Of a stretch of 64,000 bases of DNA, positions 1 to 64,000 are shown in pieces. The notes under the pieces are model-generated. The model made no database searches. It saw only the letters and a list, made by a program, of their open reading frames with translations, and was not told where the DNA came from. Numbering within the stretch: the stretch's first letter is position 1; every line of letters begins with the position of its first letter. Both the position numbers and the translations under genes were made by a program. The stretch spans positions 1 through 64,000 of the forward strand of contig NIVC01001486.1 in the NCBI GenBank assembly GCA_002269645.1. The letters are read 5' to 3'. Source of the DNA: Macrostomum lignano (lineage: Eukaryota).

Positions 1-10935: not shown

Positions 10936-11245
10936 GGGGTTGTAGCCTAGTGGTTAGGGCGTCGGACTCACGACTTGAAGGTCGGGGGTTCGATTCCCGA
11001 TCCCACTGCAACAATTTGTGTCCTTGAGCAAGGAACTTTACTCCGCATTTCTTCAGTTCACCCAGCTGTAAAATGGGTACCAGCATTAGCTGGAGTAAGT
11101 GAGGGTGTGTGTATGGCGACCCCCCCCCCCCCCAGTCCTTGGACTGAACAGCCGTAGCAGCCTTCAGATGAGCTGCGCAATAGCTGCGGCTGAGCTGTCG
11201 GTTGCACATCTGCCCATTGGTAATCAATTATCAATTCATTAATTA
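10936..11245 (+). mobile_element. tRNA-derived SINE, family 1 (CORE-like central domain), inserted in the Polinton
   Basis: A box TAGCCTAGTGG and B box GGTTCGATTCC, then TGTGTCCTTGAGCAAGGAACTT...CAGCTGTAAAATGGG, which resembles the MIR/CORE segment. Other copies are at 18.3, 31.0 and 47.3 kb. Confidence 0.88.
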
Positions 11246-11460
11246 TGATATGCTATTTACTCATTCTTCTAAATAAAAAGTGACAGACACAATCTTCAAA
11301 CCAGCTTTGCTGATATTTAATTTAGATGAGTTTGTCCATGTGCTGATTTATTATTAGATAATGCAGAATTTAATGTTTCGGCTTATATTTCGAGACACCT
11401 GATGCGAGTAAGCCAGAGAAGAAACTGTTCCCTGTCAAACTAACCTATGATCTCACTGTA

Positions 11461-11922
11461 ATGAGAGTGGTCATGCAAGTTCACAAAAATGCGGAGGTTG
11501 AGTTTAAAGATGACACTTGGTATAGGGAACTAGGATTCGAGAAGAAAGTTTATAAGGCAGAATCCGCGGCGCAGACCGCCACTCAAGCATCGGGGACTGT
11601 TAGAATGGTCCGGGAAAGTGTAAGCGGTTTGTTCTTAGCACCCAATATTGCAGACATTGTAAAGGGTTTGAATATTCTAATCAGAAGCAATCTCAGTCTT
11701 GATTGGGTATTTAAGGGAAAGCGAACGAATATTTTGTACAACATCTCCAACTCTGTTGCTGGAGGACAGATGGTGGTAGAGAAACCAAATCCAGTGAAAA
11801 GAGTTGTATTGAGTAATAAAGAGATTCACGAGATTGTGCTACAGTTTGAGACTGAAGATGGGATGGGCGTTGATTTTAATGGGGAAGAGTTTGTATTGAC
11901 GTTGATCATTGAAAGAATGTAA
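11461..11922 (+). pseudogene. Penton/minor capsid protein, C-terminal part (5' end disrupted)
   Basis: ELGF...NIADI..LNILIRSNL...NILYNI...G..VVEKP...IHEIVLQFETEDGMGVDFNGEEFVLTL matches the Polinton penton C-terminal pattern. The upstream frame is broken near 11370. Confidence 0.75.
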
Positions 11923-11929
11923 GAAAAAA

Positions 11930-12169
11930 TTACAATTGTCTAATGATTTCTGCAAAGTTATAGTAGCTGTCGTAATCTTTTACATAGGTTACTCCATACT
12001 TATGAAACCAGTGTCTTTGGAGAGCTAGATTAATATTAGGGACATTGATATCAACATCGGGCCAATATTTTCTCATGTACTCGCTGCATTCTAGTTTGCA
12101 TCGGTACTTGGATTTGTACAATGGATGAGGCTGAGTATAATAGGAACCTGGAGAGACAACTGGAAACAT
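11930..12169 (-). CDS. Small orphan Polinton ORF (79 aa, aromatic-rich)
   Basis: Has the same AAAAATG start context as other element genes and converges on the penton ORF with a 7-bp gap. Confidence 0.5.
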   Translation of the reverse strand: MFPVVSPGSYYTQPHPLYKSKYRCKLECSEYMRKYWPDVDINVPNINLALQRHWFHKYGVTYVKDYDSYYNFAEIIRQL

Positions 12170-12189
12170 TTTTATTGAGAATTTAATTT

Positions 12190-12550
12190 TTTTAAAGGGT
12201 GAGGACCCTGCGCTGATGATTTAAAGTCTTAGGGATGTGGTAGCACGTTGCGGATTGAATGTGGGGAGAAGAATGCAGATTATTTTCTGATTGTTTTAGA
12301 AATGTTATGGGTGGATTTGGAGCTGTTATGCTCAGAGCATAAACCCTCAGAGCATAACAGTAGGACACCTGTTATGCTCTGATTCTGTCAGGGATAATAT
12401 GGATGGATTTAATGGGATTATGGAGGACGTTTTGTGAGCGAGTGCGACCCCCTTTTTTTCTGATTCTGTCGGGGATAATATGGATGGATTTAATGGGATT
12501 ATGGAGGATGTGAAAAATTTTGTCCCAAAAGCCCCCTCATGCCTTCTACT
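12190..12550. repeat. Putative right terminal (TIR) region of the Polinton, with hairpins and a 49-bp direct repeat
   Basis: Non-coding. 14-bp inverted repeat at 12347-12360/12369-12382, 49-bp direct repeat at 12379-12427/12460-12508, ends ...CTACT. The inner TIR boundary cannot be fixed without the left end. Confidence 0.6.
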
Positions 12551-14436
12551 TATGGGAGATTTCGGTACTTCGGTGCGAGGTACGGTGGATACTGCTGCTG
12601 TGGCAACAGCTACGGCTCGTTCGGTCCAGCCCCGGCAAGTGACTGCTCGCATCAATGCAAGGGAAACTCATCCCAAATTTGCGGTGGAAGCATGAGGAAC
12701 TCCGTCTACGAAAATATTTATAATTACGGTAAGAGGGACTTTTTCTGAAGCGAGTGTTGTTTCGTTTGTCATGGAGAGCACTGGACGTCAAAATGTCGTT
12801 ATGTGATAGATACAATAAATGTATATAGCATGCACGATAAGCAATTAATTAGGCCCTAGACAAACCTACTTGGAGCGTTCGGAGATTTTAAAGCTATTGG
12901 CCCTAATCGCCTATCGCCGGTCGGCGAGTCCTACCAGTCTTTCTCCAATAGTCACAGTACGGTACAAGGAAAGGAAGAACGCAGATGAACATGAACCGAA
13001 TAGATTTAGAGAGTGATAATCCTATATGATACAGACTGATAATTGGCTAGACGATTTAATTTGATTACTTCAAGTTACAAGCTTCAATGCAATTCGTGGC
13101 GCAGATAATTTCGAACTGATAATAGCGGAAAATGATAACGAGATAAACGATTAAAAATAACTTAGTTACGCAATGGCAAGCAGATCTCAGCTTGAAGAAG
13201 AAAAACCGAACAGGACCACGGAGAAGACTCCTAACCCCTGGCCTAAACCAGAACCTACACTCAAACGAGAGCCCTGCCGAATTGACCGTTCAACGGAGCA
13301 CTGACTAAATTCTATCAGCACTGCCCTTCAGTCTGACACTGAGGCCCTCAGGATCGAGGCCACGTACTTGGTCAAATCCGACAGTCTCTAACTAGACCGC
13401 GCTTGATAGCGACGACTTCAGACAGAAAGTTTGCCGTAGACGTTACGCTACAAGACTGAAGCGGTCGGGCGGGGACAAAAATATGGACCGGGGGTGATAA
13501 ACTCAAGCGCCTCAAAACGCGAACCAAAACAAGGGCGAGTGGCCGGAAAGCCGGGACAAAAATCAAAACCGGGGACGGAAAAACAGAAGTGAGATCTGAT
13601 TGCCAAACACTTTCATATATAGTCAGAGTCAAACCCTCAAAACCCCCCTCAAGCCGGGTGGTGGTCGTCTGGCCGGCCGATCGCTAAGCCGATTTGCACT
13701 GTGCCCGCGGCGCCAGGTAGACTTGGATTTTGCCGCGTGCCAGGGTCCAGGCCGGTTCTGATTGACTGGCCGCGCAAAGCTGGGGTTCGCAGAAAAACTC
13801 AACCCTCCGCTGAGTCACAAAATGGCGTTTGACTTCTAACCTGTTTACAAATTTAGATTTTAACTAACAAGAAAAAAAGTACATTAGACGGCGTGACTAA
13901 ATTGAAGCAAAATAATAATTAACAATATGAAAACTAATACAATCAATTAACTAACAAAATACACGCAAAAGATGCTCACACTACAGTTATCAGAATAGCA
14001 CTGATTAGTTTGTGCTGAAAATATTCTTTTTGAAACTCTATTGCGAATGCAAAAATTTTGAAAAAGTCATGTATAGCAATTCGCATTGAATAAATCATAT
14101 AGAAATGTCTATAAAAACACACTATCGATTGGGTCTGACTTTCTGTTTTAGTTGTGTTTTTCCTAAATTCTGTTTTAATTGAACTTTGTAGCTGGCCTAA
14201 CAGTGTCCAGGCTTCCAACTTCTGCCATGCCGAGCATCACAGCTTCACTGAGCTCCATCACCCACCGCAGCGTCTCTGCCAACAGCGCCATTGAGTGCGC
14301 TGCCGCCTGCCAGCGAAGCCCGGACTGTCAGGGCTGCGCCTTCGTGCCTTCGAACCGCATGTGCCACCTGCTGAGATTCACCGCTGTGCCCGCTGAGGTG
14401 TCCAGCGAGGCTGAGTGGGTCTGGATGAAGCTGTGA
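12551..14436 (+). pseudogene. WSC-PAN/Apple lectin-like gene A1, 5' half removed from this position by the Polinton insertion
   Basis: Exon 1 remnant 12551-12728 (YGRFRYFGARYGGYCCCGNSYG...), GT donor at 12729, AG acceptor at 14190-14191, exon 2 at 14192-14436 (SAIECAAACQRSPDCQGCAF...CHL). Confidence 0.9.
12800..13980. other. Unclassified insertion of about 1.15 kb in the A1 intron
   Basis: The A1 intron (1463 bp) aligns to the 278-bp A2 intron only at its ends. The insert has a GC-rich core and GCCATTTTG on the minus strand near 13825. Confidence 0.5.
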
Positions 14437-15453
14437 GGCTGCGAGGGTCTGAAGAACTGTCACTGTCCTACAACTATTCAGTCAAACGGAAGCCCTTTTA
14501 GACTTCAATATATTTTTATCAGTACTTTTTCTGCTACTGCAAGACTCTTGTACGTGCATTATGTAGTTTAATATGGTTTTAAGCAATTAAGGGCTTTTTA
14601 ATTTAGGATAAAAAGTTAAACGTTGTTGTCGTTGGGTTAATAAGTTGTTAGGTTAGGAACAGAACCAAAATAATACGCAAAATAAAAAACTTTCGAAGTG
14701 ACACCTAAGTCGAGCGCACGGCTTTATAAAAGGATTTCAACCTAAAAAACCGTGAAGGATCACGATTTTAATGTTGCTTTTTTGCATTTTGATTATTCGT
14801 GAGAAACTCCATGGAAAATGCCAGCAGTGTAACCAAAGTTGCAGAGGCAGGTTCTGCGATAACAACCATACGGTCGGCTTTTTTCATCAAGGAAGCTGGA
14901 AACGTTTCCCTGCATTCAGCCGTTAGAAACGGATCCCATAGGCTTCTGTACTGATGCCTGTGAATCAGCCAAGGCAGAGCTGGCTGGTTCCTCAGCATTC
15001 GCGTCGGCATTCGATTCGATGAAGAATTAAAGAGTGCGATTCCGCAAGTCGGGAGAAATCGAATGGATCTTCTTACGTATGCATTCATTCTATTGTTCTC
15101 ACAAATCGATTCCTGTCCACCAGAGCGGCAGAAAGGGAGGGGGTTCAGTAAAAATCGACAGGACTTGTGAATATGCATGTATCCGTTGCATTAATTAGCA
15201 AGAAATTCAAATGTCTGAGTAAATAGATGAAGGTGAAAAAGCAAACTCGTGGACATATTTACCATCCACTGCAAGGAAGCGGGAGTTGCCGCTCTCTGTC
15301 GGAAAGCAGACAGCTGCTCAGACGTGTGTGCTACTCGTAGATTAAACATTTGCTCGCGTTCGATTTCCATGGTGACGGCTTTGCTTGTCTCATCGGGAGG
15401 AAATTCCAGATAAAATCATCGTTATCAGCTGCCACCTGTAAACATCTGAGGCG

Positions 15454-17360
15454 ATGCAGAGATTAAAAATACCAGCAACTGATCTCCTGCTGTTCTGGGC
15501 AGCCCTTGCTAGGCTGTGCACCGCTTCCGTACCACCCAACCGCAGGGTATTCGCTACGTGGGTTGCTTTAGGAGGACGTTAGAGGCCCGTATCACTGGAA
15601 CACTTGCTGCTATCGGTAGTTTTATTGAAAGCAATTCGCTCACTGTAAAATTTTTTGCAGTCACATCTGCACCTACGGGCGGTTCCGATACTTTGGACTT
15701 CTATTCGGTTCGTTATGCTTGTAGAGAACTGTTAGTTATATCGTAATCAACTACTTAAAGTAATATTCTAAGAAAATCCTATTAAACTTGCAATCTATTT
15801 TTAGAATGAGTCATGTTCAAACACAAGTGACTCAGTGCCCTACGTAGGACCAACGTTTATTTGATCCAAGGACCGGATTTTAGCAGCTGTGTTTGCTTAA
15901 TTCAATATGTGGTAATGCTCAGACATTCATGACTGCTAATTCAAACATGTATGACCTAAGTAAATATCTGATCTCAAGCCGTTTTTTCGCGAAAATTTTG
16001 CTATAAATATAAGTGAAAATCCGAGTAAAAAATTCAGACCCGGAGCGGTCTCAAAGAAGACTTTGAAGACAAAGAAAAGAAGACCAATCTCTGAGGGACG
16101 ATTCTTGTCCAATTGGTAAGCGCTTACCAAATTTAGTTTTTTGTTGCTAGCGTTAATTAATAAGTTTATTATAGTTGCTTACGAGAGCCTTTTTGCCGGC
16201 CCATTTAAGAAAGACCTCCTTGTTTTTTTTATTAGAGGCAGGGGGGTTGTGTGCACCCGGGCGCAATTTAAGCGTCATTGGCACACAACCGGCGAGAGGC
16301 ATTACTGCCCATTCCGCCGACTCCCCTGAGCAGGCATACAAGCGCGCGGATACGTTACGCAGGCACACACTCACACAGGAGTGTACAGCGGCCCTAACTT
16401 TATCAATTGTTAGGCATGTACACTTCACTGCGCCTTGGGGGGGTTGGCTCTCAAGGCCGTTAATTGCACAAGCGAGCCAAGCCAAGATTCCAATCCAGCC
16501 CCAAATTAATGTGGCTGCACTTGGAATCGAGCCTGGGTCGCTGGCACACCAGAGCAGCTGCGCTACCGCTGGGCTACGGCCCCCTCGACCTCCTTGTTTC
16601 TTAGGATATATATTCCCAGAGGATGTATTTTATTAATTTGAGTTATCCGTCACGTTTCGGACGTAACGAAGAAGACGCCCTTCATGAGGACCTACTACAG
16701 AAACTCAGAGAATTCAATTTTTAATTTCGAGCTCGAGGACCGTCAGGACTTCTGATTCGCTCTTGTTTTTGCCCGATCAACAGATAAAGTGAAGGACTCC
16801 AGGAGACAACAGTTCACAGAAGCCAATTATCACTACTACAGTTCAGCAAGTGTCCCCAGTGTCTAGAAGTGGGAGTTTTCGAGTGACTGATCGCCACTGT
16901 TAAAACTCTTCACGCTCCTGCGGCCGGACTAGCGGATCCAACTGGAAGGAATTGGAGAGCAACTGTCAATCCGAATGCAGCGGCAATGTGTCTCAGATGT
17001 GCGGCCTTGAACTGAGCGACTCTGTTTATGAAGTAATTTACCCTGTGGGTAAGTAGGGGGGGGGGGCGTCTATTTGACTGCTCAGTAAGAAAAGCATATC
17101 TTTGACAATAATTGGTCTTAAAAATTGATCGAATGTCCTATCCTAACGCGTGTATCACACTCAGATCGCTCTCTGCTGACATGGCTTCAAAGGGGCAAAA
17201 AATGCCGAGCATTTCAAGCTTTATGAAACTGAGATCCGTAACTGACCTTAGCGCAGAAGTCAGCGAAGTCATCGAGTGAGCTGCCACCTGCCAGAGAAGC
17301 CCGGACTGTCTGGGCTGCACCTTGAGTCTGTGAGGTTCAGTGGGTCTGGATGAAGCTGTG
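15454..17360 (+). pseudogene. WSC-PAN paralog B1, pseudogene
   Basis: ATG 15454 MQRLKIPATDLLLFWAALARLC (signal-like). Shifted frames give IRYVGC and CSHICTYGRFRYFG. A degenerate PAN exon lies at about 17160-17360. Confidence 0.8.
16390..16584 (-). mobile_element. tRNA-derived SINE, family 2
   Basis: Minus strand reads GGGGCCGTAGCCCAGCGG (A box) ...GGCTCGATTCC (B box). A second copy is at 24.4-24.6 kb. Confidence 0.75.
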
Positions 17361-17870
17361 AGGCTGAGTGGATCTGGATGAAGCTGTGAGGCTGAGCGGA
17401 TCTGGATGAAGCTGTGAGGCTGAATGGGTCTGGATGAAGCTGTGAGGCTGAGCGGATTTGGATGAAGCTGTGAGGCCGAATGGGTCTGGATGAAGCTGTG
17501 AGACTGAGCGGATCTGGATGAAGCTGTGAGGCTGAATGGGTCTGGATGAAGCTGTGAGACTGAGCGGATCTGGATGAAACTGTGAAGCTGAGTTGGTCTG
17601 AATGAAGCTGTGAAGCTGAGTGTGTCTGGATGTAGCTGTGAGGCTGAGTGGGTCTGGATGCAGCTGTGAGGCTGAGCGGATCTGGATGAAACTGTGAAGC
17701 TGAGTGGGTCTGAATGAAGCTGTGAAGCTGAGTGTGTCTGGATGCAGCTGTGAGGCTGAGTGGGTCTGGATGAAGCTGTGGAGGCTGAGTGGGTCTGGAT
17801 GAAGCTGTGAGGCTGAGTGGGTCCGGATGAAGCTGTGAAGCAGAGTCGGTCTGGATGAAACTGCCAGGCT
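17334..17870 (+). repeat. 28-bp minisatellite GAGGCTGAGTGGGTCTGGATGAAGCTGT, about 19 copies (B1 3' end)
   Basis: Directly visible. Confidence 0.95.
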
Positions 17871-18319
17871 GATTCATCTCTAATGAAAAACTGTTAGAAG
17901 GATTCTGAGCAAGAATTATAGCGGAATTATTAAAAATAGACGTGACTCAGGCTTTGACTATTATTTATGCCTTATTGTTTTTAACGCTATCAAGAATAAC
18001 TACTGAAAATGCAATGTCCAGGGAAAACGTTGTGGTTCTACTAAAAATACTAATAAAGGATTGTTACATTCAAAATTAAATTTACTAGCTCAATTTAAAC
18101 TTTTGGATTTAATCTAGTTGTTAAAACATTCTGAACCTGACATGATATACGCAACTAAGTTCAGTTTTTAACACTAAACTCGCGCATCTCAAATTCTGGA
18201 CTGCCGAATACAATATGAAACGAAACTATTCAAGTGAATAGATTGAAAAATGTATTATTACAGAGCGACAGCGCTCAGAACACAGTTGTATTTCCGAAAC
18301 AGATCGAAATGAAACGCAA

Positions 18320-18582
18320 AGCTTAATGGGACGACAGCTCAGCCGCAGCAATTGCGCGGCGCATCTGAAGGCTGCGTACGGCTGTTCAGTCCAAGGACTG
18401 GGGGTTCGCCACAGCCTCAATTACCCCAGCTAATGCTGGAATCCATTTTACAGCTGGGTGAACTGAAGCAATGCAGAGTTAAGTGTCTTGCTCAAGGACA
18501 CAAATTTTTCTGAGTGGATAGGGAATCGAACCCCCGACCTTCAAGTCGTGAGTCCGACGATCTAACCACTAGACTACAACCC
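18320..18582 (-). mobile_element. tRNA-derived SINE family 1 copy
   Basis: Reverse complement of 10936-11200 with high similarity. Confidence 0.88.
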
Positions 18583-18829
18583 ACGATTGGCGAGTGCAGC
18601 GTCCTTAGCATTATTTTAGCGGCCCATGAGCGCGCACGAGCTTGAAAATGCAGCTGCTTTCTCACTGGCTCAGGCCCCTAGCAACCAGACAGCCATTCCC
18701 GAGTCGGGAAAACATCAGAAGCGGTTGCGATCAAAACATAAGCGTAGGAACCGGTTCACAGCACAGAGCAGGCACATTCGGAAACCCCAAAACTCCAAAC
18801 ACTGACCATAAAGACCGGCAGAGGATCAA

Positions 18830-19776
18830 ATGTTTTCAAAAAGCTTTTCTGTAGGCTACTTGCTGATGTGGGCAGCGTTCGGAAGCTGCTTGACTTCCGT
18901 GCCGCCTCATCCGACGGCATTCCGCTACATCGGTTGCCACGTGGATAAAAGGGACCCCGACATGACCGGTCTCGTTGGAGTCGCTACATTCGGTCCGTAT
19001 TCGACATATCCCGGATGGCCATCTCTTTTGCGAAACGCTTCAATGACGCTGCAGCTGTGCAGCCAGATCTGCGCTTATGGGAGATTTCGATACTTCGGTG
19101 CGAGGCTCAGTGAATACTGCTGCTGTGGCAACAGCTACGGCTCGTTCGGTCCAGCCCCGGCTAGTGACTGCTCGTATAAATGCAAGGGAAACTCGTCTCA
19201 AATCTGCGGTGGAAACATGAGGAACTCCGTCTACGAAAATATTTATAATCACGGTGAGAGGGACTTTTTCTCATGCAAATTTTGTTTTGCCTGTCAGGAC
19301 GGCAACGTCGTTAAAACATCAAAAACCGTAACACAAAGCAGGATTTTTTATGATTTCATACTGAAAATATTCTTTTTAAAACCAAACTGCAAATTCCAAC
19401 TGGAAAAGTCAGGGCAATCAGTGTTCGTTGAATAAATCCCAGATATTTCCATACATTCGTAAACAGATTTATTATTTCTATAAGTTTTTGAGTAAAAATT
19501 TCTAAATTCTGTTTTAATACAACATTTGTAGCTGGCCAAGCAGTGACCAAGCTGCCAGCTTCTGCCATGCCGAGCATCTCAGCTTCACTGAGCTCCATCA
19601 CCCACAGCAGCGTCTCTGCCAAGAGCGGCATCCAGTGCGCTGCCGCCTGCCAGCGAAGCCCGGACTGTCAGGCCTGCGCCTTCGTGCCTTCGAGCCGCAT
19701 GTGCCGCCTGCTGAGATTCACCGCTGTGCCCGCTGAGGTGGCCAGCGAGGCTGAGTGGGTCTGGATGAAGCTGTGA
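18830..19776 (+). CDS. Secreted WSC + PAN/Apple domain protein A2 (exons 18830-19253 and 19532-19776; 222 aa)
   Basis: Signal-like N-terminus. WSC pattern YIGC..D...MTLQLCSQIC...YFG...CCCG..YG...C...C.GN..Q.CGG..RN.VY. The phase-1 GT/AG intron joins in frame to a 4-Cys PAN/Apple exon. Confidence 0.9.
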
Positions 19777-20215
19777 GGCTGAGTAGGTCTGGATGAAGCT
19801 GTGAGGCTGAGTAGGTCTGGATGAAGCTGTGAGACTGAGTGGGTCTGGATGAAGCTGTGAGGCTGAATGGGTCTGGATGAAGCTGTGAGGTTAAGCGGGT
19901 CTGGATGAAGCTGTGAGGTTAAGCGGGTCTGGATGAGGCTGTGAGAATGAGAGGGTCTGGATGAAGCTGTGAGGCTGAGTGGGTCTGGATGAGGCTGTGA
20001 GAATGAGAGGGTCTGGATGAAGCTGTGAGGCTGAGTGGGTCTGGATGAGGCTTTGATAATGAGAGGGTCTGGATGAAACTGTGAGACTGAGTGGGTATGA
20101 ATGGGGCTGTGAGACTGAGCGGGTCTGGATGAGGCTGTGAGAATGAGAGGGTCTGGATGAAACTGTGAGACTGAGTGGGTATGGATGGAGCTGTGAGGCT
20201 GAGCGGGTCTGGGTA
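19747..20215 (+). repeat. 28-bp minisatellite, about 17 copies; the first unit encodes the A2 C-terminus
   Basis: Period of 28 measured (19747 to 19775). Confidence 0.95.
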
Positions 20216-21229
20216 AACTATCACTGTTTCTACAATAAAAAAACTCAAACAGTAGTCCTTCTAGGCCTCAAAAGTATTTTATGTTCTATCAGTACATATC
20301 TTGCTGCCATTGTAACAAGCTTGTACGTGCATAATGTTCTGTAATATGGTTTTAAGAGATTCTTTATTTTCCATTTAAGATAAAATGTTGAAAGTTTATC
20401 TCGTTGGGTTGATACGCTTCATCAACGATACCGAATTATAACTAGGAAACTAATAAACTACCTTTAAGTCACACTTAGTGACGGAATTGCCGAACGCATG
20501 GCAGTATAAATGAATTTCAACCTAAAGAACCGTGAACTAACACGATCTTAATGTTGCTTCTTTTGCATCATGATTTTTCGTGAGAAAATAAAGATAGAAA
20601 GGAGTTCCGCTTTGACGGCACAAATCTATGCATTCTTTACAGGAGCTCAACTTTACTGCAAAACGGTAGGACAAACTACGAAATAAAAAATAAAATATTC
20701 AATGGAAACTGAAAGCAGAGCATCCAAAGTAGCAGAGGTGCCTCTGTGACAGCAACCGTTGGACTGCTTTTGCTGTCCTGAACAAAAGCGTCACTTTAGT
20801 TACAATCTTTATCAGCTCGCTTGGTCCACTTCCTTTATCCAGGAAGCTGGAAAAGTTTCCCTGCATCCAACCGTGAGAAAACAAATCCCAAGACTTCCTT
20901 ACTGATGCCTGCGAATCAACCAAAGGAGATCTGTCACTCCTCACCCGCGTCGGAAGTGAAGAATGCGACTCTGCAAGTCAGGAGAAATCGAATGGATCTT
21001 CTTCCATCAGCATTCATTCTCTTTTGTTCTCCCAAATCGATCCCTGGCCACCGCAGCGGCAGTAAGGAGAGGGGGTTGGGTAAACTTCGACAGGACCTGT
21101 GAATATACGCATAACTGTTGCAAAGATTAGCAAGAAATTCACATTTCTGAGTAAATAGATGAAGGTAAGAAATCGAACTCATGGACTGCCGACACAGATT
21201 TATTATCCTCAGATTTATTATCTGAGGCA

Positions 21230-21686
21230 ATGCAAAGAAAAAATACTAGCAATTAATCTCCGGCTGTTCTGTGCAGCTCTTGGTAGGCTGTGCAACGCTT
21301 CCCTGCACCGAAATGGCAGGGCATTCGCTACGTCGGTTGCTATGCGGAAAGTTACAGAGATCTGTGGGTAAGTCCGAGCTTGAATACTGGGTAAAAGACG
21401 TAAATTTGACAATAATTGATCTTATTAATTGATCAAATTAGTATCCTATCACATGCACCACACTCAGATCCCTCTCTGCTGACAACGCTGCAAGTTGCTG
21501 AGATCCGTCACCGACCTTAGCGCAGAAGCCAGCAGTGTCATCCAGCGCGCTGCCGCCTGCCAGCGAAGCCCGGACTGTCAGGGCTCTGCCTTCGTGTCTT
21601 CAAGCCGCTTGTGCCGCCTGCTGAGATTCACCGCTGTGCCCGCTGAGGTGGCCAGCGAGACTGAGAGGATCTGCATAAAGCTGTGA
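21230..21686 (+). pseudogene. WSC-PAN paralog B2, internally deleted pseudogene
   Basis: Signal-like LFCAALGRLC and GIRYVGCYAESYRDL, after which most of the WSC is missing. The PAN remnant reads AAACQRSPDCQGSAF...LCRLLRF. Confidence 0.8.
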
Positions 21687-22012
21687 GGCTGAGTGAGTCT
21701 GGATGAAGCTGTGAGGCTGAGTGGGTCTGGTTGAAGCTGTGAGGCTGAGTGGGTCTGGATGAAGCTGTGAGGCTGAGCGGGTCTGGATAAAGCTTTGAGG
21801 CTGAGCGGGTCTGGATAAAGCTGTGAGGCTGAGTGGGTCTGGATGAAGCTGTAAGGCTGAGCGGGTCTGGATAAAGCTGTGAGGCTGAGCGGGTCTGGAT
21901 GAAGCTGTGAGGCTGAGTGGGTCTGGATGAAGCTGTAAGGCTGAGCGGGTCTGGATAAAGCTGTGAGGCTGAGCGGGTTTGGATGAAGCTGTGAGGCTGA
22001 GTGGGCCTGGAT
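21657..22012 (+). repeat. 28-bp minisatellite, about 13 copies
   Basis: Directly visible. Confidence 0.95.
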
Positions 22013-22227
22013 AAAACTATCACAGCACTGTGAGGCTGCTTGAGTCCTGATGAAGCTGCGATTCTGATCTATCTGATGACAAGCAGGGATAAGGGTTCTG
22101 AGTTATAATCATGTAGGAATTAGCGAAATCTGAATGTTGTGTATTTTTATGTGCTTTATGTCCTATTATTTGTTAAGCTTTTTCGAATAACAGCTGCAAA
22201 TGCAATTTTTTGATAGGATCTTTCTTC

Positions 22228-22487
22228 AGATCTGGTAGATGGTGATTTTCAATCTGGTAGATGGTGATTATCTATCTGGCAGATAATGATTATCGATCTG
22301 GTAGATGATGATTATAGATCTGGCAGATGAAGAGTATCGATCTGGTAGATAATGATTATCGATCTGGTAGATGATGATTATCGATCTGGTAGATGGTGAT
22401 TATCGATCTGGCAGGTGGTGATTATCGATCTGACAGATGATGAATATCGGTCTGATAGATGGTGATTATCGATCTTGTAGGTGGTCG
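22228..22487 (+). repeat. 22-bp minisatellite TATCGATCTGGTAGATGATGAT, about 12 copies
   Basis: Directly visible. Confidence 0.9.
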
Positions 22488-22938
22488 AACAGGATTCCGG
22501 TCCGCAAAATCATGGGACAACAGTGAATACAGCTGCTGCATTTCATGGAAAATAGCTTGATAAACTTGTGGTTGCGACTCGAACAGGACACATCTTTACT
22601 TCATTTGCAACTAGTAAGTCTTGAAGCTGAGGTATTGGAATTGAAGACTAAACAACTGAATATTTCCAGCCGAAAGAAGATATCTTTAGATTCAACAATT
22701 CAACTTTACAGATGCCAGGTGCTAAAAGGCAATAATAAGCTGTCTACTTCACCACAGCTGGTAGTTCCCGCATATTCAACTTCTTTCGCTCTCACGAACA
22801 AAAATCCTACATTTTCCCTGTCTAGAATTGAAGCATCGAAAATTCTCTTTTGAAAAGCTGCCATGATAATTGTCTGGCTGTCAGTATAAAGACTTTGACG
22901 GCTGATTGCTATGAAGAAATGGAAACACACCTGGAGCA

Positions 22939-25011
22939 ATGCAAGCGCCTATAATTGTAGTTGCCTTCCTGTCTGCATGGGTGCCGTTGCTGGCTTCTGA
23001 GCCGCCCCAGTTTCGAGAAGTTCGCTACATCGGATGCTTCGCTGACAGCAGAAGTAACAGCGATCGAGACCTGCAAGGACTGGAAGGCGTCATTGCGTTA
23101 GACCGGTACACAGTTGACCGCAAGTACAGCGCCTTCGTCAAGAGCAGGAAAATGACACTGCAGAAGTGCAGCCGGATCTGCTCATACGGTCGGTTCCGCT
23201 ATTTTGGTGTGCAAGCAGCTTTTTTTTGCTGCTGCGGATCTGCGTACGGGTCGCTTGGCGCGGTCGAGGAGAGAAAATGCGCTGCTCTTTGCAGTGGGAA
23301 CGCGTCGCAGGTGTGCGGTGCCAGCTGGACCAATTCCATCTTTGAAATCGTCTATAAGCCTAGTAGGTAATCGCTTATTGCATGCATTGAAAGGTGGCTA
23401 AACTCACAAAACATGTCAGTTTCACTGAAGCTTGAATGTTGAGCTTCCTAATTTTATCTGAAACAAGTATGGGTATGAAACAAGAAATGCTACCGGAGGC
23501 CTGAAATAAAGCAAATTTTATACTGATACTGCTTTTGTCCGACTAAAAATCTCATAGAATAAAGATATAGATGGGGCCATAGACAGCACTGAGAAGCCTG
23601 ACTGAGAGACAGGCAAACCTGGAAGGCCGCTTAAAAAATTGAAGCGTATTCCAAGTTGAATTTCTAGTTTAGCTGTGAATATTCAGGGTTAAACTAAGAA
23701 TGAGTGAAATTAAAGATCGAGCCCTAGTTAAACTGACCGTTTGAATTAAAAGCACTTAAACAAAGCTGTACTTCAATTGTTATTCCTACTACTTCTAGGG
23801 CTTTTCATAACTAAAATAATTAATCATCTTACTAAATTTTATTAAACTACTAACCGCAGTAGTGAAATTCAGGTATAGGTCCTAAATTTCCGCGACGCTC
23901 AATAAATTAAACGATTCTTCCGTCTTCCTAGTTAAATCTTCCGTCTTCTGACTTACCTGACTGGCTGAGGCTAACTTGGAAGAAGTGGGTAATTTAACTA
24001 GGAAGAGGCAATCAAATTTTTAGGCGCGCGGGAGTGGACGTCTAAACTTGCAATTTACATTTATAAATAAGTTGATTAACACCTAAGTGTGATTGTGTTT
24101 TAAAAACTTAAATAGAACTGGGGGAATAACCATACAATAACAATCCGTAATGCTAATGTGAAGGCAAGCTCTGACAACTGTGTAGAATCTAACAGAAAGG
24201 CACATCGATCTCTATGGCTGTAAATTGCCAGTTTGGATGTCCACTTAAAGGTTTGCCTGTCTCTCAGTCTTGGGCTGTCTATGGCCCAAACTATCTTTAT
24301 TCTGTGGGGTTCTAACTTTGGATTTGACCCTCTTACCGTGAAGAAACCCTTTTCACGGTGCAAGTTGGTGTTGGTGTTCCTTTTTGTTGATTGTCGATTT
24401 TTTGAAAAACAACCTTTTATAAAATGGTTAGGAATTTACACTTCACTGCGCCTGGGTGATAGGCCTTCAAGGCCGCTAATTACACGAGCAGAGCCAAGCC
24501 GAGATTCCAATTTAGCACCAAATTAATTTGACCGCACTTGGAATCGAGCCTGGGCCGCTGGCACATCAGAGCGCCGCTAGTAGAGTACTAGTCTAAGGAC
24601 CCCTGAAATCGACAGGATCTGGGATATGCCTTAATGGATTCTTTCAGTCAACCATAAGATTCTTTATGCCTTAATGGGACATTCATCATTTGAAAACTAC
24701 AAAACCTACGTTTGGTTGACTGATTGATTCCTATAATTTTGAGTAAACCTTGCAATTCTCCCACAGCTGAAAAAATCATGACCAAGCTACCAGTGACCGA
24801 CATGCCAAGCATCTCAGTCTTGGCGAGCGCTTCTGCCTATCGCAACTCCACGGCGAAGAGCGCCATCCAATGCGCCGCCACCTGCCAGCGAAGCCCGGTC
24901 TGTCAGGGCTGCGCCTTCGTGCCTTCGAGCCGCATGTGCCGCCTGCTGAGATTCGCCGCTGGGCCCGCTGAGGTGGCCAGCGAGACTGAGTGGGTCTGGA
25001 TGAAGCTGTGA
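22939..25011 (+). CDS. Secreted WSC + PAN/Apple protein C (exons 22939-23362 and 24767-25011; 222 aa)
   Basis: Signal peptide MQAPIIVVAFLSAWVPLLAS and a full WSC Cys pattern. The phase-1 donor A|GTAGGT and acceptor CACAG| join in frame. Confidence 0.88.
24430..24573 (-). mobile_element. SINE family 2, 5'-truncated copy in the gene C intron
   Basis: Similar to 16410-16550 (ACACTTCACTGCGCC...CACTTGGAATCGAGCCTGGG). Confidence 0.72.
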
Positions 25012-25560
25012 GGCTGATCGATCTAATGACAATAACAATAATATTATTAATATTAATCACATAATAATAACATAGTAATAATAATAATAAACAATAATAA
25101 CAATAACAACGACAATAACCGAGAAGAATTCTGGAAAGAAACATAATAATCATGGCGCACTTATAAAAATACACAGTTGTACTTTAGAGCCATGTCTCAA
25201 TATTTATAAGACTTTTTCAAATGTCAACTACAAATAAAAAATCATAGATGTATTTTCATTTGTTTTAATTTTTAGCCTAATATCTGACTTGTACTGCAGG
25301 CAAGTAATTGAAATCTTCCTTAGGAAAAATAGGGAAACATTAGATGCCCACATCTATCTAAAGAATTCCTTCAAGGCCCTGTGTAGCTCCAAGTGCAAAA
25401 AAAGCTTTTTGGTGAAACCTCGACCAATCCATATGCAGCATTAGTGCAGGCGATTTTTCATTGGCTTCTGCCAGCATATATATTGCTTTGGTTTCTTGGC
25501 TGAATCAGAAGAAGCGTCTTTAAAAACTTCGGTTCGGTCACTGTCTGGGATTTTTTCCCA

Positions 25561-28500
25561 ATGCTGAAACTCTGCGCTCTGCTGCTCTGCTGGGCAGCCG
25601 CTGCTGCGGTGCCGCCTCAACCGTTGGAGTTTCGCCACCTCGGCTGCTACGTGGATGGCGCTGTTGGCAACCGAGATCTTGTAGGACTGGAGGGGGTGAA
25701 AAAGTTCGGACAGTTTGAGACTCACCCTCTCGCCCCAGCGTTCGGTTTCGATGACGCCAAGATGACACTGCAACTGTGCAGCCAGATGTGCTCTTACGGC
25801 CGATTTCGCTACTTTGGAGTTCAGTCTGCGGCCTTCTGCTGCTGCGGCTCGGCCTATGGATCGCAAGGCATCGCATCGGCTGGCCACTGCAGCTTGGCTT
25901 GCAGCGGAAACTCGTCTCAGATTTGCGGTGGGGCTTACAGCAATTCCATCTATGAATTGACTTACTCACCAAGTAAGCATTTTGGATTGACGCAGCTCTT
26001 TCATGCGTAAAAACAGGGTTCTTTAATTTAGCCAAAATACGACTTTAAAATGTCGTTTTTAAGTCCCCGTGATATTCGAAAGAGGATTTGAACTTAAGCG
26101 CGATTTGGAAGCCGTGAGTCCAGCAACCAAACCGCTGCAAAATTCTCACTATTCAGACCCAAAATAGACAAGAAAAGCGTAATTGATCTTTCTTCCACCC
26201 CGGCCGCTTCCGCATAGGACAAATGGGGAAAAATTGGGATTTCATGTGAACTTAAGGCTCTGAAATGGAAGCGGTGGCCGATTAAGCCGGTTTCTCTATC
26301 GGATCTCTCTACTGGACCGACAATGAGAGAAGAATCGTCGAAAACCGCATCTCTCTATCATTTGGGCTCCCTGAATGGGATAAATGGGGAAAATGGGGAT
26401 TTCATGTGAACTTAAGGCTCTGAAATGGAAGCGTTGGCCGATTGAGCCGGTTTCTCTATCGGATCTCTCTACTGGACCGACAATGAGAATCTGATTGATG
26501 AAGCAGGCCGGCAAAGCTGCCTTGAGTCTTTATGTTAAAGAATGTTTTAATGATTTCTGTAACTATATTTAACGTTAAAATATCTTTTTAGTATCTGTAT
26601 TAGACTTTTTTGAACAGGTTTAATGAAATATTAAAATGCACGATTTTAGTACTGTATGAATACAGTGCATTTGCAAATAATGGGAACCAAAAGTGCATGA
26701 GCAAATAGTAACAAGCAAAAGTACATGGAACAGAGCAAGTAGTGGCAAGCAAAAGTTCATAGGTAGGTATAAGTCTTTCGAATGTTGGAGTGCATCGCAA
26801 GGAAAAACTAAAACTTGTCTAGCTCGGGTCTACGATCTAGTGAAAGCACGATTAGTCTTTCTTTTGCACAACTACAGCAGCGATATTTTGTGCATCCCGG
26901 AGAAACGGATTGCAGTTGGGCTCAATTCTGGAATCGCCAATCAACCACCATACATTGTCATGCCAAACACTGGTAGTGTAGTGCCCGCGATGGAGAGATC
27001 TGCCATAGTGGCATATCACTATCACAGGACTGCCGAAGTCGGAATTACTCTCAGCTCTTGGTGAGTACCGTATTTGGGTGTTGATTTTTTCGGTATTATA
27101 GTTTTCTGGAGTCCTGCTGAAGTAAATAATTGCAAACTTGGCCGCTGATGGAATAATCTGCTTTCAATCAAGCCTTCGCATCCTAATTGGCCGCACTGCG
27201 AAATGCGTGGTCGCAGTCGTTCTTCCAAAAGATCGTAAAGGCTAATCGGAGCCCTGCTGTACTCTGAGAGAGGAACGCAAAGAATTTGTTCACTGATTGT
27301 TCCTGTTGGAATCGAGGCTGCGCTGTAGCCACAACGTCGACAATTACGGAGCGCAGTAACATCTGCAAGGGCGCCATTAGCAACCGAGAGAGTCGAAAGC
27401 AGGGCTTCCAAGAACTCCAGAAAGCAGTGCTGTTCACCAGCAGCAAATCTGCCGGGAAGATGCGCCTGATAATTCCTTGTACTTCTGCGGCGGAAGTATT
27501 TTTTAGAGCTAGCATTTGATGAAAAAGTAGCTCTACAGATCTTTGCAAGTCGCTAGCTATGTCCCGTCTCATTAATGGGCCCTTCTGCTCCATCCAGTAA
27601 AGAAGCTGAATGGCAGAATTGGCATAGCAGTCTGCTCCGCTATTTCTTAGTCCACAGAGAGGCTGCGGCTCTGAACTTCTTGATGATGTTTGTTTGGCAT
27701 CCTTTCCTTTGAACGATGCTCTTGACGAGGCTCTGTTCTAACATTTTCCTCAGCAGGTAGAGAGGAGTAAGGATTAGCGTTGAGGCTTTTAGGAAGCTGT
27801 GTATCAACGAAGCGGCGCTCAGGATATCGTTGGCGAAAGGAATCTGGGTCGTAGGCATAATGACCTAGGAGCAAAAGAACTGCCATTACATGGCAGTCAC
27901 AGCCAGCTGTTCGGCTACCCACTTTGGACGAGGAGTAGTAGGCATGTAGCCTCCTTAGACCGGCATCGTGGAATCCAAAAGGGTTTCCATTCGGTAAATC
28001 GTTGAGGCGAAGAAGGACTCGATATGTTCGAGATGTGTGCCTCGAAAACACAACGGATATAAATATCCACGACGGTTGCCCGTTGCCGAATTTCTTTTTT
28101 CCAGTTCCTTGCCTGCTGTTCTTGCCGGAATTTCCAGCAGCGCATCGATTGAGGCAGCTGCGATGCAAGGTCTTCAAGCTCTAACAACGTATCACCGGCG
28201 AAATTCTCAAGCGTGCGTTGCACCTGGATGTTTTGGATATAGCTTTCAGACTGCTGTACATGAAATGGTCCCACACTTACTTCCTGAAGGTTTTCTATCT
28301 CAATTCGAGGAAAGCCTGTGGACTCAGGATCTAGCACATCAACTGGTGACCAGCGCCTCGACCCTTCGATAGGAGTTCGGGTCGCGTCACACAGGTAGTT
28401 CTCACCTTCAATCGGATCGAATTCGTTGCTGAGAAACATGCGCCTGGTAAAATTCTGACCAAACTAAAAAAGTGAGCTGTCATTCCATGACTTTGGCAGC

Positions 28501-29566
28501 GTTTTATTCAGTGGGAATCCAATGTGCGAGCGGTTGTATTTGGCAATACAGTTGTCGATAATGACATCCAGCCGACTAGATGTACTGAATTCAGCTGGCT
28601 GCTGCCACTGGTATGGCTCATGCCGCTCATGAATACACCTGTTCTGCTTGATTGCGGCGAACGCGCACTCAACAGAAAAGCGGGAGAGCGTAGCCAGCCT
28701 ACTGGTATTTGACTCAATAGCAGTCAGTGAACGGGACGATCCTCAGACTGGATTCTTTGAGCCATAAGTTCACATGAAATCCCCATTTTTCCCCATTTAT
28801 TCCATTCAGGGAGACCAAATGATAGAGAGATGCGGTTTTCGACGATTCTTGTCTCATTGTCGGTCCAGTAGAGAGATCCGATAGAGAAACCGGCTCAATC
28901 GGCCAGCGCTTCCATTTCAGAGCCTTAAGTTCACATGAAATCCCCATTTTTCCCCATTTATCCCATTCAGGGAGCCCAAATGATAGAGAGATGCGGTTTT
29001 CGATGATTCTTCTCTCATTGTCGGTCGCGGCGCACGGCATCGCATCGGCTGGCCACTGCAGCTTGGCTTGCAGCGGAAACTCGTCTCAGATTTGCGGTGA
29101 AACTTACAGAAATTCCATCTATGAATTGACTTACTCACCAAGTAAGCATTTTGGATTGACGCAGCTCTTTCATGCGTAAAAACAGGGTTCTTTAATTTAG
29201 CCAAAAAACGACTTTAAAATATCGTTTTTGAGTCCCCCGTGATATTCGAAATTTTAGAAATTGGAAAAAAGGCTGGCTGTTAAGAATACTATATTAATAT
29301 TTTCAACCAACCCTTCTACAGTCGATCCGGTGATGCCGAAACTGCCCGCGACGTCTCTGCCGAACATCACAGCCTCCGCGAGCTCCGTCACTCACCGCAG
29401 CATCGTAGCCAGCAGCGCAGTTGAATGCGCCACCATCTGCTACGGCAGCCCGGACTGTCAGGGCTGCGCCTTCGTGCCTTCGAGCCGCATGTGCCGCCTG
29501 CTGAGATTCGCCGCTGTGCCCGCTGAGGTGGCCAGCGAGGCTGAGTGGGTCTGGATGAAGCTGTGA
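25561..29566 (+). CDS. Secreted WSC + PAN/Apple protein D1 (exons 25561-25972 and 29322-29566), intron enlarged by a transposon
   Basis: Both exons are open, and the phase-1 A|GTAAGC donor and CTACAG| acceptor join in frame. The close paralog D2 has the same exons with a 202-bp intron. Confidence 0.8.
25863..26081 (+). repeat. About 220-bp direct duplication (second copy 29032-29251) of the exon 1 3' end, splice donor and intron start, flanking the transposon
   Basis: Near-identical GGCATCGCATCGGCTGG...GATATTCGAAA at both places. Confidence 0.9.
26852..27670 (-). pseudogene. Ubiquitin-specific protease (peptidase C19/USP) domain, frameshifted
   Basis: Manual translation: Cys box LCGLRNSGADCYANSAIQLL (about 27600-27660), EQHCFLEFLEALL (QQDxxEF-like), CRRCG and a later Cys pair, then His box VICHYGRSLHRGHYTTSVWHDNVWWLIGDS (about 26920-27020). 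Stop at 26852-26854. Confidence 0.8.
27647..28742 (-). pseudogene. C-terminal half of a PIF/Harbinger-ISL2EU-type DDE transposase with a degenerate SWIM-like tail
   Basis: Manual translation from 28742: LTAIESNTSRLATLSRFSVECAFAAIKQ (third catalytic Glu motif R..VE...IK), then FPRIEIENLQEVSVGPFHVQQSESY, FSRHTSRTY and YYSSSKVGSRTAGCDCHVMAVLLLLG, across frameshifts. Confidence 0.72.
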
Positions 29567-29920
29567 GGCTGAGTGGGTTTGGATTGGATGAAGCTGTGAG
29601 GCTGAGTGGGTATGGATGAAGCTGTGAGGCCGAGTGGGTCTGGATGAAGCTGTGAGGCTGAGTGGGTTTGGATTGGATGAAGCTGTGAGGCTGAGTGGGT
29701 ATGGATGAAGCTGTGAGGCCGAGTGGGTCTGGATGAAGCTGTGAGGCCGAGTGGGTCTGGATGAAGCTGTGAGGCTTAGTGGGTTTTGATGAAGCTGTGA
29801 GGCTGAATGGGTCTGGATGAAGCTGTGAGGCTAAGTGGGTCTGGATGAAGCTGTGAGGCCGAGTGGGTCTGGATGAAGCTTTGAGGCTGAGTGGGTTTGG
29901 ATGAAGCTGTGAGGCTGTGG
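29537..29920 (+). repeat. 28-bp minisatellite, about 13 copies (D1 3' end)
   Basis: Directly visible. Confidence 0.95.
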
Positions 29921-30939
29921 GTGACTGAGCTAGAGACTTAAATGTTATGTACGTGAGAAAACTATGAATAGAACGAGTGTTACTGAAAACGATATATTGA
30001 ACCTCTTAAGAACATTGCTGCTAACCCTCAATTAGTTTTTTACCTGTCTTTATAAAGTTTGATGTTAACCCCGAAATGTTCTTTGGAGTAGTAAGAAGAA
30101 AATAGAAATCTTTTTTTAATGTTTTTTTGCTATCGATCATAATTTTAGCGAATTTGCCCTTGATTTTTCTTTTTGACAGCCATACCCTTACAGCAAATAT
30201 GCGTGAAAATACGGATTAACTTATCTAATATTAGCTCGTATCTTTGGATGCAGACGTACCAGTATCTGGGATGAATAAGCTGTCAATTCCTTTCAGAAAA
30301 GCAGCAGAAAAGTTGAAGGAATAATTCCCTGGCTTTCCCAAGTTAGGTTGGGTGATACTAATTCGGTCATGAAAAGGCAGACTATAGATCCATTGTATCG
30401 GAGCTTTTCCGGTAGGTAGCTGACGCAACTTCCCCCCCCCCAAACTTCCCAGTCAAAGACTCGTGCAGAGAAGCTGCGGAAATTCTAGAAACAAAGAAGT
30501 TAAACTTTCCGCAGCAGCGAACCGATGTTTGCTTTACAAATCGATAAACGCACCGTCTTCTTCATACAATGCCAAGTCATGGTAAAGGAAAAGTTTTGGA
30601 AAATTCTCACTTTTTTTCGATTTAGGAATAAACGAAATCTTTGGAGCTGCAGTTCATGAACGCTCATTTTTTAGAAATGAGCTGGAGGCCGATAAAGAAA
30701 CCACAGAATGTTCAGTCGTCTCTAACATTTAGCAAAATATCAAATTGAAGCTAAGGAAGATTGGACATTAAGCTGAGAACTTATTCGTTACCTTCAATGT
30801 AGTCGAACCCTCGCGCAAAGTGTATAGTGTCACGCAGACGCTGCACCTGAGGCACCCTAGCCTGATGAAGCTAGGGCGACATCAGCTGCTGCCACGTCCG
30901 GCGGGCAGAATCACCCACGCCTGTCTTCCAGTAACAGGA

Positions 30940-31254
30940 AATTGATAATAATAATAAATGATTACACCTGCCCCAATTGGACCAGATGTGCAACCGACAG
31001 CTCAGCAGCAGCAATCGCAAGGCGCATCTGAAGGCTGCGTTCGACTGTTCAGTCCAAGAACTGGAGGGGGGGGGGGTCGTCACACACATACCCTCGATTA
31101 CCCCTAGCTAGCACCCGTCTTACAGTTGTGTGAACTGAAGCAATGTCGAGTTAAGTGTCTTGCTCTAGGACACAAATTATTCCGAGTGGGTCGAGAATCG
31201 AACCCCCAACCTCAGTCGTGAGTCCGACGCTCTAACCACTAGACTACAGCCCCC
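30940..31254 (-). mobile_element. tRNA-derived SINE family 1 copy with (ATT)n tail
   Basis: Reverse complement of the 10936 copy, with a TTATTATTATT tail at about 30945-30958. Confidence 0.85.
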
Positions 31255-32874
31255 GCCGGGGAACAACGGGGAGCAGTGTGGATGTAACATTTGTCAGCGT
31301 TGAAGCGCTTGACACCAATTTCCTCAATGGATGAAATCTGATAACGTCGTCCTGAGTCGCATCATGGCCACATCCATCCTCTTCTGCGTTTAACTCCGTC
31401 TAGACTCAGCTTATTGAAGTGCTTATTCAAGTGCTTATTTAAGTGCCTCAAGTGCCTATTCAGCTGGTGCACTACTAGTGGGAGATCCGCTGCAGAATTC
31501 AGCTTCTGTCTACCGCACCAGTAGCCGCACCCACCGTCACCCACCAGCAGGCAGGATAGCACGGACGGCACTGCCATTTAAGCCGTGCCTGGTGACGATT
31601 TTCTGCCTAGCAACGGCGAAACTACCGTATGGACATACCGTATGTGTGTCTACTTCTTTTGCACACAGTCTCGTGCAATTACAGATGGACTTCTTCATCG
31701 GAACTACTGATGCTGCTGCTGCTGCTGCTAATGAAGCAATTGGAGAAGGATGCACCCTGCTCGACACTGACGTTTTTCTTGACTCAATGGACTGATCCTG
31801 TCATTCCGGTGGTCTTTGTTTTCCTCTCTTTCATCCTCATCCATCCATCCAGCCTCCTCTAGCATCCGGGGAGTCTGTCTGCTCTACCTCAATATCGATT
31901 ATCGGTGCAGTAGCACAGTCTTCTTCAATGGCGACAGCAGCTGCCTCATTTTGGGCGTCCAGTTGTACCCAAGCGAGAAGCTCTCGTCGCTTTGGTCGTC
32001 GAAGAGCGTCACCTTGACGCAACCGTTCTGTCAGCCATTATGGCACTGCAGATATTTTAGTGCAAGTAATTTTTGACGAATTACGTGTAAAATAAATGAA
32101 TTTCTACTTTAAATTGCCTGTGATTATACAACCAATCTATTGGTACAATAAAAGGTACAAAAACTTAAGACAAAGATACACGAGAATCAATAAATACACC
32201 TGCTTTAAAGAAAGAAATGTGGCTTCGTGCGTATACTTGCGTACTCATATCACCCTTTGCATGTAAAACATTTTATATGTTGCGAAATTCCCCAAGTTTT
32301 TCCACAGGCTAGACATAACTTAAAGTGGGAACCAAGTACCCAATGGAAGTTACCGCATTGTAACAGGATGTAACACCCGTAAACAAAGGCTTGCTGGTTC
32401 ACGTGTATTTAGCGATGGTTGCTTCAAAACAGCATTTTATTCGACTGTTTTAAAGTTTTGTGCTGCAAAAGCTTTAAAATTTATGCATGCATAATTTGTT
32501 AAGACTTTAACCTGTCAAATCTACATTCTTTTATTGGTACCTTCTAGTGGTCCTTGGTACGAACACTGCAATAACGTGGCGTCCGACATATGTTGTACTT
32601 TTACTTGTCTATCTGATGATGTTTACAATAGTTTCAGAAGTACACTAGCAATCTAGTGCCCCCCCTTCGGGAGCCCAATAAGCAAGGAGCAAAAATTATT
32701 TGTAAAATCCATTAAAGGGTAGTTTTCTTAAGAAGCAGTTCCTTCTTCAGTTTAATAAACCACGTAATTCAAGTAAAATTGTCACAGACGAAGATGTTTG
32801 CTATGAATCTTTTTTTCTCTAAAAGTAACAAAACGACAACGAAATAAAGCATTCACAAAGATAACAGGCATTCC

Positions 32875-33080
32875 CCCTAGTAGAAAACATCCCCAAGACA
32901 ACAAGCATCCCCCCAGATATCAAGCATCCCCCCCAAATAAAATAGCAAGCACCCCCAATATACAATAGCAAGCCCCTCAAATACAATAGCAAGCTCCCTC
33001 AAATAGCAAGCTTCCCCCTTATAGCAAGCATCCCCGCGATAGCAAGCACCCCCCTCCGATAGCAAGCAACGCCCCACCCA
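32875..33080. repeat. Degenerate repeat of about 20 bp (ATAGCAAGCA(C/T)CCCC core)
   Basis: About 9 imperfect units visible. Confidence 0.7.
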
Positions 33081-34681
33081 CAAATACCATGTCTCAGCTA
33101 GTACAATTGATCTTTTTTCAGCCAGTGGAATAATAATTTACTTATCCAGCGCAATAATCCTTTTCTCATCAATTGCAGTAATTCAAGTCTCAGCTAGTGC
33201 AATAATCGATGTCTCAGGTGTGCGCACAGGAGGGTGAGAAGGGGACTGAGATGGTGAGGGATTGCAACGGTGCGGGAGCAGGGGCAGTCTAAAAAATCAA
33301 ATAATCTTCGCCCAGTTCATCATCATCTTCTTCCTATTCTTGTGCTGCAGCTTGTCGCTGCCTTTGGCGGTCTGGGTTGCGCAGATTCTGTGGCAGCAAG
33401 CTCAAAAGTGGCTGTTGCTCCCCATGATCCTCCCGTGGGTCTGCCAAGTAGGCATCAGGATCTCAGGTGAGTCGTCCTCCATCGCGTCATTCTCTTCATC
33501 CTGCTGCTAATCCATAGGTACCTACAGCTGCACAAAAGCAGCTATGCACAATAGTACATATCTGCGAATACCATTGAGGCACTACCCGACCATTATTTAT
33601 CAACCATATTCAATGGGGCTGAGGAATCAGTGTAGGCACAGCAGGCAGCCGGAATTAATTCGAACTAACTGTAGGTAGAAAAACATTTCAAGCAAACAGC
33701 TCCTGTCTAGCGTTTTGCATTTCATTTTTGTAGGAATAAAAAGTCTTTTTAAAATCCAAGAGCGAACAGTCTAGGCATGCAGAGAAGTTGGAGTTAAACC
33801 TGTTTATGCCTAATCAAAGACTTACTATACTTTTCACTGTTATGCATATTCATCTATAGTATACAGGGACCTTGAAACGCATTTCATGTTAAATCACAAC
33901 AGTGACAATTACTATAACTGCTTACTGGACTGACTACATATTTCGAAAGAAACTACTCGTAGTAGTCAATTTTTGGTCACTGAACGCAGCCGTTCGATTA
34001 AATTGATCTATCTATCTATCTATCAGTCAGCCTTGAACTAGAGACAGATAAGACAAACTCCGCCACTGAATAGCTGCAAAAATGAGAAAAATGGCTTTTT
34101 ACGGTAGAACGCAATCTACACCCAGTGTATATCTTATTGAACTCTAATTGCACCCTACCTGGCCTACTGAGTTAGTAGAAAGTTAAGCGCCAAAACAGCG
34201 CCAACACAACGTTAAGCGCCAGCACGTTCTTGGACGACTTTTTCTCGACTCTTACGATCTAAGAGTAACTCTAAGAACAACTCGTGACTCGTTGTTGATG
34301 CAACAGTCGCTTCTCCGTCACATTAGACGTAACTGAGTCGTTACAAAGTAAAATGAGTTGCCCCAGCGGCGCTAGAGTCACTATAGACGAAGACACTATG
34401 ACTCCTCACTCCGCCCTAATAAGACTCACATAGAAGCAGAACAGGCGATTCCAACCAACCTTGTCAGGCACAATGGTAGATTATTAGATCTATCTATTTC
34501 CGAAGGAGTTAGCGAACTGTGTGGGGGTTCAGGCATGCGAAACGCGACAGAGTTTCGTAGGAAGCTTTGCTAGCTCATGACCTTCTTTAATCCATGTGGC
34601 GCCGTTTGGTGGGGGGCTCATTAAAAAGTAATTCTGACTCACACTATAGGCGACATGTTGCCGTCGGTCGTTTTTAAGATA

Positions 34682-35522
<841 letters not shown>

Positions 35523-35796
35523 CTATTAACACATCAGAGATCAGAGTATTAATATATAGATTAATATAATATATCCGAGTAAGTATCAGAGATTTGCCTG
35601 AAATCTTCTTGTCTTGCTACTCACTAGTGGTCGATCTCTTTTTCCTACTAGGGCAAAACCTCAGACAATCAGGCACAGAATTGGTGGGTGATTCCTCATT
35701 GGCTTCTTGCAGCAAATATATTGCTTGAATTTCCTACCTGAATCAGAATAAGCGTCTCAGAAACTGCCGTTCGGCCACTCTCTGGGATTTTCCCCA

Positions 35797-36673
35797 ATGC
35801 TGAAAATTTGCGCTCTGCTGCTCTGCTGGGCAGCCGGTCCCGGACGCTGCGCCGCTGCTGCGGTGCCGCATCAACCGTTGGAGTTTCGCCACATCGGCTG
35901 CTACGTAGATGGCGCTGTTGGCAACCGAGATCTTGTAGGACTGCAGGGGGTCAAAAAGTTCGGACAGTTTGAGACTCACGCTGGTGCCCCAGCATTCGGT
36001 CACGATGACGCCAAGATGACACTGCAACTGTGCAGCCAGATGTGCTCTTACGGCCGATTTCGCTACTTTGGAGTTCAGCTCAACAGCTTCTGCTGCTGTG
36101 GCTCAACCTATGGATCGCACGGCATCGCACCGGCTAGCGACTGCAGCTCAGCTTGCAGCGGAAACTCGGCTCAGATTTGCGGTGGAGCTTCAAGAAATTC
36201 TATCTATGAACTGACTTACTCACCAAGTAAGCGTTCCGGATTAACGCAGCTCGTACATGCATGAACACGGGTTATGTTAATTTAGCGATGGACGACTTAA
36301 AAGCACTCTGTTTTCCTTAAATGCAGTTCGCATTGGAAGATTTAAGCATCAATATTTGAATTAATCTGACCAGTAAAAATATAAAAAGTAATATCGGCAT
36401 TCCATATTTCCAACCAACTCTTCCGCAGTCGATCCGGTGATGCCGAAACTGCCCCTGACGTCTCTGCCGAACATCACAGCCTCCGCGAGCTCCATCACTC
36501 ACCGCAGCATCGCAGCCAGCAGCGCAGTTGAATGCGCCACCATCTGCTACGGCAGCTCGGACTGTCAGGGCTGCGCCTTCGTGCCTTCGAGCCCCATGTG
36601 CCGCCTGCTGAAATTCGCCGCTGTGCCCACTGAGGTGGCCAGCGAGGCTGAGTGGGTCTGGATGAAGCTTTGA
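35797..36673 (+). CDS. Secreted WSC + PAN/Apple protein D2 (exons 35797-36226 and 36429-36673; 224 aa)
   Basis: Signal peptide, full WSC, and a phase-1 GT/AG intron in frame. Close paralog of D1. Confidence 0.9.
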
Positions 36674-36822
36674 GGCTGAGTGGGTCTGGATGAAGCTGTG
36701 AGGCTGAGTGGATCTGGATGAAGCTGTGAGGCTGAGTGGGTCTGGATGAAGCTGTGAGGCTGAGTGGGTCTGGATGAAGCTGTGAGGCTGAGTAGGTCTG
36801 GATGAAGCTTTGAGGCTGAGCT
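36645..36822 (+). repeat. 28-bp minisatellite, about 6 copies (D2 3' end)
   Basis: Directly visible. Confidence 0.93.
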
Positions 36823-37777
36823 GGGTGAAGGCGCAAGAGACTGAAGTGCTGATTACGGAGGCAAATTACAATAAGCGTTATTAAAATCGATACATTGAAC
36901 CCCCCCCCCAAGAACATTGCTGCTGACCCTGAAATCGAGTTCCCCTTCTCTGTCCTAAATGAAGTTTCATGTTAACCCTGCAATGTTTTTTGAGTTGTGA
37001 GAAAAAATCTAATATCTGAGTAGCTATAGAAAAACAAAAAAATACAAATCTTTTTTAAAGCTTTCTGGCTATCGATAACAATTTAGGGTGATTCACTCTT
37101 AATTCTTATATTTTGCAGATATTCATGTATTTATAGCAAATACGCATGCACAATTGGATACATAAATATTACCTATCTCTGGATGTAGAAGAATGTGGGA
37201 TGCATAAGCTGTGAGTTCCCTTTAAAAAACAGAAAAGTTGAAGGAAGCTTTCTATTCATGTGCTGTCTATCTGTCCATCCCAAGTTTGGTTGTGCGATTC
37301 TGACTCTGTCATGAGAAAGCAAACCCAATGCATTGTCTGCAGGAGCTTTTCCGGTTGGTAGCTGATGCAGCGTTCAGCACCTGTGAATGCGTCTTTTAGT
37401 CAGACTCGTGAAGAGAAAGTTAGCTGCGGATGTTCGAGAAACAAAGAAGAAATACATCCGCAGATGCAAGCCGTTGTTTGCTTTTAAAATCGATGAAGAA
37501 GCGATGTTAAAAGAAGAATAGCTAAAAAACTTCTCTTTTTTAGAGTTAAAAATAGAGGAAAACCTTGGAGCTGCTTTGGCAATGGATGCTTTACTTCCAT
37601 GGACAGCTGAACTCCATGAAAGCTACACTTGATTTTCTTAGAAATCTTGGCCGGTGAAGAATGCGTGTGTTCTTGGTAGCACAGAAAATCCACAGAATGC
37701 TCAATCGCCTGATTAATAAAGGGATCTGATGCAGAACTAAAGTGCTAAGTAGCCAGCAGCCAGTTAAGCAGATAAAG

Positions 37778-37936
37778 GGCCGTATGCAGAAAGCCTAGTC
37801 CAGACTAGCTTACTCCGGACTTGGGTAGTTCAGTCTATAGTCTATGGTCTAGCTACCCTAGTTCTGTCTATAGTAGACCGGTCTAACTTTGTGTTTCTGC
37901 ATACCAAATCCAAGACTAAGCTTTCTGAATACGGCC
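37778..37936. mobile_element. MITE of about 160 bp with 23-bp TIRs
   Basis: GGCCGTATGCAGAAAGCCTAGTC ... GACTAAGCTTTCTGAATACGGCC (2 mismatches). No clear TSD. Confidence 0.7.
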
Positions 37937-40089
37937 TTTCTGCATCTAAAGTATACTTGTTTTATTAGATTAAAATAGCATCGAGCAATTTCTTGGCCAA
38001 GTTGCATGTACCGTCACGGAAAAATTTCTGATCGAACAGTGCAAGTTCGAACAAAATCGGTTGAGCCGTTTTTGCTAAAATCGATCGCATACCTAGATAC
38101 CGACAGAATAGTTTTATAATAGTATATGGAAGATTTAGTATATTTAGATATAATAAACGATTGTTGCTTGTTTTTTATTAGAAAATCAAGTCAAGAAATA
38201 TTGGAAACATTCTGAACACATCCTCTCTTGATGGTTTGTTAAGACGGAATACATCGGACTAACACTGGAAATAACCTTTTCGACCGCTATCTAGTAGAAT
38301 TTGGTTTAGCTCAATTTTAGCTTAATCGTAAGTTTCTTTTTGGGACATATATACTACTATTCCCTACCTTCTGCACACAAAGAGTAGTTTAAGCGCAAAT
38401 GCGATCCGATTGTTTATTACCAGTGTATCTCTCAAGCCAAACACGCAATTGAGCTATACAAAACAAAAACATCTGTGCATATCAAAATATCCTTGAAATT
38501 TTCGTCTCTCGTAAGCATATGTGCGTATTGACTCAGAATTCAAAATTACCAGGGGTGATAGAAGTTTGACGCTGGCTAGGGGGTGGGTGCCAAAAAGTAC
38601 CTCTTTATTAAGCCGGTTTACATTGTAGTGACCTTCGCGAACTTTCCCGATTATTGTACTATTAAAAATTCTACGCCTTTCCTGAAATTTCTATTAAGTT
38701 CACAATATTATTTCTACACCGTTTAGGCATATTAAATTATTAATTTACATGAATTCTTGTACTGTAACACTTAGTCACTATTTGAGCAATACGTACATAC
38801 AACTTAGTTTTGTTATAACGATGCACGTTTTTCCAGAACTTTCCGGAAACCCCAATTTCATCTATAAATACACGAAACCAGAAATACAATTATTTTAAGC
38901 CTTTTCAATCACTCGATTGACTCAAACAAACAGAGCATTCGACTGCCAAACCTTTACAACATTACCTAAGGGTTACTCAGTATTTAGTAGTCCCTCTGTG
39001 ACATTACTGCTAGTGACTAGGCGGTCAAACATTGCTCAAATCAGATGTAAAATGGTGTTACGATACTGCACACGATGAGATCATTCACAATACTAACAAT
39101 TAAGTATTGTTTCACATGAAAGATGTACAAAGCGACAAAGAATGATTTAGAAACCATGTGTAATCACGCAACTAGAATTGTCATACGAACGAATCAGCAG
39201 TGAGGACAAAATTTTATATTACACAGACATTTAGCCGTTGTATAACGTCGTTATCCCTCGATGCAATGTAAAAGCGCATATTTTTCAGCGACATTTATAG
39301 GCGTCGTGGGGTGCAAACTGAAGGTAACGGGCTCGGGTGGTTGTTTATTATGACAAATGAGTCCACCTTCAACTGAAAAATATTGCAGTTGTTCTGTAAA
39401 GGTAATTGTAACGACAATTATTGAAGGATATATTACTTTAAATTATTTAGGATAATGGTGGATCGCAGCTAGCGCCCTGCAGATAAGACCTGTCTAGAGA
39501 CTCTCAGGAGAACGCAAGGGCGCGCATGCCGCATGATCATTAGCGCCCCCCCCGTCTGCTCCTTATGATGGTCTCAACGCCTTCCTCAACATTCCTCTGC
39601 TGGAAACGATCTTTGTCCACAGGAAAGCTTCCAAGATTTCCCGCCGTCTAATTGACACCGGCATTCGTTTCTGCCCCATAGGGCCATATAATTGGACCTA
39701 CGGACAACGAATAGGTTCAGCACTTTGTCTGTCAAATGCCGTTTTCATTATCAGGGACCGGCTACGCTACCTCAGGCTGAACTCTCCATTATCGAGGTCC
39801 GCCAGCCCGACAGCATTCCACGACTCATCCAGTTTTTCCGGGAGAGCTGAGCCACTTTCTTCACGGAAGATCACACTACAGGACGGACTGGTGGACCGTC
39901 TTCATCTTCATCTTCAGATGAGCCGCACAAAAGCTTCGGCTGAGTTGTCGTTTGCACGTCTGGCCCAATTGAGACAGGAGTAATCACTTGTTTTCATGCA
40001 TAGTTTTTAGATGAACATTGTGCGTCTTAAGATTGTATGTCGAATTCTGGAAGAGTAGCTCGCTTAATAAATAGGAATAAAATGAATAA

Positions 40090-40745
40090 AAGAACAAACA
40101 TTTTCTTGTTTTTATTAACTTTAATTTAATTGCCAATGCATTTCGATCCCTGTAGGTCATCGTCAGGGCAGTAATGAAATTGAAAATTTTAATAAACAGT
40201 TAAATAAATATACCTGTAATAAGTTGAATACACAATTTAAGTTAATGTACGTAGTTTTCAATTGAAAAAAAGTTCTAACACACGGTGCAGTAGCGTACAC
40301 TCCAAGCTAAAACACGCTGAGTTGGCGGCTGGCACCCCCCATAGCTAGCTGGCAGTTTAGGCTCGGGTTCTGATCTTTAGCCTCTAAAATGTTCAAGTGG
40401 TGCTTAGCTTCTAAGTCTAAGTTGTTTAGCCTCTAAGTGGTGCTGATGGCGGCAGGAATCGATAATCTTAAATAAATCAATCGGTTTGCTGTTACAGCAT
40501 TAGTCGCATGTGAGAAGGTGCTCCTGAATAGCAGATCTTTCGGTCCATGCAGTGCTCCTTGACCCTGGTGTACAAGTGTCGCTTAGTTTTCCGATGTACG
40601 AAATACTCTGGTCCCCAGAGCAATGAAATTTATAAACGACACCTGCAATGAGAGGCCGAGGCACACGAGACTTCAAGTTGCAGACATACTGGGACACCTT
40701 CTCCGTGCGGAACGTTATCCTAAGCTGCACGTTAAGGCTTTTTTG
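40090..40745 (-). mobile_element. Penelope-like retroelement 3' fragment (GIY-YIG endonuclease remnant plus terminal region)
   Basis: KSRVP...GVVYKFHC...SYIG....SAIQEH, then FKIID and NPSLNCQ. Downstream on the minus strand: CTGACGATGACC...CGAAA and AATAAA. Confidence 0.82.
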
Positions 40746-42155
40746 AACAGTTTTTCCACTTTTTTCTTGAACTCAAGTAGTCTTACTTGAAAAAACGTTG
40801 AAAATAATGACAATACCATTTTAACATGAAAAATCGATTAATGCTTCGCCTGAGCAGCATGAGGCACAAAATAGTGTGATTAGGACTTTCTCTGACACTG
40901 TTAGAGACCCAATCACTGTTTTAGTGTTGAAAATCGTGAAATTTCTACAAGCAATAAGAAAGACACAACATATCAAAATATAAACACTGGATCTGCCTCC
41001 TATCAAAAGCAATAACAATTTTATGCTGAAAAATTAAAACCTTCTATCTCTGCAGTGTATTTTTCGGCGAAAAGTGGCCTTCAAAACATTTACCATAGAT
41101 TTCGAGTGTTGCGTCCTTCTACTTAAGTTGTCCTTGTAGGTAAATTACGTGAGAGACTTCCATGCTGTGATTTAAATTGCTGCAGTTCTACTTTCAGTAG
41201 CTGATCGCTCACGCGACGAACAGATGATGCAGCCAGCTTCGTGAGGTTAGTTGAAACCAAAACTTTAAAACTGTGTGCACTGCTAACGAATGCAAGCGCT
41301 TGTCAGTCAATTGTAAGTGAGCCTACTCGTACCTGCTTGCTTCAGCCTCTCTTACAGAAACAAAAATTTCGCTTTTGTCTTCTATTATTAGACTAGCTCC
41401 TTGTATTTCGACAACGAATGCTAAAAGAACACTTTTGCAGTTGAAATAGTGAAGTCAGGCTGTTAAATAATTAACGATACTCAGATGGAGACGCAACTAT
41501 TCAGCGATTTCGACAATTCTTTCCATGAACAATTGTTTTTCTCTGCAGGGACTAGGAGAGAGCTTCTGAAGGGTTGAACCGCGGCTCGAAGATGAAGTCA
41601 TGCGTGACACGAGACAATTTTTGATAGGAAGTTTTGTCAGCTTTTGGCCAGCTTTCGGCCAGCCCCCAAGGCACAGCGATTAAACATGCATTTATGTGCT
41701 CAAGAGTCAGACAGAGTTGTCGTCAGTAAATGTCGCCGAAGTGCGATATCGCCAAAGGCGTTGTTCCAGTGTGCCCACAGGCCTCCTGCAAATATTACCT
41801 TTTCTATCTTAGAAAAGATGTTAAATAGGGCCCAAGGGCTGTCTCTCTGTCTGTCTATCTGCCTGCTAGCTCTATCCATACCTAGCACTGCAGTTTTTCG
41901 TTACACAACGCCTATATTAGTGAAATTGATTGAATTAAAACTCAGGAATGATAACCAAATCAACTCTCCATTTTTAACCAACTTCTTTAACTAATCATTG
42001 AATCTACGAATAACTCTAAAAGCTCGTCTAACAAAATGCTTCATCGTTTGATATTGCAAACTTTCGATTTATTTTATTCATAAAAGAATTTTTTCAATCC
42101 AACTCAAGCGATATAGAGTACTCTGCAAGACAGTTTGCATTACCACCATCAAACG

Positions 42156-43114
42156 TTAGTGCTTCATCCAGACCCACTCAGCCTCGCTGGCCACCTCAGC
42201 GGGAACAGCGGTGAATCTCAGCAGGCGGCACATGCGGCTCGAAGGCACGAAGGCGCAGCCCTGACAGTCCGGGCTTCGCTGGCAGGCGGCAGCGCACTCG
42301 ATGGCGCTTTCGGCAGAGGTTTTGCTGTGGGTGATGGAGCTCAGTGAAGCTGAGATGCTCGGCATGGCAGAAGCTGGCAGCTTGGTCATTGTTTGGCCAG
42401 CTAAAAAGTCGGATTAGAACAGAATTTAGGATAAAAAAACTAAAACAGGAAGTCAGTCCCAATCGAAAGTGTATTTTTATGGACATCTCTTTATGATTTA
42501 TTCAATTTGAATTGCTATCCATTCCATCTATTGCTATGCAAGTGCACAGACTATATTTTCAGCACAAGCCAAGTCATCACTGCTATTCTGCTTCTTGTGT
42601 CAGTTTTTGACCTTAAATGACATTATGACGTCCTTCCAGTGCTCTCCATGACAAGTAAAACAATATTTGCATCAGAAAATTTCCTCTCACTGTGATTATA
42701 AACATTTTCGTAGACGGAGTTCCTCATGTCTCCACCACAAATTTGAGATGAGTTTCCCTTGCATTGATACGAGCAGTCACTAGCCGGGGCTGGACCGAAC
42801 GAGCCGTAGCTGTTGCCACAGCAGCAGTATTCACCGAACCTCGCACCGAAGTACCGAAATCTCCCATAAGCGCAGATCTGGCTGCACAGCTGCAGTGTCA
42901 TCGAAGCGCCTTGCGCCATTGATAGCCATCCTGACACGGTTGAATACGGACCGAATGTAGCGACCCCAACGAGACCCGTCATGTCGGGGTCCGTAGTGTC
43001 CACGTAGCAACCGATGTAGCGGAATGCCGTCGGATGAGGCGGCACCGAAGTCAAGCAGCTTCCGAACGCCGCCCAAATCAGCAAGTAGCCGACAGAAAAG
43101 CTTTTTGAAAACAT
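42156..43114 (-). CDS. Secreted WSC + PAN/Apple protein A3 (exons 43114-42691 and 42400-42156; 222 aa), inverted
   Basis: Near-identical to A2 outside the variable patches, with a phase-1 intron in frame. It ends WMKH* and has no minisatellite. Confidence 0.9.
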
Positions 43115-44087
43115 TTCTGTCTGGATTATTCAGAGTGAAAGCGTGAATGTTTGTGGGGGGGGGGGAGAATCGGAGACTGAGCCCGGGAAAGGGTCTATTG
43201 TGCAGCTTTTATAGGCTTTGCAAAGGCAGAATTGCAGTCAAAAATTGTTTTTTGCTATTGGCCAATTCCCACCGAGTGTAACTAAAACTGCGCGTAGCTT
43301 GTTAGTTGCGTTTTTTCTTGTTGCCATGCCGTTGCTAAGAAAGCTGTGAGCCAGTCAGAAATGAGTCTTCTAACGCTTTTGTCTCTCTGCACCCAACCAG
43401 CCTGTGTTGCGCTGTCATGTTGAATAATTTTCTTGTATAAAATGAGAGACCATCAGCGGCTTCACGACCAATTTAAATTGATCTTCACAAAGCATATTCA
43501 GTTATTCGTTAGTAATCTAATTTTATTAAACTCTATTAGAACGGAATGCCAACAAAGGCCTGGGTTCCTCCGAATACCAGAAAAGCGTTGTGTTTTATTT
43601 TTTTTAATTTACTCTTGAGTAAATTGCTCTGAGTTTTGCTGTCAAAAAAAACTTTGAAGAGAGCCTGCATCAGCTAATTCAGTAATCAGCCGTGTTTACT
43701 GACAGTAGAGAATGCGAGCATTTAGTTATAATTTTCTAGCCGCCAAGAAAGAGATTCACCCCAACAGTGTACTTTGCTGGGAATCTTTGGTGGGAATCCT
43801 GTCGTGACCTTGAAAAGTTATATTCTATCACGAAAGATACAATCTATCTAAAAATAGTTTGTACAGGCAAGCACCTGGGAACACTTCAGAACAAGAGCTA
43901 TGGTGGGTGAGTTTGGGTGGGCTCTACGGCAACTCCACGGCAAATCCACGGCAAATCCATCGGTTTTTCAGTCTTATACTCGTAAATGTAAAATAGCGTA
44001 GACTGTATGAAAAGAAAATAATCAGCAAATAAAATTCTGCTCAAAAATTCAAATCAGCTTTGAGATTTCTGATTAAGAAACTATGCA

Positions 44088-45085
44088 TAGGGAATTCATG
44101 AGAAACTGGAGTGCTGGGGAATTCACGAGAAACTGGAGTGCTTGGAAATTCATGAGAAACTGGAGTGCTTGGAAATTCATGAGAAACTGGAGTGCTTGGA
44201 AATTCATGAGAAACTGACGTGTTGGAGAATTCATGAGAAGCTGGAGTGCTGGGTGAATTCATGAGAAACTGGAGTGCTGCGTAAATTCATGAGAAACTGG
44301 AGTGCTGGGTGAATTCATGAGAAGCTGGAGTGCTGGGTGAATTAATGAGAAACTGGAGTGCTGGGGAATTCATGAGAAACTGGAGTGCTGGGTGAATTCA
44401 TGAGAAACTGGAGTGCTGGGTGAATTCATGAGAAATTGGAGTGCTGGGGAATTCATGAGAAACTGGAGTGCTGGGTGAATTCATGAGAAACTGGAGTGCT
44501 GCGTAAATTCATGAGAAACTGGAGTGCTGGGTGAATTCATGAGAAGCTGGAGTGCTGGGTGAATTAATGAGAAACTGGAGTGCTGGGGAATTCATGAGAA
44601 ACTGGAGTGCTGGGTGAATTCATGAGAAACTGGAGTGCTGGGTGAATTCATGAGAAATTGGAGTGCTGGGGAATTCATGAGAAACTGGAGTGCTGGGTGA
44701 ATTCATGAGAAACTGGAGTGCTGGGTGAATTCATGAGAAACTGGAGTGCTGGGAGTTCATGAGAAACTGACGTGTTGGGGAATTCATGAGAAACTGGAGT
44801 GCTGGGTGAATTTATGAGAAGCTGGAGTGCTGGGTGAATTTATGAGAAGCTGGAGTGCTGCGTGAATTCATGAGAAACTGGAGTGCTGGGTGAATTTATG
44901 AGAAACTGGAGTGCTGGGTGAATTTATGAGAAGCTGGAGTGCTGCGTGAATTCATGAGAAACTGGAGTGCTGGGGAATTCATGAGAAACTGGAGTGCTGG
45001 GTGAATTCATGAGAAACTGGAGTGCTGGGGAGTTCATGAGAAACTGGAGTGCTTGGGACTTCATGAGAAACTGGAGTGCTGGGGG
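44088..45085 (+). repeat. 27/28-bp minisatellite GAATTCATGAGAAACTGGAGTGCTGGG(T), about 36 copies
   Basis: Directly visible. Confidence 0.95.
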
Positions 45086-45298
45086 AAAATTTCACGAACT
45101 TGCTTTAGAATACTTAAACTCAGAGTAGTGTCTATAAAGCAATTAATTTTCTCTTCGTTGCTTTCAACACTTCAAGGAACTTGCAATCAGTCTATGGCCC
45201 AGGCTTCGGCTCTGTAGCTTCAACGAAAGCCGTGCAGTGAAAAATTCTCATTCAACCTGCGTTAAGCCAGGGCTCCGAAATTTTCGATAGCCAAGAGA

Positions 45299-46749
45299 AT
45301 GCCGAACCAGCGAGACATCGTTGTTGACTTCTTCAAGGCTGGCAAGTCTGCAGCAGAATGCATGCGGCACCTGCAGGACATCCACCAGCATGAAGCCATG
45401 TCGCGGAGTCAAGTTTACCATATTTTCGGCCAACTGCGATCTGGTCACGATGGCTCTGATGGTCGCGGCAAGAATCGGGACCCAACCGTACGGACTTCCG
45501 CGAACATCCAGACTGTGGCCGCGCTGATCCAGCAGGATACGAGTACTTACTTACTTACTACCGACGGGGGGCAGAGCGCCGCGAACAGGCCGCGAGGCCC
45601 CTATCGCAACCTTAAGCTAAACAGAAACAGAAAGGCGTTAGCCTTGGGGCTGCGCCCACCCCTCGCCGGCAGAAGAGCTCGCGAGAGTGGCGTCTGCGAT
45701 TTTCATCCGCCCAGAATCCCGAACGAATGCACGTAGATCACGGATACGGTCCGGAGTGGTGAGCTCGTCAAGCCTTAGCGGGTGACCGAGGTGACGCCTC
45801 CGCGCCTCGTTGAAGTGCGGGCAGAAAGTGACGTGGTGCGTCGAGGTTTCCTCCTCTAAATCACAGAATGGGCAGATAGGGGAGCAGCCACTTTGCAGTG
45901 AAATATGTCTCTGGAAGAAGCCATGGCCAGTAATGACCAGATCCAGCAGGATAGGCGCCTTACCGTCAGGGAGCTGGCAGATGAATCAGGGATCCCTAAG
46001 ACCACTGTCCATGACATTCTAGTGCGAGATCTCCATCTCAAGCATGTGTCTGCCAGGTGGGTCCCTCATCTGCTCACTGCTGAGAACCGTGCGGAGCGGG
46101 TCCGCTGTGCCCAGGAGTTCCTCCGGATGATGAGGCAAGAGCCTGGCTTCCTCCGGCGAATCATCACGGCTGATGAAACTTGGCTGCACTACGTGACACC
46201 AGAGACCGAGAACCAGTCCAGGCAGAGGGCCGAACGGGATGCCAAGGCACTAACAAAGTCCCATGTGTCTCTGAGCACCAGAAAAACAATGGCTGTTGTG
46301 TTTTTCGACTCACACGGCATGGTGTACACCCATTTCGTCCCACAAGCCGAGACTGTCAACAGTGTCTACTACTGCTCCGTGCTGGACACCTTGATTGAGC
46401 AAATTCGACAAAAGAGGCCCAACATGGTGCAGGCTGGGTGGTTCCTCCATCATGACAATGCGCCCCTCACGCGTCGGGCCACACCAGGGAATTCCTGGCC
46501 AGGAGAGGCATCCGGGTGGTTCCGCACCCGCCAAATTCGCCTGATTTGGCACCTGCAGACTTCTGGTTGTTCCCGCATATCAGAAGCAACTTTGCTGGAC
46601 GCAGGTTTGACACCTTTCAGGAGGTGAAGAATGCATGGGAGGGGGTCACCGCCTCCATGGCCGCAAACCTGTACGCTGAGGCCTTCAACAAGTGGCATTT
46701 GAGATGGCAACGCTGCACTGAGAAGGATGGCGACTATGTTGAAAAGTGA
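45299..46749 (+). pseudogene. Mariner (DD34D) transposase, interrupted by a LINE fragment and one frameshift
   Basis: HTH N-terminus, WVPHLL, ITADETW (D1), HHDNAP (D2), NSPDLAPADF (D3). Restoring one base in the C-run at about 46463 gives 34 residues between D2 and D3. TIRs were not identified. Confidence 0.92.
45540..45939 (-). mobile_element. 5'-truncated I/R1-group LINE 3' end with (TAAG)n tail and a 14-bp TSD
   Basis: Minus strand reads [10 protein letters not shown]...[29 protein letters not shown] (ORF2 CCHC knuckle). TSD GATCCAGCAGGATA at 45526-45539 and 45940-45953. Confidence 0.9.
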
Positions 46750-47259
46750 TTCCTTAGTTACAGCAGCTGTCCATTCTTACTCTTGTCTTTCATTTTCTTC
46801 TGATACGCTCAGTTGGCTAAAAAAAACTTTTTTCTGAATTCTTTGATGCCTCACACACAGCTTGCTCTGGCACACGTCTTCCTGCAATCTTTGGCTTACT
46901 TGACAGAAAGACTTCCAAACTCTCGGGTATTAAATGCACTATTCAAAGCAGTGCATTTTATAGTCAACGAGAACTCGTTTAGAGGGGTAGGCTTTTCCAT
47001 TTCCAGATAGGCTTGGCAAAGGCTTGGGCCAATTGAGCATCCACTTCATTGGCACGTGGAGGAGGCGGGGGTCGCTGCGGTTACAACGGCGGGCATCCAC
47101 AATTGGCTGCTTCTGCAGAAAAAGTACTGCAGATTTCACTGCGGGGAAAGGAGACAGGCAAGACAGTGCTGGTACGTAACAAACTTGCATACAGAGGCCT
47201 AAATAGCTCACGCGCAGCCCCAACCCAGCCAAGCAGCCACCCTGCTAGCAGTTCAATCG

Positions 47260-47480
47260 CCCTCTCGAGACATCGTGTGCAGCGATGTTGCTTTCGGGTC
47301 GCCACACACACCCTCAATTACCCCAGCTATTGCTTGCACCCATTTAGCTGGCTACAGCTGGGTGAGAACGGAAGGAATGCTGAGTCTCGCTCAAGGACAC
47401 AAATTGTTCCGAGGGATCGGAAATCGATCCCCCAACCTTCAAGTCGTGACTCTGATGCTCTAATCACTAGACTACAACCC
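47260..47480 (-). mobile_element. tRNA-derived SINE family 1, older copy
   Basis: Similar to the 18.3-kb and 31-kb copies. A further degenerate plus-strand piece lies at about 59790-59900. Confidence 0.8.
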
Positions 47481-48129
47481 TGGAAGAGATCAAAGAGATC
47501 AAAGCCAAGAAGCTGCTCTAAACTTCTGTTTAATTTTTCGAATAATTTTGATTCGTTTCGTTTGAATGGTGGCGTTTTAAGACGCATGTCGAATTCCCAC
47601 GTGCAGCATCTGCAGAGCATCATCATCGATATGAGTGTATTTTGGCTTTTAACGCGACATCAACAGAATTAATAAATGAATTTAAGTGATTTGTATAAAT
47701 GTAAGCTCAATATTTGGCTTATTTAATACAAGCAAAGTTGTATTGTATGAGAGTGACACTGATTCACACATTGAGATGCAGGTGCAATCGCTCAGCTGCT
47801 TCTCTCTGAAAAGCTGGGGAAAGACTTGATTGTATGTCAGCATGCAATCAGGGCTGTCAGGCCTTCACTATGGTAATTTTTAAGCAACAGAAGCTCACAG
47901 AAGCTCACAACCCACCTGCCAATCTGCCAGAGACCGGCATGGACTCTGCGTTACGATGGGGCTGCACGTGACTGTCGGGCTGCTCCGACGAACAATTTGT
48001 GTCCTTTAGCCAGACAGCATTGCTTCACTTCAGCCAGTTGTATAATGGGTTATATAATAAGCATTAGCACCAATTATACAGCTGTTTTAGATGAATATTG
48101 TGTTGTTTTGCTCCCTAAGACGTGCTGTT

Positions 48130-48235
48130 GGGATCACCAACTCCATGGCCGCAAACCTGTAAGCTGAGGCCTTCAACAAGTGGCAGTTGAGATGGCAGCG
48201 CTGCATTGAGAAGGGTGGCGACTAGTGTTGAAAAT
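48130..48235 (+). mobile_element. Mariner transposase 3'-end fragment
   Basis: Matches 46641-46749 (CCATGGCCGCAAACCTG...GGCGACTA). Confidence 0.85.
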
Positions 48236-50974
48236 TTCCGTTTGTTCTGCTTCTGTTGTTTCTTGGATTCCTCATTACAGCACCTGTCCGATATTTCACC
48301 GGACAACATCGGACTCAGAATGCTTATAGAATATTCGAATAAGTGAATTACAGCAAGCAGTACAATGTAAAAGATTTGAAAATAGAAAAACAGTACAATG
48401 CACTGCTAGAAGCCATACGCTGCGCCGGCAAAACCGTGGAAAGACCGGAAAGAGGTAAAATATTAATTTAATTTAGAAATTAGATTTAATTTAATTTAAT
48501 TAATTTAATTTAATTTAATTTTCTAATCTAATTTAAAACCTTTTCTAATTTAAATTAAATAATAAATTTTCTAATTTAATTAGAAAAGAAAATTTTAGAA
48601 AAGAAATAAAAAGAAAAGAAATAAAAAGAAAAGAAATAATTTAGAAAAGAAATTTTCTAATAGATAATTTAATTAGAAAATTATCTAATTAGAAGTCGGT
48701 AGATAATTAAGACTTATTACTTTATTAAGAATTATTAAGACTTATATAAGTTCAAATATAAGTCTTTTCCGAAAGATGAAATTATTATTGAACTATAATA
48801 ACTTGAAGTGTTGAACTCATAGTGGATTCATGTTTCTACATAGTGGACATAGAAAAAAAAAGTGTGTTGGACTCATAGTGGACATAGAAAACTCACAATG
48901 AGATGTACGATGATTCCACGTTATCATAAGTTTTCATACGGCACTCATAGCAGGTAATAAATAAATAGCCTGCTATAATACGATGTAGCACGAACAATTT
49001 ATATTTATATATATATATTCCAACACACTTAAGCTTAAGCATTCAGCTCGATCTCTCTCGACACATCGCAAATCAGCCATCGTTGCGGCCAGCAATGCCA
49101 GCAGCAGACGTCAGCGAGCAGCTCAGCAGCAGCCCGACAGCCACCTCCAGCCCCATCGTTGCGGCCTGGGACGCAGAGCTCATGGCAGATTCGCAGGTTG
49201 GTTTTTGAGCTTCTGTGATTCTCAAGCATGAGGCTTGACAGCCCTGAGTGCATGCTGAAATCCCTGAATTTCCTGAATCCCTGAATATTTTTCTGTGAAA
49301 TCCGGCTTTTCAGAGACCTTCGCAACCTGATGGCTGAGCGATGGCAGCTGCATCTCAATTTGTGTAAATCACACTATGATTAGATGCATCAAATCTTTGA
49401 CTTTTTTCCTAAATTCATGTTAATTAATTTCATTAAATTCTGTTAATAGCCCGCGCGTTAAAAGCCAAAATACACTCCTATCGATTCGATCGATGATGAG
49501 CTGCAGCTGCACTGCAGGTGTGAATTCGCCATGCGTCTGAAACCGCCAGAATTAATCGATTGATCGACTTTGTCAATCGGGCACACTTAAACAAAAGCGA
49601 GAAAAACAGACACATCACATGTACATGAAAATTCCATTAACATAAAGCTTCAGCTTCTGGCAACACTAATTTATTTCACGAGCAGGTAGAATGAGCCTCA
49701 TGAGAATGAGGTAGAATGTTCCCACCAGCACCAGCCCTCCCCTTTCTACCTAGGAGGATAAAGACAATATAATTTATATCCGTTGCAGATCAACTGAACT
49801 GATCAATGAACTTGCAAAGTACGTAAATTAAAATATAATAAAGCACAACAAATTGCTTTAAAAGAATCATTGTTCATATTTAAAGTTTTGGCTATATTAA
49901 TGTAGATTAGATATTTTTTGTACCTATAAATGCTAAATAAAAGAAAAAATGCTTAAGACATTAAGACTTTAAACTCGGAAGAATTGTTTAATTTAATGAG
50001 CGTCGCGGAAATTTAGGAGTTATGTCCGAATTTATCTACTGCGGTTAGTAGTGCGCAAAGTTTTTTGCAGTAGTAGTAAATGTGGAATTTCATATTTAGA
50101 AGCCCTGACGCCAAATCTCAGTCGTTTTTTGCTCGCCGTAGCAACGCTTGCTCTCACACATTTCTTGCTCTCTCAAATTTAAATTAAACTATTAAATTTA
50201 ACAAAAGTACATAACTCTTATCACGGATACGAGTTTGTTTAATGACAAAACGTAGAATTTTTTCTTAATTTTTACACGGTCTCCAATCTCAATTATTTCT
50301 TTATTTAATTTTAACCATAATGCAAGAAAAATGAATAGTGAGCAGTTGGAGATGCGAGTGGGATATCACTCCAGCAGCAATTCACTGTAAAACATGTGTA
50401 ACCAATGAATTATTAATTGTATTAGGTCAATATGATTTTCATATCTTATATTTTTGCGGCGTAGGTAAGCGGAGTATTTGAGAATTGCCCCTCAGTCATT
50501 ACTCCTGGACAGCCTGGACAGTCTCTTAACTCGAGAATTTCTCAACTCAGGAGAAAACCCCGCGTGGGCTAAAAATAGATTTCTGCGTGCACGGAGCTGC
50601 GGCAAATCCACGGCTTTTCCGCCTGCCACAGAGTTGTGCTAAGTGCAGTTTTATAAGCACTTCGGAACAAACATTTCGTTGGAGAAAATGCAGTTTTCTT
50701 GTCGATTTTCAACACTCAAACTGAGCAGCTTCAGTTTATTTAAAACAATTGAAACATTTCGACAGAGCATTCAACTGAGAATGAAGCAGATCGCAAATGC
50801 AGTCTGAATGCCTGACAGTAGTATGCAAAGGATATTATTATTATTATTGATAGAAATGGCACATTTAACATTGCAATCGCATTCGCCTATTAGAATAGAC
50901 GCAATCAGGCTTTGAGTCCGGGCCGATATGTATCGAAAAGACCCAGCATGCAGTGCGAATTGCAGCCTGAGTGA

Positions 50975-51200
<226 letters not shown>

Positions 51201-51224
51201 CGACTGCGGTTGGTTGGTGCTGTG

Positions 51225-52040
51225 GTGTCACTCTGTGTGTCACTCTGTGTTACTCTGTGTGTCACTCTGGGTAGCTGCGGCACTCTGTGTCACTCTGGGT
51301 AGCTGCGGCACTCTGTGTGTCACTCTGGGTAGCTGTGGCACTGTGTTTGTCATTCTGGGTAGCTGTGGCACTCTGTGTGTCACTCTGGGTAGCTTCGCCA
51401 CTCTGTGTATTACTCTGTGTAGCTGCAGCACTCTGTATGTCCCTCTGGGTAGCTACTGCACTCTGTGTGTCACTCTGGGTAGCTGCGGCACTCTGTGTGT
51501 CACTCTGGGTAGCTGCGGCACTCTGTGTGTCACTCTAGGTAGCTGCGGCACTCTGTGTGTCACTATGGGTAGCTGCGGCACTCTGTGTGTCACTATGGGT
51601 AGCTGCGGCACTCTGTGTGTCACTCTGGGTAGCTTCAGCACTCTGTATGTCACTCTGGGTAGCTTCGACACTCTGTGTGTCACTCTGGGTAGTTGCGGCA
51701 CTCTGTGTGTCACTCTGGGCAGCTGCGGCACTCTGTGTGTCACTCTGGGTAGCTTCAGCACTCTGTGTGTCACTCTGGGTAGTTGCGGCACTCTGTGTGT
51801 CACTCTGGGTAGCTGCGGCACTCTGTGTGTCACTATGGGTGTCACTATGTGTCACTCTGGGTAGTTGCGGCACTCTGTGTGTCACTCTGGGTAGCTGCGG
51901 CACTCTGTGTGTCACTCTGGGTAGCTTCAGCACTCTGTGTGTCACTCTGGGTAGTTGCGGCACTCTGTGTGTCACTCTGGGTAGCTGCGGCACTCTGTGT
52001 GTCACTATGGGTAGCTGCGGCACTCTGTGTGTCACTCTCA
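51225..52040 (+). repeat. 30-bp minisatellite GTCACTCTGGGTAGCTGCGGCACTCTGTGT, about 27 copies
   Basis: Directly visible. Confidence 0.95.
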
Positions 52041-54369
52041 TCACTCACAAGCACTCTAAAATTTGCTGCAAAGACCAAAAGTCACACACCAGAAATCCGG
52101 GCGCTCCTCAGCCTCGTGCCCAGTCACGCGGACACGTCGGACATGCCGAAGCCGACGGCGAACAGGCCGCAGCGGAGCTTCTTGATATTTGATGATGAGC
52201 CGGCGGGGCAGGATGCAGCCCTTCAAACTGAGGTGAGGCTCATCCATGAAGAGCGTGAGCACAACCGAGCACATGAGGCAGAGGGGCAGGAGAGAAACCC
52301 TGGGCTCAGGGCAGGGCCAGCTGTACGAGCCTGGGGTGGGTGTATTTTTAGCACGCCTGGAGCTCTACAGTTTGGTTTTCTGTCTGCCCGGCCGTGCCTA
52401 GGCGCTCCGCCCCTCCGCTCGCCGCCCACGCAAATGATACAGCCAAGGACGACTTAAGTAGACGGACGGGAAACCTCGTTTCTTAGAAATTTTAGAAGGC
52501 AGGTGTTTCCGAAAAAATACACTACGGAGATAAAAAGTTTTCATTTTTTCAGCACAAAAGTTGTTATTGCTTTCGATAAGAGGCCGATCCAGTGTTCATT
52601 TTTGATATGTTGCACAATGACGTCACCACACAGCAGTAAATTGGCGAGTTTTGCTATGTTTCCAAACTTACCATGACATGACTTGCTTGAGGCAATCTTC
52701 CTAATAAACTTGCGGTCTAATCATTTTCAAGTTAAACAAGTTTTGCATGTCTCAAAGAGAGGAGGTTGATTGGAGACTTCGAACTGTAGAGAGCAGTGTT
52801 CTCCTTGCTTGCTGTTGTCCAGCTCTCCCTTCGTGCTGCGAGTCTGCCTGCAGCCCGGAGCAGGGCTCGCCATTTTCTCTCAGGTCAACCAGTCTGCCTG
52901 GTGTATTTCTATTGCTCAACAGGGTGGGGGCTGTGAAGGTCTTAGAAATCGAATCTTAGTTGCAGCGCTTGTTGAAGAAATTCTTAGAGTTTATCCAATC
53001 AACAACAATTACCGATCAGACTCAGACTCCGAGTCCAGGACCCGAGCGGTGCCAGCAGCAGCGGATGACTCCAGAGAGCTTTTTTGTCCCTTTTCCACAA
53101 TTTCAGACCCGCGAACTTTGATTTTGATCACACAGACAGCTGACATGTAGACTGTCACATTAATTTAAAACTTGGCAATGGAGTTGGTCAGTAAACAATC
53201 CACAGAGAGTGTGCAAGTGCCGCTGTACACCCAGTCAGAGCGTGTGTATGAGGGTGCTGCATGCGTATTGGCGCGCTTGTATGGTGTGCTCAGAAGTCAG
53301 AGGAATGAGCAGAATTGCCGTCAGTGCTGTATGTGAGAGAAGGTGGCCCACATTCACCTGCGAATATATTAATATTAAAAGCACTTGCACTTACTTACTG
53401 ACCCTCAACTAAAAGTTTGTCCTTGGCTGTACTGGGCGTACCTAAATAGGGGCAGTGTATTTGAAATAAAAACGGTGGCAGTGTAAGGCACAACATAGCA
53501 AATTCTTCTTATCAAGATTTATAACACAGAGTTGAATAGGAAGCGAAGTTAGCCATTAAAAGAGGCCCATAATAAGCTGCATCTCATTATTCTGGTAAAC
53601 AATAAATGAATAATACTTTATTCACAGTCTTGAATAAGTATAACAATAAAGTTCATAAGGCCCAGGATTGTCCCCGCAGTCGCGTCGGGATCTGCACCGC
53701 GCCCCAGAAAGCGACGGTGCTGTCGGCGATGCGAGCTTCTGACGCCATGGACGACTCTGCTGGACTGCCGCTGGCTCTGACGAGCTGCTGAAAACCGATA
53801 TCTGACTGTTAAAAGCACAGTGGCTAAATACGAGTTACGGAATGGCACCGGCCCGAATTGTCACAGCTGTCATTGGCTGGCTGCAGGAGTCTCAGTGCAG
53901 CCAGCGTGGCTATAGCACAGACGGCGACCCTGGATGTACCATTGTTAGTAGCTGCTGAATAGCTTTTTGCGTGGGTGTTAGGACTGAGATATTGTAAAGA
54001 ATAAGAGAATGAAAGAAGTAGCTGGAAAGCGGGACTTCATGCAGGCAATTCCGCGGTAAACCCACGGTTTTTTCTCACGCTTTTGCTACGAGCGTACAAA
54101 TAGCCCGGCTGGCTGGAAATATTGGCCCTGCCGTTGAGCAACTGCTTCGAACTTGAAAAACCACCCTATGCACTGTTTGAGCTGCGCACATTGAATTTGC
54201 GCAGCCACGTGCAGCCCCATATTTGTGGCCTGAGGATCAGATTAGAAAGAAGGTTTCCAGGAGCGGTTGTGGCCACCTAATCACGGACAACAACCAGGGG
54301 CACACAAAGGACTTGCTTGAAGAGTTTGCTAACTTGCTTTAGAATATCTAGAATAAGTATGATGTCCCG

Positions 54370-54500
54370 CACCTGCAAGATATCCTCCAACATGAAGTCG
54401 CGGAGTCAAATTTATCATATTTTCGGCCAACTGCGATCTGGTGACGAGGTCATCTGGTTCTGATACTCGGGGCACTAACCGGCACCCAACCGTACGGACT
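54370..54500 (+). mobile_element. Mariner transposase 5' fragment
   Basis: Matches 45368-45500 (GTCGCGGAGTCAA...CCCAACCGTACGGACTT). Confidence 0.8.
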
Positions 54501-54685
54501 TTCGCCGTCGGTTGCTGTCGAAATTTTGAGCTTTTGTTTAATCAGTGACTAGACAGCTCCTAAATTCAGTTAAATGCTGTTGATGTTGCGTTAAAATTAA
54601 GTCAAAATGCACTCGTATTGACGAGCTTCATATTGAGTAGCAATCAGTGCAAAACATCTGCAACCAATTCTTACAGAACTTGTTA

Positions 54686-55635
54686 TGTCACTCTCACCAC
54701 TTAGGCACTCCAAATGTCACTCTCATCACTCACAGGCAAGCCAGATATCACTCTTATCACTCACAGGCACTCCAGATGTCACTCTCACCACTCAAAGGCA
54801 CACCAGATGTCACTCTCACCACTCACAGGCACTCCAGATGTCACTCTCATCATTCACAGGCACTCCAGATGTCACTCTCATCACTCAAAGGCACTCCAGA
54901 TGTCACTCTCATCACTCACAGGCACTCCAGATGTCACTCTCATCACTCACAGGCACTCCAGATGTCACTCTCATCACTCAAAGGCACTCTAAATGTCACT
55001 CTCGTCACTCAAAGGCACTCCAGATGTCACTCTCACCACTCAAAGGCACACCAGATGTCACTCTCACCACTCACAGGCACTCCAGATGTCACTCTCATCA
55101 TTTACAGGCATTCCAGATGTCACTCTCATCACTCAAAGGCACTCCAGATGTCACTCTCATCATTCACAGGCACTCCAGATGTCACTCTCATCACTCACAG
55201 GCACTCCAGATGTCACTCTCATCACTCAAAGGCACTCTAAATGTCACTCTCGTCACTCAAAGGCACTCCAGATGTCACTCTTATCACTCACAGGCACTTC
55301 AGATGTCACTCTCATCACTCACAGGCACTCCAGATGTCACTCTCATCACTCACAGGCACTCCAGATGTCACTCTCGTCACTCAAAGGCACTCCAGATGTC
55401 ACTCTCATCACTCACAGGCACTCCGGATGTCACTCTTATCACTCACAGGCACTCCAGATGTCACTCTCTCACTCTCATCACTGACAGGCACTCCAGATGT
55501 CACTCTTATCACTCACAGGCACTCCAGATGTGACTCTCATCACTGACAGGCACTCCAGATGTCACTCTTATCACTCACAGGCACTCCAGATGTGACTCTC
55601 ATCACTCACAGGCACTCCAGATGTCACTCTCATCT
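54686..55635 (+). repeat. 31-bp minisatellite GTCACTCTCATCACTCACAGGCACTCCAGAT, about 30 copies
   Basis: Period of 31 measured (54775 to 54806). Confidence 0.95.
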
Positions 55636-56814
55636 CTCATCCAGCAGGTCCAGCAGGCGGCGCCAGTCGAGCCGCCGGGTGCACCCAGCTATTATGAGTG
55701 TGAAACACTGAGCTACGGAGAATTATCTGGGAATGCATTCTAACGATTTGATAGTCAACGAGAACTTTTCCAGTGCTTACAGTGTCTCTTCCTAATCCGA
55801 TGGCTGCAAAGGCCAATTGGGCAGCCACTTCATTGGCTCGTGAAGGAGGCGGGGGTTGCTGCGGTTGCAACGGCGGGCATCCACAATTGGCTGCTTCTGC
55901 AGACAAAAGTACAGCAGATTTCACCGCGGGGAAAGGAGACAGGCGGTGCTGGCTCGAAAGAATTGTGTGTGAAAGAAACTTGCAGACGAAGGCAGGTCAG
56001 CAAACACAGCGCACGCACAGCCCCTCCCCCCTCCTGACCCAGCAAAGCAGCCACCCAGCCCGCAGTTCAATGGCCCTCACCAGTGGCAAGCCTAACAGGA
56101 ATTTCTACCTCAATGTCTAAAACTGACTATCCAGATCTAGGACGCTGGGCTCACTGCATGTCGCCAAACCAACCACCGCCTGTCTCTTGCCGAAAAGTGG
56201 AGTTTTCTATGGGAAATTGGGAAATTGGGGGCTGGGGGGCAGGATGATTCAAGGGAAGAGAAATCGCAACACGTGGGTTACACTGGATAATAAATTTGGT
56301 TGTTGAATTCTGATAACTAGGGGTGGATTCTCAACAAGTGCAAAGCGATAATGATTTAGTGATTTGTGTAAGTAAAATACGCAATGCATGTACAATATCT
56401 AGATATGCGCACTATATGCGACTAAGATTGCAAATGCAAACACAAATTTTCAATTTATTTTTTAGTGGCTGATTTGTACTTTTATTCGAATTCAAATTAT
56501 CACATTATAACAGCGGCCAACTAAACAGAAAGGCAAGTTTTGCAAAAAGTTGTAAACCAACTTCACACATATCCAGTCCTCCACACATGTATCTCTAATG
56601 TATTCTTAATGCATTTAAACATACTTTTGGTGGCGTTGGCAACGAATTACAACAAAGAAACAACGAAGAGTCATTTCATCGAACTCCACTCTACGCCAAG
56701 TTTAAGGCCAGCAAACGGGGTTTCTGGTTTTCTTTAATTAAATTCTCAAAAGTGTCAAAATCAACATCGCAGGCCGCCATTTTGAGTGAATTCTACTTGA
56801 ATTCCACTTCAGTT

Positions 56815-56905
56815 GGCCGCAAACCTGTACGCTGAGGCCTTCAACAAGTGGCAGGTGAGGTGGCAGCGCAGCACTGAGAAGGGTGGCGACTATGTTTAAA
56901 AATGA
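56815..56905 (+). mobile_element. Mariner transposase 3'-end fragment
   Basis: Matches 46660-46749. Confidence 0.8.
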
Positions 56906-57688
56906 CTTGTGCTGTTTGCTCTGGTTGCTTCTTTGTTTCCTGAGTTACGGCACCTGTCCGATTTTTCACCGGACAGCTCTGTACTTTGTGTGCAAATTCT
57001 CGAGTTTTAAAGTGATTCTCATCAGCTGTGAAGTAGGTTTTGGCAGTTGAATGAGTTTTTTAGAACACAACAGTTTCTCCCTAAAGGCCAAAAAACGACC
57101 GTCACGAGAATTTCTAAAAATAGCTGCAATTGGCGGGAATCCTGCGGCAATTCCATTCCTTGCAGCTGTGATGCACTGTTCTTCTGTATTGGAGTTAATA
57201 TATTAGATATATATGTGCGATTATTAATAATAACAAGTGAGCAGGAATTGGCTTAAGCATTCAGCTCGATCTCTCGACACATCGCAAATCATGCCTTCAG
57301 AGTCCAGAAGCCCAGCAATGCCCAGCAATGAGCTGCTCGATGTCGTTCTGCGCTACCTGCCGCTCTCGGGCGGCTCTCGGCGTGGGAGCTTTGGCGGCTG
57401 CCGCCGAAGTCTAATTTTCTGTTTTACTGACTGCTTCCCCTCGCCTCCTCTCCTATTGTTTGGTGTTTGGCCTGTTCCGCCCGGGTTCGTCTTCCTCGCC
57501 CGTGTCGTGCCTTTGCCTTCCTTCCTCGGCGTCGTTCGTTAAAGGCTATTATTATTATTATTGATAGAAATGGCACATTTAACATTGCGATCGCATTCGC
57601 CTATTAGAATAGACGCAATCAGGCTTTGAGTCCGGGCCGATATGTATCGAAAAGACCCAGCATGCAGTGCGAATTGCAGCCTGAGTAA

Positions 57689-57900
<212 letters not shown>

Positions 57901-58246
57901 CTAGGGAAAATAGCCACAGAAAATAGCCAAGCACGTACCAGGGTAGAATTGAAGAGATGCGGCAAATCCACGGTTTTTCCGGCAAATCATCCATTTGCTT
58001 CTTTTTTCATGGTGCACACAGCAGCCAGCTAGTTTGGTTGGCTTATGTCTAATCCATGTCTAATGTCTAATCCGAGTCTGAGGACTTTTAATGTATTTGA
58101 AAATATTGCTAAACATACTACCCTCTGCAAGTACTCATATTCAGGGGCATCGACATGGATTTTATGGTGAGGGAGAGCCAAGACTTCTACATGTACATTA
58201 CTAAATTCCTAGATGTACATTATTTTCAGAATAAGTGTTGTCAGAA

Positions 58247-58620
58247 GCACCGTTTGAGCGGCACAGGCACTCATTTTAGCGCCTCAAGCACCGTTTGAGC
58301 GCCACAGTCACTCATTTTAGCGCCTCAAGCACCGTTTGAGCGCCACAGGCACTCATTTTAGCGCCTCAAGCACCGTTTGAGCGCCTCAAGCACCGTTTGA
58401 GCGCCACAGGCACTCATTTTAGCGCCTCAAGCACCGTTTGAGCGCCTCAAGCACCGTTTGAGCGCCACAGGCACTCATTTTAGCGCCTCAAGCACCGTTT
58501 GAGCGCCACAGGCACTCATTTTAGCGCCTCAAGCAACGTTTGAGCGCCACAGTCACTCATTTTAGCGCCTCAAGCACCGTTTGAGCGCCACAGTCATTTA
58601 TTTTAGCGCCTCAAGCACCA
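58247..58620 (+). repeat. 41-bp composite minisatellite made of 20-bp and 21-bp subunits (AGCGCCTCAAGCACCGTTTG / AGCGCCACAGGCACTCATTTT)
   Basis: About 9 units, some with an extra 20-bp subunit. Confidence 0.92.
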
Positions 58621-59032
58621 TTTTTGTCGCCCTGAAGCTAAGTTAATAATTCCATAACAGGTTAACAAAGGTGGGGTGGGGGCAAAGCATGAGAATGTCG
58701 TTCTCTAAAGTTCTCCTGATATTCGGTTTAAACCAAAGACCAAAGATAAAGTGGCTTGTGAGATGGAGGCGCTGCATTGAGAAAGTTGAGAAGGAAGGAA
58801 GGGTGAGAAGGTGACAGTGATAAGAGTGACTGTGCTGTTTTTTCGATTTGTTTCTTTGATACCTGGTCCAGAATTTGGTTACCGGGCAATTATTGACTTC
58901 GAATACTTTTAGAATATCGAATAAAAGTACAATATTCTACTTTTATACGGAGTAAGTAAGTATAATTTTAAGTACTTGTAAGTATATTGACATACACTAG
59001 AGAATACAAATGCACGGAATTTCACCAACACG

Positions 59033-59580
59033 TTAGTTTCTCATGAATTCCCCAACACTCCAGTTTCTCATGAATTCCCCAACACTCCAGTTTCTCATGA
59101 ATTCCCCAACACTCCAGTTTCTCATGAATTCTACAGCACTCCAGTTTCTCATGAATTCCCCAACAGTCCAGTTTCTCATGAATTCCCCAACACTCCAGTT
59201 TCTCATGAATTCTCCAACACTCCAGTTTCTCATGAATTCTCCAACACTCCAGTTTCTCATGAATTCCCCAACACTCCAGTTTCTCATGAATTCTCCAACA
59301 CTCCAGTTTCTCATGAATTCCCCAACACTCCAGTTTCTCATGTATTCCCCAACACCCCAGTTTCTCATGAATTCCCGAACACGGCAGTTTCTCATGAATT
59401 CCCTAACACGGCAGTTTCTCATGAATTCCCCAACACTCCAGTTTCTCATGAATTCCCCAACACGTCAGTTTCTCATGAATTCCCCAACACGTCAGTTTCT
59501 CATGAATGCCCGAACACGGCAGTTTCTCATGAATTCCCTAACACGTCAGTTTCTCATGAATTCCCGAACACGGCAGTCCC
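59033..59580 (-). repeat. 27-bp minisatellite of the same family as 44088-45085, inverted, about 20 copies
   Basis: TTTCTCATGAATTCCCCAACACTCCAG is the reverse complement of that unit family. Confidence 0.93.
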
Positions 59581-59925
59581 AGTTTACCATTGTCCCAGGC
59601 CGCTTTGTCCCAGGGCTACCAGGGGCTGTCGGGCTGGTGCTGGTGCTGCAATTCTCGCTGGCATTGCTGCGGACTCGGAGTCTGACGGCATGGCTGATTT
59701 AACATCGTGTGTCCTGTGTACGCGTTTTGCTGGTCCTGAAATTATATACACAGCTGTAATACAAGCTTATCTCTTTTTGTCCTATAGCAACACCATTGCT
59801 TCAATTCACCCAGCTGGAAACGATTCACGATTTCCAGCATTGGCTGGGGTAATTGTGAGTAACGCTGCAACACTGTGTTTGCAGCGATGTTGTTGCTGTT
59901 GTACGTAAAAGTACGCATCGCGTTG

Positions 59926-60032
59926 GGGTCACCAACTCCATGGCCGCAAACCTGTAAGCTGAGGCCTTCAACAAGTGGCAGTTGAGATGGCAGCGCTGCA
60001 TTGAGAAGAGTGGCGACTAATGTTGAAAAGTG
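59926..60032 (+). mobile_element. Mariner transposase 3'-end fragment
   Basis: Near-identical to 48130-48235. Confidence 0.85.
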
Positions 60033-61918
60033 CCGTTTGTTCTGCTTCTGTAATTGGTTATTTGATTCCTGATTACAGCACCTGTCCGATTTTTCACCGG
60101 ACAACACCGGACTCAGAATTAGATATATTAGATATTTTATTATATTATATTATTTCAGAATAAGTGAATTACTGCAAGCAGTACAATGTAAAAGATTTGA
60201 AATAGCTGGTAAAAAAAGAGTTTTCTATTTTTAGCACCGCTAGAAAAGTTGCGGCCTGGCCAACCGCTGCGCCGTGGCTGAAGACGTCAGTTTCTCTGTG
60301 TACGCGTTTTGCTAGACAAGACAAGACAAGACAAGACAAGAAGAATAATACGGCACTGATAAAAAGGCTACATAAGCACTCCATCCAGAAATATGTATAA
60401 ATAAAAGACCCTGCTGCTCCAGTGCGGGTCTCAGCTGCTCCAGTTCGGGATATCTGTGTCATCATATCTTATTAGATTTTCTGGAGATTTTCTGGAGATC
60501 TGGAGATTTTCTCTTGACTCAAATCAGCAATGCCTTCCGACTCCGGAACCCCAGCGGTGCCAGCAGCGGACGAGCATCGCATGTTTGGCAGCAGCAGCCC
60601 GACAGTCACGTGCAGCCCCATCGTTGCGGCCTGGGACGCAGAGCTCATGCCGGGTCTCTGGCAGATTCGCAGGTGGGTTGTGATCGAGCTTCTGCGATTG
60701 CTTAAACAATGCCGTAGTGAGGCCTGACTGCATGCTGAAATTCTTTCTCCGGCTTTTCAGAGACAGTTTTTCCGCCTTTTTCGGCCTTTCCGGCTTTTCC
60801 GGCCGGTTGCGAGACCGGCTTTTTGCAACCTGATGGCGGCTGAGCGATGGCAGCTGCATCTCAGTGTGTAAATCAATGTGACTCACACTGACACATTTGT
60901 ACAGATGAAATGAGATGAGATGTCAGTGATTTGCTTCAAATATTGACTTGTCATACATATTATATTCATACATATTTTATTCATATTATATTTTATATTT
61001 ATTCTGTTGATGTTGCGTTAAAATCCATAATACTGCAGCAGTGAACTCGACTCCCACCGCCTGAAAACCCCAGGGCTCAAACGAATCGAATCAGTTAATC
61101 TACTTGGGCACAGGTAAACAAAGTTCAATAAGCAACTTATTGGTTTTGAAAAATGTGATAAACACGAGCTGTTACAGGACAGCTGTGATACACAGGCACA
61201 CATCATATTCCAGCAGCAATCACGTAAGGCATGTGCAACCAAATAATTCTTTATTTGCCTCAGGACAATATGATCTTCATATTTTATATTATTGGGGCAA
61301 ACTCATTACTAGAGCGATAGGAAAAAATAAAAGGTTAATGAGGAATGAAAATGAAATAATTCCCCCCGTAACCAGAGCTAAACGAGAATTCGAGAGCCCG
61401 CGTCTCGAGCTTTTTTTGTACCAAACAAAAAAGCCCCTCGGTCGGTCGGGCTAAAAATAGATTCCTGTGTGCGGCAAATCCACGGTTTTTCCGGTCTGCC
61501 ACAGAGTTCTAAATGCAGTCAGGCCATGCATTTTATTAGCTTTTATAAACTCACTGCAGGTAATCGTAATCATACAAAGCTGTCACCGCATTTCACCAGT
61601 TTCAAAAAACAAAATGAGCCAACGCCACCAAATGCTGTTTTCTTGTCGATTTTCAACACTCCAACTGAGCACCTTCAGTTTATTTAAAACAATTGAAACA
61701 TTTCGACAGAGCATTCAACTGAGAATGAAGCAGATCGCAAATGCAGCCTGAATGCCTGACAGTAGTATGCAAAGGATATTATTATTATTATTGATAGAAA
61801 TGGCACATTTAACATTGCAATCGCATTCGCCTATAAGAATAGACGCAATCAGGCTTTGAGTCCGGGCCGATATGTATCGAAAAGGCCCAGCATGCAGTGA
61901 GAATTGCAGCCTGAGTGA

Positions 61919-62269
<351 letters not shown>

Positions 62270-62459
62270 TGACACTTAAGGGAAGTAAGTCACTCCGGGT
62301 AGCTGTTTAGTGTGTCACTCTGGTAATTGTGGCTCTTTGTGTGTCCCTTGGTAGTTGCAGCACTCTGTGTGACTGAGTGTCACAGAGTGTCTCTCTGTGT
62401 CTTTCTGGCATTTAGGGTGTAAATCTCAGTTGCTTTGAGTGTCACATAATGTGAACGTA

Positions 62460-63925
62460 GATGTCACTCTCATCACTAATATGCACTTCAGGTGTCACTC
62501 TTATCACTCACAGGCACTCCAGATGTCCTTCTCACCACTCACAGGCACTCAAGTTGTCACTCTCACCACTCACAGGCACTCCAAATGTCACTCTCGTCAC
62601 TTATAGGCACTCCAGATGTCCTTCTCACCACTCACAGGCACTTCAGTTGTCACTCTCACCACTCACAGGCACTCCAGATGTCACTCTCACCACTCACAGG
62701 CACTCCAGATGTCCTTCTCGCCACTCACAGGCACTCCAGTTGTCACTCTCACCACTCACAGGCACTCCAGATGTCACTCTCACCACTCACAGGCACTCCA
62801 TGTAACTCTCACCACTCACAGGCACTCCAAATGTCACTCTCACCACTCACATGCACTCCAGATGTCACTCTCACCACTCACATGCACTCCAGATGTCCTT
62901 CTCGCCACTCACAGGCACTCCAGTTGTCACTCTCACCACTCACAGGCACTCCAGATGTCACTCTCACCACTCACATGCACTCCAGATGTCACTCTCACCA
63001 CTCACAGGCACTCCAGATGTCACTCTCGTCACTCACAGGCACTCCAGATGTCATTCTCACCTCTCAAGGCACTCCAGTTGTCACACCACTCACAGGCACT
63101 CCAGATGTCACCCTCACCACTCACAGGCACTCCATGTAACTCTCACCACTCACAGGCACTCCAGATGTCACTCTCATAACTCACATGCACTCCAGATGTC
63201 CTTCTCACCACTCACAGGCACTCCAGTTGTCACTCTCACCACTCACATGCACTCCAGATGTCCTTCTCACCACTCACAGGCACTCCAGTTGTCACTCTCA
63301 CCACTCACAGGCACTCCAGATGTCACTCTCACCACTCACAGGCACTCCATGTAACTCTCACCACTCACAGGCACTCCAAATGTCACTCTCGTCACTTATA
63401 GGCACTCCAGTTGTCACACCACTCACAGGCACTCCAGATGTCACTCTCACCACTCACAGGCACTCCAAATGTCACTCTCACCACTCACATGCACTCCAGA
63501 TGTCACTCTCACCACTCACAGGCACTCCAGATGTCACTCTCATAACTCACATGCACTCCAGATGTCACTCTCATCACCCACAGGCACTCCAAATGTCACT
63601 CTCGTCACTTATAGGCACTCCAGATGTCACTCTCACCACTCACAGGCACTCCATGTAACTCTCACCACTCACAGGCACTCCATGTAACTCTCACCACTCA
63701 CAGGCACTCCAGATGTCACTCTCGTCACTCACAGGCACTCCAAATGTCACTCTCATAACTCACATGCACTCCAGATGTCACTCTCACCACTCACAGGCAC
63801 TCCATGTAACTCTCTCACCACTCACAGGCACTCCAGATGTCATTCTCACCTCTCAAGGCACTCCAGTTGTCACACCACTCACAGGCACTCCAGATGTCAC
63901 TCTCATCACTCACAGCACTCTCACT
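62460..63925 (+). repeat. 31-bp minisatellite, about 47 copies
   Basis: Same family as 54686-55635, with CACCAC/TCCTT/AGTT variants. Confidence 0.95.
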
Positions 63926-64000
63926 CATCACTTTTTTAATCACTTCTCAAAAGTGTCAAAATCAACATCGCAGGCCGCAATTTTGAGTTGAATTCTACTT

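Follow-up and report, generated by a model that had tools for sequence, protein, structure and literature searches.

A gene of two exons occurs eight times between positions 12546 and 43114 of the window, the 64-kb stretch of Macrostomum lignano DNA analysed here, and a tblastn search with the two exons of one copy as query finds no other locus in these 64 kb. This confirms that the tandem cluster is real, as the original prediction held, and that its members are eight versions of a gene restricted to this lineage, which encodes a small two-domain protein that is predicted to be secreted. Five copies (A2, C, D1, D2 and A3) have intact frames, A1 is truncated at its 5′ end, and B and X have decayed. 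All five intact copies carry a phase-1 intron with GT-AG ends and an open frame of 218–224 amino acids, close to the anticipated 220 or so. Exon 2 contributes exactly 245 coding nt in these five copies and in A1, and thus the proposed plan of an exon 1 that encodes a signal-peptide-like N-terminus and a WSC domain, a phase-1 intron and an invariant exon 2 agrees with the gene models. Two annotated genes that are not linked to the cluster, Mlig013640.g1 (427/78/245 nt) and Mlig003631.g5 (412/111/233 nt), retain the phase-1 intron as well.

On the forward strand, A2 (18830–19776, 222 amino acids) has exon 1 at 18830–19253, an intron of 278 nt and exon 2 at 19532–19776, which includes a homogenised 3′ segment at about 19657–19776. 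It is followed by C (22939–25011, 222 amino acids), with exon 1 at 22939–23362, an intron of 1404 nt that begins with the donor GTAGGT, and exon 2 at 24767–25011. The exons of D1 (25561–29566, 218 amino acids) are located at 25561–25972 and 29322–29566 and are separated by an intron of 3349 nt, and those of D2 (35797–36673, 224 amino acids) are located at 35797–36226 and 36429–36673 and are separated by 202 nt. The last copy, A3 (42156–43114, 222 amino acids), is inverted, with exon 1 at 43114–42691, an intron of 290 nt and exon 2 at 42400–42156 on the reverse strand. Its homology with the other copies stops within the last codon, its stop codon differs (TAA) and it lacks the minisatellite described below.

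The long intron of D1 contains an unclassified insertion of about 3 kb (26082–29030) with inverted-repeat ends of about 270 bp (26217–26488 and 28759–29026), whose open reading frames match no Pfam and no PHROG family. Immediately downstream there is a 220-bp direct duplicate on the forward strand (29031–29251) that is 96% identical to 25862–26081. It repeats the 3′ end of exon 1, the donor site (which thus occurs twice) and the first part of the intron.

Truncated and decayed copies

The forward-strand copy A1 (12546–14436) retains an exon-1 remnant (12546–12728) that is reduced to approximately codons 83–141, a phase-1 intron of 1463 nt and an exon 2 (14192–14436) that is open to its stop codon. 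Its likeness to A2 and A3 begins abruptly at about position 12546, and the missing 5′ half of exon 1 is absent from the 64-kb window as judged by tblastn. The two decayed copies, which had been recognised as such in the original prediction, both carry stops, frameshifts and deletions. Copy B (15537–17417, forward strand) consists of exon-1 pieces in two frames, with an insertion of about 1.2 kb between them, and an exon-2 remnant (17202–17417), and it is interrupted by several in-frame stops. Copy X (21310–21686, forward strand, start approximate) is a paralogue of B in which only a short stretch of exon 1 survives and whose exon-2 remnant (21498–21686) has lost Cys codons. Collinear matches between 12549–17743 and 19074–22012 show that a two-gene unit was duplicated, yielding the pairs A1–B and A2–X. 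Apart from this duplication, one copy has been inverted, one truncated and two have decayed, and an intron has received an insertion.

A1 had been described as split by a Polinton. A Polinton/Maverick-like element, together with about 3 kb of repeats, does adjoin the truncated gene on its left (1–12545). It carries the protein-primed DNA polymerase B, rve integrase and adenain-like protease of a Polinton, with Peptidase_C5 (22.6 bits) and rve (36.8 bits) above the Pfam cut-offs and DNA_pol_B_2 (21 bits) below its cut-off of 25.8; it also matches Adeno_PX (29.9 bits) and a PLA2-like family (50.8 bits). On the reverse strand, the polymerase gene (3386–6557) is broken into three separate open reading frames and thus has at least two interruptions, and the integrase gene (7818–8855) is a single open reading frame. 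However, the split is only half visible: the 5′ half of A1 exon 1 is not found in the window, no pair of terminal inverted repeats is present within 1–13200, and the 3 kb of repeats lie between the last recognisable gene of the element and the A1 junction. No capsid or packaging ATPase domain was recognised in the window with Pfam, but the left end of the element is probably located beyond the window, and the element itself may still possess these features. This region also includes a tRNA-derived repeat (10936–11220) and three direct repeats of about 53 nt (12286–12511).

Domains and relatives of the predicted proteins

The domain encoded by exon 1 is clearly a WSC domain, wherein all five intact copies score 45.2–50.4 bits against PF01822 (gathering cut-off 27.8 bits). 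The C-terminal domain was also expected to be recognised by profile. Three of the five copies exceed the PAN_1 (PF00024) cut-off of 21.4 bits with scores of 26.6, 25.4 and 23.0, but the other two fall just under it (21.3 and 20.6). A model of the exon-2 product (pLDDT 82.7) retrieves only PAN, apple and MANEC structures (probability up to 0.99, E 0.01–0.1), two relatives are annotated with PF00024/Apple in UniProt, and four cysteines of this domain are invariant in all 25 family sequences. With PAN_1 at threshold and a fold model behind it, assignment to the PAN/apple group seems acceptable. The architecture comprises an N-terminal WSC domain, a Ser/Thr-rich linker and a short PAN/apple domain with four core cysteines.

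The whole-protein model (pLDDT 76) gives Kremen1 (PDB 5FWS/5FWU/5FWV) and Wsc1 (PDB 7PZ2) as top matches, with a Foldseek probability of 1.0 and E-values of 1.6e-4 to 7e-4, and the eight WSC cysteines are retained. Unlike Kremen, the M. lignano proteins lack kringle and CUB domains, and unlike Wsc1 they lack a Ser/Thr-rich stalk, a membrane anchor and a cytoplasmic tail. They differ from both in having one extra cysteine (a CCC motif) and the C-terminal PAN module, and each mature protein from the five intact copies has 14 cysteines. The exon-2 domain, with its PF00024 scores around the threshold, its four core cysteines and a model that retrieves such structures alone, resembles PAN/apple modules such as the HGF N domain, the PAN domain of plasminogen, the apple domains of factor XI and prekallikrein, and the apicomplexan microneme lectins Sarcocystis SML-2 and TgMIC4 apple-5. 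However, it is shorter, with about 55 structured residues that cover positions ~10–57 of the 76-position model, it has a fifth cysteine in this clade, and its structural E-values are weak. The proteins had been called two-headed. Two domains are indeed present, but the WSC fold is itself PAN-like, and therefore the heads are two modules of one superfold.

Signal peptides were judged by Kyte-Doolittle hydrophobicity. A hydrophobic core is found within the first ~20 residues (10-residue means of 1.75–2.59), and no later membrane segment is evident in the intact copies, wherein 19-residue stretches after the N-terminus reach at most 1.31. These profiles agree with the earlier view of a secreted-type protein, and the product is probably a secreted, cysteine-rich protein of about 200 amino acids when mature.

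D1 is 99.5% identical to the M. lignano protein A0A1I8J1U2 in UniProt and shares its splice junction, which identifies the window as DNA of this species. In the collections searched, all matches that span both domains are from M. lignano, as expected for a lineage-specific family. D-type and related genes are present in two independent annotations of this species. Exact look-ups for the A and C copies gave no match, and in the collections searched no protein exceeds 63% identity with them. The original prediction knew of no characterised family with this arrangement. The D-type entries are in fact uncharacterised, but they were already in UniProt under the name ‘WSC domain-containing protein’. 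The cluster thus adds a WSC-PAN family whose subfamilies A and C have no counterpart in the protein sets searched.

Divergent 5′ ends and a nearly identical 3′ end

The first three quarters of the copies are deeply diverged, whereas the last ~120 coding nucleotides hardly vary from one copy to another. In comparisons between subfamilies, the divergence is 39–45% over the first ~520 coding nucleotides and 1.7–9.8% over the last 116–156 nt (Fisher p 1e-13 to 1e-22). Likewise, dS between subfamilies is 1.4–3.2 or saturated beyond estimation in the WSC exon, and 0.09–0.25 in the PAN part. The coding sequence is under purifying selection, with a WSC-exon dN/dS of about 0.2–0.35 between subfamilies. 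The recent duplicate pairs A2–A3 and D1–D2 (dS 0.10–0.15) have raised ratios of 0.46 and 0.68, respectively. The same mosaic is found in the unlinked gene Mlig013640.g1 (41–46% versus 7.5–11.7%), which is followed by 17.8 units of the same 28-bp minisatellite into which the homogenised ~120 nt lead directly in the cluster.

The unit of this minisatellite, GAGGCTGAGTGGGTCTGGATGAAGCTGT, corresponds to the last nine codons plus the stop codon and encodes EAEWVWMKL. Arrays, all on the forward strand, follow B (17328–17872, 19.4 units) and X (21657–22012, 12.7 units), and others start 30 nt before the stop codon of A2 (19747–20212, 16.6 units) and inside the coding ends of D1 (29537–29917, 13.2 units) and D2 (36644–36826, 6.5 units). 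C is followed by just ~1.4 units.

The cluster had been presented as a case of birth-and-death evolution. This description suits the 5′ end, where three subfamilies with saturated WSC-exon dS have diverged independently among the eight copies, of which three are defective. However, homogenisation among paralogues of the last ~120 coding nucleotides means that the mode is not purely one of birth and death. The sequences are best described by birth-and-death at the 5′ end and apparent concerted evolution at the 3′ end, in a mosaic that is known within one species. The 3′ sameness may have arisen by repeated gene conversion or unequal exchange, perhaps seeded by the minisatellite that begins within the final nine codons, a process that would hold the C-terminal half-PAN module constant and let the WSC head diversify. 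At the protein level, more distant paralogues also show strong conservation of the homogenised segment, which argues that selection contributes. Since C and A3 carry the segment without a long array, the causal role of the minisatellite is one that we infer.

An alternative is that the near-identity reflects selection on the nucleotide sequence itself, such as an element for mRNA 3′ processing, localisation or regulation, with the minisatellite as a by-product and no gene conversion. The presence of the segment in the unlinked gene and in the copies that lack long arrays would fit this explanation, as would its conservation in distant paralogues, but we consider it unlikely. The 5′ limit of the tract varies by pair from 116 to 156 nt before the end of the coding sequence, as conversion tracts would, the identity runs on into non-coding repeat units, and no Rfam family matches the segment.

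The human fetal Gγ- and Aγ-globin genes are the classic example of partial conversion, wherein the converted tract is bounded by a simple-sequence repeat in intron 2. The M. lignano cluster similarly has a sharply bounded, near-identical tract in diverged paralogues that adjoins a tandem repeat. Unlike the globin case, the repeat here, a 28-bp minisatellite, arose from the end of the coding sequence, and the tract takes in part of a protein domain and is common to at least three old subfamilies and an unlinked gene. The cluster offers a clean contrast, within single genes, between independent divergence and homogenisation. In addition, sequences taken from the last ~120 coding nucleotides or the repeat-bearing 3′ end, be they probes, primers, double-stranded RNAs or short reads, match every paralogue, and thus expression and knock-down work on this family must target the 5′ WSC exon.

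Possible roles outside the cell

M. lignano serves as a model organism in work on regeneration and on sexual selection in hermaphrodites, and no recognisable class in its prostate secretome is larger than that of the WSC-domain proteins. Among 76 prostate-limited transcripts, at least 20 have WSC-type best hits (PMC5977470), several of the seminal-fluid candidates are similar to WSCD2 (PMC6953679), and one prostate transcript carries two WSC domains (PMC4490696). The published candidates (for example Mlig-pro46, Mlig-pro63 and RNA815_80.4) come from the same species as our family and share with it the WSC domain, a small product that is predicted to be secreted and an organisation in multi-copy gene clusters, wherein several Mlig gene copies are listed per Mlig-pro transcript. 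However, they are not the same genes among the 18 of 76 that can be compared, and several of them have two WSC domains instead of WSC plus PAN.

The reading that we favour, with somewhat more confidence than doubt, is that of a Macrostomum-restricted tandem family of secreted proteins with two PAN-superfold modules, whose 3′ ends are subject to gene conversion or unequal exchange, and which bind extracellular partners in a gland secretion. In such a secretion the proteins would bind glycans or other proteins outside the cell, and the prevalence of WSC-domain proteins among prostate-limited transcripts makes the prostate, and thus seminal fluid, the leading candidate. The earlier proposal of a family of secreted, putative lectins is thus partly supported, by the WSC and PAN/apple domains, the hydrophobic N-terminus and the restriction to one lineage, but calls for revision as to the nature of the two heads, the mode of evolution and the prior presence of the family in databases. 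Only the name of the family suggests that the WSC domains of these proteins may bind carbohydrate.

A more specific possibility, to which we give appreciably less credence, is that these are prostate-gland seminal-fluid proteins that are transferred at mating and are diversifying under post-mating sexual selection. Besides the abundance of WSC proteins among prostate transcripts, this would account for small proteins with a secretory-type N-terminus, lineage-restricted tandem arrays and the raised dN/dS between recent duplicates. However, none of 36 published primers for 18 of the 76 candidates matches the window with up to three mismatches, none of the Mlig gene identifiers of the same 18 is among those of the WSC-PAN family, and the published candidates are missing from its close relatives.

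Slightly less probable again is a role as secreted lectins in pattern recognition, mucus, epidermis or another non-reproductive gland. Elsewhere, modules of the WSC and PAN/apple types bind glycans, Foldseek places the galactose-binding PAN lectin SML-2 and TgMIC4 apple-5 among the neighbours, and immune-type families, too, typically expand in tandem and leave pseudogenes. However, the sequence gives no pointer to a tissue, and a literature search found nothing that ties M. lignano WSC proteins to immunity or mucus.

More speculatively, and with considerable doubt on our part, the minisatellite born from the last nine codons may be a recombination hub that keeps the C-terminal PAN segment identical across old, partly dispersed paralogues. 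This would give a constant tail and a variable head to secreted binding proteins, perhaps carried in the ejaculate, of a hermaphrodite under sexual conflict. It is very improbable that the intact copies are unexpressed relics that are open merely because they are young: transcript evidence for A2, A3 and C was not found and the A2–A3 and D1–D2 pairs are recent, but the subfamilies A, C and D are old by synonymous saturation and yet keep their frames, splice sites, 14 cysteines and low dN/dS, true relics lie visibly broken alongside them, and D-type and related genes have been annotated twice independently.

Gene models and domain architecture

There are eight loci of the WSC-PAN family, all within 12546-43114, and the rest of the 64-kb window has no tblastn match. 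Gene models were built by tblastn with exons 1 and 2 of a single copy as query, followed by reading of the splice junctions and assembly of the exons. Five copies have an open reading frame across the assembled exons, namely A2 (18830-19253 and 19532-19776), C (22939-23362 and 24767-25011), D1 (25561-25972 and 29322-29566) and D2 (35797-36226 and 36429-36673) on the forward strand, and A3 (43114-42691 and 42400-42156) on the reverse strand. Each carries a single GT-AG intron of phase 1 (202 to 3349 nt), an exon 1 of 412-430 nt and an exon 2 whose coding part is exactly 245 nt; the encoded proteins measure 218-224 aa. The truncated copy A1 (+) has an exon-1 remnant of the final ~59 codons and an open exon 2 at 14192-14436. 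The remaining two copies are decayed through stops and frame changes, wherein B is interrupted by a 1.2-kb insertion and X lacks most of exon 1. The cluster is real: tblastn, exon assembly and inspection of decay returned the predicted census of five intact, one truncated and two decayed genes, and the predicted anatomy (exon 1, phase-1 intron, 245-nt exon 2) is present in all five open copies. An ORF at 40500-40730 that resembles a GIY-YIG nuclease by eye has no Pfam match and was rejected.

The predicted WSC domain scores 45-50 bits with the Pfam model in all five intact products (cut-off 27.8). For the predicted PAN domain the result is mixed, as PAN_1 scores of 20.6-26.6 bits exceed the cut-off of 21.4 in three of the five products but fall slightly below it in two. 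An AlphaFold model of P0003, a near-identical public protein (pLDDT 76), has the WSC domains of Kremen1 and yeast Wsc1 as best structural matches, followed by apple and PAN structures. Because the WSC domain itself has a PAN-like fold, exon 2 was modelled separately (pLDDT 82.7). All PDB neighbours of this second model belong to the PAN/apple/MANEC modules (HGF N domain, plasminogen PAN, SML-2 lectin, TgMIC4 apple-5 and factor XI A4), with probabilities up to 0.99 and E-values of only 0.01-0.1. Four cysteines of the C-terminal domain are invariant across 25 family sequences, and each intact copy has 14 cysteines past residue 24. The best description of the protein is a pair of modules that share one superfold, with a Ser/Thr-rich linker between them. 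Hydrophobicity of the five intact products reveals N-termini with a hydrophobic core and no membrane-like segment further on, and the protein is very probably secreted, judging from its sequence.

Homogenised 3′ ends and the 28-bp minisatellite

The most interesting aspect of this cluster, and the main observation added to the original prediction, is a partial homogenisation of the copies linked to a minisatellite at the coding end. In the WSC exon, comparisons among subfamilies A, C and D give saturated synonymous sites (dS 1.4-3.2 or not computable; dN/dS 0.14-0.28), whereas dS in the final 52 codons is only 0.09-0.25. A sliding window places the switch in divergence ~40 codons ahead of the stop. 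In a best-breakpoint test, the 5′ ~500-545 nt differ by 39-45% and the final 116-156 nt by 1.7-9.8% (Fisher p 1e-13 to 1e-22), with tract limits that vary between pairs. In the alignment, identity does not stop at the coding end but extends into the adjoining repeat units. Behind five copies (B, A2, X, D1 and D2) lies a 28-bp minisatellite, in arrays of 6.5-19.4 units. The array starts 30 nt ahead of the stop. Its unit codes for EAEWVWMKL, the nine C-terminal residues, and the stop codon straddles a unit boundary.

Two annotated M. lignano family genes that are not linked to this cluster both retain the phase-1 intron. Mlig013640.g1 (exon 1 427, intron 78 and exon 2 245 nt) exhibits the same contrast, with 41-46% versus 7.5-11.7% differences, and carries the same 28-bp repeat in 17.8 units. 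The more distant Mlig003631.g5 (exon 1 412, intron 111 and exon 2 233 nt) lacks both the 245-nt exon and the repeat.

Constraint on the protein alone cannot hold synonymous sites identical, and we therefore interpret the pattern as probable concerted evolution of the 3′ end through gene conversion or unequal exchange. The 28-bp repeat would be the most likely promoter of such exchange. The homogenised segment is also found in C and A3, both of which lack long arrays, and thus a causal role of the repeat is something that we infer. The 245-nt exon, originally described as invariant, is part of this 3′ homogenisation. The proposed birth-and-death mode is incomplete: it suits the diverged 5′ parts and the decayed copies, but not a 3′ end homogenised across copies. 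Long antisense ORFs over the minisatellites were dismissed, as by our own estimate about one in four 28-nt units is stop-free in three frames by chance.

Relatives and possible function

The D1 product is 99.5% identical to UniProt A0A1I8J1U2 from M. lignano, with an identical exon junction and one difference across the 205 residues to which the comparison with this N-terminally incomplete entry is limited; this match assigns the window to M. lignano. Relatives were sought with the single sequence, with a profile run against 1.84 billion representatives and by a named profile search, and the three results agree. Coverage of both domains in one unit of ~200 aa is confined to M. lignano proteins, save for a few environmental sequences (two of which, at 356-375 aa, are annotated WSC and PAN_4) and one Nematostella WSC protein. 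The original proposal of a lineage-specific family is thereby supported; the environmental and Nematostella exceptions match at 27-28% identity over 82-96% of the query. The family is a WSC and PAN protein variant whose members can already be found, as uncharacterised entries, among public proteins. When the window's proteins were looked up exactly in assembly and protein collections, no match came back, and subfamilies A and C lack any counterpart above 63% identity among the collections searched; these two are apparently unannotated. Literature searches with the Mlig gene identifiers of the family gave no paper.

Relatives annotated as kinases or GPCRs are probably not receptor forms of the family, since their WSC-PAN part follows the kinase on its C-terminal side and suggests that gene models of neighbours were merged. 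Among other M. lignano entries in UniProt/UniParc, P0004 combines a WSC exon of D type with an exon 2 of A type, and P0019 (2673 aa, 7 matched units) and P0021 (1074 aa, 5 units) have the appearance of other tandem arrays merged into single models. These entries suggest more clusters elsewhere in the genome and possibly exon exchange.

The domains suggest an extracellular role in binding glycans or proteins, and the original reading as secreted lectins is reasonable but tentative. For tissue, the best lead is published work on prostate WSC transcripts. Of 76 prostate-limited M. lignano transcripts, which encode putative seminal-fluid proteins, at least 20 give best hits of WSC type (PMC5977470 Table S1), several seminal-fluid candidates are WSCD2-like (PMC6953679) and one prostate transcript carries two WSC domains (PMC4490696). 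However, none of 36 published primers for 18 seminal-fluid candidates matches the window, and the gene identifiers of these candidates are absent from those of the family. The PMC4490696 supplement, queried for a combination of WSC and PAN/Apple, yielded generic BLAST lists only. We therefore consider it possible but doubtful that the family encodes prostate seminal-fluid proteins, slightly less likely that it serves other secretions, and very improbable that the copies are not expressed. Recent duplicates have dN/dS values of 0.46 and 0.68, above those in old comparisons, which fits relaxed or diversifying selection, although the counts behind these values are small.

Duplication history and neighbouring elements

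In a self-comparison of the window, the stretch holding A1 and then B (12549-17743) and the one holding A2 and then X (19074-22012) are collinear, which indicates duplication of a two-gene unit. Diagnostic residues are common to B and X. A3 is an inverted A-type copy whose similarity to other copies ends within the final codon and whose stop codon differs from theirs. Within the D1 intron lies a ~3-kb insertion with inverted-repeat ends of ~270 bp and ORFs without a Pfam or PHROG match. It is flanked by two copies of a 220-bp stretch (the 3′ end of exon 1 plus the donor site), the downstream one directly adjoining. The insertion disrupting B and the long intron of C have a ~157-bp repeat in common, at 16399-16555 and 24416-24572 respectively (84% identical). 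Between D1 and D2, an (ATCT)n microsatellite of ~211 units (34682-35526) yields a spurious 304-aa ORF.

Homology of A1 starts abruptly at ~12546. To its left are three ~53-nt direct repeats, a tRNA-derived dispersed repeat and then Polinton/Maverick-type genes, namely an rve integrase, an adenain-like protease, a protein-primed PolB, a PLA2-like ORF and an adenovirus-pX-like ORF. PolB reads as three ORFs and thus has at least two interruptions. The PLA2-like and adenovirus-pX-like ORFs, at 8643-9386 (+) and 7319-7801 (-), match a phospholipase A2-like domain of parvovirus type (PF08398, 50.8 bits) and adenovirus core protein X (PF05829, 29.9 bits). Neither a capsid nor a packaging ATPase gene was recognised in the portion of the element that the window covers. 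A protein search with the ORF at 11461-11922 matched five short ENA contigs only. The boundary was also probed by a viral-contig scan and PHROGs, and the right end was not established. That A1 was split by a Polinton, as originally proposed, is plausible: the copy is truncated beside a Polinton-like element, but the window contains neither inverted termini (inverted-repeat search) nor the missing half of exon 1 (tblastn).

The dispersed repeat (~285 bp, 10936-11220) has copies at 18332-18582, 30973-31253 and 47296-47480, all on the reverse strand; one copy is inside the Polinton-like region and another 250 bp upstream of A2. Its first 70 nt score 39.3 bits with the Rfam tRNA model, ARAGORN calls no tRNA, and it looks like a tRNA-derived SINE.

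Just past the A3 end of the cluster are Mariner/Tc1-type transposase remnants (45299-46627, +), comprising an HTH_48-like ORF and then a Transposase_1 ORF at 59 bits. The right third of the window is dense with other minisatellites of period 27-41 bp (44092-45087 and 59021-59571; 51252-52038; 54685-55639 and 62459-63920; 58245-58623), which by eye bear no resemblance to the family's 28-bp unit. The 28-bp and 27-bp arrays at 44.1 and 59.0 kb are mutually inverted copies (86-90% identical), and the 31-bp arrays at 54.7 and 62.5 kb are ~87% identical. Segmental repeats of 360-640 bp with 94-97% identity also lie outside the cluster, pairing 50686-51314 with 61630-62258 and 50827-51186 with 57541-57900.

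Follow-up and report, generated by a model that had tools for sequence, protein, structure and literature searches.

Structure of the locus

The minus strand of the window (the whole stretch of 64,000 nucleotides of Macrostomum lignano DNA that was analysed) carries a decayed transposon copy, in which remnants of a transposase and of a peptidase C19 (USP) domain lie between inverted-repeat arrays. The element and its flanks are composed as follows:

25862-26081, plus strand: left duplicate of host sequence, a 220-bp direct duplication (3' part of a WSC-domain exon and start of the intron)
26082-29030, minus strand: decayed transposon copy
26082-26213, minus strand: 132 nt separating the left host duplicate from the left repeat array
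26214-26488, minus strand: left (3') subterminal array of inverted repeats, a 160-nt unit in ~1.7 tandem copies
26489-26851, minus strand: AT-rich non-coding stretch from the USP stop codon to the 3' array, without conserved frame
26852-27163, minus strand: USP segment 3, His box CHYGRSLHRGHYT and Asp (WWLIGDS) to the stop codon at 26854-26852 (P0002 residues 259-360)
27160-27468, minus strand: USP segment 2, QHC..EFL and the zinc-ribbon cysteines CRRC and QCGQLGC (P0002 residues 124-261)
27462-27734, minus strand: USP segment 1 with the Cys box GLRNSGADCYANSAIQ (P0002 residues 80-158)
27650-28090, minus strand: conserved C-terminal transposase tail, PSWIF...GNPFGF...YSSSKVGSRTAGCDCHVMA...RRFVDTQLPKSLNA, then linker
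28098-28757, minus strand: part of the transposase beginning at the catalytic Glu (ESNTSRL...VE...IKQ) and reaching CWKFRQEQ; 63% identical to residues 339-560 of P0001
28759-29026, minus strand: right (5') inverted-repeat array, ~1.7 units, ending mid-unit
29027-29030, no strand: 4-nt filler (GCGG on the plus strand) between the truncated array and host sequence
29031-29251, plus strand: right duplicate of the 220-bp host sequence

All the motifs quoted in the initial annotation were recovered on the minus strand between genuine inverted repeats, in the expected order and distributed over three frames: ESNTSRLATLSRFSVECAFAAIKQ (translation from about 28715), YSSSKVGSRTAGCDCH (about 27930), the Cys box (about 27680), EQHCFLEFL and CRRCG, and the His box followed by WWLIGDS (about 27010-26930). 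The left array is 95-98% identical to the reverse complement of the right one (blastn), and the arms, in arrays of ~270 nt, are complementary over 185 nt (95%) and over 103 nt (98%). The two host duplicates are 95.9% identical over 221 nt, and the single-copy state of the host site is preserved in an uninterrupted paralog at 35738-36702, ~10 kb away, that keeps intact the exon and intron interrupted by the element. The inverted arrays, the empty paralogous site and the multiple copies found in other samples and in Macrostomum lignano bear out the earlier reading of the element as a DNA transposon; within the window, blastn retrieved no second copy.

The ends of the copy are non-canonical: one array is truncated, the join to host DNA runs through the 4-nt filler, and the 220-bp host duplication, not a canonical short target-site duplication, forms the flanks. 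Insertion of this copy by a transposase is for that reason considered putative. When both flanks were aligned to the host paralog, the GCGG filler matched neither this paralog nor the repeat unit. At the left junction, which reads ...CGAAA followed by GAGGATTT, the 132 nt at 26082-26213 matched neither the host paralog, nor the other arm, nor the rest of the window, and may represent filler DNA or, alternatively, the outer 3' end of the element.

Decay of the window copy

Comparison with the relatives described below revealed four frameshifts and one nonsense codon in the coding remnant:

28464-28466, minus strand: in-frame TAG nonsense codon (window SSLF(stop)FGQNF, P0001 SSLFEFGKNF)
28095-28100, minus strand: frameshift 1, in an A6 run (P0003 reads CWKFRQE...NWSSRFGQWQPSWIF in a single frame, the window shifts at NWKK / FGNGQPSWIF)
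27650-27735, minus strand: frameshift 2, at the tail/USP junction within the poorly conserved linker (tail frame open to 27650, USP frame from 27734; P0002/L004 single-frame there)
27450-27475, minus strand: frameshift 3 (...AAEVQGIIRR to HLPGRFAAGEQHC, versus P0002)
27158-27169, minus strand: frameshift 4 (...CEGLIE to KQIIPSAAKFAIIYF; P0002 single-frame, ...CSGRCEEQITATDGRFSIVYF)

Everything upstream of the catalytic Glu is missing, i.e. the zinc finger, the helix-turn-helix (HTH) and both catalytic Asp residues; P0001 has 338 additional N-terminal residues that the window copy lacks. Judged from its sequence the copy is dead and internally deleted, and therefore non-autonomous; it would have none of the functions proposed below and may at most once have been mobilised in trans. 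A single frameshift had been thought to separate the transposase from the USP, and a frameshift does fall inside 27650-27735, but it is one of four, next to the TAG codon and the deleted N-terminus, so that repair of that junction would leave a gene that is still N-terminally deleted and multiply broken. Likewise, the reported Glu motif is present between the repeats, but without a DDE core, since only the part from the Glu onward survives.

The transposase and its class

The missing N-terminus is supplied by P0001/L001 (about 66-68% amino acid identity to the window), which contains a C2H2 finger and matches HTH_Tnp_4 and DDE_Tnp_4 weakly. A second copy of the L001 family, L004 (89-95% nucleotide identity to L001, 41-46% amino acid identity to the window), comes from another sample and reads tail, linker and USP as one open reading frame (P0002). 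L001, with the N-terminal half, and L004, with the USP, are separate contigs that overlap by ~380 nt, and no single full-length copy of the window's family was seen among the contigs found. Gene models of Macrostomum lignano (P0007) likewise combine this 160-nt repeat unit with this transposase tail.

The tail of the window copy aligns to P0003, to the L001 translation and to the tails of P0006, P0009, P0011, P0015 and others. Its SWIM-like motif lacks the first two Cys residues (YSSSK...GCDCH), as the initial annotation had observed; L001 has the same substitutions, and because they are common to sequences of ~66-68% identity the Ser-for-Cys state is, by this comparison, a trait of the lineage and not decay of this copy. 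Only the tail of P0009 (CCSCKIGSRLAGCCSH) matched the SWIM profile (PF04434), at 16.5 bits and thus below the cut-off of 19.6, whereas no match was obtained for the tails of P0011, P0015 and the window copy. The surviving Glu-onward piece alone matched no Pfam family either; of the three profiles that had been suggested for a search (UCH, DDE_Tnp_4 and SWIM), UCH alone recognised the window sequence.

The class assignment comes from the relatives. P0020 matches Pfam DDE_Tnp_4 (32.4 bits, cut-off 24.8) and, at the Glu region, NCBIfam transpos_IS5_4; sub-threshold matches were obtained to DDE_Tnp_4 for P0001, P0006, P0013 and P0048, all at the region of the first Asp, and to HTH_Tnp_4 for P0001 and P0015. 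Alignment A5 shows conservation of the D, D and E columns, and profile searches of the relatives gave no match to a competing transposase family. The transposase is thus of the PHIS type by sequence at the level of the family, the window copy retaining the Glu region only.

This upholds the PHIS half of the original PHIS/ISL2EU-like label. ISL2EU elements are defined by a THAP+HTH+DDE transposase with a YqaJ exonuclease as second open reading frame, and have AT target-site duplications and terminal inverted repeats starting with GG (PMC4482050). With them the window family shares a PHIS-type catalytic core and animal hosts. Canonical ISL2EU was rejected: the full-length P0001, P0006, P0015, P0016 and L002 ORF1 gave no THAP match and have C2H2 fingers instead (a THAP match in P0005, a chimeric gene model of 2393 aa, is hundreds of residues distant), and no YqaJ open reading frame was found on L002 (6.9 kb), L009 (5.9 kb), L010 (4.8 kb) or L008, contigs that may be partial. 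With the PHIS superfamily at large (PIF/Harbinger, ISL2EU, Spy, Pangu, Nuwa; Han et al. 2015, PMC4482050) the window clade has in common the HTH, the DDE_Tnp_4/IS5-type core with its D-x-T-Y, D-x-G-Y and R-x3-E pattern, and terminal or subterminal inverted repeats. It differs in the larger protein (at least 1000 aa) with N-terminal C2H2 fingers, in the ~330-aa C-terminal extension ending in the SWIM-like motif, in that no Myb/SANT or YqaJ partner was found, and in the C-terminal USP of some lineages, which the survey does not mention (PMC4482050).

The USP domain

The C19 USP that the initial annotation had placed directly behind the transposase was confirmed. A first stitch of the window frames matched Pfam UCH (PF00443) with E=9.5e-13, and the corrected translation, a stitch of the three minus-strand frames guided by the relative P0002, with 51.6 bits (cut-off 23.9; E=1.3e-13) over profile positions 1-237 of 254; phmmer linked it to the intact homologue P0002 (itself 55.2 bits to UCH) with E=2e-79. 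Alignment with USP15 identifies the catalytic residues as the Cys in NSGADCYANS, the His in RGHYT and the Asp in LIGDS, and this triad is kept across alignment A1 together with the zinc-ribbon cysteines. An AlphaFold2 model (pLDDT 84.9, pTM 0.87) retrieved nothing but USP catalytic domains among its top 50 Foldseek matches in the PDB (TM about 0.65-0.76, probability 1.0), with USP2, USP15, USP21 and USP46 as the best (TM about 0.7). By profile, triad and modelled fold, the domain is a peptidase C19 with an intact predicted active site.

Relatives with and without a USP

That transposase and USP form one protein, as had been proposed, follows from intact relatives. P0011 is a single open reading frame of 1048 aa, with the transposase and UCH at 748-1032 (47.2 bits), and is represented by ~14 near-identical intact copies (1048-1050 aa) on separate contigs; P0048, also a single open reading frame (955 aa), combines a weak DDE_Tnp_4 match with UCH (46.9 bits). 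In these two, as in P0002/L004, the tail runs into the USP without stop codon or new start, and on L002 and L003 the USP HMM matches lie in the frame of the transposase; the domain order and the single frame are in this way demonstrated at the level of sequence. Most other relatives end after the zinc-finger-like tail: the transcript-derived P0105 and the sister family of P0011 are without a USP, and none occurs anywhere on contigs L009 and L010. No specific similarity was detected between the USPs of the window family and of P0011, and since the USPs of different lineages are unrelated in sequence, the domain was acquired patchily and probably repeatedly. None of the relatives' contigs covers both element ends.

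Interpretation and alternatives

We consider it highly likely that the window holds a dead, non-autonomous transposon copy whose intact relatives encode a fused transposase-USP protein, for which we propose a role of the USP in transposition. Autonomous relatives encode one long protein of about 1000-1600 aa, with N-terminal C2H2 finger(s) and an acidic region, then an HTH, a PIF/Harbinger/IS5-type DDE core, the family-specific C-terminal region of ~330 aa and, in some lineages including that of the window, a linker and a compact USP domain (~280 aa). The DDE part would cut and paste the element, with the 160-nt subterminal repeats as putative binding sites, and the tethered USP may act on the transposase, or on chromatin or repair factors at the site of transposition, by stripping off ubiquitin or a ubiquitin-like modifier; the transposase would become more stable, or repair would be steered.

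The presence of only one copy in the window and the irregular insertion junctions would also suit a single transduplication, in which a non-autonomous element took up a fragment of a host USP unrelated to the transposon family, as Pack-MULEs do. We regard this as very improbable: the same in-frame succession of tail, linker and USP occurs in L004/P0002 at 41-46% protein identity in another sample, fusions are also found in two distant lineages, the window USP is closer to the USPs of P0002 and P0004 (260 and 143 bits) than to cellular ones (best PDB match 23 bits), and it contains no intron-like interruptions. A slim chance is given to the USP being a merely adjacent second open reading frame, comparable to the Myb/SANT or YqaJ partners of PHIS groups; PHIS elements usually have two open reading frames (PMC4482050), the window transposase and USP are in different frames and the linker is poorly conserved, but the uninterrupted reading through the linker in P0002/L004, P0011 and P0048 and the shared frame on L002 and L003 argue against it. 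Least probable of all is a pseudogene of a domesticated transposase-USP host gene lying among unrelated repeats without any transposon insertion. Domestication is known for PHIS transposases and for transposon-borne deubiquitinases (PMC9710019, PMC9741609), yet 270-nt inverted arrays of one 160-nt unit enclose the remnant, which interrupts an exon and intron that are intact in the paralog and whose repeat unit and tail occur joined in Macrostomum lignano gene models.

An appreciable, though minor, probability remains with a genuine fusion whose USP is a passenger, dispensable or in decay, that contributes nothing to transposition. Most transposase relatives do without it, and in the intact P0011 family the dN/dS of the USP is 0.33-0.87 (from ~20-25 substitutions per pair) against 0.15-0.19 for the transposase part, values by which the transposase is under purifying selection and selection on the USP is weak or unclear. 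The passenger reading is opposed by the retention of triad and zinc-ribbon cysteines among USPs of the window's family that are 33-44% identical, by the intact USP in the ~14 P0011 copies, and by the fact that transposons unrelated to one another have repeatedly recruited USP, OTU, Ulp1 and VTD proteases (PMC2836005, PMC9741609), a recurrence that speaks for a benefit.

Implications of a transposase-USP fusion

A clade of exceptionally long PHIS-type transposases may have recruited USPs at the same C-terminal position at least twice independently, as the window-family and P0011 USPs lack specific similarity and P0011 has a USP-less sister family. Taken with the USPs fused to Helitron-type proteins and the OTU, Ulp1 and VTD cases, deubiquitination might then be a general, convergent need of eukaryotic DNA transposons, a suggestion that we make tentatively and rate at somewhat below even chances. 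Elements might in this way evade a host restriction, or a repair decision at the site of transposition, that depends on ubiquitin. Ulp1 in MULEs, OTU in Ginger1 and Helitrons, and VTD in Helentrons already hint that mobile DNA must handle host ubiquitin signalling. To our knowledge, a role in transposition has been shown for none of the transposon-borne ubiquitin or SUMO proteases. A USP fused to a simple DDE transposase is a compact system for this question: the P0011 family offers intact, near-identical copies and the USP-less sister families are natural controls. The fusions also add C19, the largest class of deubiquitinases, to those borne by transposons, and define a clade of long C2H2-HTH-DDE-'SWIM-like' PHIS transposases not described in the 2015 survey (PMC4482050).

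Comparable systems

The initial annotation knew of no C19 domain as PHIS cargo. The pairing is not wholly unprecedented, as the Trichomonas vaginalis protein XP_001314237.1 has been reported to combine a transposase_11 (IS4/IS5-type) with Peptidase C19, but the literature mentions it in passing, in one sentence (Bao, Kapitonov & Jurka 2010, PMC2836005, citing Gladyshev & Arkhipova 2009). Like the window family it joins an IS5-related DDE transposase and C19 in one protein; it differs, by description only, in being from a protist, in having DDE_Tnp_1 and not DDE_Tnp_4, and in not having been described as a family of transposons. Ginger1 transposases that carry OTU or Ulp1 at the C-terminus, and MULEs with Ulp1 (PMC2836005), similarly unite a cut-and-paste transposase and a C-terminal papain-fold ubiquitin/SUMO protease in one open reading frame, with the same functional speculation, but belong to the integrase-like and Mutator superfamilies, and their proteases are C85/C88 (OTU) and C48 (Ulp1), none of them C19. 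The fungal PHISTA elements (PMC12730594) are PHIS-type and carry a passenger enzyme whose target is a host regulatory mark; here the passenger is a TET/JBP dioxygenase encoded by a separate gene and directed at DNA methylation, and not a fused protease. Deubiquitinase domains are also borne by Helentrons and Helitrons (VTD and OTU; Erven et al. 2022, PMC9741609), which are rolling-circle elements with other classes of deubiquitinase; activity of VTD on ubiquitin chains was demonstrated biochemically, and one role proposed for it is to shield transposition proteins from proteasomal degradation (PMC9741609). Among our own matches there were, in addition, USP-type domains fused to Helitron-like proteins (P0029, P0055).

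The decayed transposase-USP element

The minus-strand element at 26082-29030 is a decayed DNA transposon remnant, in which a piece of a transposase and its conserved C-terminal tail are followed by a linker and a USP domain (C19, Pfam UCH). All motif strings quoted in the initial annotation were recovered in the order described there, spread over three frames of the minus-strand translation (26700-28800). The HMM search it had proposed bore out the USP part: the downstream part of the initial stitched (frameshift-bridged) translation matched Pfam UCH (PF00443, E=9.5e-13) and the corrected translation gave a single near-full-length match (E=1.3e-13, profile 1-237 of 254), but the upstream 'transposase' part matched no Pfam family. 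A single frameshift had been held to separate the two parts; one indeed lies in the predicted stretch, yet four frameshifts and an in-frame TAG are present in total. The frame path through these lesions was guided by the related proteins P0001, P0002 and P0003, with the indels as read in the assembly.

Features of the window copy
26214-26488 and 28759-29026: inverted repeat arrays with 95-98% complementarity that bracket the coding remnant; in each, a 160-nt unit is repeated ~1.7 times in tandem
28757, minus: begin of similarity, two bases from the repeat array; all upstream of the catalytic Glu is missing
28466-28464, minus: in-frame nonsense codon TAG; relatives have Glu at this place
28100-28095, minus: frameshift 1, within an A6 run
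27735-27650, minus: frameshift 2, somewhere in this stretch, at the tail/USP junction
~27475-27450, minus: frameshift 3, frame path guided by relatives
~27169-27158, minus: frameshift 4, revealed by the alignment to P0002

The alignment to P0002 gives the frame for 27160-27034 as KQIIPSAAKFAIIYF... and rules out the alternative (ESRLFHQRPS...). Neither the transposase piece nor the USP has a second copy within the 64-kb window.

Relatives and single-ORF fusions

A large word-index search with the stitched query returned a sole match, P0001 (560 aa, JGI metagenome), which is 66% identical to the transposase piece and ~340 residues longer at the N-terminal side, where a C2H2 finger is accompanied by weak matches to HTH_Tnp_4 and DDE_Tnp_4. 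L001, the contig of P0001, shares 68% DNA identity with the window over 941 nt and has the same odd motif, YSSSK.GSRTAGCDCHVMA, and therefore the Ser residues in this motif are a lineage trait. In word-index searches of proteins the window USP alone gave no match, and the profile of nine trimmed family members (A5) retrieved four sequences, all closely related to the one in its first row; the exhaustive HMMER search with the stitched query yielded 60 matches among 1.84 billion representatives. P0002 (362 aa, same JGI sample as P0001; E=2e-79) is a single ORF that runs from the last part of the tail through the linker and over the full USP (Pfam UCH 1e-14). The contig on which it lies, L004, overlaps L001 at the latter's end (89-95% identity) and so represents a second copy of the L001 family.

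The domain order and, in the relatives, the single frame are established for the element family. P0011 (1048 aa) and P0048 (955 aa), which represent distant transposase-USP lineages, are single ORFs with transposase, tail, basic linker and full USP, and the 90% cluster of P0011 comprises ~14 intact copies (1048-1050 aa), each on a contig of its own and part of them from Tara samples. Contig L002 has, upstream of the transposase-USP ORF and in frame with it, an ORF that encodes two C2H2 fingers; the one TAG in between (1942-1944) is found at the same position on L005 and is thus conserved between copies of the P0011 family. It reflects either stop-codon readthrough or a short intron, for which there are several in-frame GT-AG options (87-129 nt). 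All P0011-family contigs end inside the element or at its edge, and a convincing TIR pair was not found on L002, L003, L009 and L010. Two scans of metagenome contigs (USP-led, A2, and tail-led, A4) and one of viral contigs gave no confirmed locus. An endonuclease-like N-terminus suspected in P0037 and P0045 was dropped, as Pfam lent it no support.

In the Macrostomum lignano protein model P0007 (UniRef100_A0A1I8IYQ6) a translated copy of the 160-nt repeat unit is joined to a window-type transposase tail. In this model and in P0005, transposon repeat units have been translated and, like fragments of the transposase tail, are fused to unrelated sequence; one of the two carries the name 'DUF3480 domain-containing protein', and both appear to be annotation chimeras due to the window's element family.

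Type of transposase

In the A5 alignment an HTH region is followed by conserved D-x-T-Y, D-x-G-Y and R-x3-E blocks and by a long conserved C-terminal region, which closes in C...C..G.R..GCC.H and an L-N motif. Pfam DDE_Tnp_4 matched P0020 above the cut-off and P0001, P0006, P0013 and P0048 below it, HTH_Tnp_4 matched P0001 and P0015 weakly, and the NCBIfam IS5 model matched P0020 at the Glu region. Since the database matches of the relatives included no competing transposase family, these matches support a transposase of PHIS/IS5 type (PHIS standing for PIF/Harbinger-ISL2EU-Spy). The initial label 'PHIS/ISL2EU-like' is therefore supported for its first half only: ISL2EU elements are characterized by THAP and a YqaJ ORF, AT duplications and TIRs starting with GG (Han et al. 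2015, PMC4482050), whereas the relatives of the window copy have C2H2 instead of THAP and their contigs (up to 6.9 kb) contain no partner ORF such as YqaJ. The term 'SWIM-like tail' is fair for the family, with a canonical CxC...CxH and a sub-threshold SWIM match in P0009, but the tail of the window copy gave no SWIM match.

The USP domain

The fold and the catalytic residues of this compact USP are likewise established. Both the window copy and the other transposon-linked USPs retain the catalytic Cys, His and Asp together with the four zinc-ribbon cysteines, and a confident AlphaFold2 model built on the alignment of these sequences (pLDDT 84.9, pTM 0.87) had USP catalytic domains for all of its best 50 PDB matches (probability 1.0, TM ~0.7). 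Among solved cellular USPs the best match of the window USP was USP15 (23 bits, E=5e-4), a distance that rules out that a host USP exon was captured recently. Giant-virus USPs of the compact type fit the model roughly as well as those of cells, so that this comparison points neither towards nor away from a viral origin of the USP.

Pairwise phmmer scores of the window USP
P0002: 260 bits
P0004: 143 bits
P0048: 26 bits
P0011: 7 bits
Orphan USPs P0024 and P0026: 48 and 55 bits
Helitron-linked USPs P0029 and P0055: 47 and 45 bits
Best human USP in the PDB: about 23 bits

Distribution and potential role of the USP

The distribution of the USP is patchy: reading of the 60 HMMER matches showed it in three lineages, out of about 18 representatives whose C-terminus is complete. 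Lack of the USP is genuine in relatives, as contigs L009 and L010 have no USP-like sequence anywhere (~0.8 kb downstream included) and P0105, from a transcript-type source, has the same final residue as P0017. A rough NJ tree, built from the Glu-to-tail region, placed P0011 together with the USP-less P0014 and P0017 (100% bootstrap) and the window and L001 on a branch of their own. The simplest reading is that the USP was gained at least twice, independently, at the same C-terminal position; the alternative is extreme divergence.

The fusion is a variation on a known theme and not a new kind of system. C-terminal OTU or Ulp1 domains have been described for transposases of Ginger1 and Mutator and OTU for proteins of Helitrons, and a Trichomonas vaginalis protein that combines an IS4/IS5-type transposase domain with Peptidase C19 has been mentioned in one sentence (PMC2836005). 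Helentrons encode VTD deubiquitinases with proven activity, for which protection of transposition proteins from degradation was proposed (PMC9741609), and fungal PHIS elements carry TET/JBP dioxygenases (PMC12730594). Full-text literature searches retrieved no paper that describes PIF/Harbinger, ISL2EU or Spy elements with a USP.

The DDE part would mobilise the element via its repeat-bearing ends and the tethered USP could deubiquitinate either the transposase itself, which would stabilise it, or chromatin and repair proteins at the break. The USP might also be a neutral passenger. For five intact copies of the P0011 family dN/dS was 0.15-0.19 in the transposase part and 0.33-0.87 in the USP part, the latter from just 20-25 substitutions per pair, too few to be decisive, so that these values would be weak evidence at best for selection on the USP. 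The catalytic and zinc-binding residues are kept between USPs of the window's family that are 33-44% identical, which argues for long-term constraint. On purely comparative grounds we consider it rather probable that the USP is active and beneficial, and favour this over the neutral passenger, which seems unlikely.

In the same pairs of P0011-family copies (L002, L005, L006, L007, L008) synonymous divergence was 0.035-0.05 for the USP and about twice as high, 0.09-0.10, for the transposase part, a hint of gene conversion among the copies or of a mosaic history. USPs were also seen fused to Helitron-type proteins: P0029 combines a PIF1 helicase with a C-terminal UCH, and P0055, on a 112-kb contig, joins an N-terminal UCH to PIF1 and also matches Helitron_like_N below threshold. 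The searchable Helitron literature mentions OTU and VTD, not USP.

Insertion site and host gene

A paralog at 35738-36702, 10 kb away and 83-86% identical, passes uninterrupted through both flanks, and 26082-29030 is therefore an insertion into a WSC-domain exon, in its 3' part, and the beginning of the intron after it. Its geometry is unlike that of a clean transposase-made insertion: the host exon/intron sequence to the left (25862-26081) is repeated directly to the right (29031-29251; 220 bp, 96% identity), the right repeat array ends mid-unit and is joined to the host by 4 nt of filler, and the 132 nt outside the left inverted repeat (26082-26213) match nothing. The similar divergence of the host copies (96%) and the repeat arms (95-98%) fits a single old event. 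The 220-bp duplication far exceeds any target-site duplication made by a transposase; its upstream copy retains the entire WSC exon and the splice donor, and the host gene may thus still splice around the insert.

The transposon sits in one member of a tandemly duplicated gene family (18830-19435, 25561-26010 and ~35738-36300). Each member has an exon encoding a signal peptide and a WSC-like cysteine-rich region, followed by 28-nt (Ser/Thr/Pro-rich) minisatellite arrays, and the products look mucin-like.

Minisatellite repeats of the WSC-like host gene family
17269-17877, 19800-20200, 21700-22000, 29553-29949 and 36728-36826

Other content of the window

The window is of animal type and repeat-rich (44% GC); it contains many minisatellites as well as a Polinton-like segment and a mariner-like ORF.

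3386-4438, 5072-5962 and 5889-6557, minus: ORFs like protein-primed B-family DNA polymerase
7818-8855, minus: ORF like retroviral-type integrase
45905-46627, plus: 240-aa ORF resembling the N-terminal part of a mariner/Tc1-type transposase
34655-35569, 51200-52460, 54650-55530, 59040-59700 and 62490-63180: long microsatellite/minisatellite arrays

The segment 3386-8855 (minus strand) looks like a fragmented Polinton/Maverick-type element. The arrays give rise to long spurious ORFs, and the one at 34655-35569 reads as (SIYL)n.
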